Below, in pieces: positions 1 to 64,000 of a stretch of DNA of 64,000 nucleotides (its first letter is position 1; every line of letters starts with the position of its first letter). Below the pieces are notes generated by a model that was not told the DNA's origin, made no database searches, and saw nothing but the letters and a program-made list of their open reading frames with translations. Location: positions 62,001 to 126,000 of IMG/VR virus record IMGVR_UViG_3300034117_001294; one strand, written 5' to 3'. The translations under genes were made by a program, and so were the position numbers.

Positions 1-2
1 TA

Positions 3-821
3 ATACAAGCAACTGCGGATTACATTAGCGGATTGATTGCTAGGATATACGAATGCAACGGTGGTTCAACTTCGATGCACTCTGCATGTTCAACTGGACT
101 AACTGGTATTGATTATGCTATTAAGCAACTAGAATTTAATGACGATCTCGATGCTGTCATTGTGGGAGGTGCCGACGTACCCATTGAAGGCTTCCAAGTA
201 TACTACTTTCAAAATCTCGGTGCATTAAGTTTACAACCAGCAGAAATTGCCAGTAGACCTTTTGACAAAGATAGATCAGGATTTGTAGCAGGAGAAGCTG
301 CTGGCACACTAATTATCGAACCGTTAGATAAAGCCAAAGCACGGGGTGCAAAGATTTACGGAATAATCAAGTCTGTGGGAATTGCCACAGCTGGTAATAA
401 TGATACTGCCCCAGATAAAAACGGTGACGCTGCAAAGTTAGCAGTAACCAGAGCAATAAAACAAGCAGGCATACAGTTAGCCGATGTCGGATATATTAAT
501 GCACACGCTACCGGAACTAAAGTCGGAGATGACATTGAATTTTATGCCATGCGTGAGTTGTTGCCAGGCACAACAATGACGGCAAATAAAGGACAAATTG
601 GACACACGTTGGCTGCAAGCGGAATTGTTGAAACTATCTACACTGTGTTAGCACTACGAGATCAAATATCACCCCCTACTGTAAATTTAACTAACCCAAT
701 TGATGTAGGAATCAATATTCCTACCAAGGCCACGGTGATTGCAACTAAGTATGCAATAAAGAACAATTTTGCATTCGGCGGCAGGGCTGCTTGTGCAGTA
801 TTAGAACGTTACGAGGATTAA
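3..821 (+). CDS. fabF: beta-ketoacyl-ACP synthase II-like (5' partial)
   Basis: SACSTG catalytic Cys, HATGT and GHTLAA His motifs, NNFAFGG; frame open from the window edge. Confidence 0.9.
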   Translation: MQATADYISGLIARIYECNGGSTSMHSACSTGLTGIDYAIKQLEFNDDLDAVIVGGADVPIEGFQVYYFQNLGALSLQPAEIASRPFDKDRSGFVAGEAAGTLIIEPLDKAKARGAKIYGIIKSVGIATAGNNDTAPDKNGDAAKLAVTRAIKQAGIQLADVGYINAHATGTKVGDDIEFYAMRELLPGTTMTANKGQIGHTLAASGIVETIYTVLALRDQISPPTVNLTNPIDVGINIPTKATVIATKYAIKNNFAFGGRAACAVLERYED

Positions 822-1373
822 ATGAGTCTTAAAGAATTAACAGCAGAAAATCACGATCGTGCAGAACACACACCTTTTATGAAGGCAGTGTTTGCAAAGA
901 CATTACCCAGAGAAATATGGACAGACTGGACTTTACAAAAGTCCTTATTTTACGGTGCAATCGAAGGTGCAGCCGGTGCTAACAGATTACTAGGCGACTT
1001 GCCCGATCTGCGTAGAGAATTTTATCTAAACATGGACTACAATGAGATGAACGGGCAAAATCCTCGTCACTCATATCGCCCATTGGTTATTGATTATTAC
1101 AACTATATATTAAGCATCAGTCAAGATCCTAATAAGGTTATGGCACATTTATATGTGTGGCATATGGGAGATATGTTCGGCGGACAAATGATTAAGAAGA
1201 TTGTTCCGGGTCCGCATCGCAATTTAGAATTTGAAGATGCTAACACATTAAAAACTAACATTCGTGCTAAGTTAGATGACAGCATGGGCGACGAAGCCAA
1301 TGTAGCTTTTGAATGGGCTATCAAAATTATGGAGTCATATAACAATGAGCTTGGTCTGGAACAGTCTAATTGA
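822..1373 (+). CDS. heme oxygenase
   Basis: N-terminal H (ENHDRAE), AHLYVWHMGDMFGGQMI motif, EANVAF. Confidence 0.9.
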   Translation: MSLKELTAENHDRAEHTPFMKAVFAKTLPREIWTDWTLQKSLFYGAIEGAAGANRLLGDLPDLRREFYLNMDYNEMNGQNPRHSYRPLVIDYYNYILSISQDPNKVMAHLYVWHMGDMFGGQMIKKIVPGPHRNLEFEDANTLKTNIRAKLDDSMGDEANVAFEWAIKIMESYNNELGLEQSN

Positions 1374-2025
1374 TATACAAACTGAGTTTGAAAGACAATT
1401 CAATCTCAGTGGTACAGAAGTACAAGAGCCGGGCTTAGAAAGATTCAGTTGGTACAACAAAGTCTGGACCAGTAGCTTATATCGCAGAGCACACATCGAT
1501 GTAGTAGATGCTAGAGAAACCAAGGGCCTATGGATGATGCATTGCTGTGTGTTTCCGCATACTCATAATCCTGCACCTATCTTTGGATTTGATGTAGTAG
1601 CTGGCAAAAACAAAGTAACAGGTGCGTTTCACGACTTTAGTCCTGCTGGTGATCCAGAGCATCCGATGCTAGATTATTTTGCAGACGAAGCACAAAAATT
1701 AGAGTGGAACAAAGTTAGACGTTTGCCCGACTGGGCAGAGCGTATCTTTACTCCTAGCATGATCAGTGCGGGAAACGTTAACGATCCAACTGAGCTTCAA
1801 CAACTGTATTTTACTGCTATTAATAACTTAAAGCATTTCATTAACACAGTAGGCGAGACAAACGGAACTGCATTAGACACTGGTCCTGCACAGGATTACT
1901 ATTGTGAAAATCAAAGACAGAATCCCCATACTCCTAAAGTAATGACTGCATTGGGTTTGAATCCAGAAGACGTTCGTGTGTTTATACAGGACTGCCTGTT
2001 TCCTAAGATAGGAACACATCAATGA
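1345..2025 (+). CDS. ferredoxin-dependent bilin reductase, PcyX/PcyA-like (paralog 1)
   Basis: RRAHID, MHCCVFP, PIFGFD, QDYYCENQRQNPHT; follows heme oxygenase; start placed at ATG 1345. Confidence 0.85.
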   Translation: MSLVWNSLIDIQTEFERQFNLSGTEVQEPGLERFSWYNKVWTSSLYRRAHIDVVDARETKGLWMMHCCVFPHTHNPAPIFGFDVVAGKNKVTGAFHDFSPAGDPEHPMLDYFADEAQKLEWNKVRRLPDWAERIFTPSMISAGNVNDPTELQQLYFTAINNLKHFINTVGETNGTALDTGPAQDYYCENQRQNPHTPKVMTALGLNPEDVRVFIQDCLFPKIGTHQ

Positions 2026-2690
2026 GCACAGTATGGACACAGATGCAGCAGTGTGCTGAAACTATGCAGGCCATGATGGAACATGCAGGGTACAGAGCAG
2101 AAGATCCTAGTTTAGATCAATACGACTGGGAAAATCATGTATACCATAGTAATCTGTTTCGTAGAGGACACGTGGAAGTAGTAGACAAGACTACAACACA
2201 CGGAATATACATCCTACATGCAACAGTATTCCCACACCCAGACGATCCTAGTCCTATCTGGGGTTTTGATGCTGTCTGCGGCAAGAACAAGATCACAGGT
2301 GCGTTTCATGATTTTAGTCTAGTAAGCAAAAGCCATTGGTTGCACGACTGGTTTGCAGATACTGTAAAAGACGTAACTTGGAACAAGAAACGAGAATTAC
2401 CCGGGTGGGCTCGTAATATTTTTAGCCCTGCTATGGTAGCAGCGGGTAATATTAGCGAGCAGCACGAGTTAGATAATATTATAGATCTAGGAATTAAAAC
2501 CCTAGATTACTATCTACACAATGTAGGAGATCGCATTAACGGGGTCGATGTTACTGACCAACAAAATTACTACTGTCAAAATCAGAAACAAAATCCCCAT
2601 GTGTATCGCAGCATGATTGCTATGGGAGTGCCGGAAGCAACTATCCGACAGTTTGTTGAGCAAGTGCTGTTCCCTGAAATTGGTAAATAA
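2022..2690 (+). CDS. ferredoxin-dependent bilin reductase, PcyA-like (paralog 2)
   Basis: RRGHVE, ILHATVFP, PIWGFD, YYCQNQKQNPH; clear paralog of the upstream gene. Confidence 0.85.
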   Translation: MSTVWTQMQQCAETMQAMMEHAGYRAEDPSLDQYDWENHVYHSNLFRRGHVEVVDKTTTHGIYILHATVFPHPDDPSPIWGFDAVCGKNKITGAFHDFSLVSKSHWLHDWFADTVKDVTWNKKRELPGWARNIFSPAMVAAGNISEQHELDNIIDLGIKTLDYYLHNVGDRINGVDVTDQQNYYCQNQKQNPHVYRSMIAMGVPEATIRQFVEQVLFPEIGK

Positions 2691-2696
2691 CTTATT

Positions 2697-4385
2697 ATGC
2701 GAGCACGTGAATTTTTAAAAGAATCTTTTCTAGTTGAAAAACTAATGAGCCAGGGCGGGTCAGATAATGACTGGCTAAAAGACAAATACTATATTCTATT
2801 TTTTGAAGGTATTTTAAACAATCAAGTTTATTCTTTCGGAGTAGGTGGTAGTACTAGTAAAAAGAATCCTAGTAGTCCAACAAACTTCATGGGTATAGTA
2901 CAAAATCCGCAAGATGTGGTTGCACAGATGAAACGTGCAATTAAGAATAAAGATTTTAGTGATGTGTATTTCGATGTAGAGGAAGTCGACGACGAAACTT
3001 TGGAACCTAATGGCGAGATTTGGGAAAATGTTAGGCCGGGTAATATTTTCAAAGATGAAAAGGTCACCGGGGTATTAAAACCTAACATGGGTAATGTTTC
3101 CGAAGCAATTCTAGGATGTGCCGTTGCTGCTAAATTTAGCAATCAAGGCGGCATGATAACCGAAGCTCAGGTTGTTAATTTAGCAAAACAGTTAGCAAAA
3201 AATAGAGGGCAACTAAATTTACAAGCAGGCAAAGATGTTTTAGAATTTAAAGTTACTATTCCTTTTATGGACAAAAAGGCGTTTTACGCCTGGCTCAACG
3301 AGGATAGCAGAGGCAAAACTCTCAAAGACTATAAAGTTCCCGATGATAGTATAAAAATGTTCGATCAAAGACTTAAGAGTGCAATAGAGTACGCCAACAA
3401 ATCAAAAAAAATATTAAGTGCAGTTAGTGAAGCAGTAGATGATCCGGGTAAAAATAAGATCGACGTTATCAGTGACGGTGCTGAAAAAGAAAATCAAAAT
3501 ACAACCAAAGTTGACTTAAAAATCTTAATAGATGGTAAAGAAACTGCTAAACGATTATTAAGTGTAAAGGCCGGAAACGTTGAACAGTTTGGTCAGGCCG
3601 GTGGACATAATTTTAACAACTTAAATGAGTTTTTTACTTCAATTGTAGGATTAGGTTTACCAGAAACTTTTAGAAAGAAATTTCATGAAATTCCTAAACA
3701 AGCACCTGCAGAATGGAATGTTAAGAAAAAAGAAAACTTTGAAAATAGTTTTGCAGTATCATACGAATTTATAGCTAAACAGTTATCTATACAGGCAAAA
3801 AGAGATCCCGACGGATTTGTTGAAAATGTTTATAGAGGGCTACTTAATCATTTAACTAGAAACGAAGCAGGAGTCGAAATGGTTATTTTAGATCCTGATA
3901 GTAAAAAAGCATTCTCTGAATTAGAATTTGGTAAAGATTTTGAAGATGCATTACGTCAGCTTCAATTAGTAGTGGATTTTAGACAGGCAACAGGATATGC
4001 TCTTTCTGTTTACGGATTACCAAAAACTCAATTGGCTAGTAAATTTATTCCTAAAAAACAAGGTGAGCCCACAAGATTAATTGATCTAAGATCTCAATAT
4101 GATAGCAGAACTAATGCAATTAGAAATAGAATCAATATGGGTCCTTTGTTAAAGAAAATAGCAGATATCGAAAATTATCTCGAAAAGAATCCAGAAGATA
4201 CTATGCAGCAGCCTGCACCTGTTTCAATGCCTGTTGCAAAAGCCCCAGTTGCAAAACCGCCAGTAGCTACGCCAAAACAGCCTGCACTAGCGGTAAGCAA
4301 GCCCAAAATAGGAGCACCGGTACAGCCCAAAGGCACACTGGGCTCAACTCCTGCACCCCAAACTGGTATCAAACCAGGAATTTAA
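2697..4385 (+). CDS. hypothetical phage protein, possible PD-(D/E)xK-like core, Pro-rich tail
   Basis: 562-aa ORF; MRAREFLKE N-terminus; E...KVD...SVK spacing; TAAATA upstream. Confidence 0.5.
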   Translation: MRAREFLKESFLVEKLMSQGGSDNDWLKDKYYILFFEGILNNQVYSFGVGGSTSKKNPSSPTNFMGIVQNPQDVVAQMKRAIKNKDFSDVYFDVEEVDDETLEPNGEIWENVRPGNIFKDEKVTGVLKPNMGNVSEAILGCAVAAKFSNQGGMITEAQVVNLAKQLAKNRGQLNLQAGKDVLEFKVTIPFMDKKAFYAWLNEDSRGKTLKDYKVPDDSIKMFDQRLKSAIEYANKSKKILSAVSEAVDDPGKNKIDVISDGAEKENQNTTKVDLKILIDGKETAKRLLSVKAGNVEQFGQAGGHNFNNLNEFFTSIVGLGLPETFRKKFHEIPKQAPAEWNVKKKENFENSFAVSYEFIAKQLSIQAKRDPDGFVENVYRGLLNHLTRNEAGVEMVILDPDSKKAFSELEFGKDFEDALRQLQLVVDFRQATGYALSVYGLPKTQLASKFIPKKQGEPTRLIDLRSQYDSRTNAIRNRINMGPLLKKIADIENYLEKNPEDTMQQPAPVSMPVAKAPVAKPPVATPKQPALAVSKPKIGAPVQPKGTLGSTPAPQTGIKPGI

Positions 4386-4461
4386 TCTAGATTAATAAAC
4401 TGCTATGTAAATATCGCATTCTGACCCTGTAAATACTAATACACTATACTGGGGACTTAGG

Positions 4462-4944
4462 ATGCGATTTTTAATTCTCGGCCTGGCCTTGTCTGCAATG
4501 ACGGTACAGGCTGCACCAATAAATGACTTTACTTTTAAAAGTCCGGCCTTCAACGGAGCAGGTTACAGTAGTCACGTCTTAACTATCGAAAATCAAGAAG
4601 CGACTCGTAGAAAAGCTCTACAAGATAGACTTCAAGCAGCATTAGACAAAGAGGCTGCTGACAAAAAGAACACTAACTTGGCTAAGTTTTTAAACAACTT
4701 AGAGTCTAGAATCTATGCACAAGTTAGCCAAAACGTAGCAACTGCTATGTTTTCTAATAGCGGATGCACCAGTACTACTCCTACAGCAGATTGTAAAGGT
4801 GAGGTTGATTTCCAAGGCAGCAAAATCAGCTGGCAAAAAGTTATATTAGTAGACGGCAACTTTATTCGTCTAACTGTAGTAGGTCCAGATATCAATACCA
4901 CTATTGATATTCCGTTAAGTCAATTTGTAGTTCCGGGGATATAA
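4462..4944 (+). CDS. csgF: CsgF-like curli assembly protein
   Basis: signal peptide, FTFKSPAFNG motif, LESRIYAQ; next to CsgG. Confidence 0.75.
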   Translation: MRFLILGLALSAMTVQAAPINDFTFKSPAFNGAGYSSHVLTIENQEATRRKALQDRLQAALDKEAADKKNTNLAKFLNNLESRIYAQVSQNVATAMFSNSGCTSTTPTADCKGEVDFQGSKISWQKVILVDGNFIRLTVVGPDINTTIDIPLSQFVVPGI

Positions 4945-4945
4945 T

Positions 4946-5860
4946 ATGAAAAAAATATTATTAGTACTAGTCTTTACAAGTTTTCTAACAGGGTGTGCAA
5001 TACATCAAAATAATCCTTTAGTAGAGGCGGACAAGCCCGAAGTTACCGCAGTGATGATGCAGAAAGAATTTGATACTATACAGGAGCCTGCACACGGAAA
5101 ACCTGTTAGTGTTGCGGTGTATAGTTTTAAAGATATGACTGGTCAGAGAAAGCCGCAGGCCAATATTGCCAGTTTAAGTTCCGCAGTTACACAAGGTGCA
5201 GAAAGCTTCTTGATCAAAGCACTGCAAGATGTAGGTCGAGGACAATGGTTTGATGTTGTTGAGCGGGTAGGTATCGATAACTTGACCAAAGAAAGATTAA
5301 TTATTCGTCAGATGCGTGAAGCATATGAAGGAGCGGCTGCAAAGCCATTAATGCCAATGCAGTTTGCTGGCATGATTATTGAAGGTGGTATAGTAGGTTA
5401 TGACAGTTCAACAAAGAGTGGCGGCATTGGTGCAAGAGTCTTTGGTATTGGAAAACAGACTCAGTGGAGTCAGGATATTGTAACCATAAGCCTAAGAGCA
5501 GTGAGTGTTAATACTGGAAAAGTATTAGCATCTGTAACTGTGCAAAAAACAATTCTTAGTTCGGCTGATGCAATAACTGCTCTTAAATTCTTTGACCTAG
5601 GCACTAGGGCATTTGAAGGCGAAGCAGGATTAACAATAAACGAGCCAGGAACATATGCTGTAAAATCAGCAATCGAAGCCGGAGTGGTTGAACTTATCAA
5701 AGAAGGAGCTCGTAAGGGGCTTTGGAATTATAAGGGAGCAAAAAATGAGTTGGTTCAAAAGAACACCGAAAGCGAAAGAGCCCCAGAAGGCCCTTCCGCA
5801 ACGCCGCAGTCCAGTGTCAGAAAAGATGCTGAAGGAAGCAAAGAAGTCAGGGCCAAGTAA
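4946..5860 (+). CDS. csgG: CsgG-like curli secretion lipoprotein
   Basis: lipobox LTGC, AVYSFKDMTGQRK, WFDVVER, EGGIVGYD. Confidence 0.9.
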   Translation: MKKILLVLVFTSFLTGCAIHQNNPLVEADKPEVTAVMMQKEFDTIQEPAHGKPVSVAVYSFKDMTGQRKPQANIASLSSAVTQGAESFLIKALQDVGRGQWFDVVERVGIDNLTKERLIIRQMREAYEGAAAKPLMPMQFAGMIIEGGIVGYDSSTKSGGIGARVFGIGKQTQWSQDIVTISLRAVSVNTGKVLASVTVQKTILSSADAITALKFFDLGTRAFEGEAGLTINEPGTYAVKSAIEAGVVELIKEGARKGLWNYKGAKNELVQKNTESERAPEGPSATPQSSVRKDAEGSKEVRAK

Positions 5861-5879
5861 GTCGGGGAGCAATACATAA
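5745..5879 (+). CDS. small basic ORF overlapping the csgG 3' end (MSWFKRTPK...)
   Basis: GGAG SD before ATG 5745; 44 aa in a different frame. Confidence 0.35.
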   Translation: MSWFKRTPKAKEPQKALPQRRSPVSEKMLKEAKKSGPSKSGSNT

Positions 5880-5916
5880 CACCCCAAGGAGCAGTTTCAA
5901 AAGAACTGATAAAAAC

Positions 5917-6696
5917 ATGAAGAAGCTAAATCAAGTAATGACAGCGATTGTGATGTTAGTCGCTTTACAAGTTTTCGCAGCAGACAATAGTATCTATATT
6001 GATCAAACAGGTGACAACTCTGTTATCACTATGCTACAAGATGGTGCAACCAACCGCGTCCGCGGCATACAAGGCACGGGCACAGGCAACACTACTCCGT
6101 CAAAAATCAAAGGTGATAATTTAACTTTGATTGTTGAACAAATTGGTAGTGCTAACATTTTAAACTTGGGTGTTGTAACTGCCACAGCTAGTGGCGGCGT
6201 TGATACTAGTGTTATATATCGAGTAACAGGTAATAGCGGTATCGGTACTATCAATATGAACAATAGCGAGCAGGGTACTGCAAATAGTAATACTGTTTCT
6301 ATTGATCAAACAGGCGATTATACTATTGCTAACCTTAATTTACTAGGATCTAATAACATATTCAATGCTGTTACAGACGGTAACTTGAATCAAATTGTTG
6401 CTACAATTGATGCGGATCAAGTTACTGTAAACATCAATAAGAGTAGCGGAACTGCAAATAACACTACACTAAATTTAACTGGTGCAAAAGGCACAGTAGA
6501 TTTAACCATATTAGGTGCTAGTAACGCAACGAATATTACTCAAAGTGGTGGTGGTGCCGACGGACACATTGCAACATTGAATATCAATGGATCTAATAAC
6601 AATACCACAGTTGTACAAAGTGGTACTATCAATACCAATGTTAATCTTGCTGTGGCAGGAAGCGGAAACACAGTCAGCATTACTACTGGTAATTAA
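5917..6696 (+). CDS. curlin-repeat (CsgA/CsgB-like) secreted protein
   Basis: signal peptide; repeated N-x-I-x-Q-x-G-x-x-N units; G/N/T rich. Confidence 0.75.
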   Translation: MKKLNQVMTAIVMLVALQVFAADNSIYIDQTGDNSVITMLQDGATNRVRGIQGTGTGNTTPSKIKGDNLTLIVEQIGSANILNLGVVTATASGGVDTSVIYRVTGNSGIGTINMNNSEQGTANSNTVSIDQTGDYTIANLNLLGSNNIFNAVTDGNLNQIVATIDADQVTVNINKSSGTANNTTLNLTGAKGTVDLTILGASNATNITQSGGGADGHIATLNINGSNNNTTVVQSGTINTNVNLAVAGSGNTVSITTGN

Positions 6697-6704
6697 GGTG
6701 TGAG

Positions 6705-7820
6705 ATGTCTGTATGTCGCTTAATCTTATTAGGCTTATTGATCAGTACCTCGCTGAACAGTCAAGCCAGCATCGGAACAGTGACGGAGTTGCTGAACGCA
6801 CCTCCCAGCATACAGAGAAAGAATTCAACTCTAACAGGCAACAAGGGCACGGGAGTAGAAATGAACGACTCTGTGAAAACAGCAGCGGGCAAAGTGGGCA
6901 TAACGTTCGAGGATCAGACTCGAGTACAGGTTAATGAAAACTCTAGATTGGTCATTGACGACTTTGTATACGATTCAAAATCAAAATCCGGTAAGCTGGG
7001 TGTTAAAGTTGCATTGGGCACTGTTAGATACGCCAGTGGACAAATTGCCAAGAACTCACCGCAGAACGTTGCAGTTAACACACCCACTGCTACTATCTCA
7101 GTTCGTGGAACTGATTTTACCGCCACCGTAGATGAAATGGGTGGCAGTACTGTAATTTTGTTACCAAGTTGCCCAAATGATCGTCCTACTCGTACAAATA
7201 GAGATATTGAAGCCAATTGTGTTGTAGGGACTATCATAGTTGAAACAGATGTTGGTCAGGTTATTCTTAATCAAGCATTCCAAGCAACCAAAGTAGCTAG
7301 CAGGGCTGCACTGCCTACTAAACCTGTTATCCTTACTCTCAGTGAAGATGCTATTAGTAATTTGTTAATCATAAGTCCTCCACAAGAACTAAAGCAGGGC
7401 GGTAAAAGAGAAACAAGTCTAAATCATAATGCATTAGATGCTGACTTCTTGAGAGAGCAAGGACTTGAAAACAAATTAGATCAACAAAATGCACAATTTT
7501 TTGAAGATAGACTTACTCGTAACTTTTTAGATAATAATTTTTTAGCTAACATATTTGATGTAATAGGTAGCGGCTTAGATGAAGATTATCTAAAAGACGA
7601 AACGGACAGCATATTGCCAGACTGGAAAAGAGCAAGCGGTATTATTGTGACTAAGGACGAGGGTCAAATTGGGTTATGTAGAGATAACGGTAGCGATATA
7701 CAATGCGTAACAACACCGTTGACACAGAACAGTTTGATAACGCAGATACAAGGTAGTATTGAATTTAGTAACAGAGTAAATTCGGGCGGTAATACTATTA
7801 TTACCATAGTACAAAGATGA
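6705..7820 (+). CDS. FecR-domain protein
   Basis: ITFEDQTRVQVNENSRL, TPTATISVRGTDF. Confidence 0.85.
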   Translation: MSVCRLILLGLLISTSLNSQASIGTVTELLNAPPSIQRKNSTLTGNKGTGVEMNDSVKTAAGKVGITFEDQTRVQVNENSRLVIDDFVYDSKSKSGKLGVKVALGTVRYASGQIAKNSPQNVAVNTPTATISVRGTDFTATVDEMGGSTVILLPSCPNDRPTRTNRDIEANCVVGTIIVETDVGQVILNQAFQATKVASRAALPTKPVILTLSEDAISNLLIISPPQELKQGGKRETSLNHNALDADFLREQGLENKLDQQNAQFFEDRLTRNFLDNNFLANIFDVIGSGLDEDYLKDETDSILPDWKRASGIIVTKDEGQIGLCRDNGSDIQCVTTPLTQNSLITQIQGSIEFSNRVNSGGNTIITIVQR

Positions 7821-9562
7821 AGAAAATATTATTAGCATTAATGTTATTATGTTCAAATGCCTTTGGTGCTATCACTGACGGTAAGTTTGGTATCAATCAA
7901 ATATTCGATGTTCAATATTACTGGAGTGGTAACACACTAAACGCCAGCAACTTTATTGCACCTTATAATAAAAACTTTCAAACAGTAACCGTAACCTCAG
8001 GACAGTACTTCCAATTCTTTGACAGCACAACCAATCCAGGTAAGCACGGATTGAAGTTAATGAACAGCAATGGAACACAACACAGCATTGTTCACGACCA
8101 CGGTGACATTACAGCACTAGGCAATGGTGCCATTTTTTATATCGGTTCGGGATTCTTTGGCAATGTTATTACTACTGCTCAGGGTTATAACTACGGTGCT
8201 AGTGCCAGTTTCACTAACATGGATACTAGTGTTACTAGCACAGACTTAAACAATTATACCTATGCGAGTTCAACTCCGTTATCAGCAGGACAAACAGCAG
8301 CCCCTCCTCCGCCTACAACTGATTGGAAAACAATCAAGACTAACAGCACGCCTGTTGTGATTAGTAACATTTACCCAACTAGTAATAACAGTCCAGCAGG
8401 CGAAGGTGCAGGCAATGCGTTCGACGGTAATACTGGTACAAAATACTTAAATTTTGATAAAAAGAATGCAGGAGTTACAGTTAAATTAAGTCAAGGTCGT
8501 GTAGTACAAAAATTTACCTTAACTACTGCTAACGACTTTGAAGGACGCGATCCTACTAGTTACAAACTCTACGGAAGCAATGACGGCGTAAATTGGGTAT
8601 TAATTAAACAGGATACCGTGTCTTTAAGCGATCAAAGATTTTGGACCAGTCCGGAGATACAAACAGGCAACACTACTGCCTATGTCTATTACTTTATTTT
8701 ATTCCCTACTACTAAATCAGGAGACGGATGCGGCCTTAACTGCGACAGTATGCAGATCGCTGAAATCACTTTTTACTACGACTTAAATGACGGAGTCACT
8801 AGCACTGCAACAGGTTCGGGCAGTACTCCAAACAATCCGGGTACTGCTGGCAGCGTCTGTGCTGACTGCGGTCCAACTGTAGTAGGCGGAACAATCACAC
8901 AGACAAATGCACCATCAAATCAAACTATACAAAGTGGCGGTACTTATGTTAATAATTCTAGTAGAGCTGCACAACAGACTAGAATCAATACTTGGGTTAA
9001 CAGTACTTCACCTTATAGTAATTCGGTGCATGTTGATCAGATAGGTGGGGACAACAATAACATAACTATCAACGTAACAGGAACAAAGAACCGAGTTGAG
9101 TTGACTTTAGACGGAGCTGGAACTAATACTATCGGCATCACACAAGTTGGTTCAAACTACGTAACAGCAGATGTTAATGGTTATCAAAATAACTTGACAT
9201 CCAGCCAGACAAATACCATTGGTACTAATTATACTGAAACTGTGATAAACGGCAATAACAACACTGCAAATCACACACAGGGCAACAGTCAGTTGTTATT
9301 CAGCACAGTTAGCGGTAATAACAATACGCTAGTCACTAGCCAAACAGGCACGGGACAACATTATCTCGATGTTAAGATGACGGGCAACGGGCACAATGTA
9401 AATGTTAATCAATTTGGTTCCATGGCTAATAATGCAAGAATTGATGTGACCAATGCCGGCGGGGCCGCAACTGTAGATCTAGAACAAAGCGGCGGCAAGA
9501 GTTTTACTCTAATACAGAGTTGTGCAATTTTATCAGGATGTAACACCACAGTTAGACAGTAA
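7817..9562 (+). CDS. secreted protein with F5/8 type C (discoidin/CBM32-like) domain and C-terminal curlin repeats
   Basis: NAFDGNTGTKYL, RDPTSYKLYGSNDG.NW, MQIAEI; Q-x-G-x-x-N repeats. Confidence 0.7.
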   Translation: MKKILLALMLLCSNAFGAITDGKFGINQIFDVQYYWSGNTLNASNFIAPYNKNFQTVTVTSGQYFQFFDSTTNPGKHGLKLMNSNGTQHSIVHDHGDITALGNGAIFYIGSGFFGNVITTAQGYNYGASASFTNMDTSVTSTDLNNYTYASSTPLSAGQTAAPPPPTTDWKTIKTNSTPVVISNIYPTSNNSPAGEGAGNAFDGNTGTKYLNFDKKNAGVTVKLSQGRVVQKFTLTTANDFEGRDPTSYKLYGSNDGVNWVLIKQDTVSLSDQRFWTSPEIQTGNTTAYVYYFILFPTTKSGDGCGLNCDSMQIAEITFYYDLNDGVTSTATGSGSTPNNPGTAGSVCADCGPTVVGGTITQTNAPSNQTIQSGGTYVNNSSRAAQQTRINTWVNSTSPYSNSVHVDQIGGDNNNITINVTGTKNRVELTLDGAGTNTIGITQVGSNYVTADVNGYQNNLTSSQTNTIGTNYTETVINGNNNTANHTQGNSQLLFSTVSGNNNTLVTSQTGTGQHYLDVKMTGNGHNVNVNQFGSMANNARIDVTNAGGAATVDLEQSGGKSFTLIQSCAILSGCNTTVRQ

Positions 9563-9573
9563 TAAATAGAGAT

Positions 9574-9675
9574 ATGAACTTTATCATATCTCTATTCCGT
9601 GAGTTCCAAGAGCGTAGACGCATACGTAAAAAATTAAAAGAGTTTCGTAAAAGAGACCCTTTCATTTACAAATGA
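9574..9675 (+). CDS. small basic protein (33 aa, ...KRDPFIYK)
   Basis: ORF coupled (ATGA) to the carbamoyltransferase; TAAATA upstream. Confidence 0.55.
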   Translation: MNFIISLFREFQERRRIRKKLKEFRKRDPFIYK

Positions 9676-10541
9676 CTGTAGTAGGAATAAACGCTCTTAA
9701 CCACGATGCTAGTATTGCGGTTGTGGACAATGGTCAAATATTGCACCATGAACGATCCCTGTGTGGAGTTGACCTTTGTCCTGAACTAGTTGATCGTGCA
9801 TTATCATACGGAGCAGTAGATGCAATTGCTTGGTACGAAAGGCCTTGGCTGAAAAAGTCACGGCAGCTATACGCAGGGCAATACAGAGATGCAGTCAGCA
9901 TTGATCAGCTACCTCATTACTATCTAAAAAAATTTAACATACCTTCTGTTCCAATTTATTATGTGCCGCATCATTTAAGTCATGCAGCCAATGCAGTATA
10001 TGAAAGTAGATTAGCTGAGACTGCGGTCGTAGTAGCCGATGCAATTGGAGAGTGGGATACTGTGAGTATCTGGCATTATAAAGATCAAAAATTTAAAAAA
10101 GTATTTTCAAAAGGTTATCCTTATAGCCTTGGTTTGTTCTACTCAGCATTTACAGAGTTACTGGGATTTAAACCTGTCCAAGAAGAGAGCAAACTTACTA
10201 TGCTAGCAACATCTGGTGATTGGGAACCAAACTACTTAACAGTCTGCGGCTACCTAACAAAGAATCTGCATAAAGGAATCTGGGATTGGGAAGTAGCAGA
10301 AAAAGATCGTGCAGACGTAGCTGCCAGCGTACAACGTGTGTTCATGGAACAGATAAAAAATTGCTTTAAACTTGCCTCTTTTCACAGTAATTCTTGTGTT
10401 TTTACAGGCGGATGTGCCTATAATGTGCCTGCAAAAAGGCTTCTTTCATCTACATTTAAACACAGCTATGTTCCAAAAAATCCAGGCGATGCAGGGTCAA
10501 GCATGGGTGCTGCACTATACATATCGGATAAACTAAAATAA
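9672..10541 (+). CDS. carbamoyltransferase N-terminal (Kae1-like) domain, NodU/CmcH family
   Basis: NHDASIA, HHLSHAA, DAIGE, SLGLFY, GGCAYN, PGDAGSSMGAA. Confidence 0.85.
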   Translation: MTVVGINALNHDASIAVVDNGQILHHERSLCGVDLCPELVDRALSYGAVDAIAWYERPWLKKSRQLYAGQYRDAVSIDQLPHYYLKKFNIPSVPIYYVPHHLSHAANAVYESRLAETAVVVADAIGEWDTVSIWHYKDQKFKKVFSKGYPYSLGLFYSAFTELLGFKPVQEESKLTMLATSGDWEPNYLTVCGYLTKNLHKGIWDWEVAEKDRADVAASVQRVFMEQIKNCFKLASFHSNSCVFTGGCAYNVPAKRLLSSTFKHSYVPKNPGDAGSSMGAALYISDKLK

Positions 10542-10548
10542 ATACATC

Positions 10549-10833
10549 ATGAGAGCACACGAATTTATTAACGAAGACTGGAATAAAGTCAACAGAAAAG
10601 ATAAGACTGATGGTCTAAGCCAAAAGGCAGTAAATGCTTACCGAAGAGAGAATCCGGGTAGTAAGTTAAAGACAGCAGTAACTACTAAGCCTAGCAAATT
10701 AAAAGCAGGTAGCAAGGATGCTAAACGCCGTAAGAGTTTCTGTGCCCGTATGAGTGGCAATAAAGGTCCTATGAAAAAGCCTAACGGAAAACCTACACCA
10801 AAAGCATTAGCACTACGCCGATGGAATTGCTAA
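10549..10833 (+). CDS. small basic phage protein
   Basis: MRAHEFINE N-terminus; RRKSFCARM...ALRRWNC. Confidence 0.7.
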   Translation: MRAHEFINEDWNKVNRKDKTDGLSQKAVNAYRRENPGSKLKTAVTTKPSKLKAGSKDAKRRKSFCARMSGNKGPMKKPNGKPTPKALALRRWNC

Positions 10834-10836
10834 TTT

Positions 10837-11484
10837 ATGAAACCTACCGTTGCCCTGTTTTTGTATGATCCTAAATGTAGCGTACAGTCAGGCAATGGAG
10901 TTATACGATCATTACAGTCACATTATAACTTTAAAATATTCAGCATCAATCCCTTAGAAGATAACTTCTTTGATGATGTAGACATGATAGTTATTCCTGG
11001 CGGCTTTGGTGATGCTAGTACATTTGACCGTGCATTTAAATATACTAAAGATAGAGTTAAAACATTTGTAAGCGGTGGTGGTAAGTATTTAGGTATATGC
11101 ATGGGTGCGTATTGGGCCGGCCAACACTATTTTGATATACTGGACAGCGTTGATGCTGTTCAATACTCAACGCAACCCAATACAGATACACGCAGACCAC
11201 ACGCTAAAAATATCAGTATAACTTGGAAAAACCAGCCAATGAATATGTTTTGGTATGATGGTTGTGCTTTAGTAGGTAACTCTGCTAAGTTTAACACCAT
11301 TGCCACATATGCAAACGGAGACGCTATGGCTATTATACAAAACAATATCGGTGTAATAGGTTGCCATCCAGAAAGTGAAAACTATTGGTACGATAGCTAC
11401 TCATGGATGGCGGGCAAGTATCACAATGGACAACATCACCGTCTGCTTTTAGACTTTGCTAACCAACTAAATACTGGATGTTGA
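10837..11484 (+). CDS. class I glutamine amidotransferase-like (BPL_N-type) protein
   Basis: IPGG, YLGICMGAY nucleophile elbow, HPE. Confidence 0.8.
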   Translation: MKPTVALFLYDPKCSVQSGNGVIRSLQSHYNFKIFSINPLEDNFFDDVDMIVIPGGFGDASTFDRAFKYTKDRVKTFVSGGGKYLGICMGAYWAGQHYFDILDSVDAVQYSTQPNTDTRRPHAKNISITWKNQPMNMFWYDGCALVGNSAKFNTIATYANGDAMAIIQNNIGVIGCHPESENYWYDSYSWMAGKYHNGQHHRLLLDFANQLNTGC

Positions 11485-13532
11485 AAAAAATCCTAACAAG
11501 TCCATGGACAGCATTGCTGACATTGGCACTTATTTTAAGTATAAGAATTGCTGATCCTGTCTTTGTAGAAAGTATAAGACTACGCTATTTTGATACGCTG
11601 ATTACATCTAAAGAAACTACTGTTAACAACATTGTTACAGTAAACATTGATGAAGGGAGCTTAGACAAATATGGACAATGGCCGTTACCTCGTGTTGAGT
11701 ATTCCCGACTTATACGAGATTTATATCAGAGGGGAGCGGGCCTTGTGGTACTTAACGTACTCATGCCAGAAACAGATCGTACAGGTGGTGACAGTCAACT
11801 GGGTAAAGCTCTAAAAGAATACCCAGTTGTATTAGGCAGCATTCCTGCACAGAAAACAAAGAACGAACCACGCAATCCCGGTTCGGCAGTATTAGGTCCT
11901 GAGTACTTGGATCAAATTATACAGTATCCGGGTTTGATTGCCAACGTACCTGTGTTAGAGAACGCAGCAGCAGGTGTTGGTATCGTAAACACACTGCCAG
12001 AAGTAGATGGTGTTAATCGCAGATTGCCGTTAATTGTCACAGTTGACGGTAAGTTATATCCTAGTCTAGCTATGGAAACACTCCGCGTAGCGGCAGGCGA
12101 TTCAACATTCCAAGTCAAGCTATTTGAAGGTGGAGTTGAGAAGATGCGTATACCTAAGTTTGGTCCTGTAGCAACAGATAACTTAGGTCGCATATGGATT
12201 GATTGGAGTCAGGCAAGTCACAGCGTTAGTGCAGTAAACCTGCCAAAAGATCTAGCAGGTGCTATTGTTATCGTAGGCCCAACAGCCGCAGGTATTGCTA
12301 ATCCATTACCCACTAGTAAGGGTGCAGTATTTCCACACGAAGTACAGGCCGCAGTAATAGGCACAATGATGAACAATGTAACTATCCAGCGTCCGGATTA
12401 CGCAGATGGTGTGGAAATTATTGTACTGTTAGCAGCAGGCGTACTATTATTATTTTTAACAAGGTGGGTATATGTTGGACTTGGAACAGTGGTTGCTCTT
12501 TCTATGGGTGGTGTTGCTGTCAGCATGTATGCTTATAGCCAGTATCTTTATCTGTTTGATGCTACTGCTTTTGTCAGTGGCATATTGCTTGTGGCATTAC
12601 ATGCATACGGAGTTAAATTCGTAAGCGAGTTTTTACAGAAGCAGGCAATCAAGAAACAGTTTGCAGGTTACGCTAGTCCTACAGTGGTTAGATTACTGCA
12701 AGAAAATCCAGACCTTATTAAGAAGGGTGTTAAGAAAGAAGTCAGCATACTGTTTTCAGACTTACGTGGCTTTACACCCCTAGGTGAAAGCTTTGGTGAT
12801 GATGTTGCGGGGCTTACACGTATAATGAACGGCTACATGGACGCTATTACGCAACCTGTATTAGATGCAGACGGAATGATTATCAAGTACATCGGTGATG
12901 CCAGTATGCACATACACAATGCACCCATTGAAGATCTTAATCACCCGTCAACAGCAGTTCGCACAGGATTAAAGATGCTTAGAGCTGTAGATACTTTTAA
13001 CCGAGACGTGATTGTTCCGCAAGGCAGACCACCAGTTGGTATGGGTGCAGGCATTAATACAGGATTGGGCTACATCGGTGAGATGGGCAGTACAGCTCGA
13101 CACAGTTACGATGTACTAGGCGATGCCGTTAGCACAGCCGCACGTATCGAAAGCAAGTGTAAAGAATACGGTTGCCTGTTATTAGTAGGTGGAGCAACCG
13201 TTCAACGATGTGCTGACGAGTTCTTCTTCCTTAAGATTGACGACCTAGCAGTTAAAGGTAAGAGTGTAGGAGTTGCTATCTATACAGTACTTGACCCTGA
13301 CGTAACTGTTGCCGCAGAATATTTGTTAGCACAAGAAACTCATAATGAAATGCACTCATGTTATAGACAGCAGAAATGGGACGATGCCATTACACTGTGT
13401 GAAGAACTGAAAGATGAGTTCGACGGGCAAATGAAAAAATACTACAGCATGTGGATAGAACGCTGTGAGTTTCAAAAGACTCAAATACTTCCAGCCGACT
13501 GGAATGGCGTATTCATAGCCACAAGCAAGTAA
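11478..13532 (+). CDS. CHASE2-domain class III adenylate/guanylate cyclase
   Basis: IDEGSL..YGQWPLPR CHASE2 motif, TM helices, FSDLRGFT, KYIGDA, GDAVSTAARIES. Confidence 0.92.
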   Translation: MLKKILTSPWTALLTLALILSIRIADPVFVESIRLRYFDTLITSKETTVNNIVTVNIDEGSLDKYGQWPLPRVEYSRLIRDLYQRGAGLVVLNVLMPETDRTGGDSQLGKALKEYPVVLGSIPAQKTKNEPRNPGSAVLGPEYLDQIIQYPGLIANVPVLENAAAGVGIVNTLPEVDGVNRRLPLIVTVDGKLYPSLAMETLRVAAGDSTFQVKLFEGGVEKMRIPKFGPVATDNLGRIWIDWSQASHSVSAVNLPKDLAGAIVIVGPTAAGIANPLPTSKGAVFPHEVQAAVIGTMMNNVTIQRPDYADGVEIIVLLAAGVLLLFLTRWVYVGLGTVVALSMGGVAVSMYAYSQYLYLFDATAFVSGILLVALHAYGVKFVSEFLQKQAIKKQFAGYASPTVVRLLQENPDLIKKGVKKEVSILFSDLRGFTPLGESFGDDVAGLTRIMNGYMDAITQPVLDADGMIIKYIGDASMHIHNAPIEDLNHPSTAVRTGLKMLRAVDTFNRDVIVPQGRPPVGMGAGINTGLGYIGEMGSTARHSYDVLGDAVSTAARIESKCKEYGCLLLVGGATVQRCADEFFFLKIDDLAVKGKSVGVAIYTVLDPDVTVAAEYLLAQETHNEMHSCYRQQKWDDAITLCEELKDEFDGQMKKYYSMWIERCEFQKTQILPADWNGVFIATSK

Positions 13533-13539
13533 TATCTGC

Positions 13540-14000
13540 AGGCCTACTATCCAAAATAGATCGCCATTTCGGTCGCAATCATTTTGGATAGCCTGTATAA
13601 TGTAAGTTACACACTTACATTCACACTCCCATTATTCGCAACTTAAGGTGAAACAGCACCGGTAATTTTCTGTTGGTCAAGGTTCTGACGTGTGACCCAA
13701 TGACCTAGCCTCATTGCGAGGGCGATTTCAATCCACTACCCGAGAGGATGCTTAAACGTCTGCCCACTGGCACGAAACGTTTGGATTGTCATAATAGTTG
13801 AAAAGATTTTCTATACTCTCATAGGAACAGTGACACCGCAGTTTCTTTAAAAGTCGTAGTAGGTTGGGTAAGGTACAGAGCCCAGAAGAGTGAAGATCAA
13901 ATACCTACTGTCAAGTGTGTGCAGAGCAACTCAGCAAACATCATAAGATCACCCTCCGTAGAGGGTGTCGTATGGCTTCACAATCTAGCAAAACTTTCTC
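13540..14000 (+). ncRNA. candidate large structured ncRNA
   Basis: ~460 nt without a credible ORF, packed with hairpins; strand not certain. Confidence 0.55.
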
Positions 14001-14003
14001 AAA

Positions 14004-14339
14004 TCAACTTTCACCTGATGTAGCTGACTTAGTATCTTCGTTACCCTCGCTTTTAGAGCGGTCTATTTTATTAATTGCTTTCTCTGCTTCTACACGTTCA
14101 AACTCAATTGTCTTACCACGTAGATGTAACACTGTATTAACTTTTTGGTTAAGTCTGATAAGGTCATTATCCAACATACGTATACGATCAATTAGTGCAA
14201 TCAAAACTGTGTTAGCATCGCTAATAACTGGTTTCACTTCCTTAGTAGCCCATTCCCACACATACTTGATAATGAATCCCATGCCTACTGCCATAACAAT
14301 AGGGAATCCGTACTTGTTAACTAATTCAACGACATCCAT
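14004..14339 (-). CDS. small membrane protein (paralog of 14663-14944)
   Basis: N-terminal TM (YGFPIVMAVGMG), LIDRIRMLDNDLIRL; start at ATG 14339. Confidence 0.7.
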   Translation of the reverse strand: MDVVELVNKYGFPIVMAVGMGFIIKYVWEWATKEVKPVISDANTVLIALIDRIRMLDNDLIRLNQKVNTVLHLRGKTIEFERVEAEKAINKIDRSKSEGNEDTKSATSGES

Positions 14340-14485
14340 TATAATATTACTCCTAGAATGAATCCTACTACTAATCCGAACATGCCGGCTCTCCACATGT
14401 CGCTATCGTGCCAAATTGGTTGGCTTTTTAAATAAATTTTGGTTGATTGGGGTAAACTGTCCCACCATGCTTCATACTTGCTCAT
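14339..14485 (-). CDS. small membrane protein (48 aa)
   Basis: MSKYEAWWDSL...GLVVGFILGVIL; fills the gap with coupled stop/start. Confidence 0.55.
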   Translation of the reverse strand: MSKYEAWWDSLPQSTKIYLKSQPIWHDSDMWRAGMFGLVVGFILGVIL

Positions 14486-14663
14486 ACTGTTTACTCCTTA
14501 TGAATTTTTCAAGAGGATCTATTTTGACTAGCATTTGCTTACCGTCGACATTGATAAACTTAAACATGTCGCCTGCTCGCCATCCTAATCTATCTGTATT
14601 AAGTTCTTCATCTAAAACAATCTTGTCTGGATGTAGATCCCAACGATAATCAATGTGCAACAT
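14472..14663 (-). CDS. hypothetical protein
   Basis: coupled ORF within the operon. Confidence 0.6.
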   Translation of the reverse strand: MLHIDYRWDLHPDKIVLDEELNTDRLGWRAGDMFKFINVDGKQMLVKIDPLEKFIRSKQYEQV

Positions 14664-14944
14664 TAATCTCTCCTTGCATCGTTTTTGCCGTCTGCACGAG
14701 CAATACGATCTGCATCAGGACGCAGACCTAGAGCATTGGATACAATTGTATCGATACGTATAACATCGTGATTCATAGTTTTTACACGATTGTCCAGTGC
14801 TGTGATAATACCAGCCATTCCTTTTATTGACCCAAGAACGCCCTGCAACAACAGCTTGATAGTTAAGTACACAAAGTACCCGCCTGCAAGTGCTGCCGCA
14901 ACTGGCATACCGAGGTCGCCGATAATTTTAAAAATATCGCCCAT
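14663..14944 (-). CDS. small membrane protein
   Basis: TM segment, ALDNRVKTMNHDVIRID; GGAG SD. Confidence 0.7.
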   Translation of the reverse strand: MGDIFKIIGDLGMPVAAALAGGYFVYLTIKLLLQGVLGSIKGMAGIITALDNRVKTMNHDVIRIDTIVSNALGLRPDADRIARADGKNDARRD

Positions 14945-15020
14945 TTTTGCTCCTAGTCCTAAGTTGTGGTGTAATCGTATTTACTAGGTATATAATTTTT
15001 AAAACCTGGTACTTAATAAC

Positions 15021-15095
15021 CTATTAGCGTTATAGGAACAATCAATGGAAAACCATGAGATTTTAGTTGATTTCTATTGTAAATATATGTACAAT
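15021..15095 (+). promoter_or_regulatory. partial OxyR-type box and sigma70 promoter for ahpC
   Basis: CTAT-N7-ATAG-N7-CAAT at 15021-15046; TTGATT-17-TACAAT at 15067-15095. Confidence 0.5.
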
Positions 15096-15152
15096 AACTG
15101 TACAGTACATAAGATGTACAGAAATTTTTTCATTTAACACACAGGAGATATT

Positions 15153-15692
15153 ATGAAAACAGTCGGTGACAAATTAGCCCCATTCGCAGTAACAGGCGTA
15201 AAGTTTGGACAACCAGAAGATGCATTCTTCGAAATTACAGAGAAGTCATTTCCAGGCAAGTGGAAAGTAATCGTTTACTATCCAAAAGACTTTACATTTG
15301 TTTGTCCTACAGAAATTGTAGCCTACGACAAACTAGCCGCAGATTTTGATGACCGTGACGCAGTATTGCTCACAGGGTCAACAGACAATGAGTTCTGTAA
15401 AGTCAGCTGGCAAAATGCTCACGCTGATCTAAAGAACATTCGTCATAATCAATTCGCAGACACACAGCGTGGTGAGTTGAGTTTGATTGAGCAGTTGGGC
15501 GTATTCTATGCACCTGCAGGTGCCGCACTTCGTGCAACATTCATTGTTGACCCCAACAACGAGATCCAACACGTAACTGTGAACAACTTGAACGTTGGTC
15601 GCAACCCAGAAGAAACACTTCGTGTTCTTGATGCGTTACAAACAGGCGAGCTATGTGCTTGTAACCGTACAGTTGGTGGCGAGACTCTATAA
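15153..15692 (+). CDS. ahpC: peroxiredoxin AhpC
   Basis: YPKDFTFVCPTE, GRNPEE.LR.LDALQ, ELCACN. Confidence 0.95.
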   Translation: MKTVGDKLAPFAVTGVKFGQPEDAFFEITEKSFPGKWKVIVYYPKDFTFVCPTEIVAYDKLAADFDDRDAVLLTGSTDNEFCKVSWQNAHADLKNIRHNQFADTQRGELSLIEQLGVFYAPAGAALRATFIVDPNNEIQHVTVNNLNVGRNPEETLRVLDALQTGELCACNRTVGGETL

Positions 15693-16087
15693 TGTTAGAA
15701 TGCCTTATCTTAGGCGATAGTATTGCTCAAGGCATTAGCACAGTTCGTAAAGAATGTGTTGCTTATGTTAAGAGCGGTATTAACAGCTACAACTGGAACA
15801 ATAGAAATATTGTCAAAGATTTATCTGCCAATACTGTGATTATCAGTCTCGGAACTAATGATCCTGATACTATAAACTCTTTTAAAGAATTGTTGTTACT
15901 GAGGCAACAAATCTATGCAAAAAAAGTCATGTGGGTAATGCCGCCTATTAAACCAGCGGTGCAGGATATTGTTAGAATCATTGCTAACAGTTTTGGTGAT
16001 ACTATTTTGACAATCCCAGAGTTATCGAAAGATAAGGTACATCCTACATATAATGGATATAAACAATTAGCGGAGATGACAAAATGA
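15692..16087 (+). CDS. SGNH/GDSL hydrolase-like protein
   Basis: GDSI, SLGTND, DKVHP. Confidence 0.8.
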   Translation: MLECLILGDSIAQGISTVRKECVAYVKSGINSYNWNNRNIVKDLSANTVIISLGTNDPDTINSFKELLLLRQQIYAKKVMWVMPPIKPAVQDIVRIIANSFGDTILTIPELSKDKVHPTYNGYKQLAEMTK

Positions 16088-16590
16088 GTTTTATTGAATC
16101 AGTAAAAGGTGCGTTGCCAGACTATGCAAAGGACACCAAGTTAAATCTTGATGCTGTTCTACTGCGTAGCACACTGGATGCAGATGTAGCCTTAGGGTGT
16201 GCTGTGGCTGCATTGGCTGCAACTGGCAACGGTAAAGTACTTAGCATCCTGTTAGCAGATGCCCCAGTACATGCAGAGTCAGCAATGACTGCGGCCAGTA
16301 TCATGGCACAGAACAATGTATGGTATCCATATGTTGAGATGGCAGATGATCCTGCCCTAAAAGGCCTGCCAGCACAGTTACGCATGAACGCCATTGCGTC
16401 ACACGGCGGAACTACCAAATCAAACTTTGAAGCGTTTAGTCTTGCAGCCAGTATTGTTGGAAAATGCCACTTCTGTGTAAAAGCACATTACGAAACATTA
16501 AAGACTGAAGGCTATACAGTGGAACAACTTCGTGACATTGGCCGAATCGCTTCTGTTATGAACTCAGTAGCAAAAGTTTTAAATAGCTGA
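16084..16590 (+). CDS. ahpD: alkylhydroperoxidase AhpD
   Basis: LPDYAKDTKLNL, MAQNNVWY, CHFCVKAH. Confidence 0.92.
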   Translation: MSFIESVKGALPDYAKDTKLNLDAVLLRSTLDADVALGCAVAALAATGNGKVLSILLADAPVHAESAMTAASIMAQNNVWYPYVEMADDPALKGLPAQLRMNAIASHGGTTKSNFEAFSLAASIVGKCHFCVKAHYETLKTEGYTVEQLRDIGRIASVMNSVAKVLNS

Positions 16591-17099
16591 TGCGAGTTGT
16601 AATCACAGGACACACAGGCGGGCTCGGGCTCGCCTTTTTCAATTACTTAACACAATCAGGTCACGAGGTTGTGGGTGTGTCTAGATCAAATGGTTATACA
16701 CTGCCTGAAAAGTTTGAAGAAGTTGTCAACTTAGCAGAGACTGCTGATCTGTTCATTAACAATTTACACCTTCACACTATACAATATGAATTTTTAAAAC
16801 GTTTATATAATAAGACTTCTATTATAACTTGCGGATCTATGGCTGCTGACTACCCTAATCCAGACATTATTCGTTATGCTACTGCAAAAAAACTTATTGA
16901 AATTGAACATAAGAAATTAAAAAAGGAATCTCAATTTCCAATGTTGTTGCTGAAAATGGGATTCCTTGAAAACTGGACACAGTATGATTCAATTCCGTAT
17001 CAACAGATTATAAATGCTGTTGACTTTTGGATTAAGAATCCTCGTGCAAGTTTAATAGAGTTTGATAATGTTAACTACAATAACGGCTTTACCAAATAA
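16590..17099 (+). CDS. short SDR/Rossmann-fold protein
   Basis: VITGHTGGLG, YxxxK. Confidence 0.65.
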   Translation: MRVVITGHTGGLGLAFFNYLTQSGHEVVGVSRSNGYTLPEKFEEVVNLAETADLFINNLHLHTIQYEFLKRLYNKTSIITCGSMAADYPNPDIIRYATAKKLIEIEHKKLKKESQFPMLLLKMGFLENWTQYDSIPYQQIINAVDFWIKNPRASLIEFDNVNYNNGFTK

Positions 17100-18027
17100 A
17101 GTTTTTAGTATAATACTTAACGATACTTTTCAACTCTGAATCAAACTTAGCAACTGGTTTCCAGCCAAGGTGTTGTAATTTAGCATCGTCAATTGCATAT
17201 CGTACATCTTGACCTGGGCGTTTTTCTGTAGTGTCTAGATACTGATCTGGATCTCCCTTTAGGCCCATTGCTTTAATAATCTTCCTGGCAACTACAATAT
17301 TTTGTTCTTCGTAGTTTCCACTAATGTTATATACTTCGTTTACAACGCCTACTTCTATAATTTTAATAACTGCGGCTGCTGTATCACTGGCATGTAACCA
17401 TGTACGTCTTGGTGTGCCGTTATCGTGCAATGTTGCCTTTTTACCTAAACTCAAATATTTTATAGTGTGAGGAATAAACTTCTCAGTATATTGTCCAATA
17501 CCGTAATTGTTAGTAGGACGAACAATTACATAAGATATACCGTAGGTACGTGCCCAAGCTGTAATTAACATGTCAGCCGATGCCTTTGTAGCAGAATACG
17601 GGTTGCTAGGCTTTAATAGATCTTCTTCTGTATGGAATCCTTTTTCAATATCTCCATAAACTTCATCTGTAGAAAAATGTAAGAATATAGGCTGTTTTCT
17701 AGCAGCCTTTATTTTTTCTAAAATATGATGAACTCCGTTAATGTTACTTTCTAAAAATACTTTGCTACTGGTAATACTGTTATCTACATGAGTCTCGGCA
17801 GCGGTATTAATGAAATAATCACACTCATACAATTTGTCTATTTCATTTATATCTTTGTTTTCAAATATAAATCTTTTATATTTTTTTAAGTCGTCTAGCA
17901 AATTCCAATTGGCTGCATAGGTGCCTTTGTCAATGCCACGAACGTGCCATCCTCGTTCTAAACAGGCCAGTGTTACATGATAACCTATAAAACCTAAACA
18001 CCCTGTTACATATACTGTTTTAATCAT
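17089..18027 (-). CDS. dTDP-glucose 4,6-dehydratase-like
   Basis: TGCLGFIG, AAETHVDNS, STDEVYG, PYSATK; start at ATG 18027. Confidence 0.88.
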   Translation of the reverse strand: MIKTVYVTGCLGFIGYHVTLACLERGWHVRGIDKGTYAANWNLLDDLKKYKRFIFENKDINEIDKLYECDYFINTAAETHVDNSITSSKVFLESNINGVHHILEKIKAARKQPIFLHFSTDEVYGDIEKGFHTEEDLLKPSNPYSATKASADMLITAWARTYGISYVIVRPTNNYGIGQYTEKFIPHTIKYLSLGKKATLHDNGTPRRTWLHASDTAAAVIKIIEVGVVNEVYNISGNYEEQNIVVARKIIKAMGLKGDPDQYLDTTEKRPGQDVRYAIDDAKLQHLGWKPVAKFDSELKSIVKYYTKNFIW

Positions 18028-18028
18028 T

Positions 18029-18970
18029 TTAATTCCTTGATAACCATTCTGGATTGGCCAAGTACCAATCAATTGTTTGTTTTAGTCTATCCTCTAAACT
18101 CGAAGGTTCTACCCAACCTCTATCATATAACTTCCAGGGATCTACTGAAAAGCATAAATCGTGTCCAGGCCGATCGACTGGCACATATTCTAAACTAATT
18201 TCTTTGTTCATTAGCTTGGCAATAATCTGAGCAAGGTCTGCGTTATTAACAAACTTCCTACCTGCACTATTCCATTTTTCACAAATGTCTTTTTGATTAT
18301 CTAAAATGAATCTAGTATGTAATGCAACATCTTCTGCATGAAACCATCTACGTCCGCCTATTGCTTTGCTAGGACCTACATGAATAGATAAAGGTTCTCC
18401 CTTTAAAATTTTAGACATAGCAATAACTGGAAATCTATTAGACTGGCACATTGGACCGAATGTGTTATTGATATGAATAATACTTACCGGAAGCCCAAAT
18501 GATTTACTATAAGAAACACATAATTCTTCGCCTGCTGCTTTACTTGCGGCGTAAGGACTGTTAGAATTGTATGCATCGTTTTCATAACTATCTTGCCCGA
18601 TTGGAATAGGACCAAACACTTCGCCGGAACTGTAGTAAACAAACTTTTCTACTTTTGATTTTCGAGCAAACTCTAATAAGTTTACAGTACCAATAACATT
18701 ATCTGTTACAGCACCCACCGGGTCGTTGATACTGTCGGCTGCACTAGGATTAGCACCTGCGTGTAGTATAATATCAATGTCGTGTATATTTGGTAATGGT
18801 TCTCTAATGTTATGGTTAACAAATTCAACCATACTGTATACGTCTAACAAACGATCTAAATTTTTAGATCCCGGACGAACAAGACACACCACCTTGTGAT
18901 CTTTTAAAAACTCTTTAACTAAATTGTGGCCTATAAATCCTGTGCCGCCTGTAATTAAAACTTTTTTCAT
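18029..18970 (-). CDS. NAD-dependent nucleotide-sugar epimerase/dehydratase
   Basis: TGGTGFIG, SSGEVFG, YAASK. Confidence 0.88.
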   Translation of the reverse strand: MKKVLITGGTGFIGHNLVKEFLKDHKVVCLVRPGSKNLDRLLDVYSMVEFVNHNIREPLPNIHDIDIILHAGANPSAADSINDPVGAVTDNVIGTVNLLEFARKSKVEKFVYYSSGEVFGPIPIGQDSYENDAYNSNSPYAASKAAGEELCVSYSKSFGLPVSIIHINNTFGPMCQSNRFPVIAMSKILKGEPLSIHVGPSKAIGGRRWFHAEDVALHTRFILDNQKDICEKWNSAGRKFVNNADLAQIIAKLMNKEISLEYVPVDRPGHDLCFSVDPWKLYDRGWVEPSSLEDRLKQTIDWYLANPEWLSRN

Positions 18971-19602
18971 TTTGCTACATAAACTCTATCAGACCAGTAC
19001 TCGGTTACAAACTCATAATTCCAACGAGCTAGATATGTTTCGATCATTTCAAGCGTTACACCGTATCGATGAGCCCATTCCTCCCACCATTCGATACAAA
19101 TAACAGGTCTAAACTTTTCAATAGTTTGTTCTGCACCTAGTAGCCCAAAATACTCAAATCCTTCAGTATCTAAATGGATAGCATCGCAAGCATCTAATCC
19201 CAAGTCGTCAATGCGTAAAGTAGGTAAGATTCCCGATCCCGATACATGTGTAGCACCTACATCAGTTGCCCAATGTCCTAGTCCGTGTAATCCTCGTTCA
19301 TTTCCTAAACAGGCTTGAAACTTTACTACATTAGAGGTATCTGCATTTAGCGTGAGAGATAAAAAATTTAAAGGATCTGGTTCAAAAGTATAGACACGAT
19401 CAAACATTTCTCCGTACTTTTTAACATAGAACCCTACATTGCCGCCTGCCTGTACAAGAACGCCTTTGTTTGGAACATGTGTAGCAAACTTTTCAGGTAC
19501 ATCCGGATGGCTATGCATAAAGTCCCAACAACCTTGATCGTGATTGGGCCACCAGTATTCTCCACGCTCGCCTATTAAATTTGTTAAATTTGTTTTACTC
19601 AT
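18967..19602 (-). CDS. FkbM-family methyltransferase
   Basis: QAGGNVG, FEPD, LDTEGFE. Confidence 0.8.
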   Translation of the reverse strand: MSKTNLTNLIGERGEYWWPNHDQGCWDFMHSHPDVPEKFATHVPNKGVLVQAGGNVGFYVKKYGEMFDRVYTFEPDPLNFLSLTLNADTSNVVKFQACLGNERGLHGLGHWATDVGATHVSGSGILPTLRIDDLGLDACDAIHLDTEGFEYFGLLGAEQTIEKFRPVICIEWWEEWAHRYGVTLEMIETYLARWNYEFVTEYWSDRVYVAK

Positions 19603-19603
19603 T

Positions 19604-20083
19604 TTATGTCCTTCTTATGTTTAGATAGCAAGGCCTGTCGTTATAAAGGAACTCTTCCCAAATATCGTTTAGCTCTTCAATGCTGTTTGGTTTATAAATC
19701 TTAATATTAGGAAATGCTCGTAATGCATCTTCATCATCGATTGCCCAATGACTAAATCCTAAATGGCCGTAATCTTTATCTCGACCTGTACCTACTAATT
19801 TAACAGGAGCACCTTCATGGTTGAGATAGTTACGCAACCATTCATATGGTCGGAAAATTACAAAAGGTGTGATACTGTAACAAATAGGAATTTTATTATG
19901 GTGAGTAAGTCCTACTGCGGCTCCCAGCATAAGCTGTTCAGCGGCACCTACGTTATATGCACGATCGGGTGCAACTTCTCTAGCTTTGTTTAATACACCA
20001 AATCCTAAGTCACCTGTTAACAGCCAAAGGCGACTGTCCTTTGATATACTTTCAGCTAACAGTTCTCCAAATCTATTTCTCAT
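19604..20083 (-). CDS. transketolase-like pyrimidine-binding subunit
   Basis: TGDLG, NVGAAEQ, GFSH. Confidence 0.85.
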   Translation of the reverse strand: MRNRFGELLAESISKDSRLWLLTGDLGFGVLNKAREVAPDRAYNVGAAEQLMLGAAVGLTHHNKIPICYSITPFVIFRPYEWLRNYLNHEGAPVKLVGTGRDKDYGHLGFSHWAIDDEDALRAFPNIKIYKPNSIEELNDIWEEFLYNDRPCYLNIRRT

Positions 20084-20688
20084 AATTGTGCATAGTCCTC
20101 TGGCTTTAATACGTAATAGTGTGTTAGAATACCTTCAGCCCATGGCCACTTAGGCGGTTCTGTTTCGCGAATGTTAATGCGTGGTAAGAAAGCACGTAAC
20201 CGATTAATGATATATTCTTTGTCAATAAAGTCGTAGGCGATCATCCCGTTGACGTTTACATATACTTCTAAGTTATCTAACTTGGCTTCGTAGATAAAAC
20301 GCAATGCTTCCCAAATACTACCTTCTCCGCATTCGCCGTCGCTGATAAGACAATGTACCTTTCGAGTTCTGTCTGCTAGGGCATAACCGGTGGCAACAGT
20401 AAGCCCCATCCCGAGACTACCTGTACTACAATAGATACCACTGCCAACATCACGATGAGGATGTACCCCATGCTTGTGGAATAAAGATTCTGCATTTTGT
20501 CCTTCATATTTTTCCAATACAACATATAACGCTAGGGCCGCATGACCAGAACTTAAAATAAAGGGCTCGTCTATCTTTTTATTTTTATAAATTTCTTCAA
20601 TGATATTAACCGCATTAAGATTAGAACTAAGATGTCCAATCTTTTCTTTGTAGCTAATATCAATTACTCTACGTTCTACGCCATTCAT
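20080..20688 (-). CDS. transketolase-like TPP-binding subunit
   Basis: GHLSS, LSSGH, STGSLGMG, SDGECGEGSIWEA. Confidence 0.88.
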   Translation of the reverse strand: MNGVERRVIDISYKEKIGHLSSNLNAVNIIEEIYKNKKIDEPFILSSGHAALALYVVLEKYEGQNAESLFHKHGVHPHRDVGSGIYCSTGSLGMGLTVATGYALADRTRKVHCLISDGECGEGSIWEALRFIYEAKLDNLEVYVNVNGMIAYDFIDKEYIINRLRAFLPRINIRETEPPKWPWAEGILTHYYVLKPEDYAQL

Positions 20689-22004
20689 ACAAATAAACTC
20701 ATAAAGCCGTCAACCTTCTCACCAATGTAGGCAATCTGTTCCGGAGTAATAACAGGACTAGTACCATGAAAGAAAGTATTCTTCATAGTGTAGGTTGCTA
20801 CTGGAAAGTTATCACGTGCGTCTACAGGATTCATTAAATGACTATATGCAGGCTGCAACATAATATTGCCAGCAAAGTAAGGACGAGTTTGGATTAAATT
20901 TTCTTCTAAATAATCAACAATGTCCATTCGCTTAAACGGAGCACCTTCTCTAATAGTTAATGGAAAGGCAAACCAGCTGACATCTGCTTTGTCACGGGCA
21001 CGTGGCAAGTGAAAGAATTGTTCATACTTTTCATAGATCTTAAACAACAATTCATAGTTACGTTGACGCAGTTGATGAATCTCCGGTAGCTTTTTAATTT
21101 GCTCAAGGCCCATTGCACTTTGTAATTCAATCGGCTTTAGATTGTAACCAATTTCATCGTATACATATTTGTGATCAAAAATTTCGCCGGGCATCTCTGG
21201 AATCCATTCCTGGAAACGTTTGCCACACGAACCGCATTTTAACTTGTTAGCCTCCGGACCCACACAGTAACAGCCGCGGCCCCATTCTCGTAGACTGCGA
21301 ACAATAACTTCTTGTTGAGGATCATTCATTGCAACAAAGCCGCCTTCGCCCATGGTCATGTGGTGTGCTGGATAAAAACTGCACGAAGCCATTTCACCAA
21401 AGCTACCTAACGGTTTGCCGTTATATGTAGTACCTAGGCCGTCACAACAATCTTCTAACAGTACTAGATTATACTTGTTAACTAACTCCATGACTCGATC
21501 CATGTTAGGAGGATTTCCTAACACGTGAGCAAACGTAATAATTTTAATGTCTGGCTGTTCTTGTAGCAGTCGTTCTGCATGATCTAAATCGAGATTCAAT
21601 GTATCAATCTCAATGTCACAGAATACTGGTGTAAATTTATTTTGAAGTGTAGGATTAAGTGTTGTAGGAAAGCCTGCAATAGGCATTAACACTTTTGTAC
21701 CTTCTGGGAAGTTGTGTCCTCGTTTAGACTTCATTGCTGCCATCATCAGCAGATTGGCACTACTACCGCTATTAGTTAGTATGCCTCTTTCTTTACCGAA
21801 CTCTTTAGGGAATTGGCGTTCAAACTGAATGCTTTTATTTCCCATAACAAGCCAGCCATTTAATAAAGTCTCTGCGGCTGCTACGTATTCGTCTGCTGAA
21901 AAATGTGGGCCTGCGTAGTTAACAAAGTCCTTGCCCGCAGTCCATGTTTTGTTCTCTTGTTTTTCTTCGATGAACTGTCGAATTTGGTCTAAGATTTCTT
22001 TCAT
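20685..22004 (-). CDS. rfbH: CDP-6-deoxy-4-keto-hexose 3-dehydrase (RfbH/DdhC)
   Basis: NSGSSANL, EDCCD, SFYPAHHMTMGEGG, WGRGCYC, DHKY. Confidence 0.9.
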   Translation of the reverse strand: MKEILDQIRQFIEEKQENKTWTAGKDFVNYAGPHFSADEYVAAAETLLNGWLVMGNKSIQFERQFPKEFGKERGILTNSGSSANLLMMAAMKSKRGHNFPEGTKVLMPIAGFPTTLNPTLQNKFTPVFCDIEIDTLNLDLDHAERLLQEQPDIKIITFAHVLGNPPNMDRVMELVNKYNLVLLEDCCDGLGTTYNGKPLGSFGEMASCSFYPAHHMTMGEGGFVAMNDPQQEVIVRSLREWGRGCYCVGPEANKLKCGSCGKRFQEWIPEMPGEIFDHKYVYDEIGYNLKPIELQSAMGLEQIKKLPEIHQLRQRNYELLFKIYEKYEQFFHLPRARDKADVSWFAFPLTIREGAPFKRMDIVDYLEENLIQTRPYFAGNIMLQPAYSHLMNPVDARDNFPVATYTMKNTFFHGTSPVITPEQIAYIGEKVDGFMSLFV

Positions 22005-22007
22005 AGT

Positions 22008-22652
22008 TTATTTTACTACTTCGTTCATAAAATGTCTAGCCAGTTGGAGGCGAAGATCCAAACTAGTTCCGGGCCAGTGGATTAACCAATCACTGTTTTG
22101 CCAAGTACCATCGTTACCTAGTAGATCGTATTTGCTTTGATGCGGGTACAGGTCATTCTTATAAGCATTCAAGTATCGTTGCGGAACAATCTTAATTTTA
22201 TCTTTATTGTCTGGATACGAGTCAATCATAGCCTGTTGTTCTAAAAACATTGCAGTTTTATACTTAGGCCAGCTGTTATATATGTCTTGCAACCACTTTT
22301 TGCTCCAGGCTGTATTTTTAATTAAGAAACTGTCGTTGTTAATTTCATTGCAGTCTGTTGCTATAATTAGATCATAATCTGGAAGAATTTTATCCTCAAT
22401 TTTGATTGTGAAATTTGTGATCATAGCATCGCAGCCAGTCCACCAAACCCACTCAACTTCTTTCTGTGTTTCAAACAACTCTTTGATTAATCTGCATCTT
22501 TCAAAACCTCCAGTTATGTTCTTATCAAAACCGCTGGTCCAATTTATTCCTAGATATCCGTGACGTTCACAATACTGTTGCTTGTTCTGATTCCATGTTA
22601 GATCAGCAAGCGGTTGATATTTTTCGTCGTTTAAACTTACAACTGCGTACAT
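22008..22652 (-). CDS. GT34-like glycosyltransferase
   Basis: YCERHGY, WVWW..CDAMITN, EQQAM, IHWPG. Confidence 0.7.
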   Translation of the reverse strand: MYAVVSLNDEKYQPLADLTWNQNKQQYCERHGYLGINWTSGFDKNITGGFERCRLIKELFETQKEVEWVWWTGCDAMITNFTIKIEDKILPDYDLIIATDCNEINNDSFLIKNTAWSKKWLQDIYNSWPKYKTAMFLEQQAMIDSYPDNKDKIKIVPQRYLNAYKNDLYPHQSKYDLLGNDGTWQNSDWLIHWPGTSLDLRLQLARHFMNEVVK

Positions 22653-22660
22653 ATATGTCC

Positions 22661-23470
22661 TTAAAAGTAAAAGCCGTTAGCACGGGGAAACCATGTGTCT
22701 CCATAGCCACCGTGTGGTGTTTTTGTCTGTTCGTAATCAGCACGTACTTCGCACCAATAAGTCTTGCCTAAACCGATTGCAACACTCAATGCGGCACTCT
22801 GGTTTCCAATAAACATTTCACTGCCTTGAATAAGTCTTGCAACTTCTAGCAGGTCTTCTGTTTTCTGATAGTGTATTTTTGTTTTGAATGTATCTTCAAA
22901 GCTAGCATGTTCGTCAGGTGTGCCAACAAACGCACCATATTCTCCGATCTGATTCTCAATGAACTTTTGCTCAATCCATCCGCCGCCGCCTTCTGCTCCG
23001 TGTAGATGCCTGTTAGTTCTGTTCACAATAATAGGCTTGCCTGGAATATGAATTGGTTGTACGGGAGTCAACCAAGGCTCGTGTAACAATTTCTTTTTAA
23101 TTTCTGGATCGTGAATGTTCCAACCCATAGCAAGTGCATAACATTCTGTTTGATTGCCTTGCCAACCGCGGATTAGGTGCTGTTTCCAATGATCTAGCAG
23201 TTGAGGAAAGTCGTCTACTTCGTCTTTCCATACTGCAACTTTGCCAATATAGTCTTGTGCTTCTAACAATGGTGCTACAATGTCGAAGTCTTTTTGTGTT
23301 AGTCTGCCACTTGCTGGGCCTGCGTTAGGCCACCCTAAAACTTTTTGTGCAAATTCATCGTGATAGTTTAATCTCACGTATAGGTCGCCTGGACCAATCA
23401 TTCGCATAACGCAGAGACTATAAACAATGTCTCCAAAAGTTGAGTGTGTGATATAGTTTGTATTTTTCAT
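22661..23470 (-). CDS. glycosyltransferase-like protein (GT9-like)
   Basis: FGDIV, LLEVARLI..SEMFIGNQS...A.GLG. Confidence 0.55.
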   Translation of the reverse strand: MKNTNYITHSTFGDIVYSLCVMRMIGPGDLYVRLNYHDEFAQKVLGWPNAGPASGRLTQKDFDIVAPLLEAQDYIGKVAVWKDEVDDFPQLLDHWKQHLIRGWQGNQTECYALAMGWNIHDPEIKKKLLHEPWLTPVQPIHIPGKPIIVNRTNRHLHGAEGGGGWIEQKFIENQIGEYGAFVGTPDEHASFEDTFKTKIHYQKTEDLLEVARLIQGSEMFIGNQSAALSVAIGLGKTYWCEVRADYEQTKTPHGGYGDTWFPRANGFYF

Positions 23471-23557
23471 AAGCTCTTAAAATTATAGCTGTATTTAATT
23501 ATAACTGCAACACCTAGAAAAATTTAAGGCATTGTTGCCAAAAAACAACACTGGATC

Positions 23558-23760
23558 TTGACAAGACTAAATAAACACTATACAATAGAGACTAGTTTGT
23601 AAGTTAGGTAGAGAAATTTTTAGCCACAGTTAAAATAGTGGTTGACAAGAGAACTAAATAACTGTACAATTAAGGCATAGTTAGTTAGAAAAGTTGTTAA
23701 AAAACTTTTTAGTCAAAAGATTAAAAAGAGGTTGACAACAACACTAAATAACTGTATAAT
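23558..23760 (+). promoter_or_regulatory. three tandem sigma70 promoters, each with CTAAATA in the spacer
   Basis: TTGACA-17-TACAAT at 23558 and 23642; TTGACA-17-TATAAT at 23732. Confidence 0.9.
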
Positions 23761-23819
23761 TAACACATAGGCAGCAATGGTGCTGTCAATGTAAAGAAAG
23801 TTTTTAAAGAGAAAACAAA

Positions 23820-23969
23820 ATGCAATCGAATTTTAGACATCAACAATTTAATACGATGCCCAAACAGGCAGGCTTTAACGCCTCCAATTGGTTATCTATT
23901 GAGTGTGGTAGTCTATCATATGATCGCACACCAGAGATTACAAGGGTCCGGGAGGGCTGGGATGGTTAA
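23820..23969 (+). CDS. putative attenuator leader peptide (49 aa, all 20 amino acids)
   Basis: MQSNFRHQQFNTMPKQAGFNASNWLSIECGSLSYDRTPEITRVREGWDG; lies between the promoters and the terminator. Confidence 0.6.
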   Translation: MQSNFRHQQFNTMPKQAGFNASNWLSIECGSLSYDRTPEITRVREGWDG

Positions 23970-24000
23970 GTAACAACTTAATTACATTTCAAAACTTCAA

Positions 24001-24036
24001 GGACCCTAGGATTAAAACCCTGGGGTTTTTTGTTTT
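24001..24036 (+). terminator. intrinsic terminator (candidate attenuator)
   Basis: GGACCCTAGG-loop-CCTGGGGTTT then T-tract; 5' arm complementary to AGGGTCC at 23943-23949. Confidence 0.8.
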
Positions 24037-24048
24037 CCGCAAGGAAGA

Positions 24049-24204
24049 ATGATAGAGAAAAAGATTAGAGAAGCAGAGTTTACTAGACAGCATACGCTTA
24101 GTCCAGAGCAACTTAAAAAATTGCTCGAAGGCAAAATGGCTCGTGCTAGACAGTATTACGAAGCAGTATCAAAGAAGCGAGAGGTAATCAAGGTTGCCGA
24201 TTGA
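24049..24204 (+). CDS. hypothetical 51-aa basic protein
   Basis: AAGGA SD, MIEKKIREAEF... Confidence 0.55.
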   Translation: MIEKKIREAEFTRQHTLSPEQLKKLLEGKMARARQYYEAVSKKREVIKVAD

Positions 24205-24315
24205 ATCGCAAAGTGTGAATATACAGGAAACGAGGTCCTGGCTCTGCACTATAAACACAGAGCAAACGGGCGGTGACGAGGATGGCTTACCCTTATGTGG
24301 GTAAAAAAATTCGTC

Positions 24316-24408
24316 ATATTAAAGCATATACTTGCCTGACTGCAAACGTCGTGGTAAACTACTAGAGAAAGGGGTTCGAATCCCCGGGACTGGTATGTGC
24401 TTTAATAT
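24316..24408 (+). ncRNA. 16-bp clamp enclosing a partial tRNA (CTGCAAA loop plus T arm)
   Basis: ATATTAAAGCATATAC/GTATGTGCTTTAATAT; GGGG-TTCGAAT-CCCC inside. Confidence 0.55.
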
Positions 24409-24472
24409 ACACTCTCCAGTCACTGACTCTGAATCAGCTGACAGGCGTAGCCGGAGAGTGTTAACAATTAAT

Positions 24473-24559
24473 GGAGCGTGTTCCCTGTTGCCGGCTGTAA
24501 CCCGGTAGTCACATTAAGCAGGGTGGCGACAAGAGGTTCGATTCCTTCACGCTCCACCA
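24473..24559 (+). tRNA. tRNA-Tyr(GTA)-like, no D arm, 8-bp acceptor
   Basis: GGAGCGTG/CACGCTCC-ACCA, CTGTAAC loop, TTCGATT. Confidence 0.65.
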
Positions 24560-24565
24560 ATAATT

Positions 24566-24640
24566 CCTCTTGTAGCTCAATGGCTAGAGCAATCGGCTGA
24601 TAACCGGTAGACATAAGTTCGATTCTTATCGAGAGGACCA
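24566..24640 (+). tRNA. tRNA-Ile(GAT)
   Basis: cloverleaf, CTGATAA loop, CCA. Confidence 0.9.
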
Positions 24641-24647
24641 AGTTTAT

Positions 24648-24722
24648 ACCGCAGTAGTCCTCTGGGAGGGCAACGGATTGTCTATCCGACTTAGGTGAGT
24701 TCGATCCTCACACACGGAGCCA
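24648..24722 (+). tRNA. tRNA-Asp(GTC), chimeric with mispaired acceptor
   Basis: TTGTCTA loop; 3' part identical to the Asn tRNA at 26253-26286. Confidence 0.6.
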
Positions 24723-24807
24723 TTATAGAAGCACATACAGATCCGCCCGAGTAGTAAGGGAGATAGCGACTAACCGTTGAAGGACTGTTTAAATGTGTTT
24801 CTATAAT

Positions 24808-24882
24808 GGGGGCAGCAGAGGGCTGCGGAGTTGCCTTGCAAGCATCTTGTCTAGAGGGGTTCGATACCCCCGGCCTCCACCA
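24808..24882 (+). tRNA. tRNA-Ala(TGC), atypical D arm
   Basis: G3:U70, CTTGCAA loop, CCA. Confidence 0.7.
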
Positions 24883-24889
24883 ATTTTAT

Positions 24890-24965
24890 CTCTCTAAAGC
24901 GTTATCAGGTTGCGTACACGGTTTGGGGCCGTGTGGTCCAGGTTCGAATCCTGGTAGGGAGACCA
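24890..24965 (+). tRNA. tRNA-Pro(TGG)
   Basis: cloverleaf, TTTGGGG loop, CCA. Confidence 0.88.
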
Positions 24966-24971
24966 ATTAAT

Positions 24972-25047
24972 GCACCTTTAGCTGATGTGGTCATAGCGGC
25001 GGTCTGAAGAACCGTTGAAGTTGGTTCGATTCCAACAGGGTGTACCA
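24972..25047 (+). tRNA. tRNA-Phe(GAA)
   Basis: CTGAAGA loop, CCA. Confidence 0.9.
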
Positions 25048-25052
25048 AATTT

Positions 25053-25127
25053 GCCCTTTTATCCTTAATGGTAGAGGTCCTGTTTTGTAATCAGGGTGTG
25101 TGGGTTCGATTCCTGCAAGGGGCACCA
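25053..25127 (+). tRNA. tRNA-Thr(TGT)
   Basis: TTTGTAA loop, CCA. Confidence 0.88.
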
Positions 25128-25137
25128 AGCAAATTAT

Positions 25138-25212
25138 ACTCCGGTCGTCTAGTGGCTAGGACGCCAGCCTTTCAAGTTGGAGAAGCGGGATCGAAACCCG
25201 TTCGGAGTACCA
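25138..25212 (+). tRNA. tRNA-Glu(TTC)
   Basis: CTTTCAA loop, CCA. Confidence 0.88.
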
Positions 25213-25219
25213 AGTTTAT

Positions 25220-25306
25220 GGAGATGTAGGAAAATTGGTAACCCCAGTGGACTGTAAATCCGCCGCCCGAAAGGCACTACTGGTTCGACTCCAGTCGTCT
25301 CCACCA
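25220..25306 (+). tRNA. tRNA-Tyr(GTA)
   Basis: CTGTAAA loop, long variable arm, CCA. Confidence 0.92.
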
Positions 25307-25311
25307 TTTTA

Positions 25312-25386
25312 GGTCTGTTCGTATAGAGGTTATTACTGCGGATTGTCTATCCGCTTACGGGGGTTCGATTCCCCCACAGACCGCCA
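25312..25386 (+). tRNA. tRNA-Asp(GTC)
   Basis: TTGTCTA loop, GCCA. Confidence 0.9.
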
Positions 25387-25389
25387 AGT

Positions 25390-25587
25390 TTTGTAAGTGT
25401 CAGCAAGAGAAAGACTCGCTAGGAAGATTCTTCGAAGGTCAACCTAGTGTTAAAGTAGGGCGGGTTCGAGTACCGTAAATGCAATGGTGCACCTATGTCA
25501 AGTATTCCAAGTGACTTACCTCCTCCCGTCCGGACTTGCATGAATCGGGTGAATGGTTGCGATTACAGAGGTGCAACTACTTACAAA
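25390..25587 (+). ncRNA. CAGCAA-clamp variant RNA
   Basis: TTTGTAAGT-GTCAGCAA ... ACTTACAAA, internal hairpins. Confidence 0.5.
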
Positions 25588-25597
25588 TTCATTTCAG

Positions 25598-25626
25598 TTG
25601 ACAACTACTGCAAAAGGTTGTATAAT
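25598..25626 (+). promoter_or_regulatory. sigma70 promoter
   Basis: TTGACA-17-TATAAT. Confidence 0.85.
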
Positions 25627-25740
25627 ACTAACTTAAACAAAAAGGAAAATTGACATGAAACGTTCAGGTAAACTGTAGTGTCATCCTAGACCCCCGTATG
25701 GTCCTGGATGGCACGTGAAAGACAATTCTTTACGATCCAT

Positions 25741-25816
25741 CCACAGCTGGCGTTAACGGTAGCGTACTCGGCTCTTAACCGATGAGGTGTCAGTTCGAAT
25801 CTGACGCTGTGGACCA
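25741..25816 (+). tRNA. tRNA-Lys(CTT)
   Basis: CTCTTAA loop, CCA. Confidence 0.88.
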
Positions 25817-25819
25817 TAT

Positions 25820-25894
25820 GGGGGTATAATTCAACGGCTAGAATAGCTGGCTTTTAACCAGTCTATCAGGGTTCGATTCCCTGTGCCCCTACCA
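25820..25894 (+). tRNA. tRNA-Lys(TTT)
   Basis: CTTTTAA loop, CCA. Confidence 0.9.
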
Positions 25895-25974
25895 TATGCA
25901 AACACATTACTGCACAGCATTTTGACTTCCAGGTCTTTTTGTATGTTGTGGTCGTCTGTAGTGTGTTTACATAT

Positions 25975-26050
25975 GGTGATGTAGCATAGTGGCTAATGCA
26001 GTTCCTTCATACGGAAAAGATCGTCGGTTCGAGTCCGACCATCACTACCA
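25975..26050 (+). tRNA. tRNA-Met/Ile2(CAT)
   Basis: TTCATAC loop, 1-72 paired, CCA. Confidence 0.85.
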
Positions 26051-26056
26051 ATTTAT

Positions 26057-26131
26057 GGAGCTATCGTCTATCGGTTAGGACATCTGGTTTTCATCCAGGC
26101 AAGCGGGGTTCGATTCCCCGTAGCTCTTCCA
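26057..26131 (+). tRNA. tRNA-Glu(TTC)
   Basis: TTTTCAT loop, CCA. Confidence 0.88.
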
Positions 26132-26135
26132 AGTT

Positions 26136-26195
26136 TAGGATCGGTTCAGCAAACAAAAAGCTAACTTTTGGTGTCTAGCGACAAAAACGATCCTG
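26136..26195 (+). ncRNA. CAGCAA-clamp RNA 1 (TTG anticodon-like loop)
   Basis: TAGGATCG-GTTCAGCAA...CGATCCTG; inner hairpin loop TTTTGGT. Confidence 0.7.
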
Positions 26196-26205
26196 TTATT
26201 TCTAT

Positions 26206-26284
26206 TCCGTGAAATCCAAGCATGGTGCAAGGACTTGACTGTTAATCAATGATTAGGTGAGTTCGATCCTCACACACGGAGCCA
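26206..26284 (+). tRNA. tRNA-Asn(GTT)
   Basis: CTGTTAA loop, GCCA. Confidence 0.85.
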
Positions 26285-26809
26285 TTCATTAATATCCCAA
26301 CGCTGATTAATCCTAAACAAGATTACAACCCGCGGAAGGATATTACAATTTTGAAAAGCATGTGGAACTTGTGTATTAACAATTGCAGGCTCATTTGTTT
26401 CCACTTTTCCAACAAACTCACAGTCACTGTGGTTGTATAGCATGTAGGTAACATTGCCTTGCCCTGTACCTTGTATTCTCGGCTCTGTAGTTGAAGAATA
26501 AAAATTTAGAAAAGTATTATCAAATCCAAGGATAGGAATGTTTAGACTATAAACAAACCCTCCTGTATCTTTGTGAATAGGATATGTTCCTTTAAGACTT
26601 ACGTTAATAACTGCATAATGAAGATATTGATATAGTCCGTATGTTTGAAGTTGTTCTTTGAGTTCTGGAATATCAGTAAACTCCGAAGCTTTAACATATT
26701 GAAATAAAGGCTCATTAAGTTTTGTATGTTTGAGAACAACATCAACCATTTTATTTCTAATGGTGTCAATGTTTTCAAACTTGATTGATCTATAAAGTGC
26801 CGGATCCAT
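26270..26809 (-). CDS. 2OG-Fe(II)/cupin-like oxygenase
   Basis: IHKD...SLNIP...PHAFQN...R. Confidence 0.65.
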   Translation of the reverse strand: MDPALYRSIKFENIDTIRNKMVDVVLKHTKLNEPLFQYVKASEFTDIPELKEQLQTYGLYQYLHYAVINVSLKGTYPIHKDTGGFVYSLNIPILGFDNTFLNFYSSTTEPRIQGTGQGNVTYMLYNHSDCEFVGKVETNEPAIVNTQVPHAFQNCNILPRVVILFRINQRWDINEWLRV

Positions 26810-26833
26810 TCCGATATTTATAGCAAGTATTAT

Positions 26834-26909
26834 ACCGTCGTAGTAATCTGGGTATTACACCTCCCTGTCTAGGAGATCAAGGCGAGTTCGATTCTCGTCG
26901 GCGGTGCCA
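26834..26909 (+). tRNA. tRNA-Asp(GTC)
   Basis: CTGTCTA loop, GCCA. Confidence 0.85.
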
Positions 26910-26913
26910 ATTT

Positions 26914-26976
26914 TAGGATGCGTTCAGCAAACTTTATACATTCAACTTTTAATTGAAAACGTAAAAAAGCATCCTG
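26914..26976 (+). ncRNA. CAGCAA-clamp RNA 2 (Lys TTT anticodon stem-loop)
   Basis: TAGGATGC-GTTCAGCAA...GCATCCTG; TTCAA-CTTTTAA-TTGAA. Confidence 0.75.
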
Positions 26977-26987
26977 TTTTATTTTGT

Positions 26988-27061
26988 TGGTCTATGGTGT
27001 AATGGTAACACAACAGACTTTGACTCTGTCGTTCCAGGTTCGAGCCCTGGTAGGCCTGCCA
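26988..27061 (+). tRNA. tRNA-Gln(TTG)
   Basis: CTTTGAC loop, GCCA. Confidence 0.9.
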
Positions 27062-27070
27062 ACAATTCAT

Positions 27071-27147
27071 ACCCGCGTAACTCAGTGGACTAGAGTACTA
27101 CGCTACGAACGTAGGAGTCGGAGGTTCGAATCCTTCCGTGGGTGCCA
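27071..27147 (+). tRNA. tRNA-Arg(ACG)
   Basis: CTACGAA loop, GCCA. Confidence 0.9.
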
Positions 27148-27715
27148 AGTACTTGGTTAGCATATTGATAGATCGTTGCATAGAGGGTCTATATACACAT
27201 CCATCTTTTAAAGATGATAATACTAGACTGATACAATATCTATCTTCGATAGGATTAATGATATTATGAGGTACTCCGACTTGCACAACTGAAGGAAATC
27301 CTATAGGGGCTGAAAACAACAAATCAACTTCAGTTCGATTATATCCTATGTAATGTGAGTTAACCGCAGATAAACTTTGCTCAGTGCGAACAATATTATC
27401 TTTTGGTTTGTACCAATTCATAATGCTGTTAGCACCTCCAAATATCCAATTTATTTTAGTAAAGTCTCCATGTTTAACATCAACATGTATACCGCTAAAA
27501 AAATTAGGAGTAGAGTAGAACACTTCGCAATGATCTGGAAAAATATCTAAATCTGCTAGCAAGTCTAGCATGTCCGAGTTAATATGTTCCTTGATACTAA
27601 TTGAAGAATGATAGGATTTTTTGCCATTAACTATGTTAGGAAGACTTGTTAAACTATGTTTGTTTTTTAACAAGTCAACATTAAAATTTAAGTTATGATG
27701 ATACGTTGTCATCAT
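27098..27715 (-). CDS. 2OG-Fe(II)/cupin-like oxygenase
   Basis: IHVD...KINW...WY...PHNIIN...RYCIS; 3' end runs antisense into tRNA-Arg. Confidence 0.65.
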   Translation of the reverse strand: MMTTYHHNLNFNVDLLKNKHSLTSLPNIVNGKKSYHSSISIKEHINSDMLDLLADLDIFPDHCEVFYSTPNFFSGIHVDVKHGDFTKINWIFGGANSIMNWYKPKDNIVRTEQSLSAVNSHYIGYNRTEVDLLFSAPIGFPSVVQVGVPHNIINPIEDRYCISLVLSSLKDGCVYRPSMQRSINMLTKYLAPTEGFEPPTPTFVA

Positions 27716-27740
27716 TTATTTACCGAAAGACTTATTAGGT

Positions 27741-27811
27741 GTGGCTATGTTGTAATGGTAGCAACCTAGACTGTGACTCTGGTAGTACGGGTTCGAGTCC
27801 CGTTAGTCACC
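27741..27811 (+). tRNA. tRNA-His(GTG), no encoded G-1 or CCA
   Basis: CTGTGAC loop, C73; flanked by a 10-bp inverted repeat. Confidence 0.85.
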
Positions 27812-27850
27812 CCTAATAAGTTTTTGCCACATTGTGGCACCAATAAATAC

Positions 27851-27942
27851 GGAAAGTAATGCAGGGGAGTTGGTTCCCCGACCAGCCTTGAAAACTGGGT
27901 TCTCAGAAATGGGATGGGGTTCGACTCCTCTGCTTTCCACCA
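27851..27942 (+). tRNA. tRNA-Ser(TGA), 8/4-type fold with long D stem
   Basis: GGAAAGTA/TGCTTTCC, CTTGAAA loop, 4-bp T stem. Confidence 0.7.
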
Positions 27943-27947
27943 ATAAT

Positions 27948-28460
27948 ATGAACGAAGATTATTTTATCCCTGTTAACACTGACATTAATTTTTTACCTAA
28001 AGTAAAAGAATTTATTCCGAATGCAATTTGGAAATGGGTTCCGTCTATGTTTATTGCTACAAATTTATCTAGTACGCACATCGGTGATGATCAATTACTG
28101 AGTAAAATTCATAAGGAATTTTTAGGAGAGTTAAATCTTTATAAAATTCCATGTAAATCTGTCTATGGATGGCACCAGGATAAAAATTCAATAGGGTGTT
28201 CATTAAATATGGCATTAGATCGATATCATTGTCATACATTGTTTTCAGTTGGGAATCACGGAACTCCTTTCTTACAAAAAGTAATTGAACTTGAGTACGA
28301 TCCTAATACATGGTATGCATTTAATTCAAAACAGGTGCATACTGTAATAAATCTAGACGAAAAAGATAGATATCTACTTTCATATGTACTACCGGGAATT
28401 TTTTCCTACACAGATCTAAAATCTTGGTTAGTACAGCATACATATACTTCTCTGATGTAA
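27948..28460 (+). CDS. 2OG-Fe(II)/cupin-like oxygenase
   Basis: WHQD...SLN...VHTVIN...RYLLS; start moved to ATG 27948 after the tRNA. Confidence 0.65.
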   Translation: MNEDYFIPVNTDINFLPKVKEFIPNAIWKWVPSMFIATNLSSTHIGDDQLLSKIHKEFLGELNLYKIPCKSVYGWHQDKNSIGCSLNMALDRYHCHTLFSVGNHGTPFLQKVIELEYDPNTWYAFNSKQVHTVINLDEKDRYLLSYVLPGIFSYTDLKSWLVQHTYTSLM

Positions 28461-28519
28461 TGGCAGCATAGCGGTCTCCAAAACCGTTCGTTGGGGTTCG
28501 AGTCCCTAGGGGAGTGCCA
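28446..28519 (+). tRNA. tRNA-Trp(CCA)
   Basis: CTCCAAA loop, GCCA. Confidence 0.88.
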
Positions 28520-28524
28520 GTTTA

Positions 28525-28639
28525 AGGATACATACAGCAATGTCTAACGACACGTTGGTTCGATTCCAACATTATCCGCTTTGGATGATTCGCTCAATGG
28601 TAGAGCAATGGGCTTCATGCCCATCGAAACTGTATCCTG
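28525..28639 (+). ncRNA. CAGCAA-clamp RNA 3 containing a circularly permuted tRNA (TCA anticodon)
   Basis: order T arm, closed acceptor, D arm, anticodon arm inside AGGATACA/TGTATCCT. Confidence 0.75.
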
Positions 28640-28648
28640 TTTTATTAT

Positions 28649-28726
28649 GTAGGGGTTCCAGAGAGGCTTAATGGCACTGATTGCAAACCAGTTGATTCGT
28701 GGGTTCAAATCCCACTCCCTACTCCA
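28649..28726 (+). tRNA. tRNA-Cys(GCA)
   Basis: TTGCAAA loop, U73 CCA. Confidence 0.88.
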
Positions 28727-28731
28727 TTTAT

Positions 28732-28805
28732 GCGTGGTTAGTTTAATGGTAGAACCAGACGTTGCCAACGTTTAAGCAGGAGTTCGATTCTCCTACCCCG
28801 CACCA
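28732..28805 (+). tRNA. tRNA-Gly(GCC)
   Basis: TTGCCAA loop, CCA. Confidence 0.88.
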
Positions 28806-28825
28806 AGTTAGTTGTAAATATTGTT

Positions 28826-29395
28826 ATGTATTTTGTTAAATTAAAAGAACAATTTTTTCTAACACTAGATGCAAATATTGCAAAAGAAGAATTTGCAAAT
28901 TTTGGATCTGTAATCGGCAATGAATTTAAAGGTATACAATATAATAGAATACCGCAGTATTGTACTGATACTATGTTAGAAGTCGTTCCGGAAAATTATA
29001 GAAAACATTTTACATCGGGCATTATGAAAATTAATGTACCGTATGCAAGACCACACACTGATAGCGGAGTAACCGCAGTATTAAATTTTTATGTACAGAC
29101 TGCTGATGCTGTGACAGTATTTTATAATCAGCTTACTGAAGATTCGGTTTTAACAAAGATAAAAAATCAAACTAACGGAAGTGTCTTTAAATTAAAAGAT
29201 CTAGTTCCTGCTGCAAATTTTAAAGCATTGCCGGGAGACGTTTGGTTACTGGATGTAACGAAGCCGCATTCTGTTATTGCTGCATCCGCAGTTGATAGAG
29301 TAGCATTCTGTTTACACACTAACAGTTTATCTTTCGAAGAAGTCAAAAAAATATTTGAATGCCCGGGTGGTGGAATGGTAGACACACTTTACTGA
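28826..29395 (+). CDS. 2OG-Fe(II)/cupin-like oxygenase
   Basis: PHTD...LNFY...PHSV...R; 3' end runs into a tRNA. Confidence 0.65.
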   Translation: MYFVKLKEQFFLTLDANIAKEEFANFGSVIGNEFKGIQYNRIPQYCTDTMLEVVPENYRKHFTSGIMKINVPYARPHTDSGVTAVLNFYVQTADAVTVFYNQLTEDSVLTKIKNQTNGSVFKLKDLVPAANFKALPGDVWLLDVTKPHSVIAASAVDRVAFCLHTNSLSFEEVKKIFECPGGGMVDTLY

Positions 29396-29446
29396 GGTAA
29401 GGAAAAACACTAGGATGTGAGAGTTCGAATCTCTCCTCGGGAACCA
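29361..29446 (+). tRNA. tRNA-Leu(GAG), degenerate anticodon arm
   Basis: Leu-type D arm, CTGAGG loop, T arm, CCA. Confidence 0.6.
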
Positions 29447-29451
29447 TGTAT

Positions 29452-29528
29452 GCCTTCGTACGCTAATTGGGAGTGCGGCTTGCCTTAGAAGCAGGTGGTT
29501 GGGGGTTCGAATCCGCCCGAAGGTACCA
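29452..29528 (+). tRNA. tRNA with TAG (Leu) anticodon, short variable loop
   Basis: CTTAGAA loop, CCA. Confidence 0.75.
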
Positions 29529-29666
29529 TTTTTGTTATCCCGTTTGATCCCAAAGTGTTCGCATAATGGGTAGGGTATCGAGCAGTGCGGCGATATAGTT
29601 GCCATTGCGTCGTGAGGTTGTGGAACAATAAACTGATAAAATCCACAATATAACAAATCTGTTTAT

Positions 29667-29743
29667 GCCCCGTTACGCTAATTGGTAGTGCGGATTCTCT
29701 CAAAAGGAGTTGGCTGTCTGTTCGAATCAGACACGGGGTACCA
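29667..29743 (+). tRNA. tRNA with CAA (Leu) anticodon, short variable loop
   Basis: CTCAAAA loop, CCA; D arm near-identical to the tRNA at 29452. Confidence 0.75.
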
Positions 29744-29748
29744 ATTAC

Positions 29749-29823
29749 AGTTCCTTATTTCAGAGGTAGAATATCACATTGACATTGTGAAGGTCACTGG
29801 TTCGATCCCAGTAGGAACTACCA
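29749..29823 (+). tRNA. tRNA-Val(GAC)
   Basis: TTGACAT loop, CCA. Confidence 0.88.
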
Positions 29824-29824
29824 A

Positions 29825-30400
29825 TTATATAATTAAAGGTTTGAAAAGCTCAACTATTTCTTCCCAAGTAGAAAATTTTGCAGTTGCCCGAATGCTTAGA
29901 CACCAGCGAATATTTGCAATGTCCCGATTAGCAACATTATGAGGTATATTAGTTCTAACTAAACAAGGCCCTTCAATTCTAGCAGATTCAATGCAGACAA
30001 CATCGGCTCGATCAAAATGAATATATGGTGTGCCGCCGCTTGACATTTTAATATTATTTTGTTTACCGGGCAACGGGGAATACCAAAACATTTCTGAATT
30101 AGCAGACCCCCATACTATATTGATACCCCATACACAATGAGTAACTCCGTTAATAGTATCAATATGAATGTCTAGATTGCTGTTAGCATTACCTCTAAAA
30201 AAAATACATTCTGAAAGAATATCTATTCCGAAATTTTTAAAAAATTCAATAGACTCATCTGTAAGAAATTCTTTATGGTCAACTAACTTCATAGCCCAAT
30301 TGTGCTCTGATTTAGAATAAACCAAATCAATATAATGTTGCATGTCTATATTATCTTTTAATATTTTGACAGGAATATTTAATTTGTAATGGTTTTGCAT
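29825..30400 (-). CDS. 2OG-Fe(II)/cupin-like oxygenase
   Basis: IHID...GIN...WY...PHNVAN...RWCLS. Confidence 0.65.
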   Translation of the reverse strand: MQNHYKLNIPVKILKDNIDMQHYIDLVYSKSEHNWAMKLVDHKEFLTDESIEFFKNFGIDILSECIFFRGNANSNLDIHIDTINGVTHCVWGINIVWGSANSEMFWYSPLPGKQNNIKMSSGGTPYIHFDRADVVCIESARIEGPCLVRTNIPHNVANRDIANIRWCLSIRATAKFSTWEEIVELFKPLII

Positions 30401-30412
30401 TACGTATTTATT

Positions 30413-30487
30413 GCCCTAGTAGCTCAGTGGTAGAGCACCGTCTTGATAAGGCGGGTGTCCGTGGATCGTTCCCACGCTAGGGTACCA
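30413..30487 (+). tRNA. tRNA-Ile(GAT), unusual T loop
   Basis: TTGATAA loop; T loop ATCGTTC. Confidence 0.8.
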
Positions 30488-30506
30488 AAAAAAAAATAAA
30501 AAAGAC

Positions 30507-30575
30507 TTGACAGAGTCTTAAATAGACTGTATAATAAACACATACGCTAGCAACTGTTAGCACTGTTCTTTAAAA
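30507..30575 (+). promoter_or_regulatory. sigma70 promoter followed by boxB-like hairpin and boxA
   Basis: TTGACA-17-TATAAT; GCTAGC-AACT-GTTAGC; TGTTCTTTAAAA at 30564. Confidence 0.75.
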
Positions 30576-30591
30576 AGTTAAGTTGGTATTT

Positions 30592-30675
30592 GCCCCGGTG
30601 GTGTAATGGTAGCCACGCTGGTCTTAGAAGCCAGTGGAGAAATCCGTGTCGGTTCGAGTCCGACCTGGGGCACCA
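30592..30675 (+). tRNA. tRNA-Leu(TAG)
   Basis: CTTAGAA loop, long variable arm. Confidence 0.92.
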
Positions 30676-30790
30676 TATACAAACATACTATAGGTTGGGT
30701 TAGATTCGCGGTCTAACTATTTGGGTCTGTAGTGTAGCCCTCCAAAACTACACGCGACTAAGATACATAGTGTGTTTCTATATGGTGAAT

Positions 30791-30874
30791 GCGAGAGTGG
30801 AGAAATGGTATACTCAGGAGACTTAAAATCTCCCGTCGAAAGGCATGCGGGTTCGAGTCCCGCCTCTCGTACCA
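30791..30874 (+). tRNA. tRNA-Leu(TAA)
   Basis: CTTAAAA loop, long variable arm. Confidence 0.92.
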
Positions 30875-30883
30875 AACAATTAC

Positions 30884-30958
30884 CTGGCGTTCGTTCAATG
30901 GATAGGACAGCATTCTTCTAAAGTGCGAATAGAGGTTCGATTCCTCTACGCCGGACCA
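30884..30958 (+). tRNA. tRNA-Arg(TCT)
   Basis: CTTCTAA loop, CCA. Confidence 0.9.
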
Positions 30959-30979
30959 AGTTTTTTATTAAGGATCAAA

Positions 30980-31213
30980 ATGAGAGCAAGAACATCTGCA
31001 ACTTTTAAGTTGAGTAAGCGAACAAAAACAATGTTAGCATTGATGAAGTTTAAAAATAATCAAGACCGTCATGGTTTTAAAAATGCAATGATTGATGCAC
31101 AAGTGGCAGCAAGCATTGTTCCAAAATCAGAAAAGCGTGATCGTAACGCACCTCGCCCACAAGGCACTAGTTACGTGACCAATGACACTGGTACTGCAAG
31201 TACTAGCGTTTGA
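30980..31213 (+). CDS. hypothetical basic protein
   Basis: AAGGA SD; start at ATG 30980. Confidence 0.6.
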   Translation: MRARTSATFKLSKRTKTMLALMKFKNNQDRHGFKNAMIDAQVAASIVPKSEKRDRNAPRPQGTSYVTNDTGTASTSV

Positions 31214-31224
31214 GTAAAAAATAT

Positions 31225-31300
31225 TCCGCAGTAGCTCAGTCGGTAGAGTAGAAGACTGTTAATCTTTTGGTCCGTGGTTCGAGCCCACGCTGTGGAGCCA
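31225..31300 (+). tRNA. tRNA-Asn(GTT)
   Basis: CTGTTAA loop, GCCA. Confidence 0.92.
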
Positions 31301-31308
31301 AGTTAAAT

Positions 31309-31398
31309 GGTGCGGTCCTATAATGGTATTAGAGCGGATTGCTAATCCGTCGATCGGTGAAAGCCGGTTTCTGAGTTCGAGTCTCAGTCGCACCGCCA
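31309..31398 (+). tRNA. tRNA-Ser(GCT)
   Basis: TTGCTAA loop, long variable arm, GCCA. Confidence 0.9.
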
Positions 31399-31405
31399 AG
31401 TTTTT

Positions 31406-31469
31406 TAGGATCAGTTCAGCAAACATAATAAAAATTTCATTTATACTGAAACATAAAAAGTTGATCCTG
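31406..31469 (+). ncRNA. CAGCAA-clamp RNA 4 (TAT anticodon stem-loop)
   Basis: TAGGATCA-GTTCAGCAA...TGATCCTG; TTTCA-TTTATAC-TGAAA. Confidence 0.72.
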
Positions 31470-31478
31470 TTATTTTAT

Positions 31479-31570
31479 GCCCCTGTAGTTTAATGGTAGA
31501 ACAGCGGATTTATATCCCGTATGCAACAGATAATTGGTTAGTGTGGGTTCGACTCCCGCCGGGGGTACCA
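31479..31570 (+). tRNA. tRNA-Ile(TAT) with long variable region
   Basis: TTTATAT loop, CCA. Confidence 0.75.
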
Positions 31571-31728
31571 AGTTTTGAGATAGACGATGAGATGAGTCCC
31601 TTGTATTCTAGTGCCCTATTCTTGAGCATGACACACCAGTAGAATTGTACAAGGTCTGCATAAACTCTCTCATTCGAGACAACCCAGCGAGTCCTTAAGA
31701 AAGATAGTTGGTCTCTCAAAAACCTATT

Positions 31729-31789
31729 TAGGTTAATTACAGCAATAAAAAATGGCTGTCTGCTAGGACTTTAAACTAGTATTAACCTG
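31729..31789 (+). ncRNA. CAGCAA-clamp RNA 5
   Basis: TAGGTTAA-TTACAGCAA...TTAACCTG. Confidence 0.7.
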
Positions 31790-32081
31790 TTGAAAACCCG
31801 GTTTACTGTTTTACGTTATTAAAACAGCGTCCCTGAAACGATAGAACAGGGGGTACACTAGGACCTGACCTTACAGTCTTCTGTTCGGAGATACTGAAAA
31901 CTGCCTAGGGGCGGGAACAAAACCCGTCCAGATGGAAAAATTAGTGGACAGAGTAACCGCTCAGTTTGGGGCTCATGTGGTGTGAGTGGCTAGACACTTT
32001 ATTGAAATGCATTAGGTATCGTATCAAGTAGTGTAACTACTTTGCCAGCGGTGTTAGTGTGTTTCAATAAATAGATTTAAT

Positions 32082-32155
32082 GCGGGGTTAGTTTAGTGGT
32101 AAAACGAGATCCTTCCAAGTTCAAGTCGCGAGTTCGATTCTCGCACCCCGCTCCA
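32082..32155 (+). tRNA. tRNA-Gly(TCC)
   Basis: CTTCCAA loop, U73 CCA. Confidence 0.9.
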
Positions 32156-32163
32156 AGTTTTTT

Positions 32164-32239
32164 GCGTCCTTAACTCAGTTGGTAGAGTTCTGCCTTTACA
32201 CGGCAGCTGTCGGCGGTTCGAGCCCGTCAGGACGTACCA
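32164..32239 (+). tRNA. tRNA-Val(TAC)
   Basis: TTTACAC loop, CCA. Confidence 0.92.
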
Positions 32240-32246
32240 AGATAAT

Positions 32247-32323
32247 CGGTGTGTAGCTCAGCTTGGTAGAGCTCTGCGTTTGGGACGCAGTGGTCGCATG
32301 TTCGAATCGTGTCACACCGACCA
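32247..32323 (+). tRNA. tRNA-Pro(TGG)
   Basis: TTTGGGA loop, CCA. Confidence 0.92.
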
Positions 32324-32488
32324 ATAAACTCTCCCTTACATACGGAGTACAATGAGATAAGTAGTATGTAAACGAATTTAGACCGGACCTGTATCCATAC
32401 TCCGGTTCCGCTGAAGCGAAAACAGGATGGGCTGCTCTCACGGGGTTTGATGGTTTCCCGACACAACAATAATCATCAACAAGAATTA

Positions 32489-32562
32489 CGCGGGTAGGGT
32501 GGTCACCACACCGGTCTCATAAGCCAGGTGCATCGGAGGTTCGAATCCTTCACCCGCATCCA
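32489..32562 (+). tRNA. initiator-like tRNA-Met(CAT) with reduced D arm
   Basis: C1:A72 mismatch, CTCATAA loop, CCA. Confidence 0.7.
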
Positions 32563-32567
32563 TATTT

Positions 32568-32642
32568 GGGCTGATAGTGATAATGGGAGCACAGTGGCTT
32601 TGCAAGCCTCGGGTGGGAGTTCGATCCTCCCTCGGTCCACCA
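32568..32642 (+). tRNA. tRNA-Ala(TGC)
   Basis: G3:U70, TTTGCAA loop. Confidence 0.88.
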
Positions 32643-32657
32643 ACAAAGGAATGTTAT

Positions 32658-32795
32658 ATGAGTACAAAAGATACACTTGATAAAGCATATGGCAATATTC
32701 CCAAAGAGCCGGTATCATTTATACAATTTGATTTACCGACATTTAGAGGAATTAAGTATTACTGGCTGCGGCTAGTAAGACTTTTTACTCGTTAA
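32658..32795 (+). CDS. hypothetical 45-aa protein
   Basis: AAGGA SD, ATG 32658. Confidence 0.5.
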   Translation: MSTKDTLDKAYGNIPKEPVSFIQFDLPTFRGIKYYWLRLVRLFTR

Positions 32796-32806
32796 GTTTT
32801 GACCTT

Positions 32807-32924
32807 TAGGTTCTTTTCAGCAATTAAAAATAATCTTTCTGTAAAAAAGAGGGGCTGGGTTCGAATCCCGGGCGTGAGTTGGTCTTCACGTTGGTGTAGT
32901 GGTAGCACGTAAAAAGAGAACCTG
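32807..32924 (+). ncRNA. CAGCAA-clamp RNA 6 containing a circularly permuted tRNA (GTA anticodon)
   Basis: order anticodon arm, T arm, closed acceptor, D arm inside AGGTTCT/AGAACCT. Confidence 0.75.
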
Positions 32925-32955
32925 TTTAACTTTAACTTTAACTTCAAGGAAACAC

Positions 32956-33183
32956 ATGGCACGTTTAACGTCACAAGCAGCGGTAGAGATGGTAGGTAAT
33001 CGTTTTGATCTAGTATTGATTGCATCAATTCGTGCTAGAGAATTAAAGCGTGGGCATATGCCTATGGTTACCTGTAATAACGGATTCAACGTCACTGCAC
33101 TTCGAGAAATTGAAGCAGGTAAAGTGGGACGTGATTATTTGGAAAAGCTTCGCAAGCCTCCTAAAAAGAGTGAACACTATTAA
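32956..33183 (+). CDS. rpoZ: RNA polymerase omega subunit
   Basis: MARLT...VGNRFDLVLIAS.RAREL...ALREIEAG; SD before ATG 32956. Confidence 0.85.
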   Translation: MARLTSQAAVEMVGNRFDLVLIASIRARELKRGHMPMVTCNNGFNVTALREIEAGKVGRDYLEKLRKPPKKSEHY

Positions 33184-33188
33184 AGATC

Positions 33189-33647
33189 ATGCAGCCAATC
33201 TATCTTAATAAAGAAGTCGATAAGACCGGCGTTGAGCTAGAAATTTTACACGTTGAACAAATAGCCAATAGTCCAGTCTATACATTTTTTATCAGACACA
33301 TGGCCGAATTGATAGATTCCGGGTTCGCAATGGCACGAACTAGTTGGAATGACAATGATTGTGGAGCCATTTATGCAGAAGAGAATGGTGTTATAGTAGG
33401 GGCCATAATCTACAGTAGAGCATACCTACACAAAAATTGCCTGTGGATCGAACTTAGTGCAGTACGTAGTGATTGCCGGAAACGCGGCATTTATTCAGTG
33501 TTACATAATTATTTTGAAATGCTTGCAAAAAAAATGAACTGCGATTCTATTTCTAGTAAAGTACATAAAAACAATGTAATTCGATTATCTTCAGCAGAAA
33601 AAGTTGGCATGAATATTGCTTTCTACCAAATGGTTAAAATGATCTAA
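33189..33647 (+). CDS. GNAT acetyltransferase
   Basis: V..D.RKRGI motif A; KVH..N. Confidence 0.7.
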   Translation: MQPIYLNKEVDKTGVELEILHVEQIANSPVYTFFIRHMAELIDSGFAMARTSWNDNDCGAIYAEENGVIVGAIIYSRAYLHKNCLWIELSAVRSDCRKRGIYSVLHNYFEMLAKKMNCDSISSKVHKNNVIRLSSAEKVGMNIAFYQMVKMI

Positions 33648-33688
33648 TAAATATTAAACAATATGCGTGAATACTTGCATTAATTAAT

Positions 33689-34438
33689 ATGAAAATAGAT
33701 CAATACTTAAAACCAAAAAATATACCGGGATGGCTAGAGAAAGTATTAGCTTCTCAGCAACGAACAGAGTATAATAAAATACCAACTTATCCAGAAGTTG
33801 AAACTATCAGAGAGTTTTACACTGCACACACATGCAATACTTTTGTTGATCTAGGATGTTGGCTAGGAGTTTTATCAGCACAGGTTAAAAAAGCAGTAAA
33901 TCCGAACAAGCACATACTGATCGATGCTGTGCCTACATACCTGTATCTTGCAAAAAGTCTATTGACAACAGAACAATTAGATGCTAATATAGATATAGTC
34001 GAAATGTCAATTATCGATCGTGAAGAATTTCCAAGTCATTTAACAGTAAATCTTGATGATACATTAAACACTTCTTCAATTAGAACAACCACCAAAGCTG
34101 ATATAACAGTTAACATTCCAATTGCAAATCCAAAAACATGCAATGATGCCGCAGTTGAGATTTTTAATCTTGCACCGAATAGTACATATTTAAAAATGGA
34201 TTTAGATGGAGTTGATTACTCATTTTTAAAATCTTTAATAAATCTCTCTATACTGCCCAGCGTTATTCATTTTGAAGCATGGCTAATGACTCCTTCAGAA
34301 TTTAAAGAATGTATTAGTATTTTGGCTCAGTTTGAATCGCTCGGTTACAAAGTTCCTAATCCTCTCGAACTTCTTGGTGCAGATATTAGGGTAATCGTTA
34401 TTTCAAGACAACAATTTAAAAACATCAAAGTAAGGTAA
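33689..34438 (+). CDS. FkbM-like methyltransferase
   Basis: FVDLGCWLG, LKMDLDG.D, IHFE. Confidence 0.6.
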   Translation: MKIDQYLKPKNIPGWLEKVLASQQRTEYNKIPTYPEVETIREFYTAHTCNTFVDLGCWLGVLSAQVKKAVNPNKHILIDAVPTYLYLAKSLLTTEQLDANIDIVEMSIIDREEFPSHLTVNLDDTLNTSSIRTTTKADITVNIPIANPKTCNDAAVEIFNLAPNSTYLKMDLDGVDYSFLKSLINLSILPSVIHFEAWLMTPSEFKECISILAQFESLGYKVPNPLELLGADIRVIVISRQQFKNIKVR

Positions 34439-34440
34439 AA

Positions 34441-34905
34441 ATGGCAAAATGTTATCAATTGGTCGGAGTGCCTGCCTCGGGCAAGAGCACTTGGATTAAA
34501 GAACAAGATTGGGCTTCTGACTGCGTAGTAGTGAGTACTGACGATTTTGTTGAAGCCTATGCTGTAGAACAAGGCAAGACCTACTCGGAAGTATTTGTAG
34601 AGTACATGCCGACGGCTGTAAATCTAATGGCTGACAAAGTTGTACAAGCACGTGAAGCTGGCAAGGACATTATATGGGATCAAACCAGTACTACTCTAGT
34701 AAGCCGTATTCGTAAGTTTAATATGTTGCCTGACTACGAGCATATTGCTGTGGTGTTTAAGACACCGGAACATAAAGAACTGTTTAGACGGTTATGGAGT
34801 CGCCCAGGCAAAGACATTCCAGAGCATGTTATCGCCAGCATGATTGCCAGTTGGGAAGAGCCTACTGTAGAGGAAGGCTTTAAGGAAGTTTGGTTCGCCC
34901 AATAA
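34441..34905 (+). CDS. P-loop kinase (AAA_33, polynucleotide-kinase-like)
   Basis: GVPASGKSTW, STDD, WDQT, EPT.EEGF. Confidence 0.8.
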   Translation: MAKCYQLVGVPASGKSTWIKEQDWASDCVVVSTDDFVEAYAVEQGKTYSEVFVEYMPTAVNLMADKVVQAREAGKDIIWDQTSTTLVSRIRKFNMLPDYEHIAVVFKTPEHKELFRRLWSRPGKDIPEHVIASMIASWEEPTVEEGFKEVWFAQ

Positions 34906-34910
34906 TTACT

Positions 34911-34946
34911 GCCCTGCTTGACAGGGCTTTCTTTTGACTGTATAAT
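34911..34946 (+). promoter_or_regulatory. terminator hairpin overlapping a sigma70 promoter
   Basis: GCCCTG-CTTGA-CAGGGC-TTTCTTTT; TTGACA 34918, TATAAT 34941. Confidence 0.7.
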
Positions 34947-34974
34947 ATGTACTTACTACACTTAAGGAAACATC

Positions 34975-35148
34975 ATGGCAGGCAAAGCAAAATCAATCTA
35001 TCTCACAATATTGCCTAAGGGCAAGCATATGAGCGTATTCAAGAAGGTGTTCTTTGAAGCTAAATCCTACAATGAATATGTTAAGACTGAAGAATTTAAG
35101 GCTGCATGGCCTGCTGAACTATATGATATTATAAAAGAGACGTATTGA
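34975..35148 (+). CDS. hypothetical 57-aa protein
   Basis: AAGGA SD; coupled to the next gene. Confidence 0.6.
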   Translation: MAGKAKSIYLTILPKGKHMSVFKKVFFEAKSYNEYVKTEEFKAAWPAELYDIIKETY

Positions 35149-35699
35149 TGAAAATATGGATAACTAGCGACCTACATTTTGGACATAAGAACATTATGAA
35201 GTTCTGTCCACAGACAAGAGCACGATTTAGAGACGATGTTGCGTATATGAATAATGCAATGGCGGAAGAATGGAATGCTAAGGTCGCTCCCGAGGATATG
35301 GTTTACATCTTAGGAGATGTAGCATTTATGTCAGGCAGTGATGCAGGCCGAATGATGCATCGCTTAAATGGTGATAAAATTTTAGTTGAAGGTAATCACG
35401 ATCGCAAGACACTAATGGACGAAACGTTCCGTAGTGCATTTAAGGAAATACACAAGTATTTGGATATTACCTATGACGGCCACAAGTGCGTGATGTTTCA
35501 TTATCCAATTGCCGAATGGGACCAAATGCACAGAGGTGCATTACACTTTCATGGTCACTTACATGGTGGTAAGAGTGGAATCGAACAGTATCGTGCGTTG
35601 GACGTAGGAATGGATTCAACCGGAGAAATTGTTATATCTATGGATCGTGCTGTACGTATGATCAAAGATAATGTGATTAAAGGACATCATACCGGTTGA
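35148..35699 (+). CDS. calcineurin-like metallophosphoesterase
   Basis: SDLHFGH, LGD, GNHD, HGHLH. Confidence 0.9.
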   Translation: MKIWITSDLHFGHKNIMKFCPQTRARFRDDVAYMNNAMAEEWNAKVAPEDMVYILGDVAFMSGSDAGRMMHRLNGDKILVEGNHDRKTLMDETFRSAFKEIHKYLDITYDGHKCVMFHYPIAEWDQMHRGALHFHGHLHGGKSGIEQYRALDVGMDSTGEIVISMDRAVRMIKDNVIKGHHTG

Positions 35700-35749
35700 C
35701 AGTATGGTAAAACCATGCTATAATATAACTTATTAACAAGGAGAGTAGC

Positions 35750-36286
35750 ATGGAAGAATTTACTATGGAATTAACTGGGATGGATTTGGTCCATAAGGCC
35801 CAAGTTTTCGCTATTGCTGCTCACAGTGCCGTGGGTCAAAAGCGTAAGTATACCGGAGAACCTTACTTTGTTCACCCTGCAGAAGTTGCAAGGATTGTGG
35901 CAGAGGTTCCTGGCAGTACTGCTGAAATGGTAGCGGCTGCTTGGTTACACGATACAGTAGAAGATACCGGAGTTACCGCCACTGACATCCATATGAATTT
36001 TGGTCCGGAGGTTGCGGCGTTAGTTGGTTGGTTAACTGACGTGTCAAAGCCAGAAGATGGCAATCGTGCTCATCGCAAGGCCATGGACCGTGCTCACACT
36101 GCTGAAGCACCTGCTGAAGCACAGACTGTTAAGTTGGCAGATTTGATCTCCAACAGTCGTAGCATCATGGCACACGATCCTGCTTTTGCTAGGACTTACT
36201 TAGAAGAAAAGCGTTTGATGTTAGAAGTAATGACTCGAGGTGATCGTGGGTTGCACGCCGAAGCCAGCCGGTTCGTAGGTGTATGA
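35750..36286 (+). CDS. HD-domain hydrolase (SpoT/Mesh1-like)
   Basis: H..QKRK.TGEPY..HP, LHDTVED, VKLAD; own sigma70 promoter at 35696-35724. Confidence 0.85.
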   Translation: MEEFTMELTGMDLVHKAQVFAIAAHSAVGQKRKYTGEPYFVHPAEVARIVAEVPGSTAEMVAAAWLHDTVEDTGVTATDIHMNFGPEVAALVGWLTDVSKPEDGNRAHRKAMDRAHTAEAPAEAQTVKLADLISNSRSIMAHDPAFARTYLEEKRLMLEVMTRGDRGLHAEASRFVGV

Positions 36287-36576
36287 TTGATTTAGACGTT
36301 AATAGTTTTTATCCGCATACTCCTATGAACTGGTTTACTAAACGCCCCCGTAGTTTAGAACTGCGGGTTCGAGAAGATCTTGCTCCTCAGAAATACACTG
36401 TGTATTTTTCGGGCGGTGATTGGTGGGAAGAAAAAGATAAGATGACAGAGTGGTGCTCGAAGCAGTTTGGACACAGAAACAATGGATATAACAATCCTCG
36501 TTGGAGTCCTGGACCTTTTGAGTATAGATTTAAAAATGAAAAGGACGCTACGTTCTTTATGTTAAAGTGGGGATGA
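36283..36576 (+). CDS. hypothetical phage protein
   Basis: coupled ORF, C-terminal FMLKW. Confidence 0.6.
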   Translation: MIDLDVNSFYPHTPMNWFTKRPRSLELRVREDLAPQKYTVYFSGGDWWEEKDKMTEWCSKQFGHRNNGYNNPRWSPGPFEYRFKNEKDATFFMLKWG

Positions 36577-36577
36577 T

Positions 36578-36784
36578 ATGAAATTCTTTTGGGGCGATGC
36601 GAAAGGGCTCAAGGCAGATGTCGAACGTCATCGTGCTCACGAAGCCGAACTGGATGCTAAGATAGCAGAGTTAGAAGGCAAGGAAGATCCCATGAGCATT
36701 GCCGCATTGCGAGTATATCGTCGCTTCCGTGCCCAACTGCTACAGAGCAAGGCCGATGTTGTAACAAAGATTGGACGAAAATAA
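36578..36784 (+). CDS. hypothetical protein
   Basis: ORF in operon. Confidence 0.55.
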   Translation: MKFFWGDAKGLKADVERHRAHEAELDAKIAELEGKEDPMSIAALRVYRRFRAQLLQSKADVVTKIGRK

Positions 36785-36893
36785 TGTATATCACAAATAA
36801 ATTTAAATCAATCCGACTGCCCAATGAACCGGGCATGTTGGAATGGTTGAAAGAAACATACCCTAATTCAGGATACTATATTGTGGAGACAGT

Positions 36894-37079
36894 ATGAAAG
36901 ATGAAGGCCATTTACCTGTTGCAGAACAGAGCTTGATATTTCGTTTACGTAAACGAGCAGAGATCCGCAGACAGATTCAAGGACGTAAAAGCGTAGAAGA
37001 AGGCAAGCCGGATCGTATTGCGGATCTCTTAGAAGAAGCCGCCAACGAAATTGAACGGCTAAATTCGGAGCAAATATAA
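36894..37079 (+). CDS. hypothetical protein
   Basis: GGAG SD, coupled ORF. Confidence 0.6.
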   Translation: MKDEGHLPVAEQSLIFRLRKRAEIRRQIQGRKSVEEGKPDRIADLLEEAANEIERLNSEQI

Positions 37080-37285
37080 TGCAAATATCAAGAGCAGAAC
37101 AAAGTGTTATAAAGTACAATCAAGAACAATATCGTCTGGATCAGACTCGCTTGGAAAAACAACGAACTGAAGATTACGCAAAAAAAATTGAAGAACGTAG
37201 GCTTGATCAAATCATAGCAGAACGAGTAGCAAGAAATCTTCGTTTAGATTTGGACAAGGGCAGAAATATAGATATCGAATGTTAG
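37079..37285 (+). CDS. hypothetical coiled-coil protein
   Basis: coupled ORF. Confidence 0.55.
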   Translation: MQISRAEQSVIKYNQEQYRLDQTRLEKQRTEDYAKKIEERRLDQIIAERVARNLRLDLDKGRNIDIEC

Positions 37286-37294
37286 GAGGCAATC

Positions 37295-37762
37295 ATGCCA
37301 TGGATTGAAAATGTAGCCGCAGATGATATTCCGAAGAGATTTCATCACGAGGCAGGTGAGAACAGTATGCTGATCAGCATTGTTGATCCAGCAAGCTGGC
37401 GACCTACTCCTGCACACAAGTTCAAAGAAATTCACAATTTTGAATTTTTGGACGTCGAAGAAAAGGATGAGGTGCTGGAAGAAGCTATGAAGTGTAGTCA
37501 TGAGCAGGCCGCAGAGCTTGTTCGATTACTGCAACATGCACTGGAAAATAAGATGAACGTGGTTGTTCATTGCTATGCAGGTGTTTGCCGTAGTGGTGCT
37601 GTGTGTGAACTCGGAGTCATGATGGGCTTTGAAGACACTGGCCGCTTCCGTAGTCCTAACTTACTAGTTAAGCATCGCATGATGAAGTCATTAGGCTGGA
37701 CATATGATGCAGATGAAAAGCCAAACATTGATGATTGGCGAACTTTTAGAAGTGTAGACTAA
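37295..37762 (+). CDS. Cys-based (CX5R) phosphatase
   Basis: VHCYAGVCRSGA. Confidence 0.8.
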   Translation: MPWIENVAADDIPKRFHHEAGENSMLISIVDPASWRPTPAHKFKEIHNFEFLDVEEKDEVLEEAMKCSHEQAAELVRLLQHALENKMNVVVHCYAGVCRSGAVCELGVMMGFEDTGRFRSPNLLVKHRMMKSLGWTYDADEKPNIDDWRTFRSVD

Positions 37763-38637
37763 TGAAAGATCAGCAACACACATCCTCAAAGTTTCACACA
37801 CAGAATATAGTGTCGTATCCTTATGCAGAATACGGCATTAAGGGAGTCGGTAAGAATCGACTCCCTATTTTGTCAATGGACAAATATATTGATCACAGTC
37901 AAGACCAAAAACTTCATATCGAATGTTGCAAAGGTCTTGCATTAAACGAAGAATATAAAATGGGGATGACCTACGGAGCATTACCCCCAGAAGAAGTTGC
38001 CAGGTTTGGTGGACACGATTGTTGGAGTGAGATGCTTCAGCAACTGCATAAGTACGATCCAACAGGAGTGCATCGAGAAGCTCTTAAAGAAGTTATTGAT
38101 CGAAGTCCCGGAAAAGAAATGCAGGCAATGTACAAATATGCTTATTTTGCCATGGGTGCAGTTATTCCGTGGTTCTTTGCATTGTACTTAAAGAAAAATG
38201 ATTTTGGAAAGAAAACAGAGGACTTTGGGCAATGGACCGAAGCTGCAAAATTGTTTCCTAATGTAGTTGAGTACATTAACCAACTGCCGTTTAAGACAAT
38301 TGGTCGAGTTTTATTTTTTACAACTTACCCAAATGCCGGAGTAGTAACACATCGAGACAGTGTTATGGCTGAACACAGTGATCACAATATCAATTTATTT
38401 TTTGCAAGTGGAAGTCGCCCTAGTTTTATTTGGGACGAAAAGGCTAAGAAAAAGATTTATCTAGATAGTGACGCTCGTAGCTACTTCTTTAATAACCGCG
38501 ACTACCACGGAGTTGACCCAGAACCAGTATTTCGATATACTTTAAGAGTTGACGGAACGTTTACTGACGAGCTATGTGAACAATTAGGATTGGAAGACGG
38601 CCGCACTTGGAAGTGGAGTTACGAAACTCCTGATTAG
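37762..38637 (+). CDS. 2OG-Fe(II)/cupin-like oxygenase
   Basis: THRD...DYHGV...YTLRVDG. Confidence 0.6.
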   Translation: MKDQQHTSSKFHTQNIVSYPYAEYGIKGVGKNRLPILSMDKYIDHSQDQKLHIECCKGLALNEEYKMGMTYGALPPEEVARFGGHDCWSEMLQQLHKYDPTGVHREALKEVIDRSPGKEMQAMYKYAYFAMGAVIPWFFALYLKKNDFGKKTEDFGQWTEAAKLFPNVVEYINQLPFKTIGRVLFFTTYPNAGVVTHRDSVMAEHSDHNINLFFASGSRPSFIWDEKAKKKIYLDSDARSYFFNNRDYHGVDPEPVFRYTLRVDGTFTDELCEQLGLEDGRTWKWSYETPD

Positions 38638-39254
38638 AGTTTACCGTGATCTGTTAGACCGAGTGTTTGATATGCCCACATTCTTTCGCTACATTGAAAA
38701 CATTTTAAACATCTACCTGTTACTTGTTCAGTACAGGTATGCGTTAGATTTGCGAGTGCCTGAATTTCAAGTTGATCAACAAGATCAACTATGTGTGTCT
38801 TGTACAGCATCATAAAAGGCATCTCTATTCTAGGATTACTATTAGATATAGGCCTGTTAGGAAACTGCCATTTTGGATCTCCCCAAGGTTGTGGCGGATT
38901 TTGATTGATGCCTATAAACAATTTTTCTATTTCTGGATACTTTATTAGAACATGTCTAATGCCTGTTTGATTAATCTGGGTATGATGAATATCCGGTGAC
39001 CCTACTTTGATAGGGTCAGGTAGTCGAATATTAAACAGTAGATTTATGTACTCAATGATACCGTCAATGTACGCATACGAGCCGTCGTGTTTGGCAATAT
39101 AAAAAGGTTGGATGCTAGCAGTAGGACAATCTTTAAGCATTAGATAGAGCAATACTGCACTGTCTAGTCCTCCGGACATCATTAACCCGTAAGCTGTATT
39201 CTGTTGTAAATTCACAACGATCTGTTTACCATCTATCCTTGACTGAATTTCCAT
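38634..39254 (-). CDS. QueC-like PP-loop ATPase
   Basis: SGGLDS; C..CxxCxxC (TC...RCLKCFQC). Confidence 0.65.
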   Translation of the reverse strand: MEIQSRIDGKQIVVNLQQNTAYGLMMSGGLDSAVLLYLMLKDCPTASIQPFYIAKHDGSYAYIDGIIEYINLLFNIRLPDPIKVGSPDIHHTQINQTGIRHVLIKYPEIEKLFIGINQNPPQPWGDPKWQFPNRPISNSNPRIEMPFMMLYKTHIVDLVDQLEIQALANLTHTCTEQVTGRCLKCFQCSERMWAYQTLGLTDHGKL

Positions 39255-39294
39255 AATGTTGTATAATTAAAGTATATTTAAAAGAAAAAGATTT

Positions 39295-39368
39295 GCTCCT
39301 GTAGTATAAAGGCAGTACACTTCCTTGGTAAGGATGAGAAGCTGGATCGTTCCCAGCCTGGAGCACCA
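39295..39368 (+). tRNA. tRNA-Thr(GGT), unusual T loop
   Basis: TTGGTAA loop; T loop ATCGTTC; promoter at 39239-39267. Confidence 0.8.
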
Positions 39369-39372
39369 AATG

Positions 39373-39447
39373 CGGCCATTAGTGAAATGGATATCATGCT
39401 TGTCTTCGAAACAAGCGGTGTGGGTTCGATTCCTGCATGGCCGGCCA
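39373..39447 (+). tRNA. tRNA-Arg(TCG)
   Basis: CTTCGAA loop, GCCA. Confidence 0.88.
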
Positions 39448-39451
39448 ATAT

Positions 39452-39961
39452 ATGTATTTTATTCCAATAACTACAAAAAACGTATTTTCATATCATCTAA
39501 ATCCAAATGTTGGAAATTTTTGGGGTGTTGTAGATTCCTCGCCTTATTTAAAAATGTTAGGATTGGAAGATTTAGTCGATGATGTATATACCCTTTCTAT
39601 TTGGTTGAGTCCAAACTCGAAAGACATAATACATAAAGATCAACGGCTAGACGGTACGGGAGTTCGTTGGTCATTAGTAGTAGCACCAATAGGTCATGAG
39701 GATGTTTCGATAGAAATTTTTGACCAGATAAATGATACAACTAATACCTTTCATCAAAATTTTCATAAAAGTTCTATACCTTTATTAGATGAAAATAACG
39801 CAAAATTAGTTGACCAATGGAGTATGAAAAATGGCAGTTGTATTTTTGATGCGTACAATTATTGGCATACTGTAGTAAATTCTACAGATCAATTTAAAAA
39901 TATTATCAGTATAAGATCGGATCATTTAGAATTAGAGAAAATATTAGAAAAGTTTTTATAA
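39452..39961 (+). CDS. 2OG-Fe(II)/cupin-like oxygenase
   Basis: IHKD...WHTVVN...ISIR; start at ATG 39452. Confidence 0.55.
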   Translation: MYFIPITTKNVFSYHLNPNVGNFWGVVDSSPYLKMLGLEDLVDDVYTLSIWLSPNSKDIIHKDQRLDGTGVRWSLVVAPIGHEDVSIEIFDQINDTTNTFHQNFHKSSIPLLDENNAKLVDQWSMKNGSCIFDAYNYWHTVVNSTDQFKNIISIRSDHLELEKILEKFL

Positions 39962-40036
39962 CCCGCTATAGTTCAATGGATAGAACGGGGACCTCCTAAG
40001 TCTCAGATACAGGTTCGATTCCTGTTGGTGGGACCA
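39962..40036 (+). tRNA. tRNA-Arg(CCT)
   Basis: CTCCTAA loop, CCA. Confidence 0.9.
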
Positions 40037-40077
40037 AACGTTGTTGTGATGAGTAAGAAAAGAAAGTAAAATTAACA

Positions 40078-40305
40078 ATGTATAAAGTAATAAGCAAAAA
40101 TAAATTGACATTAAATGAATGTCTAACATTAAGTGACGCAATGATATTTGCCAAAACTGTTGGCATGTTTGTAACAATTAAAGGTCCTGACTTTGAAATT
40201 GTAGGCATGTTCGGAGTTGACAGTGTGAAAGACGGCAAGTGCCCGGACGGTGTTGCATACGATTGGAACAAAGCCAGTCGTATTGGGGCACCGAAGCGTC
40301 GATAA
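40078..40305 (+). CDS. hypothetical protein
   Basis: 75-aa ORF between tRNAs. Confidence 0.55.
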   Translation: MYKVISKNKLTLNECLTLSDAMIFAKTVGMFVTIKGPDFEIVGMFGVDSVKDGKCPDGVAYDWNKASRIGAPKRR

Positions 40306-40308
40306 AAT

Positions 40309-40398
40309 AGTGGGTTGCCAGAGCGGTTTATTGGCACATCTTGGAAAGGTGCAGGTTGCGAAAGCGGCACAAGAGTTCGAATCTCTTACCCACTGCCA
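40309..40398 (+). tRNA. tRNA-Ser(GGA)
   Basis: TTGGAAA loop, long variable arm, GCCA. Confidence 0.9.
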
Positions 40399-40429
40399 GA
40401 CATTTTGGATAACAAACTTAAAAAATTTG

Positions 40430-40458
40430 TTGACAACAAGAGTTAATTAGTATATAAT
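40430..40458 (+). promoter_or_regulatory. sigma70 promoter for the clamp-RNA/DUF2828 unit
   Basis: TTGACA-17-TATAAT. Confidence 0.85.
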
Positions 40459-40495
40459 TAATACATAGCAAGCAGTAATGCAAGCTAAGAAGTTT

Positions 40496-41003
40496 TAGGT
40501 TAGGTACAGCAACATTCATTAACTATGAACTGTTAGACACTGTGGTAGAAACTGGAGCAGAGTGCGTAAAAACACCGAGCGTTGAAGGGGTCTATTGAAG
40601 CAAGACTAACGAGCACAGAGTGATGGCCTGTGTAAAATAAAAGCAGTCAACAACTAACCTGTTAAATCCTAGGATGGATTCAGCAACTTAAACAATAAAC
40701 TCTGAACTAACTGCTATAGAAGATGGTCGCAGGACACAGTAGAAATACTGTTCTAGGAAACTAGACTCGAAGGAATAGACGACACATTGGAAAGACTTTG
40801 TATGATGATTGTACAGACACAACACAATCTAGGCGACATGAATTGTATGCTAGGCTTGCGAGACTTGAACCGATATACTGGGGATGGGGGTAAGCAGAAA
40901 ATAAAAATCCGTCTCAGCCATCCTGTTGTAGTTAGGTTAATTACAGCAATTTTAAATTGTATCATTAAAACCCGTGGGAACAACAAAGCCCACATTTAAC
41001 CTG
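40496..41003 (+). ncRNA. three tandem CAGCAA-clamp RNAs (40496-40661, 40670-40925, 40933-41003)
   Basis: TAGGTTAG/CTAACCTG, TAGGATGG/CCATCCTG, TAGGTTAA/TTAACCTG, each with WCAGCAA. Confidence 0.75.
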
Positions 41004-41015
41004 AAGGAAAAGAAA

Positions 41016-42431
41016 ATGAACGCATTTGTAGAAGCCGTTAAAAACCAAGAAGCCCGTACTGCCAATGGCATGAAGGCTCGCAAATCTACTGCCAACGCAG
41101 TAGTTGATCTGTTCTTCAAGATCGGTGCAAGCCGTGGTAAGGACATCACTAAGGACTTTGTTGCCGCGTATGTGGAAGACAAAGATCTAGCCCTGCGTGT
41201 TGCACAATGGGCACGAGACGTTCGTGGAGGTTCCGGTGAACGTGAACTGTTCCGTAGCATCTTAAAGTATCTGGAAAAGCACGATCCAGCAGCCGCAGAA
41301 GTGCTGATGGACAAGATCCCAGAACTTGGTCGTTGGGACGACTTGTTTGTATTTGAGTCCAAAGCATTGAAGGCTAAGGCTTTCACACTGCTAGGCGATG
41401 CACTTCGTGCTCGCAATGGCTTGGCTGCAAAGTGGACTCCTCGTAAGGGTAAAGTCGCCGCAGAAATCCGTGATTTCTTTGGTATGACTCCTAAGCAATA
41501 CCGTAAGTCATTGGTAGCAATGACTACAGTTGTTGAAACACAAATGTGTGCCAACGACTGGGATAACATCAACTTCAACCACGTGCCATCCGTTGCGGCA
41601 GCACGTTACAAGAAGGCCTTCGGCCGTCATACTGAAAAGTTTGCGGAATACGTGGCTAAATTGGCTAAGGGTGAAGCAGGTGTCAAGGTTAACGCCGGAG
41701 CTGTTTACCCATACGATGTCTTGAAGGGCGTGATCAACCACTACGGTGGTGTCAAGTTCAACAAGACAGAACTGGACCACATTGTAGCACAGTGGGAAGC
41801 ACTGCCTAACTTTGTCGGTGATGCTAGCATCCTACCATTGGTAGACGTTAGCGGCTCTATGAGCACACCAGCAGGTAAGGGAAGTTCTTTCTCTTGTATG
41901 GATGTTGCTGTCAGCTTGGGCTTGTACCTTGCTGATAAGAACAAAGGTGTGTTCAAGGACACATTCCTAACATTTAGCGGTTCACCAGAACTGTTGACTC
42001 TGAAGGGTAATGTGGTTCAAAAGGCTGAACAAATGGTTAAGTCTAAGTGGGATATGAACACTAACTTGGTTAAGGCTATGGACAAGATCCTTAGTGTAGC
42101 TGTTAATGGTGCTGTTCCACAAGAAGACATGCCAAAGATGCTGTTGATCTTGAGCGACATGCAGTTTGACGCCTGTGCAAAGTACGATGACTCTGCTATG
42201 CAGATGATCAAGCGTAAGTTCACAGACGCCGGATACGATGTTCCAAACATTGTATTCTGGAATTTGAACGCTAGCGACAACGTGCCTGTCAAATATGACA
42301 CACGTGGAGCGGCATTGGTTAGTGGTTTTAGCCCAAGCATCGTGAAAGCGGTCTTGAGTGCGGACACTGAACAATTCACTCCAGAAGGCATTATGATGAA
42401 AACCATCATGGTTCCACGCTACGATCTGTAA
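41016..42431 (+). CDS. DUF2828-type helical + VWA protein (Ro60/TROVE-like architecture)
   Basis: RDVRGG.GER, GRWDDL, AKWTPR, MIDAS DVSGSM, SDMQFD, WNL; SD AAGGA before ATG 41016. Confidence 0.78.
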   Translation: MNAFVEAVKNQEARTANGMKARKSTANAVVDLFFKIGASRGKDITKDFVAAYVEDKDLALRVAQWARDVRGGSGERELFRSILKYLEKHDPAAAEVLMDKIPELGRWDDLFVFESKALKAKAFTLLGDALRARNGLAAKWTPRKGKVAAEIRDFFGMTPKQYRKSLVAMTTVVETQMCANDWDNINFNHVPSVAAARYKKAFGRHTEKFAEYVAKLAKGEAGVKVNAGAVYPYDVLKGVINHYGGVKFNKTELDHIVAQWEALPNFVGDASILPLVDVSGSMSTPAGKGSSFSCMDVAVSLGLYLADKNKGVFKDTFLTFSGSPELLTLKGNVVQKAEQMVKSKWDMNTNLVKAMDKILSVAVNGAVPQEDMPKMLLILSDMQFDACAKYDDSAMQMIKRKFTDAGYDVPNIVFWNLNASDNVPVKYDTRGAALVSGFSPSIVKAVLSADTEQFTPEGIMMKTIMVPRYDL

Positions 42432-42446
42432 TAGGATTGTAGATCC

Positions 42447-42473
42447 AATACCCGCTTCGGCGGGTATTTTTTT
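42447..42473 (+). terminator. intrinsic terminator
   Basis: AATACCCGC-TTCG-GCGGGTATT-TTTTT. Confidence 0.9.
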
Positions 42474-42488
42474 GACTTAAATATCATC

Positions 42489-43412
42489 ATGAACTACGGC
42501 TTCGAAAACAATCAATTTTATGTAGAATTCCCAGCATTAACTAGGGTGCCAGGAAACATGCGAGAAGAGTCAGATAGAAGGGCTCGAAAACTTGCAGAAA
42601 ATCATCACAAGTTGATTTTAGGAATGAGTTCGGGTGTTGATAGTCAGAGTGTATTACACAGTTTCTTTACTCAAGGCATTCCGCTCGACTGTGTATTTTA
42701 TTATATGCCGGGGTATAATGATATAGAATACGAACAATTGCAATTAGTTAAGAAGAAGTACGGTGTACGCATCGATATTATTGATTTAGATCCGATACAG
42801 TACGAGGAACAAGTAATGAAAATTGCACAGGATCAATGTATCCATCCTGTGCAAGTAATGCAGAGTATTTTTACTAGACTTTTACCTGACGACGCCGATG
42901 TCATTCAAATGATTCATGATCCATTTGTACATATTACTCCGGACAATAAGTTTTATTTTTATCAAGGATATCACAGTCCCGAGGTAGCGAGAATGCGATC
43001 AATGGAGTTATTAAAAAGAAAAGGAAAGTATATACCTTACGGAGATCCATCAGAATTTCTTTATAGTATTTTAAATGATGATGTTTATCAATCGGCAATG
43101 CATACTCATAGATATTTTGACGGAAATGGGCTGTGCAAGGAAAACTTTCACTTAGATAGTGTAGATAGATGGGACTATTATATTAAACCAATAATTTATG
43201 GAAAGTATTGGAAAGACGAATTATTATACTTCCCAAAGTTTGGCGGATGGGAAAATGTTCCTTTTATGAAAAACGAACCATCTAATCCTGAATTAAAACT
43301 AACTGTTGGAAATTTGTATAGAAAGACTGCTGTGCTTATTCCTTACTTTGAATTTATTAAAGAATTAAAAAGTTCTAAAGTATCTTTGAAATACTTTCAG
43401 CGACCAGATTAA
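42489..43412 (+). CDS. PP-loop (adenine nucleotide alpha hydrolase-like) protein
   Basis: LGMSSGVDS. Confidence 0.5.
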   Translation: MNYGFENNQFYVEFPALTRVPGNMREESDRRARKLAENHHKLILGMSSGVDSQSVLHSFFTQGIPLDCVFYYMPGYNDIEYEQLQLVKKKYGVRIDIIDLDPIQYEEQVMKIAQDQCIHPVQVMQSIFTRLLPDDADVIQMIHDPFVHITPDNKFYFYQGYHSPEVARMRSMELLKRKGKYIPYGDPSEFLYSILNDDVYQSAMHTHRYFDGNGLCKENFHLDSVDRWDYYIKPIIYGKYWKDELLYFPKFGGWENVPFMKNEPSNPELKLTVGNLYRKTAVLIPYFEFIKELKSSKVSLKYFQRPD

Positions 43413-43463
43413 CTAGCTTATAGAAAAGTTAACATAGGTTACCAAACTGTTTAAATACGTTAT

Positions 43464-44891
43464 ATGAGAAATATAATATTTTGGAGCGGTGTCTGGCCGA
43501 ATTTTACTTACGAAAAACTGCCAACTATGCAGCGTCCAATGGCCGCATATGCGTTAGCTCATTGGATGCGGAAGAATCGATTTCAATGTCAGGTTATAGA
43601 TTTCTTACAACATTTTACTGCTAAAGAAATTATTGAATTTACAGAGCCTTTAATAACTAAAGACACTGTTTGTATTGCACTCACTACAGTATTTTGGAAC
43701 GCAGATAGTTCTTATCCGCCCGGGGCTATTATGATAGCAATACAGTATTTTAAAAAGAAATTTCCAAATCTTCCAATTGTAGGAGGTGGGCCGTACTCTA
43801 ACAATTACAAGATGTTAGATCGTGCATTTGTCGGGGAAGGTGAAGACCAATTTCTAAAATGGTGTCAAGAACAGAGTATGGGAGTAGCATTGCCAAATTC
43901 TGTTTTTGATATAACTCAAAACGATCATACATTTCACGAAGATGATTGTATTATGCCCGATGAAGCAGTTCCTATAGAATTAGGTCGAGGGTGTATTTTT
44001 AAGTGCAGTTTCTGTACGTATCCAAATCTAGGTAAATCTAAAGGGTCATATATTAGGAAACCTGAATACTTATTAAATGAAATGCTACGAAACAGAGATG
44101 TATTTGGAACTACTAACTATGTTTTCTTAGACGATACCTGCAACGAAGATCAAGATAAGATAGCTGAGATTGCTAATATAAACAAACAACTTGATTATAA
44201 AATTAGATGGTCTGGCTTTGTACGTGCAGATTTGATATGGAGCCATGAAAATCACAATCTAATGTTGGAAAGCGGAGTAGACCAGGTATACTTTGGCATG
44301 GAGAGTTTTCATCCAGAAGCTGCTCGAAAGGTAGGAAAGGGATGGAATGCTAAACACGGAAAAGATTACTTACCTAAATTACACAATGATCTCTGGAAAA
44401 ATCAAGTAGGTATCGAAGCAAGTTTTATTTCAGGACTACCTGGAGAAGATATACCCCATCTTAGATCAACAGTAGATTGGATTAAAGAGAATAATTTTAT
44501 AAGAGGATATTTTCGAGGACTTGTCATATTGCCAAAATCTGAGTTTGCAAATAATCCCGAAAAGTTTTTTCTAAAAAAGAAAGCATATTGGAAAAATTCT
44601 GACGATCAATCTGGAGATGCAGAAGTCATGGGGTGGGAAGATACTAGAGACCCCAAAAATAATCACGAACTGCACGAAGCACTATCACACGAGTTTAATG
44701 ATATCTTGCAACCGACTTGGCCTATGACTGGATTTTATACTTCTTCGCTTTATTCATTAGGGTATACTAAGGAAGAAATTAAACAATACGGTTGGAAAGA
44801 TTGGGCTATGTTAGTAATGGCAAGGAAAGATCCTTTTATTTCTACATATAAAGAAAAATTAAAAACAATAATAAATCGAGGATGGAGATGA
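43464..44891 (+). CDS. B12-binding radical SAM protein
   Basis: RGCIFKCSFC, DDTCN, FGMES. Confidence 0.85.
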   Translation: MRNIIFWSGVWPNFTYEKLPTMQRPMAAYALAHWMRKNRFQCQVIDFLQHFTAKEIIEFTEPLITKDTVCIALTTVFWNADSSYPPGAIMIAIQYFKKKFPNLPIVGGGPYSNNYKMLDRAFVGEGEDQFLKWCQEQSMGVALPNSVFDITQNDHTFHEDDCIMPDEAVPIELGRGCIFKCSFCTYPNLGKSKGSYIRKPEYLLNEMLRNRDVFGTTNYVFLDDTCNEDQDKIAEIANINKQLDYKIRWSGFVRADLIWSHENHNLMLESGVDQVYFGMESFHPEAARKVGKGWNAKHGKDYLPKLHNDLWKNQVGIEASFISGLPGEDIPHLRSTVDWIKENNFIRGYFRGLVILPKSEFANNPEKFFLKKKAYWKNSDDQSGDAEVMGWEDTRDPKNNHELHEALSHEFNDILQPTWPMTGFYTSSLYSLGYTKEEIKQYGWKDWAMLVMARKDPFISTYKEKLKTIINRGWR

Positions 44892-45514
44892 ATTTAAAAG
44901 ATATTATACTAATGCCTATTGATTTGCCTAAGTTAAATTTAGATAGACAGAAAGTTTTGGAATACTTTGACGCAAGAAAGCTACCTCATCAAGACTGGGC
45001 TTGGGTAAATTTTAAACCAATGAACAAGCCAATAGACCCGGATCTGCTAAAGTTGTTTCCCGACCTTGATGAAAAATTAAGAGCATTGCCGCTGTTAGAT
45101 TATGAAAATAATGGACATTTTGATTTTAGAGAGCAGATAGTCAATAATAAGCCGCACCAAGATCCAATAGCTAAATCGTTAGCTGATGGAGAATTAGGAC
45201 CCACTGCTTATAAAAATTTAGTAATGCGTGACATGTTAGAAACATTCTATGTGCTGCCAACGTCATCTAATCCCGATATTGTACAATACGATCAAAGACC
45301 TAGAAACTTATTATCACCTGTGTTTCCTGTACTACCCAATGACACTGATTGGTTTGTATTAAACAACCATGTAGGCTATCATGGATCTTTCATAGCACCT
45401 GCAGAATATAGAAAAATTACCATGTTCATTGCAGGAAGATTAGATACTGATAAACATTTAGAACTTATGTCTAGAAGTATTGAAAAGTACAAAGATTACA
45501 TTATCTATAATTAA
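44882..45514 (+). CDS. hypothetical, possible cupin/2OG-like protein
   Basis: PHQD...YHGS...RK. Confidence 0.45.
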   Translation: MEMNLKDIILMPIDLPKLNLDRQKVLEYFDARKLPHQDWAWVNFKPMNKPIDPDLLKLFPDLDEKLRALPLLDYENNGHFDFREQIVNNKPHQDPIAKSLADGELGPTAYKNLVMRDMLETFYVLPTSSNPDIVQYDQRPRNLLSPVFPVLPNDTDWFVLNNHVGYHGSFIAPAEYRKITMFIAGRLDTDKHLELMSRSIEKYKDYIIYN

Positions 45515-46119
45515 TGCAGAATATACTTTCAACTCCGTTACACATGCCCAGGATTGAACCAATTAATTGGGATAATTGGTGGTCACTATGGTATAAAGAA
45601 TCTAAGCCTGTACAAAAAATACAAACTAATCACAATACTAATGCTGCACCATGGAGAGGTTTTGATATCTGGGTAAAGCCCGGAGTTGACGCAGAAGAAA
45701 CTACAAAATACAAATCTAAAAATTTAAACTGTCCAGAACTATTTCCATCTATCTTTGATAATCTAGACAAGTTTCCTATTGATATAGAAGTAGTAAGATT
45801 TGTTTCTAGCATGGGAGCAGTACTTCCGCACACCGATTATGATTCAGAAAGTTTAAGTGTAAGGTCGCTAGTATATGATAATAATGTGCGTCCTAATTTT
45901 TATTACCTAAAAGATACTAAAAGAGAATATCAACTATTACCTTCGGATACAAACACTTGGGCTTATTGGGACCACAAAAGAAAACACGGAACTGATTGGT
46001 ATTTTGGACACAGTAAAATTTTAATCACATATTTTGGAAAACCAAAAGAAGATGCATATCAAAGCATCATAACCGAGAATGCAAAACGGTATCAAGAATA
46101 CGTTATTTTTGCAGATTAA
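45514..46119 (+). CDS. hypothetical, possible cupin/2OG-like protein
   Basis: PHTD...KHGT...K. Confidence 0.45.
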   Translation: MQNILSTPLHMPRIEPINWDNWWSLWYKESKPVQKIQTNHNTNAAPWRGFDIWVKPGVDAEETTKYKSKNLNCPELFPSIFDNLDKFPIDIEVVRFVSSMGAVLPHTDYDSESLSVRSLVYDNNVRPNFYYLKDTKREYQLLPSDTNTWAYWDHKRKHGTDWYFGHSKILITYFGKPKEDAYQSIITENAKRYQEYVIFAD

Positions 46120-47557
46120 ATTTATTTTTAAAAAATTCTAATTTTTTATATTTGTAAACGTCTACAAATTTAGCGGCTTTGTTTATAAGATCAGGAACAT
46201 CTAAATTATTTTTATTCTCTTTTAGTAATTGATCTATATCGTATCCGTGTACAGTAATTGAAAATGCTGACCACGGATTTATCTTTTTGTTATTGTATCT
46301 TTTTGCGTTGAGCTCTGCTGATAGTTTTTCAGAAGTATATGTATTAAAATGTTTATTTTCCCAAATAATACGTATATCATCTTCTTCAATTTTTTTGTAT
46401 CCGTACAATCTCCAGTTATCTGCAAAATATGAAGTTAGTACCATTCCGCTTTTTGCAGGGATATTCAATGGATATGTTGACCATGCATCTAATACCATTG
46501 AAGTATCACACCAATTAAATGTATCTTCTAAACATTGTGCATCCTCGTATGGTAGCCCAACAATAAAACTAGAATGTAAGAACAAGTTAGGATGTTTTTG
46601 TTTAACACTAGTTAAATATTCTTTCATTTTAGATCCGCTAAATGCTTTTCCTATTAGTTTACTAGCTTCGGGATGGAATGTTTCTATTCCAAAATGCATG
46701 GCTTTAAATCCTGCTTCTACTAGTTTATCAACAGTAGTGCCTCTGGCATGCATTAAATCAGCTCTAATGAACCCCATGATAGACAATTTAAAAGGAAGTT
46801 GTTTGGATATTCTTAATAAGCTATCGACTTTTAATTCATTATCGTTAAATGTATCATCTGAGATAATGTAGTGTGTTGTTCCCCATTGATTGTAATTTCT
46901 GATAAGTTCTTTTAATATATCTTCATCTTCTCTAAGATAATCGTTTTTATTTTTGCCTATTAACGGAAAATCACAAAACTTACATTTAAAAATACATCCT
47001 CTAGAGTATTCTAATACTAATGTCTCATTAGGGGAAATAAAATCGCTAGCTTGATATATAGTCTCTAATTTTTGATTGTTTACCAATGGATATGTATGCG
47101 TGACTTTTACAGTAGGCTTTCCATTAAACGATTCAATTTGCATAGAATGTACTTGATCTTCTACAAATCTAACGATATCGTCTATTGCTTCTTCAACAAA
47201 TCCTTCTGTATATAAGTCGGCCCCGGGTGCGTCCTTTGCATAGACATTAGTTCCGCCGACTATAATTTTTGCCCACGGTAAATTTTTTCTTATAAATTTA
47301 ACTACTGAATCTATTTTGCCTTTAGGATAATAAGTGATGCTGGCACTAAACCCTATAAATTTTAAATCGTTATCATACAGGCTTAGTATTTGAAATATTT
47401 CATCTAGACTAAAACTTAAAAAGAAATCAACTACTTCTGTGTCAATACCTTTTTTTCTCAGTAACGTAGCAACTCTATGAGCCCCAGTTGTCCTAGCAAT
47501 TCCTACTCTGTGTATACCTGCGGGGATAAAATTATCCCCAAATATAATTGCCTTCAT
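46103..47557 (-). CDS. B12-binding radical SAM protein
   Basis: SRGCIFKCKFC, DDTFND, FGIET. Confidence 0.85.
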   Translation of the reverse strand: MKAIIFGDNFIPAGIHRVGIARTTGAHRVATLLRKKGIDTEVVDFFLSFSLDEIFQILSLYDNDLKFIGFSASITYYPKGKIDSVVKFIRKNLPWAKIIVGGTNVYAKDAPGADLYTEGFVEEAIDDIVRFVEDQVHSMQIESFNGKPTVKVTHTYPLVNNQKLETIYQASDFISPNETLVLEYSRGCIFKCKFCDFPLIGKNKNDYLREDEDILKELIRNYNQWGTTHYIISDDTFNDNELKVDSLLRISKQLPFKLSIMGFIRADLMHARGTTVDKLVEAGFKAMHFGIETFHPEASKLIGKAFSGSKMKEYLTSVKQKHPNLFLHSSFIVGLPYEDAQCLEDTFNWCDTSMVLDAWSTYPLNIPAKSGMVLTSYFADNWRLYGYKKIEEDDIRIIWENKHFNTYTSEKLSAELNAKRYNNKKINPWSAFSITVHGYDIDQLLKENKNNLDVPDLINKAAKFVDVYKYKKLEFFKNKFNLQK

Positions 47558-48312
47558 TTAGAAATAGCTTTAATCACAATACCTGCAGGATCAATCTCCC
47601 ACCACTTTTCGTGAGTAGTAGCTGATTTAGGATTACCGTGATGATTATTATGCCACGCATCTCCCATAATTAAAGGCCATAGTAATGCGTTATTAGTGCT
47701 AGTGTCAGTTGTTTTGTAGTTCCTATATCCGTAACTATGACCAACATAATTAAAGATATTCTGACTCATCTGTACTAGAAAGACGGGAACTATCCATGTA
47801 AAGTAAACGAGATTGATATCTATCATTGCTAGAATGGATAACCATACAATAATTATTGCATAGTAGTATTCGTTGATGAACACTTGCTCTTTATTCATTA
47901 AATCTTTTATCATGAACACGTTAACTTTACCGCTGTTAGATTCAATATGTTTAAAGCCGAATGGTTTAAATCCTATTGTTTTAGGTCCATGGGGATCTTT
48001 ATCAGTGTCCGAATATGCATGATGCAATCGATGAACATATACCCAACCTAGTACACTTGCTCTACCAGCCAGTATTGCAAACAATGTAAAGAGCCATTTA
48101 ATTGCAGGATGAATAAATTCAAATGATTTGTGAGTATAGTATCTGTGCAGTGTAATACCAATACCAAAAACTCCGTATACATAAAACGATGCTAATATTA
48201 AGAACATATTAGTCATTGTAAAATCAAAATAAAACAGTCCAATAATTGATAAAATTCCTGTAGTAATTTGTACCTTGGTAATAGTATCTGCAGATGCGGA
48301 GAAGATTTTCAT
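47554..48312 (-). CDS. membrane fatty-acid (delta9-like) desaturase
   Basis: HRYYTH, HRLHH, WHNNHH. Confidence 0.9.
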   Translation of the reverse strand: MKIFSASADTITKVQITTGILSIIGLFYFDFTMTNMFLILASFYVYGVFGIGITLHRYYTHKSFEFIHPAIKWLFTLFAILAGRASVLGWVYVHRLHHAYSDTDKDPHGPKTIGFKPFGFKHIESNSGKVNVFMIKDLMNKEQVFINEYYYAIIIVWLSILAMIDINLVYFTWIVPVFLVQMSQNIFNYVGHSYGYRNYKTTDTSTNNALLWPLIMGDAWHNNHHGNPKSATTHEKWWEIDPAGIVIKAISK

Positions 48313-48345
48313 ACTGGTATTTATTTGAAGGATAAGTACGTTGAT

Positions 48346-48918
48346 ATGATAAAGATATTAGGCCCCGAACACTTTGATGCCTGTTTAAAAATCAAACAGT
48401 TACGACCAAAAATTGGCGGAACAGTGGCAATTAGTGACCAATCATTTATAGAAGGATATCAGAAGTTCTTCGAATCAAATGATACAAATTTTGCAATTGG
48501 CTATTTTGAAAATAATGATTTAGTGAGTTGGATATCGATGGGAATATATGACAGTAGCTTACGAGGAAAATTTTGGGTAGTCCCTTGTTTTTTTTCTAGC
48601 CGGCAACAATCGTATTTTAGTTTTAACCATCCAGATTTGAGTATGATGATTAAAGAAGCATTTGCAATTGCAGAGTCTAAAAATTGTTATACATACTACT
48701 ATGCAATATCTGAAAAGATATCAAGAGTATACGACAAACAGTGGCAAAAGAATTCTTTTATGCAGGTAGGAAGGTATCACTTATCAACATTAGATGTTGT
48801 CCCCCCAAATACTAAACCCGATCAATCACTGTATTGGAAGTTAATGGGGGAAGAATTAAAACCCGATGCAACACTAATTAAACAGCGAGTTCTTAAATTA
48901 GAATTTAGATCACGTTAA
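48346..48918 (+). CDS. hypothetical GNAT-like protein
   Basis: resembles 55123-55740; start at ATG 48346. Confidence 0.45.
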   Translation: MIKILGPEHFDACLKIKQLRPKIGGTVAISDQSFIEGYQKFFESNDTNFAIGYFENNDLVSWISMGIYDSSLRGKFWVVPCFFSSRQQSYFSFNHPDLSMMIKEAFAIAESKNCYTYYYAISEKISRVYDKQWQKNSFMQVGRYHLSTLDVVPPNTKPDQSLYWKLMGEELKPDATLIKQRVLKLEFRSR

Positions 48919-49842
48919 AATATTAAACATTTCTTCGTGAGTTCCAATAAACGACAACTCACTGGTCCCGTACTGTTTCTTCAGCTTGTGTTGATATTCT
49001 TTTAACAAATGCCACACTGCATCGGGAGCACCGATCTTAGGACGAGGATCTTTTTTCATTATCTTAAATTTGTTTTCTTCGCTGTTTAACGACATATCTC
49101 TTTCTTTAATGTAAGCAAGAACAATCTCAGGATTCCAGCTTAAAAAGTTATAGGTATGATAACCAGGATTATACATATCTACATAGAAGTCGTCTTCGTG
49201 TAATAACCAACCTGATTTTTTTGTACCGTCTTCATTAAAAAATCCAGAGTCATTAACAATATCTATCAAATACTCTAATGTGTAGTCGGGATAATATTCA
49301 GGAAATGCTTGACCGTTTATCACAACACCGTCGTGTTGCACTGCAAACTCTGACAATATAATATTTTGTGCAGGGTATAATTTTCTTCCTTTAATTTTAT
49401 CAATTAATGGCTTAATATCTGCAAACATTTCCAACGTAGTTGTATTTTTTACAATCGGAGTGATATTATGTTTTTTGCACCAACGATACGCCCACCAAGA
49501 ATCTGCATAAGTTAGTTGAAGTCCCAATGACCAAACTTCGTGTATTATAGGAGTGAACGGAATCTTTAACTGCAAAAAGGTATCTGCAACTGTTTCGCTA
49601 TCACACCCACCACTCATTGGAACAAATATAGTTTGGTGTCTATTAAGTTCATAAAGCTCTTCTGCTACTAATTTACAAGCAGTATTAAATGTAGGAGCAG
49701 ATGTTGCTTTCTTTGTAAATGTTACTTCAAAATTATCTTTGGGATTTACTCTAGTTCGATTTCCGTTAAAATGATATTTGATCCAATTATCCTGGCCTAT
49801 GCCATTAACATCTAAGTTAAATTTATTCCATTTGCTTGTCAT
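48910..49842 (-). CDS. PP-loop protein
   Basis: PMSGGCDS. Confidence 0.5.
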   Translation of the reverse strand: MTSKWNKFNLDVNGIGQDNWIKYHFNGNRTRVNPKDNFEVTFTKKATSAPTFNTACKLVAEELYELNRHQTIFVPMSGGCDSETVADTFLQLKIPFTPIIHEVWSLGLQLTYADSWWAYRWCKKHNITPIVKNTTTLEMFADIKPLIDKIKGRKLYPAQNIILSEFAVQHDGVVINGQAFPEYYPDYTLEYLIDIVNDSGFFNEDGTKKSGWLLHEDDFYVDMYNPGYHTYNFLSWNPEIVLAYIKERDMSLNSEENKFKIMKKDPRPKIGAPDAVWHLLKEYQHKLKKQYGTSELSFIGTHEEMFNILT

Positions 49843-50704
49843 GTAGCCAGTCTCTAAAATGTTGTTTAGATTTCTCTAAGTTGTCTTGATTAAATTCGGT
49901 TAATAATTCAGCTTGCTGTTTATCTTGCTTCCATGCAAGTTCCCAAACTTCTTCATTAATTTTCCAATTCGTGTCATTATATCTATTGTCTCTGTATTTA
50001 AAAACATGCACCTTTGCCTGAGACGAAGTTTGATTTGTAGCAACTGTGATAAACAACGCACCCGGTTGCCACTCAATCATTGTTCCTGGATATATAGAAA
50101 GCCATGCTGCCCTATAAGGATTATTTTTATCTTCGTCTAGTAATGTACCCGCAAATTCAGGACACTGACTATCATTCTTTACTAATTGAAGATTACCAAA
50201 CGAATAATATTTCCAAATGACATCGGTGGATAATTTAAATCCTATTCGATCATAAACACCTGAATGTACTATTGGAATATGGTCGACATCTAAAAATAGA
50301 TCCATGACGTTTTTAAAATTACTGTTAACAGTATCTACCCGTTGCTCTACTAGACTAAAATTTTTAAAGTCAATAAAATTCAAATCTTCGCATTCAACTT
50401 GATTAGAAAATATTAATTCCTTCCAGACAAATGCATCTGTATTTGTTAATGCAGTGTGATTTGGACAGAGTCTATTAGCACGCTCTGTTACTATCACCGT
50501 GCCGGCAAAGTCGAAACTTAGACCGTGATACGGACATACTCTAATGCCTTGCTGTTCTGTTGTAGAGATTAAACTCTTTTGATGCGGACAAATATTGCTT
50601 TGCATATAAGGAGAGTCTGTATTGACCAACACTAATTTATTGTCGCACTGAGATAGTGGACGCAACCCGTCCTTATGTATATCTGACCTATGTGCTAGAA
50701 ACAT
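49823..50704 (-). CDS. Rieske non-heme iron oxygenase
   Basis: CPH...CPYH, D.DH..IVH, QD. Confidence 0.8.
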   Translation of the reverse strand: MFLAHRSDIHKDGLRPLSQCDNKLVLVNTDSPYMQSNICPHQKSLISTTEQQGIRVCPYHGLSFDFAGTVIVTERANRLCPNHTALTNTDAFVWKELIFSNQVECEDLNFIDFKNFSLVEQRVDTVNSNFKNVMDLFLDVDHIPIVHSGVYDRIGFKLSTDVIWKYYSFGNLQLVKNDSQCPEFAGTLLDEDKNNPYRAAWLSIYPGTMIEWQPGALFITVATNQTSSQAKVHVFKYRDNRYNDTNWKINEEVWELAWKQDKQQAELLTEFNQDNLEKSKQHFRDWLHDKQME

Positions 50705-50705
50705 C

Positions 50706-52142
50706 TTATAACCTCTTTATTTTTTCTTTATATTTTGAAATAAGTTTCTTCCTAGAAGAATACAATTTTTTATAGCTTATATCTTTAATTGTAAGATCTT
50801 TAATTTCGTCTAGTTCAAAGTGATTTAAAATTGCAAAGAGATAAGAACCTGAAGGTTTATTCTTTCCATACGCATATTCTGTATTAATTATTGATGCAAT
50901 TCTTTCAGCAGTATGTTGTGTCATAACATCATTGCACCATACATCATCTTTGACAGTATATCCATACTTATTATAATTTTTTTCAAAATCACTTTGATAA
51001 TATGTTCCCCCGGAATCTTTCAATCTCAATGGCTCGAAATGAAAACTAAAAGGAGTTTCTTTTAACCAACTAACGCTGTTAAAAATATCTTCTTCAGTCT
51101 CATGCGGGAGACCGACTATCATACCTAAGAATATTGAAACATCCTTATTCCAATGTACATTATATAAATCAATTAAGAACTGTTTAACAATTTCAGGCTT
51201 TAGACTTTTTCCAATTATTTTTAATGTATCTTGCCTAAATGATTCAATACCAAAAAATACTGTTGACAATCCCATCTCTTTAAGCATGTTGATAGTTTCT
51301 GGATTCTTATAAAGAAGATCTAATCTCATCCAACAGCTGAATTCAATTTTAAACGGCAATGATGTGATAACTTTATGCAGCTCTTCAATTTTAAATACGC
51401 TGTCGTTAAGGGTGTCGTCATTAAAGAAATATCTAGTAGTTCCGAAATGTTTATAGTTATATTCTAGTTCTTCTTTAATTTGTTCAATATCTCTCAAGTA
51501 ATCTAGTTTACGTTTTCCGTTAAGAGGAAATGCACAAAATTTACATTTAAAAATACAACCCCTACTAATCTCAATTGGCAGTACTTCTTTTTCTAAAATG
51601 CAGTCTTCTAGTAAAAACTTATGATTAAGGGACTGGATATCAAAAGAAGAATTCTGTTTGTCATATATCTTTTTACCAGACACTGTTTTAATAAACTTAT
51701 CTGTCTTACCTTTTTTAAGATTTTCACAGTATTTTAAAAATTGATCTTCTGAATAACCTTGAAATATATCATCTACCCATACGTAATCTACTCCGTGCAA
51801 TGCTTTTGCTCCGCCGAGACATATACGTAATTTAGGAAATTCTTTTTTTAATCTAATACACACATTAGATACATTCTCAGGAATTGAAAGAGGCAAGACT
51901 GATTTGTTGTCAACCATCATTTTAAACTCGTTAAAAAACGAAGTTGATATTCCTAAACACAATGTATCTGTGGAAACAAATTGTTTAGCAGTATCATATA
52001 ATTCCTGCTCTGAAAAGTCTTGTATAAAATCAATAACTTGACAACTAAAACCGTGCTGCCTGCAATTATGTGCAAGTTGATATGCCCCTAACGATCGTTG
52101 AAAGACTAAACCAGATACTGTGGTTAATAAAAGGATGTCCAT
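50706..52142 (-). CDS. B12-binding radical SAM protein
   Basis: SRGCIFKCKFC, DDTLND, FGIES. Confidence 0.85.
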   Translation of the reverse strand: MDILLLTTVSGLVFQRSLGAYQLAHNCRQHGFSCQVIDFIQDFSEQELYDTAKQFVSTDTLCLGISTSFFNEFKMMVDNKSVLPLSIPENVSNVCIRLKKEFPKLRICLGGAKALHGVDYVWVDDIFQGYSEDQFLKYCENLKKGKTDKFIKTVSGKKIYDKQNSSFDIQSLNHKFLLEDCILEKEVLPIEISRGCIFKCKFCAFPLNGKRKLDYLRDIEQIKEELEYNYKHFGTTRYFFNDDTLNDSVFKIEELHKVITSLPFKIEFSCWMRLDLLYKNPETINMLKEMGLSTVFFGIESFRQDTLKIIGKSLKPEIVKQFLIDLYNVHWNKDVSIFLGMIVGLPHETEEDIFNSVSWLKETPFSFHFEPLRLKDSGGTYYQSDFEKNYNKYGYTVKDDVWCNDVMTQHTAERIASIINTEYAYGKNKPSGSYLFAILNHFELDEIKDLTIKDISYKKLYSSRKKLISKYKEKIKRL

Positions 52143-52143
52143 T

Positions 52144-53022
52144 TTAATATTGAAATTCGTTTAATTTTACATGCTCAAAGAATGGGGCTATTTTAAAGTC
52201 TTGTGTAATGCGTCCACGTCGAACACTACCGGGGTCGGGAATATCACTATCTTCAGGAGACCAGTCTGTAATTTTAACCCAAATTTTATTATCAGTATTA
52301 GGAATAGGAAACAATACATTGTGTTCTTCGTCGTAACCGTCGACATTATGATGCTTGTTAATCTCCTCAACAGGCATACCGCTTGCAGCAGATACAATAT
52401 CAATTAGATCATTAAAAGAATAGTTCTCATCTTTCTCAAGGGTATATCGTCCTATTTGTCCAATATTCCTAAATCTAATGACAACTTTTTTATTAAATGT
52501 TTTACATAAGTCGATTAATCTCGGGATAGATGATTCATTAACTCCTTTCATTATTAGACAGTTAATGTTAACGAACATATTCATGTTGACACAGTTTTCT
52601 AATGCTTTAACTTTTCGTTTAGCACACAACATATTATCTGTTTTAAGATACAAATGGTCAAGGTCTGCACCATTCATACTAATAGAAAGTGTACGTAACC
52701 CGCTATCAAATAGTCGACGAACGTAGTCTGCATTAGCTAGTTTTAAACCGTTAGTGTTTAGCATCGGCCGATGCCCTACTCGTCTAATCATTTTGATTAT
52801 TTCGGGTAAGTCTTTTCTAACTGTTGGCTCTGCACCGATTAGTCTAACTTCAGTCCTATTAGGAAACTTACTAATACATTCTTCCAGCTTTGCAATATCC
52901 ATATCAGGGATATCTCGATTAGGAATATAGCAATTAGCACATTCCATATTGCATCGATGTGTTACGTCTGCAATAACAGAATAGAACAAACTATCCTCCG
53001 GGTTATATTCAAAATATTCCAT
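52144..53022 (-). CDS. radical SAM protein (MoaA-like fold)
   Basis: CNMECANC, GAEPT, TNG. Confidence 0.8.
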   Translation of the reverse strand: MEYFEYNPEDSLFYSVIADVTHRCNMECANCYIPNRDIPDMDIAKLEECISKFPNRTEVRLIGAEPTVRKDLPEIIKMIRRVGHRPMLNTNGLKLANADYVRRLFDSGLRTLSISMNGADLDHLYLKTDNMLCAKRKVKALENCVNMNMFVNINCLIMKGVNESSIPRLIDLCKTFNKKVVIRFRNIGQIGRYTLEKDENYSFNDLIDIVSAASGMPVEEINKHHNVDGYDEEHNVLFPIPNTDNKIWVKITDWSPEDSDIPDPGSVRRGRITQDFKIAPFFEHVKLNEFQY

Positions 53023-53023
53023 C

Positions 53024-53782
53024 TTAAATTTTACAGTTATCCATTAAGGTCATTAAGTCATTGCTAGAACTAAAATGGTCATATACTGACAAATTAACAC
53101 TAAGAGTTATTCTATCAGTAGTACCGTTATTAGATACTGCATGATCTCGGCCTACATCGAACCAATAAAAATTGCCATCAGCGGGAATCTGAAATCTTTC
53201 ACCTTCTACTTCAAACCATGTATCGTCATTAGTATACAATGCCGCATGAACTCTAATTTGCCTGTAATAAGGAAAATCAACATGAGGAGAAATAACTCCT
53301 CTTGGCTTTAAATTTAAAATTCTGCACTTAGTTTTAATACTATGAAATTTATTAACGACTTCGGCAAAATATCCCGAGTATGCTTGAGTCGGTTCAGAAA
53401 AGATCTTTTCATTTAGCTCAGTAGTTTGATCGTTTCCGAACTTAGCAAACGTATCATTAATGTCTAATTCAACTTCTTTTCCATCTTGATATCCGAATAA
53501 TTTTAATCCATCATACTCAGGATCTTCACTTTCTTTTCTAGAAGTTAAACTAATACCTTGATAAGTAGTTCGTATTTTTCCTTTTTTAGAAACTACGAAA
53601 GGTTTAAAGTCGTAATCACCTCTAACCCTAGTTAAGTCTGCACGTAACTTTTCTAAATCAAAAGAATAATATTCTGGCAGCTGTCTCCACTTAACTGATT
53701 GAGGTTTCCACTCAGTGAACGGCGTGTACCAATCTTTATAGTAATCTGCCCCCTCAGTGGTGCTAACATCAAACTTAATCAT
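53024..53782 (-). CDS. aspartyl/asparaginyl beta-hydroxylase-like 2OG oxygenase
   Basis: ISPHVD, RVH, HAVSNNG...R. Confidence 0.7.
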   Translation of the reverse strand: MIKFDVSTTEGADYYKDWYTPFTEWKPQSVKWRQLPEYYSFDLEKLRADLTRVRGDYDFKPFVVSKKGKIRTTYQGISLTSRKESEDPEYDGLKLFGYQDGKEVELDINDTFAKFGNDQTTELNEKIFSEPTQAYSGYFAEVVNKFHSIKTKCRILNLKPRGVISPHVDFPYYRQIRVHAALYTNDDTWFEVEGERFQIPADGNFYWFDVGRDHAVSNNGTTDRITLSVNLSVYDHFSSSNDLMTLMDNCKI

Positions 53783-54515
53783 TTTTCTTCCTTATTAACT
53801 TTATAAATTGCCAAGTTAAATCAAACTCTAAAGGTTTAGTTGAGAAACTCGGCGAGGACGGATTCTTATGATGGTTGTTATGAAACCCTTCACCTCCTAT
53901 TAACCACCCAGCTAACAACATATTAGTACTTAAATCGTCTGTTGCAAAATTTCTATAACCGACCTTGTGATTAACTGCATTTGTAATTGCAGTACTATGA
54001 AACATTAATACTGCCGGAATGCTATAGATCAATATTCCGATCATTGGATTTATTATATATAAGAGTACAATAAATCCTAACAGTAGTTCCATATATCGTT
54101 TGTGAATAAACACTGCTGTTTTGTTTTGCATTAAATCTTTTACAAGGTTACTGGGAATAACAAATGGTTTCCAAATATGGAAATAACTTTGTAAAAAACC
54201 TATTGATACAGGGCTATGAGGATCTTTTTTAGTATCAGAATACGCATGGTGTAACCTATGGGTACCGATCCACCCTATTGGAGTACCAACTGTTGCCGGA
54301 ACACTAGCAAATAACATTATCTTTTCCCATGCTTGGGAAGTTTGAAAACTTTTGTGAGTAAAGTATCTATGAAGACCGCCCGATACTCCTACTACTAATA
54401 AAAATTGATATACTATAAAGGAAACACATAATAACCAGTATTGCTGATAGTATAATAGAAATACTACCAAAGCAACGTGATTTAAAAAATGTATTCCTTT
54501 AAGCACATAGTTCAT
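53775..54515 (-). CDS. membrane fatty-acid desaturase
   Basis: HRYFTH, HRLHH, FHNNHH. Confidence 0.9.
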   Translation of the reverse strand: MNYVLKGIHFLNHVALVVFLLYYQQYWLLCVSFIVYQFLLVVGVSGGLHRYFTHKSFQTSQAWEKIMLFASVPATVGTPIGWIGTHRLHHAYSDTKKDPHSPVSIGFLQSYFHIWKPFVIPSNLVKDLMQNKTAVFIHKRYMELLLGFIVLLYIINPMIGILIYSIPAVLMFHSTAITNAVNHKVGYRNFATDDLSTNMLLAGWLIGGEGFHNNHHKNPSSPSFSTKPLEFDLTWQFIKLIRKKND

Positions 54516-54516
54516 G

Positions 54517-54897
54517 TTAAGCTAATGTAAGTGATGCCTTGTCCGACTCGAATTCGATGTGAAAATCTGTTCCAAATTCTGTTAACAATGTTGCCCTATA
54601 TTCGTCATATGCAGCCTCATCTGTAAAAATTCCAATCCAGGTTAAACTTCTCTCATCAGTAAATTCTGCAAGATGGTTTAACAGTTTATTATCATTGATA
54701 AACTGTTGACGGACTTGTCTTAATTTTGGTAAAAAATTCTCTACTGCTACAACGGGTGCAGAAAAAACGCCCGTCTGAATCATGTAATTGTAGAATAAGA
54801 TTACATAATTTTCACCGCTATCCGGGTTAAAATCGGGATCGGAGATGTGAAAAAATTTAGTAACTATGTGGTGCATATCTGGCTTCCTATAATTCAA
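54517..54897 (-). CDS. hypothetical protein
   Basis: ORF in operon. Confidence 0.55.
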   Translation of the reverse strand: MNYRKPDMHHIVTKFFHISDPDFNPDSGENYVILFYNYMIQTGVFSAPVVAVENFLPKLRQVRQQFINDNKLLNHLAEFTDERSLTWIGIFTDEAAYDEYRATLLTEFGTDFHIEFESDKASLTLA

Positions 54898-55133
54898 TAT
54901 TTATCCGAGATTTTGCCTTCAAGATATAATAACAGCTCGTTAAAATTTACCAGCTTTTCTTCATCCTCTTCTTCGATAGTTACACCAAATTTTTCTGCAA
55001 CAGTTAGCATAACCTCTAAGGTGTCTAAGCTGTCTATTCCTGCCTCTTTCCAAGATTGACTACTAGTAATAGTATGTTTTGTAACCGCCGTTTGATAAGA
55101 AATAATTTCTAGCAATTCTTCTTTAATGTTCAT
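54894..55133 (-). CDS. acyl carrier protein
   Basis: GIDSLDTLEV, acidic, 79 aa. Confidence 0.85.
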   Translation of the reverse strand: MNIKEELLEIISYQTAVTKHTITSSQSWKEAGIDSLDTLEVMLTVAEKFGVTIEEEDEEKLVNFNELLLYLEGKISDKY

Positions 55134-55740
55134 TTAGGTCCTTGAGAATCTTAAGTTTTCGTCGACTGTTTTTTGCAGTCGCACTTCTAATGTAGTATTT
55201 TGAATTATAGGGAGGAGGAAGTCTCGCACTTTCGAGTAACATGTCATACACAGGAAACCCAGTTGATTCGACTCCATCATGCTCAAATTCAACAACGTAT
55301 AGATAATCGTTTAGTTCAGGAACATACTTAGGCCATAGATCAAAAATTTCTTGGCTCATTTGTCGTTCACTAATTGAGGTGTAGAACCTAAAATATCCTT
55401 TTGACTCTGCTAAGTCTAGTGCTAGCTTCATGGCCGCTGCAACACCATTTTTTTCTAGATTAATTGTTAGTGTTCTAATATTAGTTACAATATTACCAAG
55501 ACTCCAATGCGGCATACTTTTCCACCAAGTCATACGTAATGATGCTATTAACTGCCCATCTTGAAAAGTTCCAATATAAGTTCCTGACTTATCGAGCAAT
55601 GTTTTTTCGACATTTTCTAAATTTTTCCAAAAGTCAAATTTTTCTTTTGGCTGATGTTCTGAACGCCAGGGCTCAATTTGATGATAGATATTAGACAATG
55701 CGTTAGCGTCATCTACAGTTAAAATTCTCGTCTCTTGCAT
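55123..55740 (-). CDS. hypothetical GNAT-like protein
   Basis: YIG.F.DGQLIAS, AESKGY. Confidence 0.45.
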   Translation of the reverse strand: MQETRILTVDDANALSNIYHQIEPWRSEHQPKEKFDFWKNLENVEKTLLDKSGTYIGTFQDGQLIASLRMTWWKSMPHWSLGNIVTNIRTLTINLEKNGVAAAMKLALDLAESKGYFRFYTSISERQMSQEIFDLWPKYVPELNDYLYVVEFEHDGVESTGFPVYDMLLESARLPPPYNSKYYIRSATAKNSRRKLKILKDLNEH

Positions 55741-55747
55741 GTCTTAT

Positions 55748-57649
55748 TTAATTTTTTACAATTTCTATCTCTTTAAGAAAGAGTCTGTTTTTTCTTTGAG
55801 AGACTCCGGTGAACATTTGATATGCAAACATTCGTGGTCTCTTTTCCATTGGTATTCTGTAAAAGATTATCTCTTGTTTATCCCAGTCACTAACTCCTAC
55901 TTGTTTATCAACATATCTATATTTGTTAGTTCTTAATGAAATTGATGCTGACCAATTTCTATTGTCAAACCAATTGTCCCAATCAAACAGGGAAGAACAT
56001 AATTTACCCGAAGTAGGATCATACTCCATATCGATAACTTTATTATTTTGCCACTTTATTAAATCTTCAATTTTAGAATTTAATATAGGATGTAGTGACT
56101 CTATCACAGATTGATAGAATTTATCTTTATTTTTTACAAAATGAAAACATAACTTTTCTTCTATCTCAAGACCAGAAACTCCGTCTGGATTCCAATTTAA
56201 AATTGTTCTATCTGTAGTGATCCATTCATTGAGTGCTAAAGTTAAATCTTTAAACAACTCAGGAAAGTTCTCTTCAAGTTTAGCAATTAAATCATCATAA
56301 AAATTTTGATAGCTTTTAATTTTTTTATTATGTAGATAAATGGCAATAACTTTAACTAACCCTAAATCGTGTAGAGCTTGAATGAGCCTACCAAAAATAT
56401 TCATTTTAATCCAGTCATCTGAATCAAATGTTTTGCACCCGATTATAATATCAGACATTTGATCAGGGTCTTTCTCTTTCGAGGACTGATTAAAGTAGTT
56501 TACTGTTGAAAACTGTAGTGCATGTTGATCTATATAGTTTTTATCTGCTGCTGGACTTCCTGGCAAGACACAGAAGTAGTACATCCTTAATTCTTCGTGC
56601 AAGTTTAGTTCAAACACATCATACAAACACTTACGCCATTTTTTAGGAGTATCGCCCGGGTTGCCAATTATTAGCTGTGTAAATGTAGGTATCTTTTTTT
56701 CTAAAAGTTTATCGGACAGTTTTCTAAGTTTATCGATATGCGGATTAATTCTATCAATAATTTCTAAGACTTCTTTGTCAGTATGCTGAAGACTGAACGT
56801 ATAGTTACTAGTTGCACCACTTGAAAATAATATGTCTGCAATTTCTAAATTCCTATCTAAATTATTTTTACTATAACTGACATACATATTTTTTGGCTGA
56901 TTTGTTTTAGATTTTACATCTGCAATAATCTTTGCAATTTCAACATCTCTAGGAAGGATACCAAAATTTGCATCAGCTAGATAAACATAGTTCGGATCTA
57001 AACTGGCAATAAATTCTATTTCAGCTTTAACTACATCAAAAGGCCGCTGTCTAATTTTTGATAGTGTGGAAGATCCCCAATCACAAAATGTACATCCATA
57101 GGGGCATCCCCTATTAGTTTCTAAAATTATGCTCATATTAAAGCTACTGAATTTTTCTTTTAGATCTAATATTGTGTCTTTTTGGAATAGATATGCACTA
57201 ACAGAAAAATCAGTTATCTTTTCTACGAAATATTCTGATAATGATTTGCTTTTAGTACAGGGAATTCTATCAATTGGTTCCCCTTTAATTTTATCAACAA
57301 TTAAATGAATGCATGTTTCTGCTTCGTTAGTAACTACAAACTCAAATATTTCTGTATCATTTTCCAATGTATGTGGGCCACCAGCAATAATCACACCCTT
57401 AGGATTTAAATTTCTGTACCTATCAACAATCTTCATTGTTAAATTTCTATTCCATGCATAGAGACTAACCATCAAGATGTCACTATTTTTTAGATAAGCG
57501 TCATCTATTTCGTGATTGTGTATTATAGGATCTAGAAAATTAAATTTATTTTTAGATTTAGTTTCAACAGTGGTCTTAACTATTAGCCAGGATAAGGGAT
57601 AATGTATAAGGTTGTTGCTGATAGGTAGATGTACAAATCCGATTTTCAT
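55748..57649 (-). CDS. B12-binding radical SAM protein
   Basis: GGPH, ETNRGCPYGCTFCDWG, DANFG. Confidence 0.88.
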   Translation of the reverse strand: MKIGFVHLPISNNLIHYPLSWLIVKTTVETKSKNKFNFLDPIIHNHEIDDAYLKNSDILMVSLYAWNRNLTMKIVDRYRNLNPKGVIIAGGPHTLENDTEIFEFVVTNEAETCIHLIVDKIKGEPIDRIPCTKSKSLSEYFVEKITDFSVSAYLFQKDTILDLKEKFSSFNMSIILETNRGCPYGCTFCDWGSSTLSKIRQRPFDVVKAEIEFIASLDPNYVYLADANFGILPRDVEIAKIIADVKSKTNQPKNMYVSYSKNNLDRNLEIADILFSSGATSNYTFSLQHTDKEVLEIIDRINPHIDKLRKLSDKLLEKKIPTFTQLIIGNPGDTPKKWRKCLYDVFELNLHEELRMYYFCVLPGSPAADKNYIDQHALQFSTVNYFNQSSKEKDPDQMSDIIIGCKTFDSDDWIKMNIFGRLIQALHDLGLVKVIAIYLHNKKIKSYQNFYDDLIAKLEENFPELFKDLTLALNEWITTDRTILNWNPDGVSGLEIEEKLCFHFVKNKDKFYQSVIESLHPILNSKIEDLIKWQNNKVIDMEYDPTSGKLCSSLFDWDNWFDNRNWSASISLRTNKYRYVDKQVGVSDWDKQEIIFYRIPMEKRPRMFAYQMFTGVSQRKNRLFLKEIEIVKN

Positions 57650-58458
57650 TTTTTTCGATCTTGGAACATCTTAATAAATGTTCCGGCTGGGTCAATTTCC
57701 CACCATTTAACACCAAGGTAGCTTTTTCCAGGTTTGGCATGATGATTGTTGTGCCATGTTTCCCCGAATACAAATGGCCAGAGCCACCAAACATTCATAC
57801 TATTATCTTTAGTATCAAAATTTGTATATCCAAAGCCAGGTGTATGATTTAAACTATTAGTAATATTATACGTGATTAAGGTAACAAAAGCAGCCAGTAT
57901 GGAGAAATATAAAAAGAAATCCCAACTGATAATTAAAAATATCAAATTAGAAACTACCCAAACTTTGTTATAGTGAGTACTAAACCATACTACATCTGGA
58001 TTACGAAGGCAATCGATTGCATATTTAAAATTAACTGCGGAGGGTTTAATGCGGTACATCCAAAGGATAAAGCTATGCCAAAACCCATGTATAGGGCTAT
58101 GATGATCTAATTCAGTATCACTGCACCGGTGATGATATCCTCTATGTAACGCTACCCACCAAACAGGACTACCCTGTCCTGCAATCACTGCGGCCCACAA
58201 CATGAGGCGTTCTTTCCATTTACTTGCTTTAAAACTTCTATGACTAAAATACCTGTGAAGTCCGGCAGTCACTCCGATAATGTTGATTACAAAATATCCT
58301 AGCAAGAAATATATTAGTTTAATATGTTCATAGTTTGCAACAATATCATAGCAGGCCCACATACCTAACAGCAAAGTCGGTGTTAATATTAGCAGAAGGT
58401 TAGGCACTTCTTTCAAGTTTTTAAGGATAGGATTAAACATGCTGCTATTTACCGGCAC
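57646..58458 (-). CDS. membrane fatty-acid desaturase
   Basis: HRYFSH, HRGYHH, WHNNHH. Confidence 0.9.
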   Translation of the reverse strand: MPVNSSMFNPILKNLKEVPNLLLILTPTLLLGMWACYDIVANYEHIKLIYFLLGYFVINIIGVTAGLHRYFSHRSFKASKWKERLMLWAAVIAGQGSPVWWVALHRGYHHRCSDTELDHHSPIHGFWHSFILWMYRIKPSAVNFKYAIDCLRNPDVVWFSTHYNKVWVVSNLIFLIISWDFFLYFSILAAFVTLITYNITNSLNHTPGFGYTNFDTKDNSMNVWWLWPFVFGETWHNNHHAKPGKSYLGVKWWEIDPAGTFIKMFQDRKK

Positions 58459-59102
58459 AGTCGATATTGGTGTTTAAGCGTGAATGATAATAAAACTACC
58501 GGGCCCAAAATAGACTTTGGTAAAATAAAACTAAGACCTTTAAATTTAAAAGAATCTAAATCTTGTTGAGATCTAAATATCTGTTCTACTCTAAAATTAT
58601 GAGTCAGCCCCGGAATAGTTTTTGTAAACACTTTGTCAATATATTCGTCTGCCTTAGAAAAATCAGTCATGTTTACTAAACCCTTCGGTGCTTTAATTAC
58701 CATGTACCCAGTATAATATCCTTGTGCTTCAAAGAATGAAGTAGATAATGCTTCTATTGATAAAATTTTATCAGCAGGTGTAGCCCAGGATGTTTCTCTG
58801 AAATATACTAACCCTACGCACCAATAAGGCCAGTAACTTTCTTTAATGCCCCAAACTACTTCTAACTTGTACGCAACAAATATTTGTTCTAATCTGCCAT
58901 TGATAAACTGTCCTGTTATAATAAAATCATTTTGAGATGCTTTATTAAACGTGTCTTTAATCCATGTAACAACACCTACTTGATTCTTATATGCGTATAT
59001 AGGATTAGTTCGTTGAAATTCTCCTTGCAAATAAAGATCGAGTATTTCGTTTAGTTGCTTTACATCATCAACATTAGCTGGATCTAAAAATCTATTAATC
59101 AT
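58449..59102 (-). CDS. hypothetical protein
   Basis: ORF in operon. Confidence 0.55.
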   Translation of the reverse strand: MINRFLDPANVDDVKQLNEILDLYLQGEFQRTNPIYAYKNQVGVVTWIKDTFNKASQNDFIITGQFINGRLEQIFVAYKLEVVWGIKESYWPYWCVGLVYFRETSWATPADKILSIEALSTSFFEAQGYYTGYMVIKAPKGLVNMTDFSKADEYIDKVFTKTIPGLTHNFRVEQIFRSQQDLDSFKFKGLSFILPKSILGPVVLLSFTLKHQYRLCR

Positions 59103-60318
59103 TTTTATATTCTATGCAGATAGACTGTAACAATTTGTTAGCACGATTAGATACTTCAGTGATCGATTTATCTGCAATAATAAAATAACCTTTCTCGTTC
59201 GCTAGCATATCGTGTCTAGACGGATATATTCGTTTTCCGATATCTGGTAATACTAATTCATTAGCAGTGTTATTTTTGCATTCTATGTTTGATATTGTTC
59301 CTGCAGGAAAATTAAAATTATGATAAATGCAAGCACCGTCAAATATTGGCTGGTACTGTTGGTTGTTTAGTAAAGAAATGACCCATAACCCGGTGTATTC
59401 TTTACACAAAGAATGTAATGGTTTTTGGGGATTGTTTGTGACCCTCATACCAAAATCAATAAAATAAAAATCAGTATCACTAATAATCACATCAAATAAA
59501 AAAGGTGAATCATTCAATTGAATATGTTGTAAAAATTGGGCTGCTTGTTCTTTAATTTTTTCAATAACACTACGAGAAATTTTAGAAGGAAATCGAAACA
59601 CTAATTCTGTGCACCACGGCGGGGGAGATGATTCTATATCAAAAATTGAATCAAACGTAATTTGACTACCAACTACTCGACCAGAAACTGTGATTAACTC
59701 ACCTTCTATAAATTCTTGTATAATATAGTTGCTATTAAAATCAAAGTAGCCTTGCTTCCAGAATTCAATTTTTGGTAAAGCGTGTTTATCAATATCAAAA
59801 AATTGCGTCAACTGTTCATTATTAAAAATTACTTTAACACCTATACTACCTGTTCCTGCTGACGGTTTAACAACTACAGGAAATTTTAACGAAGTGTTAT
59901 CTATAAAAGTTTTAGGATACGGTATTCCAATAGTTTCAAAAATTTTATAATATGCTTCTTTATTGCACAGTGCTGATTGTTCTAGTTTTATCCCTGGCAA
60001 ATTAAATTTTGAGTTTAATGATGCAATTACATGATTAATATAATCAGGCATAGTAGGCAATATGTAACAGTACTCTTCAACTTTAATCAATTCTTTAAGA
60101 AATATTTCAAACCTACTATGGGTAGTAGAATCGTAGGTCAATTCACTATTATAAATTTTAATATTGTTTTGAGGAATAAGTCCTTTTAGTTTTCTAATAA
60201 GAAAGTCAAATTCAGTGTTGTCAGTAGCGATAACAACATCGTACTCTATTAACAAATCATTTAAAGATTGTAGACAGCACAGCAGATTTGCATTCAATGA
60301 CGGAATTAATATTTTCAC
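59095..60318 (-). CDS. ATP-grasp ligase
   Basis: FPVVVKP..G.GSIGV, IQEFIEG, IDFG.R. Confidence 0.8.
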   Translation of the reverse strand: MKILIPSLNANLLCCLQSLNDLLIEYDVVIATDNTEFDFLIRKLKGLIPQNNIKIYNSELTYDSTTHSRFEIFLKELIKVEEYCYILPTMPDYINHVIASLNSKFNLPGIKLEQSALCNKEAYYKIFETIGIPYPKTFIDNTSLKFPVVVKPSAGTGSIGVKVIFNNEQLTQFFDIDKHALPKIEFWKQGYFDFNSNYIIQEFIEGELITVSGRVVGSQITFDSIFDIESSPPPWCTELVFRFPSKISRSVIEKIKEQAAQFLQHIQLNDSPFLFDVIISDTDFYFIDFGMRVTNNPQKPLHSLCKEYTGLWVISLLNNQQYQPIFDGACIYHNFNFPAGTISNIECKNNTANELVLPDIGKRIYPSRHDMLANEKGYFIIADKSITEVSNRANKLLQSICIEYKND

Positions 60319-60773
60319 GGTACAGTCTTATAAGTTCTAAATAATATATCCCAGAAGGGATGAAATATCCCATAATTATACGGTCCGTTAAAATGATGAA
60401 CTAGGTGCCACTTTCCGCTAGTACTCAATGGAAAGATATCAAAGGTTCGATTGTGTTCGATTGCTTCTTGAATAAATGCAGACCATATATAAAATATCAC
60501 AGCAATCCACCATTGTCCTGTAATATAGCAAAACAATAGAGTTGGTATAATTTCAGTTAACCAAACATCTATAGTACTGACTTTGTTATCCTGAAAAATA
60601 AAAATATTAGTCCAATGCCAGGTTGGTTCATTATTAACGATAAACTGATGATGTCCAACATGATAGGTTTTTAGGAATGGTACTACATGGGCAGCACGAT
60701 GCATCCAGTATAGCAGTAGCGTCCATACTAGGAAATATATTATACCAAAGATTATGCTTTGAGCACTGACCAA
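60315..60773 (-). CDS. sterol desaturase/fatty-acid hydroxylase family protein
   Basis: YWMHRAAH, HVGHH, HLVHH, NYG...WD.LF.T. Confidence 0.8.
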   Translation of the reverse strand: MVSAQSIIFGIIYFLVWTLLLYWMHRAAHVVPFLKTYHVGHHQFIVNNEPTWHWTNIFIFQDNKVSTIDVWLTEIIPTLLFCYITGQWWIAVIFYIWSAFIQEAIEHNRTFDIFPLSTSGKWHLVHHFNGPYNYGIFHPFWDILFRTYKTVP

Positions 60774-61369
60774 TCAAACTCCCAGGTTGCGTCTATTTTT
60801 TCGTACAGCACCCATTGCGGAGTGTACTGTATATTTACAAGGAAGGGTAGTTCGTTTATGTTAGAAAAGAATAAATGTTCCGGGGATCTCTGAAATACTC
60901 GACCTGTTTGTTCTCCAAGGCGAGTTCTGTAAAAAATGTTCTTTATATTTTTATTGTAATCATTAAAGCATAATGCTACCTGTTTACAGCCTTTATTCAT
61001 ACTCCATACTTTTTGTTTGGGGAGAATGTAATCTCTAATTAACGCACGATGTCGAAACTGTTTTGCAGTCCATGTGCGAGTTCCAGCTAAACTGATGCCT
61101 TTGTTAAATTCACTTAGATAAACTCCACCGCAAGCAGCAATAGTTTCTCCATTAATTAGTACATAAAATTCACCATTGCCGTTTGAAAATCGATCAGTTT
61201 TTAGTAACACATGCGGTAAGGTATGTGGAGCTTCTTCCCAATTATCGTCCCACATGTTAGTTGCTGCAGGTTGATCAGATTCTAGGCTAGCAGCTTTGCA
61301 AAAATCAAAAAAGTATAGACGTTGTTGCTCCGACAAAGACGAAAAGGCAATTAAAATAAATTCAGACAT
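60752..61369 (-). CDS. GNAT-like protein
   Basis: ACGGV, RTW...FR. Confidence 0.45.
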   Translation of the reverse strand: MSEFILIAFSSLSEQQRLYFFDFCKAASLESDQPAATNMWDDNWEEAPHTLPHVLLKTDRFSNGNGEFYVLINGETIAACGGVYLSEFNKGISLAGTRTWTAKQFRHRALIRDYILPKQKVWSMNKGCKQVALCFNDYNKNIKNIFYRTRLGEQTGRVFQRSPEHLFFSNINELPFLVNIQYTPQWVLYEKIDATWEFDWSVLKA

Positions 61370-61406
61370 ATTAAAAACGGTTAAATATTTATATATGGGG
61401 TATCCA

Positions 61407-62201
61407 ATGAAGCAGTATTTTTATCCAAGGGAATGGTTTTTTATCTTAATGCAACTCGTATCTGCAGGAGTGTTTGTGTGGGCACTAACTACAACCGTTA
61501 GTTGGAGCAATTGGTTGCTTGCTCTATTTGGATATTTTTTAATTACATGTTTAGGCATTACAGTTACATTTCATAGATTGCTGACTCATAAATCATATCG
61601 ACTTTGGAAACCCTTAGAGTATTTGTTTAGCTTCTTTGGAAATTTAGGCTGCACCGGTAGCTCAGTAGGATGGGTTTTTGTACATAGAGAACATCATAAA
61701 TTTGCAGATAAGCCTGGCGATCCACACAGCCCAGTAGTACTAGGTCCAATAGGTGCTTTTGTTGGTAACTACGGCGGCAAATTTAACAAATGGTCTGTAA
61801 AAGATATTATCAACGATCCTGTTCATAGATTTATGCACGAATACTATATGCCGATAGTCTTATTGGTTGTAGCAGTATTGGTAGCAATTGATCCAATAAT
61901 TGCTGTGTTCCTCTACATTATTCCTGTATTTTTTAACACGATGGCTTCTAGGTTGAGCAACTGGATTGATCATAGCCCAATGTTTGGTACTCGCGTTGCA
62001 ACCGACCATAGAGATCAGTCACATAATGTTTGGTGGTGGTCGTACTTAACATTTGGCGAAGGTTGGCACTATAACCATCACACTACTCCCGGAAGTTGGA
62101 AAATTGGAAAAGAATGGTGGCAGTTTGACCCCGGTCGATACGTTATCCAAATTTTGATATTTCTAGGACTTGCGTCGGAGAAGAAAATAAGTTATAATTA
62201 A
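61407..62201 (+). CDS. membrane fatty-acid desaturase
   Basis: HRLLTH, HREHH, GEGWHYNHH; start at ATG 61395 or 61407. Confidence 0.9.
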   Translation: MKQYFYPREWFFILMQLVSAGVFVWALTTTVSWSNWLLALFGYFLITCLGITVTFHRLLTHKSYRLWKPLEYLFSFFGNLGCTGSSVGWVFVHREHHKFADKPGDPHSPVVLGPIGAFVGNYGGKFNKWSVKDIINDPVHRFMHEYYMPIVLLVVAVLVAIDPIIAVFLYIIPVFFNTMASRLSNWIDHSPMFGTRVATDHRDQSHNVWWWSYLTFGEGWHYNHHTTPGSWKIGKEWWQFDPGRYVIQILIFLGLASEKKISYN

Positions 62202-62203
62202 TT

Positions 62204-62304
62204 GCGGTCGTGAGCAAATTGGAAAAGCTCCCAAGGTCCACTGAGGGGAACGGGCACGGTCCTAGACGACGCCCTTGTAGGTTCGAAGCCTACCGACCGT
62301 ACCA
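62204..62304 (+). tRNA. tRNA-Leu(GAG)-like, expanded anticodon arm
   Basis: GCGGTCG/CGACCGT-ACCA, T arm, CTGAGG loop; 101 nt. Confidence 0.6.
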
Positions 62305-62317
62305 AATTTAGTAAAGT

Positions 62318-63013
62318 ATGATTAAAACTATAATATCAGGTGTTGATGCTGACAAATACATATACAAAACAAATTTAAAATTTGCAGATGATTTTTGTCA
62401 GGATCTGTTAGGTCAAGTTAAACTTAGCATAGACAATCTTGTTTTTAGAAATAACTACAACGACCCTAGAAATAACCCAAGAGATACTTTTAATTTAATA
62501 GGAATTGAAGATTCAAGAGAATTGATTCGACGAGGCAGGCAAATCAAGGAATACTTTACAGAAAGTAATGTTATTAACTTTACTCAATATTTTCTTACAG
62601 AACATGATACTTCTGAATTCCTTTCACTAACTCCGGACTTTTTAAAAGAACCCACTCCCGGCGAGCCAGTTCCTATATTCCAAATTAGCCACGGAGGAGA
62701 AATCCTGCCGCCCCATAAAGGTCATAAAAGAAAAAGTTCTCTGTTTATGCTACTCGAAGGTAACGGAGAAGAGACTAGATGGTATCGAGAAAAAGAGCCA
62801 TTCGAGATTATTCACACTACTAGAATACCAGACTTAGATAAAATCGAACATGTGGTCAGTGCCCAAATAGAGCCAGGGTATTGGTATGTGTTCAATCATC
62901 TCGAGTGGCATAGTGTACATAAGTTTAGCACTGGTATTCGAATGAACATAGGCCTAGACTTTGACAGTATCTTAGCACCCGAACTAATTAACCTAATAAA
63001 AAAGAATTCTTAA
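62318..63013 (+). CDS. 2OG-Fe(II)/cupin-like oxygenase
   Basis: PPHK.H...WY...WHSV...R. Confidence 0.5.
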   Translation: MIKTIISGVDADKYIYKTNLKFADDFCQDLLGQVKLSIDNLVFRNNYNDPRNNPRDTFNLIGIEDSRELIRRGRQIKEYFTESNVINFTQYFLTEHDTSEFLSLTPDFLKEPTPGEPVPIFQISHGGEILPPHKGHKRKSSLFMLLEGNGEETRWYREKEPFEIIHTTRIPDLDKIEHVVSAQIEPGYWYVFNHLEWHSVHKFSTGIRMNIGLDFDSILAPELINLIKKNS

Positions 63014-63014
63014 A

Positions 63015-63746
63015 ATGTCAGAAGTTAAAAACAACTATATCAAAGCCTCATGGGCACGTAGAGCAGAACTTACAGAATTAGTGTATCAACGAACACAGGG
63101 ATTCGTACATCGAGGTCCATTTCAAGCAATGAAAATTTTGCACAAGTTTAGCTGGGGCGATGGCGACTGTGCTAGCAAATTACTAGGGTTATATGAATGT
63201 GAACTATTTGAAGACATTGAACGAGTTATTAATCAACCGCACGACCTAATCTTAAACATAGGATGTGCTGAAGGTTACTATGGTATTGGTTTGGCAAAAA
63301 GAACACAGACAAAAACCATAGTGTTTGATGTAAACAAAACTGCTGTGGACATTGCAAGAGAAAATGCTGCCGCCAACGGTGTAAACAAAATTCTATTCAG
63401 TACAGACTGCACTATAGACAACTATAGATCATTCCTTGCTTCGGCTAATAATCCGTTTATCTTTATGGATTGCGAAGGTGCAGAAGAAGAAATACTTGAC
63501 CTCAATGTGATGCCAGAACTAACCAAGACCGCAGTAATGGTTGAAAGTCATGACTGTAATAGGCCTGGCCTAACTGATAAGTTAGTTGCACGATTTGCAG
63601 AAACACACAATATTAAACTGATTAGGCAAGGAAATAAAAATCCCTATATGCCGTTAATTGACGATTTAGATGATTATGATAAAATGTTGCTATGTGTGGA
63701 AGCAAGGCCTAGCACAATGATCTGGTTATACATGTATCCTAAATGA
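63015..63746 (+). CDS. class I SAM methyltransferase
   Basis: NIGCAEGYY, MDCEGAE. Confidence 0.75.
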   Translation: MSEVKNNYIKASWARRAELTELVYQRTQGFVHRGPFQAMKILHKFSWGDGDCASKLLGLYECELFEDIERVINQPHDLILNIGCAEGYYGIGLAKRTQTKTIVFDVNKTAVDIARENAAANGVNKILFSTDCTIDNYRSFLASANNPFIFMDCEGAEEEILDLNVMPELTKTAVMVESHDCNRPGLTDKLVARFAETHNIKLIRQGNKNPYMPLIDDLDDYDKMLLCVEARPSTMIWLYMYPK

Positions 63747-64000
63747 AGTACGAAATTTTTAAAGAACCATTTGTCCACATTGTGATAGATGATTTTGTAC
63801 CATGGGTGTACAATTTGCAGATTATCAACGAAGCTTGTAGATTAATTCCTGGAATGATTACTAGCAAGGTCAACAGTAATCAAGGCATTGTTATTAGTCC
63901 CGGCTCGAAGAGCAGTAAGAATATGTGGCTGTTCCAGCAATACGCTGCCCGACCAAACAATTTTCAAATTTCAACTTACCTTGAACAGAGAATTTGGTCC
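63743..64000 (+). CDS. probable 2OG-Fe(II) oxygenase (3' partial)
   Basis: EPFVHIVIDDF N-terminus; frame open to the window edge. Confidence 0.5.
   Translation, partial: MKYEIFKEPFVHIVIDDFVPWVYNLQIINEACRLIPGMITSKVNSNQGIVISPGSKSSKNMWLFQQYAARPNNFQISTYLEQRIWS

What the first reader, a model, noticed from the sequence alone, without database searches (positions are those of the whole stretch)
42489..64000. Phage-encoded biosynthetic-cluster-like region for a tailored lipid or acyl compound
Seen: four B12 radical SAM enzymes, one other radical SAM, four delta9-like desaturases, a hydroxylase, ACP, ATP-grasp, a Rieske oxygenase, PP-loop proteins, several 2OG oxygenases, GNAT-like proteins and a methyltransferase, with a FabF-like synthase at the window start. 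Several genes follow TAAATA. Inference: late-stage synthesis of modified acyl chains for virion decoration, membrane remodelling or a small molecule. This enzyme density is unusual for a phage.
Basis: partly seen in the sequence, partly recalled or inferred. Interest (0 to 1): 0.65.

Follow-up and report, generated by a model that had tools for sequence, protein, structure and literature searches.

The report
Phage island for tailoring acyl lipids
A giant lake-water bacteriophage carries a 22-kb block of 26 genes (fatty-acid desaturases, hydroxylases, vitamin-B12-type radical enzymes, an acyl carrier protein and amide-forming enzymes) that most likely builds or remodels an unusual lipid in the infected cell, something not yet described for phages.

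Summary
Window 42489-64000 (true end 64381) is a 26-gene block with four cobalamin-type radical SAM enzymes, one small radical SAM, four SCD/DesC-type desaturases, a fatty-acid hydroxylase, a Rieske oxygenase, an LpxO/AspH-family hydroxylase and further 2OG-like proteins. It also has an ACP, an ATP-grasp ligase, two PP-loop ATPases, three GNAT folds and a methyltransferase.

The contig is a T4-like jumbo myophage of about 350 kb, seen repeatedly in lake metagenomes. It is not cellular. The block is the lowest-GC stretch of the 229-kb record, with sharp borders.

Related phage contigs carry variants of it, one at the same locus. These variants are built from recurring small modules:
- desaturase pair + GNAT
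- PP-loop + Rieske
- FA-hydroxylase + ATP-grasp + GNAT + desaturase
- AspH-like + TokK-like rSAM
- GNAT + ACP

FabF and an AcpS-like gene lie elsewhere in the genome.

Best reading (about 0.45): a phage-specific, modular pathway that desaturates, hydroxylates and C-methylates an acyl chain and joins it through amide bonds to a head group, giving an N-acyl lipid-like product. The product, substrates and timing are inferred, not shown. The main rival is a loose toolbox of independent envelope-remodelling genes.

The TAAATA motif is real but genome-wide. "Late" expression is not shown.

The parts
42448..42474 (+). Terminator-like GC hairpin plus T-run between the DUF2828/DUF7788 gene and the first island gene; it marks the left border.
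   Evidence: Read directly from the upstream sequence printed. The GC jump from 0.472 to 0.344 falls here. Contigs of three independent lake runs bridge this border with 0 differences.
42489..43412 (+). PP-loop-like protein, 307 aa, with a degenerate SSGVDS motif.
   Evidence: Motif. Weak NCBIfam hits to NAD synthase, MnmA and an ArgG relative (E 0.014-0.08). No Pfam hit. Weak homologues sit in L036, L122, L124-128 and L202.
43464..44891 (+). Radical SAM enzyme 'B12a', 475 aa. Paralogue of B12b and B12c (31-36% identity).
   Evidence: PF04055 at 44.5 bits. CxxxCxxC at residue 177. Best NCBIfam hits are PhpK-type, ladderane-lipid B12-rSAM and HpnJ, all below cut-off. Paralogy. The L122 orthologue scores 7e-90.
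44882..45514 (+). 210-aa protein, putative 2OG/cupin-type oxygenase (weak assignment).
   Evidence: HxD...H is invariant in a 4-sequence family alignment. hhalign to the AspH-like family gives probability 41%, E 2.8e-4, with the metal ligands in register. No Pfam hit.
45514..46119 (+). 201-aa paralogue of the previous ORF, putative 2OG/cupin-type oxygenase (weak assignment).
   Evidence: Homologues in L121 score 1e-19 and 8e-8.
46103..47557 (-). Radical SAM enzyme 'B12b', 484 aa.
   Evidence: PF04055 at 67.6 bits. PF02310 at 23.7 bits, below its 32.1 cut-off. CxxxCxxC at residue 188. NCBIfam hits.
47554..48312 (-). Membrane desaturase 'desA', 252 aa, SCD/DesC-type.
   Evidence: PF00487 at 58.7 bits. 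His boxes HRYYTH / HRLHH / HNNHH. Three TM-like segments. 711 metagenomic homologues. Orthologues lie next to desD in L036, L121, L122, L124-126 and L202.
48346..48918 (+). 190-aa ORF on the opposite strand; function open (possibly GNAT-like, not tested).
   Evidence: Called as a gene in JGI and ENA assemblies. No Pfam or NCBIfam hit.
48910..49842 (-). PP-loop ATP pyrophosphatase of a new, phage-only family, 310 aa.
   Evidence: SGGCDS is invariant in 32 homologues. The AF2 model has pLDDT 92. Foldseek matches NAD synthetase, AsnB, TilS, TtuA and carbapenam synthetase at E 1e-5 to 2e-4. The profile finds only PP-loop enzymes in the PDB, weakly. It lies next to a Rieske gene in 15 of 21 full-length viral loci.
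49823..50704 (-). Rieske non-haem iron oxygenase, 293 aa.
   Evidence: PF00355 at 34.4 bits; Ring_hydroxyl_A at 23.2 bits, just under its cut-off. CPH...CPYH and DxDHx4H motifs. Weak PDB hits to SxtT/SxtDIOX and carnitine monooxygenase.
50706..52142 (-). Radical SAM enzyme 'B12c', 478 aa.
   Evidence: PF04055 at 72.8 bits. CxxxCxxC at residue 196. The NCBIfam alignment to the ladderane-lipid B12-rSAM model spans residues 18-374. Orthologues in L122 and L202.
52144..53022 (-). Small radical SAM enzyme, 292 aa, with no SPASM-type C-terminal cysteine motif.
   Evidence: PF04055 at 59.8 bits. Best PDB matches are the GDGT-MAS (Tes) core at 1.3e-20, then MoaA. Cysteine positions. 45-47% orthologues lie beside AspH-like and TokK-like genes in L018-20, L027, L045 and L056-58.
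53024..53782 (-). Fe(II)/2OG hydroxylase of the Asp/Asn-beta-hydroxylase (LpxO/OlsC) family, 252 aa.
   Evidence: PF05118 at 40.4 bits. The LpxO equivalog scores only 20 bits against a 500-bit cut-off. HxD...H. It recurs with TokK-like rSAMs in L015/L038, L019-type, L039/L047 and L041.
53775..54515 (-). Membrane desaturase 'desB', 246 aa.
   Evidence: PF00487 at 56.9 bits. His boxes. TM-like segments.
54517..54876 (-). 119-aa ORF directly downstream of the ACP; function unknown.
   Evidence: Called as a gene in four assemblies. No family hit.
54894..55133 (-). Acyl carrier protein, 79 aa, with the DSL phosphopantetheine serine.
   Evidence: PF00550 at 29.9 bits against a 20.8 cut-off. DSL motif. 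It is the only PP-binding match in the 229-kb record. A second, divergent ACP lies next to a GNAT-like ORF in the sibling island L202.
55123..55740 (-). GNAT-fold protein 'GNAT1', 205 aa; its 3' end overlaps the ACP start by 11 nt.
   Evidence: ESM Atlas: feature score 0.96 and TM 0.64-0.70 to GNAT clusters. Predicted complex with the ACP gives weak support only. No Pfam hit.
55748..57649 (-). Cobalamin-type radical SAM C-methylase-like enzyme of the TokK/ThnK/CysS/KedN5 clade, 633 aa.
   Evidence: PDB: TokK 8e-61 over residues 36-454, CysS 7e-35. The NCBIfam KedN5 family scores 155 bits, below its 700 cut-off. PF04055 at 58.6 bits; PF02310 at 27.5 bits, below cut-off. 49-52% orthologues in L015, L037 and L038.
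57646..58458 (-). Membrane desaturase 'desC' (264-270 aa depending on the start codon).
   Evidence: PF00487 at 64.7 bits. His boxes. The L121 orthologue scores 3e-127 in the same position relative to GNAT2 and the ATP-grasp.
58449..59102 (-). GNAT-fold protein 'GNAT2', 217 aa.
   Evidence: 44 relatives among 1.84 billion representative proteins. The AF2 model has pLDDT 94.4. Foldseek matches AAC(6')-type and other GNATs at E 1e-6, TMt 0.6-0.7. The L121 orthologue lies beside the ATP-grasp.
59095..60318 (-). ATP-grasp ligase, 407 aa, of a rare phage-only family.
   Evidence: PF13535 at 51.4 bits. Only 9 relatives among 5.8 billion proteins. Both relatives whose neighbourhoods were read (L121, L122) lie among desaturases.
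60315..60773 (-). Fatty-acid-hydroxylase-superfamily di-iron membrane enzyme (129-152 aa depending on the start codon).
   Evidence: PF04116 at 54.2 bits. HxxxH / HxxHH / HxxHH boxes. TM-like segments. The L121 orthologue scores 7e-72 directly upstream of the ATP-grasp.
60752..61369 (-). GNAT-fold protein 'GNAT3', 205 aa; first gene of the 15-gene minus-strand array.
   Evidence: ESM Atlas: feature score 0.97 and TM 0.61-0.65 to GNAT clusters. Orthologues lie beside desA and desD in L036, L121, L122, L124-126, L170 and L202.
61386..61393 (-). TATAAATA (T4 late-promoter consensus) 17 nt upstream of GNAT3, in the 25-bp divergent gap shared with desD.
   Evidence: one of only two copies in the window, where 8.1 are expected by chance. 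This is a lead, not evidence of late transcription. Sequence context.
61395..62201 (+). Membrane desaturase 'desD' (268 aa from the ATG at 61395).
   Evidence: PF00487 at 52.4 bits. His boxes HRLLTH / HREHH / HYNHH. Gene call. Orthologues at 65% in L036 and 6e-136 in L202.
62204..62303 (+). tRNA-like cloverleaf (acceptor stem, D arm, long variable arm, T arm, encoded CCA) inside the island.
   Evidence: Sequence. The fold has z-score -0.9, so it is not energetically special. Not reported by ARAGORN or Rfam.
62318..63013 (+). 231-aa protein of unknown family, conserved (74% identity) in the sibling island.
   Evidence: hhalign to the AspH-like family is not significant. No Pfam hit.
63015..63746 (+). 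Class I SAM-dependent methyltransferase, 243 aa.
   Evidence: PF05175 at 29.3 bits, with several other methyltransferase families. The L202 orthologue scores 4e-129.
63743..64000 (+). 2OG-Fe(II) oxygenase, 212 aa. It runs past the window end to 64381 (C1:125743-126381) and is the last low-GC gene.
   Evidence: PF13640, precomputed. GC 0.358, against 0.427 for the next gene, a GT1.

Best explanation
The region is a 21.9-kb, 26-gene, low-GC island (window 42489-64381) in the accessory part of a T4-like jumbo myophage of about 350 kb from lake water. I read it as a phage-specific, modular gene cluster that tailors an acyl chain and couples it to a head group.

Proposed steps:
1. An ACP in the island carries the acyl group. 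A FabF and an AcpS-like transferase elsewhere in the genome could extend the chain and activate the ACP.
2. Four membrane SCD/DesC-type desaturases and one FA-hydroxylase-family enzyme act on C-H bonds of the chain. So do an LpxO/AspH-family hydroxylase, two or three further 2OG-like proteins, a Rieske oxygenase and five radical SAM enzymes. Four of the rSAMs are cobalamin-type, and one belongs to the TokK/CysS clade, whose known members C-methylate pantetheine- or carrier-tethered substrates. Together they would desaturate, hydroxylate and C-methylate the chain.
3. Three GNAT-fold transferases, an ATP-grasp ligase and two PP-loop ATPases make N-acyl or amide links to an amine or carboxylate head group.
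4. A SAM methyltransferase, and possibly the two flanking glycosyltransferases, finish the product.

The likeliest product is an unusual unsaturated, hydroxylated, methyl-branched N-acyl (amino)lipid or acylated envelope lipid made in the infected cell.

Shown: gene content, family or fold membership, compositional borders, and conserved neighbourhoods in other phages. Inferred: every substrate, the order of steps, the product and its benefit to the phage.
For: Enzyme families.

Lipid-specific signals:
- All four desaturases have the three SCD-type His boxes and TM segments.
- The FA hydroxylase has di-iron boxes.
- The PF05118 hydroxylase belongs to the LpxO/OlsC family.

Carrier-protein system:
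- The ACP has the DSL serine.
- An AcpS-family ORF scores 26.4 bits against a 25-bit cut-off.
- FabF matches E. coli FabF at 6e-49.

One unit rather than a scatter:
- It is the lowest-GC stretch of the 229-kb record, with sharp borders.
- It holds a 15-gene same-strand array with gaps of 47 nt or less, or overlaps.

Conserved modules in diverged phage contigs:
- GNAT3 + desA + desD occur in L036, L121, L122, L124-126, L170 and L202.
- FA-hydroxylase, ATP-grasp, GNAT2 and desC keep the same order in L121.
- The ATP-grasp has only 9 relatives, and both whose loci were read lie among desaturases.
- AspH-like + TokK-like genes occur with desaturases in L015/L038 and L041.
- GNAT followed by ACP recurs in L202, a sibling island at the same locus with the same right flank.

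ACP-GNAT1 predicted complex: weak support.
- ipSAE is 0.54; the best control is 0.08.
- The mark was reached by 51 of 78 solved complexes and 2 of 108 mismatched pairs.
- At 0.60 or under, only 5 of the 78 solved complexes passed, as did all 4 mismatches that passed (of 180).
- The runs agree in at least 38% of contacts, and the partner's pLDDT is at least 77.

Class-level parallel with ornithine-lipid synthesis and tailoring (review PMC12971839): an N-acyltransferase using acyl-ACP, LpxO-type OlsC/OlsD, di-iron OlsE, the methyltransferase OlsG, and an ATP-dependent head-group amidation whose enzyme is unknown.
Against: - No OlsB-type (PF13444), PlsC-type (PF01553) or other known lipid acyltransferase is present. 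The GNATs are assigned by fold only.
- The modules also occur apart. PP-loop + Rieske stand without desaturases in at least 9 viral loci. A 49% TokK-like orthologue has no desaturase nearby in L037. L119 and L120 are rSAM-rich arrays with no desaturase or ACP.
- The fifth desaturase of this genome stands alone.
- More distant TokK-like genes often lie beside NDP-sugar epimerases. This island is itself flanked by sugar-modifying genes.
- An ACP was seen in only two island variants.
- No RNA run holds the region.
- The B12-binding domains are below Pfam cut-offs.
- Cobalamin supply in the unknown host is unaddressed.
Confidence: 0.45

Rival explanations
1. A toolbox, not a pathway. The island is an accretion of independent auxiliary genes. 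Each acts on existing host envelope lipids (membrane phospholipids, lipid A, aminolipids), changing fluidity or surface properties during infection. There is no common intermediate or single product.
For: - Single viral desaturases are known to work alone on host lipids (cyanophage vFADs, PMC5776448).
- This genome's fifth desaturase is solitary.
- The modules reshuffle and occur separately among relatives.
- Pelagimyophage hypervariable islands gain and lose radical SAM cassettes (PMC7029224).
- Lake contigs show co-occurring variants inside the island (loose ends at 45476/45514 and 46223/46340).
Against: - An ACP, three GNATs, an ATP-grasp and two PP-loop enzymes are not needed to modify lipids already in the membrane.
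- Gene order is conserved in several sub-blocks at only 40-60% identity.
- The island has uniform low GC with sharp borders.
- The ATP-grasp family is found only beside desaturases.
Confidence: 0.25
2. A glycan or surface-decoration pathway. A short acyl or amino-acyl group is built and tailored on the ACP. This follows the logic of butirosin BtrI/BtrJ (from memory, not checked here). In that scheme an ATP-grasp loads the carrier, tailoring happens on it, and an acyltransferase moves the group to an amino sugar. The group then goes onto a sugar of host LPS or capsule, or of the virion's collagen-like tail fibres. The desaturases would be unrelated passengers.
For: - The island lies between sugar-modifying blocks: two GT1 genes and an epimerase on the right, and epimerases, a DegT aminotransferase, a split transketolase, GT34 and a carbamoyltransferase on the left.
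- Distant TokK-like genes often neighbour NDP-sugar epimerases.
- The best structural matches of GNAT2 are aminoglycoside N-acetyltransferases.
- TokK and CysS act on small pantetheine- or carrier-tethered substrates (papers listed, plus my own knowledge).
- L119 and L120 arrays carry carbohydrate-type sulfotransferases.
- Tail fibres lie 18 kb downstream.
Against: - Four SCD-type desaturases and a FA hydroxylase are interleaved with the other genes. They also co-travel with the GNAT, ATP-grasp and PP-loop genes in other phages.
- There is no sugar-nucleotide enzyme inside the island borders.
- The glycosyltransferases lie outside the low-GC block.
Confidence: 0.15
3. A peptide or protein-modification (RiPP-like) system. 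B12 rSAM C-methylases, an Asp/Asn hydroxylase, an ATP-grasp, a methyltransferase and GNATs would modify a peptide or a structural protein, as in proteusin-type pathways.
For: - The enzyme classes overlap with those of polytheonamide-type pathways (from memory).
- NCBIfam lists weak hits to RiPP rSAM methyltransferase families.
- The L119 and L120 arrays lie next to a subtilisin-like protease.
Against: - No precursor-like small ORF fits. The only intergenic gaps over 47 nt are at the island's left border (42432-42488, 43413-43463) and the tRNA-like stretch.
- Desaturases, the FA hydroxylase and the ACP do not fit this reading.
- There is no YcaO, LanM or leader-peptidase gene in the island.
Confidence: 0.05
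4. Nucleic-acid or tRNA modification by the soluble modules (PP-loop, rSAM, 2OG, GNAT, methyltransferase). This is prompted by the 38-tRNA array upstream and by faint QueC-like matches of paralogous PP-loop proteins.
For: - Faint or weak QueC hits for PP-loop paralogues.
- TilS, MnmA and TtuA are among the fold matches.
- A tRNA array lies 2 kb upstream.
Against: - The fold matches are to the shared PP-loop core only (TM 0.3-0.43).
- No DpdA/TGT, QueD/E or FolE genes were seen in the annotated 64 kb.
- The PP-loop gene's constant partner is a Rieske oxygenase or desaturases, not tRNA enzymes.
Confidence: 0.05

Closest known systems
Cyanophage-encoded Delta9 lipid desaturases (vFAD-I/II; Roitman et al. 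2018, PMC5776448)
   Same: Both are phage-borne membrane desaturases of the DesC/SCD type with the same three histidine boxes, carried by T4-like aquatic myophages.
   Different: - The vFADs are single auxiliary genes in cyanophages. Here four diverged copies (30-38% identity) lie inside a 26-gene island with an ACP, GNATs, ligases, hydroxylases and radical SAM enzymes.
- No GenBank phage record has a close homologue. The best is 30% identity, in Pelagibacter phage Mosig.
Hypervariable 'host recognition cluster' islands of pelagimyophages (Zaragoza-Solas et al. 2020, PMC7029224)
   Same: - The phages are related: the cyclase gene is 51% identical to Melnitz and 36% to HTVC008M, and both groups carry CsgF/CsgG.
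- Both have variable islands near tail-fibre genes, with glycosyltransferases, radical SAM cassettes and an Asp/Asn beta-hydroxylase.
- fabF and a stearoyl-CoA desaturase are reported in the freshwater members.
   Different: - That paper reports these genes as scattered items of unknown role. It describes no ACP-centred, multi-desaturase, multi-B12-rSAM cluster.
- This phage is about twice the size (about 350 kb).
Bacterial ornithine-lipid (aminolipid) synthesis and tailoring: OlsB/OlsA with OlsC/OlsD, OlsE and OlsG, and ATP-dependent taurine amidation (review PMC12971839)
   Same: The logic and several enzyme classes match: an N-acyltransferase using acyl-ACP, an LpxO-family Fe/2OG hydroxylase, a di-iron FA-hydroxylase-superfamily enzyme, a SAM methyltransferase, and an ATP-dependent amide bond at the head group.
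   Different: - There is no OlsB (PF13444), OlsA/PlsC (PF01553) or OlsF homologue.
- The hydroxylases fall far below the equivalog cut-offs.
- Desaturases and B12 rSAM enzymes are not part of the Ols system.
Cobalamin-dependent radical SAM methylases TokK/ThnK (carbapenems) and CysS (cystobactamids)
   Same: The 633-aa enzyme aligns to TokK over 419 residues (8e-61) and to CysS (7e-35). It has the CxxxCxxC motif. It lies two genes upstream of an ACP, and the known members methylate pantetheine- or carrier-tethered substrates.
   Different: - It scores below the KedN5/TokK family cut-off (155 against 700 bits).
- There is no carbapenam core machinery (no crotonase-type ThnE/CarB, no Asn-synthetase-type beta-lactam synthetase by Pfam).
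- The context is a phage lipid-type island.
Lipid-acting radical SAM enzymes: ladderane-cluster B12 rSAM (TIGR04072), hopanoid HpnJ/HpnP/HpnR, and GDGT-MAS/Tes
   Same: - The three ~480-aa paralogues score best against PhpK-type, TIGR04072 and HpnJ models.
- The best solved relative of the small rSAM is the GDGT-MAS core (1.3e-20).
   Different: - All scores are far below the family cut-offs (for example 79 against 360 bits).
- The small enzyme lacks the extra domains of Tes (292 against about 500 aa).
- There are no hopanoid, ladderane or ether-lipid genes nearby.
Virus-encoded lipid biosynthesis in algal viruses (coccolithovirus sphingolipid pathway; from memory, not checked here)
   Same: A large virus carrying several genes of a lipid pathway that changes the infected cell's lipidome.
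   Different: That is a eukaryotic virus with different chemistry (serine palmitoyltransferase and related enzymes). No bacteriophage counterpart with an ACP and a tailoring cluster turned up in my literature searches.

Membership tests
Membrane fatty-acid desaturase, SCD/DesC (Delta9) type | PF00487 above the gathering score | tested here: met
   52-65 bits against a 29.7 cut-off for all four island copies. The fifth copy elsewhere scores 58.9 bits.
Membrane fatty-acid desaturase, SCD/DesC (Delta9) type | Three histidine boxes HxxxxH, HxxHH, HxxHH in SCD-like form (HRxxxH / HRxHH / HNxHH), with hydrophobic membrane segments | tested here: met
   for the boxes. One search finds 3-4 TM-like segments in each.
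Membrane fatty-acid desaturase, SCD/DesC (Delta9) type | Delta9 regiospecificity on C16/C18 acyl chains | not testable with these tools
   Needs expression and GC-MS of the fatty acids. The four copies are only 30-38% identical, so they may differ in position or substrate.
Cobalamin-dependent (class B) radical SAM methylases, TokK/ThnK/CysS/KedN5 clade | Radical SAM core with a CxxxCxxC cluster motif | tested here: met
   PF04055 at 58.6 bits. CPYGCTFC at residue 182.
Cobalamin-dependent (class B) radical SAM methylases, TokK/ThnK/CysS/KedN5 clade | N-terminal cobalamin-binding Rossmann domain | tested here: inconclusive
   PF02310 scores 27.5 bits, below its 32.1 cut-off. However, the phmmer alignment to TokK starts at residue 36 and covers the N-terminal domain.
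Cobalamin-dependent (class B) radical SAM methylases, TokK/ThnK/CysS/KedN5 clade | Score above the curated family cut-off (NF033712 KedN5 family) | tested here: not met
   155 bits against a 700 cut-off. It is a relative of the clade, not a member by the curated rule.
Cobalamin-dependent radical SAM, the three ~480-aa paralogues | B12-binding domain plus radical SAM core; membership of a named family | tested here: inconclusive
   - The core is present.
- PF02310 appears only sub-threshold in one copy (23.7 bits) and not in the other two.
- All best NCBIfam hits are B12-rSAM families, with alignments that begin near residue 18-26, but all are far below cut-offs.
Acyl carrier protein (type II) | PP-binding domain above cut-off with the conserved DSL serine | tested here: met
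   29.9 bits against 20.8. GIDSLDTLE motif.
Acyl carrier protein (type II) | A phosphopantetheinyl transferase available to make holo-ACP | tested here: inconclusive
   A 101-aa ORF matches PF01648 at 26.4 bits, just over the 25-bit cut-off (E 1.2e-6). It has no PDB sequence match. A host enzyme could also serve.
Ornithine-lipid / aminolipid pathway (OlsBA and modifiers) | OlsB-type N-acyltransferase (PF13444) and OlsA/PlsC-type O-acyltransferase (PF01553) | tested here: not met
   None of the GNAT-fold ORFs has a Pfam hit even at E 10. PF01553 is absent from the 229-kb record.
Ornithine-lipid / aminolipid pathway (OlsBA and modifiers) | LpxO/OlsC-family hydroxylase and OlsE-type di-iron hydroxylase | tested here: inconclusive
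   The superfamilies are present: PF05118 at 40.4 bits and PF04116 at 54.2 bits. The LpxO equivalog scores 20 against 500, and the FA hydroxylase has no NCBIfam hit.
Carbapenem (Thn/Tok-type) biosynthetic cluster | Carboxymethylproline synthase (crotonase) and an Asn-synthetase-type beta-lactam synthetase alongside the B12 rSAM enzymes | tested here: not met
   Pfam scans of all island ORFs show no crotonase and no Asn_synthase domain. The PP-loop protein matches carbapenam synthetase only at the shared-fold level (TMq 0.43, E 2e-4).
PP-loop ATP pyrophosphatase superfamily | SGGxDS motif and the alpha/beta ATP-pyrophosphatase fold | tested here: met
   For 48910-49842: the motif is invariant in 32 homologues, and the fold matches are. 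For 42489-43412 there is only a degenerate motif and E 0.014-0.08 hits.
GNAT acyltransferase fold | GNAT fold, and a sequence-family match | tested here: inconclusive
   The fold is supported for three ORFs. No Pfam GNAT family matches. The acyl donor (CoA or ACP) and the acceptor are unknown.
RiPP (proteusin-like) cluster | A precursor peptide gene next to the modifying enzymes | tested here: not met
   No candidate was found: the genes abut or overlap. No dedicated precursor search tool was run.
T4-like myophage (relatives of pelagimyophages and Melnitz) | T4-type replication, lysis-inhibition and baseplate or tail-fibre genes; major capsid protein gp23 | tested here: inconclusive
   RIIA (2.7e-129), T4-type DNA polymerase (4.7e-199), the baseplate-wedge fibre connector and tail fibres are present. 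gp23 was not found, but the record is only 65% complete and the control search matched nothing in any genome.

The most novel reading that the evidence does not exclude
The phage specifies de novo synthesis of its own lipid class. A fatty acyl chain is grown on the phage ACP (using phage FabF and phage AcpS). Cobalamin-dependent radical SAM enzymes then C-methylate it repeatedly while it is still tethered. Four regiospecific desaturases and several oxygenases desaturate and hydroxylate it. Phage-only GNAT, ATP-grasp and PP-loop enzymes amide-link it to an amino head group. The result would be a virus-encoded membrane lipid in bacteria, produced by a diversifying family of phage biosynthetic islands.
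Probability: 0.2. Interest if true: 0.85.

Novelty: new variant of a known kind. Interest (0 to 1): 0.62.

Why it matters
Phage auxiliary genes for lipids are so far known as single desaturases. Radical SAM cassettes in aquatic myophage islands have no assigned role.

If this island works as one pathway, several things would follow:
- Bacteriophages could carry multi-step, carrier-protein-based lipid (or acyl natural-product) biosynthesis, built from gene families with no close cellular relatives.
- It would give a testable function to a recurrent, abundant set of 'hypothetical' genes in lake and marine phage genomes.
- It would add new PP-loop, ATP-grasp, GNAT and B12 rSAM families with lipid-type substrates to enzymology.
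- Infected freshwater bacteria might carry virus-specific lipids that could serve as biomarkers of infection.

Tried and rejected
- Megablast of the island and of window 1-24000 against 50,697 GenBank phage records found no match. tblastn of the TokK-like and PP-loop proteins also found none.
- The TokK-like profile against one genome per 185,579 prokaryote species gave one distant hit (26%, a Clostridia MAG), so no cellular source was found. That search relies on short peptide patterns, so absence is weak evidence.
- The exact-protein look-up of the L015 orthologue failed.
- T4 late-promoter idea: TATAAATA occurs twice in 64 kb against 8.1 expected. Sigma-70-like and terminator-like sites are not enriched. 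I therefore do not claim timing.
- Rfam on 40000-64000 found nothing. The tRNA-like element folds no better than shuffled sequence (z -0.9).
- Pfam at E up to 10 on ten unassigned ORFs gave nothing usable.
- hhalign of the 231-aa protein against the AspH-like family was not significant. My passing idea of a carboxylate-less (halogenase-like) HxG site in it has no support and is dropped.
- A phage carbapenem-like cluster (TokK relative, PP-loop, GNAT, 2OG) was considered and rejected, because the core enzymes are missing.
- CrtW/CrtZ-type carotenoid enzymes were considered for the di-iron proteins. For the desaturases this was rejected because the His boxes are SCD-type.
- The AcpS-like ORF had no PDB sequence match.
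- gp23 and psbA were not found in the 65%-complete record.
- No RNA run holds the region, so expression could not be examined.

Full report
**What the contig is**

The window is bases 62001-126000 of a 228,849-bp IMG/VR virus record that CheckV rates 65% complete. The same proteins occur on a 350,846-bp JGI contig and on many ENA and Logan contigs, so the genome is about 350 kb.

- PHROG scans find a T4-type DNA polymerase (4.7e-199), RIIA (2.7e-129), a baseplate-wedge fibre connector and several collagen-like tail fibres.
- The window holds 38 tRNA genes.
- The nearest cultured relatives are the OM43 phage Melnitz and Pelagibacter phage HTVC008M. A CHASE2-cyclase protein is 51% and 36% identical to theirs. 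The phage also carries their CsgF/CsgG genes.
- At least 24 public runs, all labelled lake water metagenome, hold 90% or more of the sampled words of an 8-kb piece of the region. None is an RNA run.

This is a freshwater T4-like jumbo myophage with an unknown host.

**Checking the observation**

Pfam, NCBIfam, PDB sequence searches, motif reading, two AlphaFold models and two Atlas look-ups confirm the listed enzyme classes.

- *Radical SAM enzymes.* There are five, each with one CxxxCxxC motif.
  - Three of about 480 aa are paralogues (29-36% identity). Their best, sub-threshold matches are PhpK-type, ladderane-lipid and HpnJ B12-rSAM families.
  - The 633-aa one is a clear relative of TokK (8e-61) and CysS (7e-35).
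  - The 292-aa one is closest to the GDGT-MAS core and MoaA.
- *Di-iron membrane enzymes.* The four desaturases all have SCD/DesC-type histidine boxes and membrane segments. The FA-hydroxylase-family protein has the expected boxes.
- *Other oxygenases.*
  - The Rieske protein has both metal motifs.
  - One hydroxylase belongs to the Asp/Asn-beta-hydroxylase (LpxO/OlsC) family.
  - A 2OG-FeII_Oxy_3 protein crosses the window end.
  - Two further ORFs are 2OG-like only through an invariant HxD...H and a weak profile match.
- *Carrier and amide-forming enzymes.*
  - The ACP has its DSL serine.
  - One PP-loop protein is firm: SGGCDS is invariant in 32 homologues, the model has pLDDT 92, and Foldseek finds NAD synthetase, AsnB and TilS. 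A second has a degenerate motif.
  - Three ORFs without any Pfam hit are GNAT folds.
- *Elsewhere in the genome.* FabF at the window start is real.

**Borders and packing**

Per-gene GC shows a sharp island. Every gene from 42489 to 64381 has GC 0.30-0.38, the flanking genes are at 0.472 and 0.427, and the genome gene mean is 0.394 +/- 0.039. In 3-kb windows this is the lowest-GC stretch of the whole record.

- The left border follows a terminator-like hairpin.
- Contigs from three independent lake runs bridge that border without a single difference. The GC jump is therefore not an assembly chimera.
- Fifteen genes, 61369 down to 48910, lie on one strand with overlaps or gaps of 47 nt or less.

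**The TAAATA remark**

The motif is real. It lies 10-11 nt before the ATG of 17 of 279 ORFs, where about 0.08 per position is expected. It occurs across the genome, so it says nothing specific about the island.

The full T4 late consensus TATAAATA occurs only twice in 64 kb, fewer than chance. One copy lies 17 nt before the first gene of the 15-gene array. Timing of expression is therefore open.

**Relatives: a family of modular islands**

The gene families are rare and look phage-specific.

- The ATP-grasp has 9 relatives among 5.8 billion proteins.
- The PP-loop family has 53, all unnamed.
- GNAT2 has 44 among 1.84 billion representative proteins.
- The TokK-like gene has no close homologue in one genome per prokaryote species.
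- GenBank phages hold nothing closer than a 30% desaturase.

Neighbourhood comparison shows recurring small modules:

- (a) GNAT3 + desA + desD, in L036, L121, L122, L124-126, L170 and L202.
- (b) PP-loop310 + Rieske, adjacent in 15 of 21 full-length viral loci, often without desaturases.
- (c) FA-hydroxylase, ATP-grasp, GNAT2 and desC, in the same order in L121. In L122 the ATP-grasp again lies among desaturases.
- (d) AspH-like + TokK-like rSAM. It occurs with desaturases in L015/L038 and L041, with the small rSAM in the L019 group, and inside rSAM-rich arrays in L039/L047.
- (e) GNAT followed by ACP, in this phage and in L202.

L202 is an NCBI metagenome contig that is a sibling at the same locus. 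Its right flank is identical in order: methyltransferase, 2OG oxygenase, two GT1 genes, two HExxH proteins, an epimerase. Its island content differs. L015 keeps the left-flank DUF2828 gene at 66% identity.

The genes therefore do reshuffle, but as modules that keep meeting each other at the same place. That lies between 'one fixed pathway' and 'independent shuffling'.

**Carrier-protein system**

The island's ACP is the only PP-binding match in the record. A 101-aa ORF elsewhere matches the AcpS family just above its cut-off. FabF lies 41 kb upstream of the island.

A predicted ACP-GNAT1 complex gave weak support only:

- The score was 0.54; the best control was 0.08.
- The mark was reached by 51 of 78 solved complexes and 2 of 108 mismatched pairs.
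- At 0.60 or under, only 5 of the 78 solved complexes passed, as did all 4 mismatches that passed (of 180).
- The runs agree in at least 38% of contacts, and the partner's pLDDT is at least 77.

**Interpretation**

The lipid-specific enzymes are interleaved with an ACP and with amide-forming and acyl-transfer enzymes. They also co-travel with them in other phages. My best reading is a modular acyl-tailoring and coupling pathway:

1. An acyl chain is carried on the ACP, or already sits in a lipid.
2. It is desaturated, hydroxylated and C-methylated.
3. GNAT, ATP-grasp and PP-loop enzymes link it to a head group.

The class-level parallel is bacterial aminolipid chemistry. There an N-acyltransferase uses acyl-ACP, and LpxO-type and di-iron hydroxylases, a methyltransferase and an ATP-dependent head-group amidation modify the lipid (PMC12971839). 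Membership of that pathway is not met, because no OlsB, OlsA or PlsC homologue is present.

TokK and CysS relatives act on pantetheine- or carrier-tethered substrates (papers listed, plus my own knowledge). This fits the position of the 633-aa enzyme two genes upstream of the ACP, but that link is inference.

I put this reading at about 0.45. The rivals are:

- A toolbox of independent envelope-lipid modifiers, 0.25.
- A glycan or virion acyl-decoration pathway, prompted by the sugar-gene flanks, 0.15.
- RiPP or protein modification, 0.05.
- Nucleic-acid or tRNA modification, 0.05.

**What is known, and novelty**

Single Delta9 desaturases in cyanophages are established (PMC5776448). A pelagiphage-like scaffold with a desaturase has been mentioned (PMC11480375). 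Pelagimyophage hypervariable islands with glycosyltransferases, radical SAM cassettes and an Asp/Asn hydroxylase have been described, as have fabF and a stearoyl-CoA desaturase in the freshwater members, all without a proposed function (PMC7029224).

Two full-text searches combining phage with desaturase and radical SAM, plus either B12 or acyl carrier protein, returned no paper.

I therefore rate it a new variant of a known kind: aquatic myophage accessory islands and lipid AMGs. The new elements are the carrier-protein-centred, multi-desaturase, multi-B12-rSAM organisation and the conserved phage-only modules.

**Limits**

- All substrate and product statements are inferred.
- The B12 label rests on sub-threshold domain matches and family resemblance.
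- Two '2OG-like' ORFs and the second PP-loop protein are weak calls.
- Three ORFs remain unassigned: 48346-48918, 54517-54876 and 62318-63013.
- The host and its cobalamin supply are unknown.
- No expression data exist.
- The co-occurrence picture comes from a few dozen loci, not an exhaustive survey.

Noticed in passing
window 24566-32642 and 39295-40398: An array of 38 tRNA genes covering most amino acids, just upstream of the island. One is odd: ARAGORN reports a 2-base anticodon at 29361-29446.
   Followed up: no
window 1309-2690: Two adjacent ferredoxin-dependent bilin reductase genes (PF05996) in a phage with no psbA in the held record. This resembles the FDBR-carrying pelagiphage-like scaffolds mentioned in PMC11480375.
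   Followed up: no
window 4462-5860 and 11478-13532: CsgF/CsgG curli-secretion homologues, and a CHASE2-guanylate/adenylate cyclase (51% to Melnitz, 36% to HTVC008M). Both are hallmarks of the pelagimyophage/Melnitz group.
   Followed up: partly
window 17089-23470 (minus strand): A sugar-modification block: two NDP-sugar epimerases/dehydratases, an FkbM-type methyltransferase, a split transketolase pair, a DegT aminotransferase and a GT34. It looks like a branched or amino sugar pathway. A carbamoyltransferase lies at 9672-10541.
   Followed up: no
window 3-821 (ORF C1:61595-62821): A full-length FabF (KAS II) gene, 6e-49 to E. coli FabF, lying 41 kb upstream of the island's ACP.
   Followed up: partly
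G000:C1:33771-34076 (L204:1498-1803): A 101-aa ORF matching the AcpS phosphopantetheinyl-transferase family just above its cut-off (26.4 against 25 bits). It starts with the AcpS-like GIDI motif. It has no PDB sequence match.
   Followed up: partly
whole genome; e.g. window 42478, 43452, 48323, 55750, 58451, 61382: TAAATA lies 10-11 nt upstream of the start codon of 17 of 279 ORFs, far above chance. This could be a start-proximal promoter for near-leaderless mRNAs or a non-SD initiation signal.
   Followed up: partly
window 62204-62303: A tRNA-like cloverleaf with a long variable arm, a good T arm and an encoded CCA, between desD and the 231-aa gene. ARAGORN and Rfam both miss it. It could be a degenerate tRNA or a remnant of an integration site.
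   Followed up: partly
window 45476/45514 and 46223/46340: Contigs from two independent lake runs (X17, X19) break away to the same unrelated sequence at these points. Co-occurring strains seem to carry different content in the left part of the island.
   Followed up: no
L202 (NCBI JACCDY010491821.1, 165 kb) 1-12260: A sibling phage has a differently composed island at the same locus, with the same right flank. It includes its own divergent ACP (DSL motif) next to a GNAT-like ORF.
   Followed up: partly
L119 and L120 (IMG/VR and ENA contigs of 44 and 36 kb): Other viral contigs carry arrays of 5-7 radical SAM genes with PP-loop proteins, two AspH-like hydroxylases, a carbohydrate-type sulfotransferase and a GNAT, next to a subtilisin/cupredoxin protein. 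These are a related but desaturase-free kind of island.
   Followed up: partly
G000:C1:128672-130149 and C1:216256-228768: A pair of paralogous HExxH (metalloprotease-motif) proteins lies just right of the island, conserved in L202 and L122. A 4,170-aa ORF lies at the end of the record.
   Followed up: no
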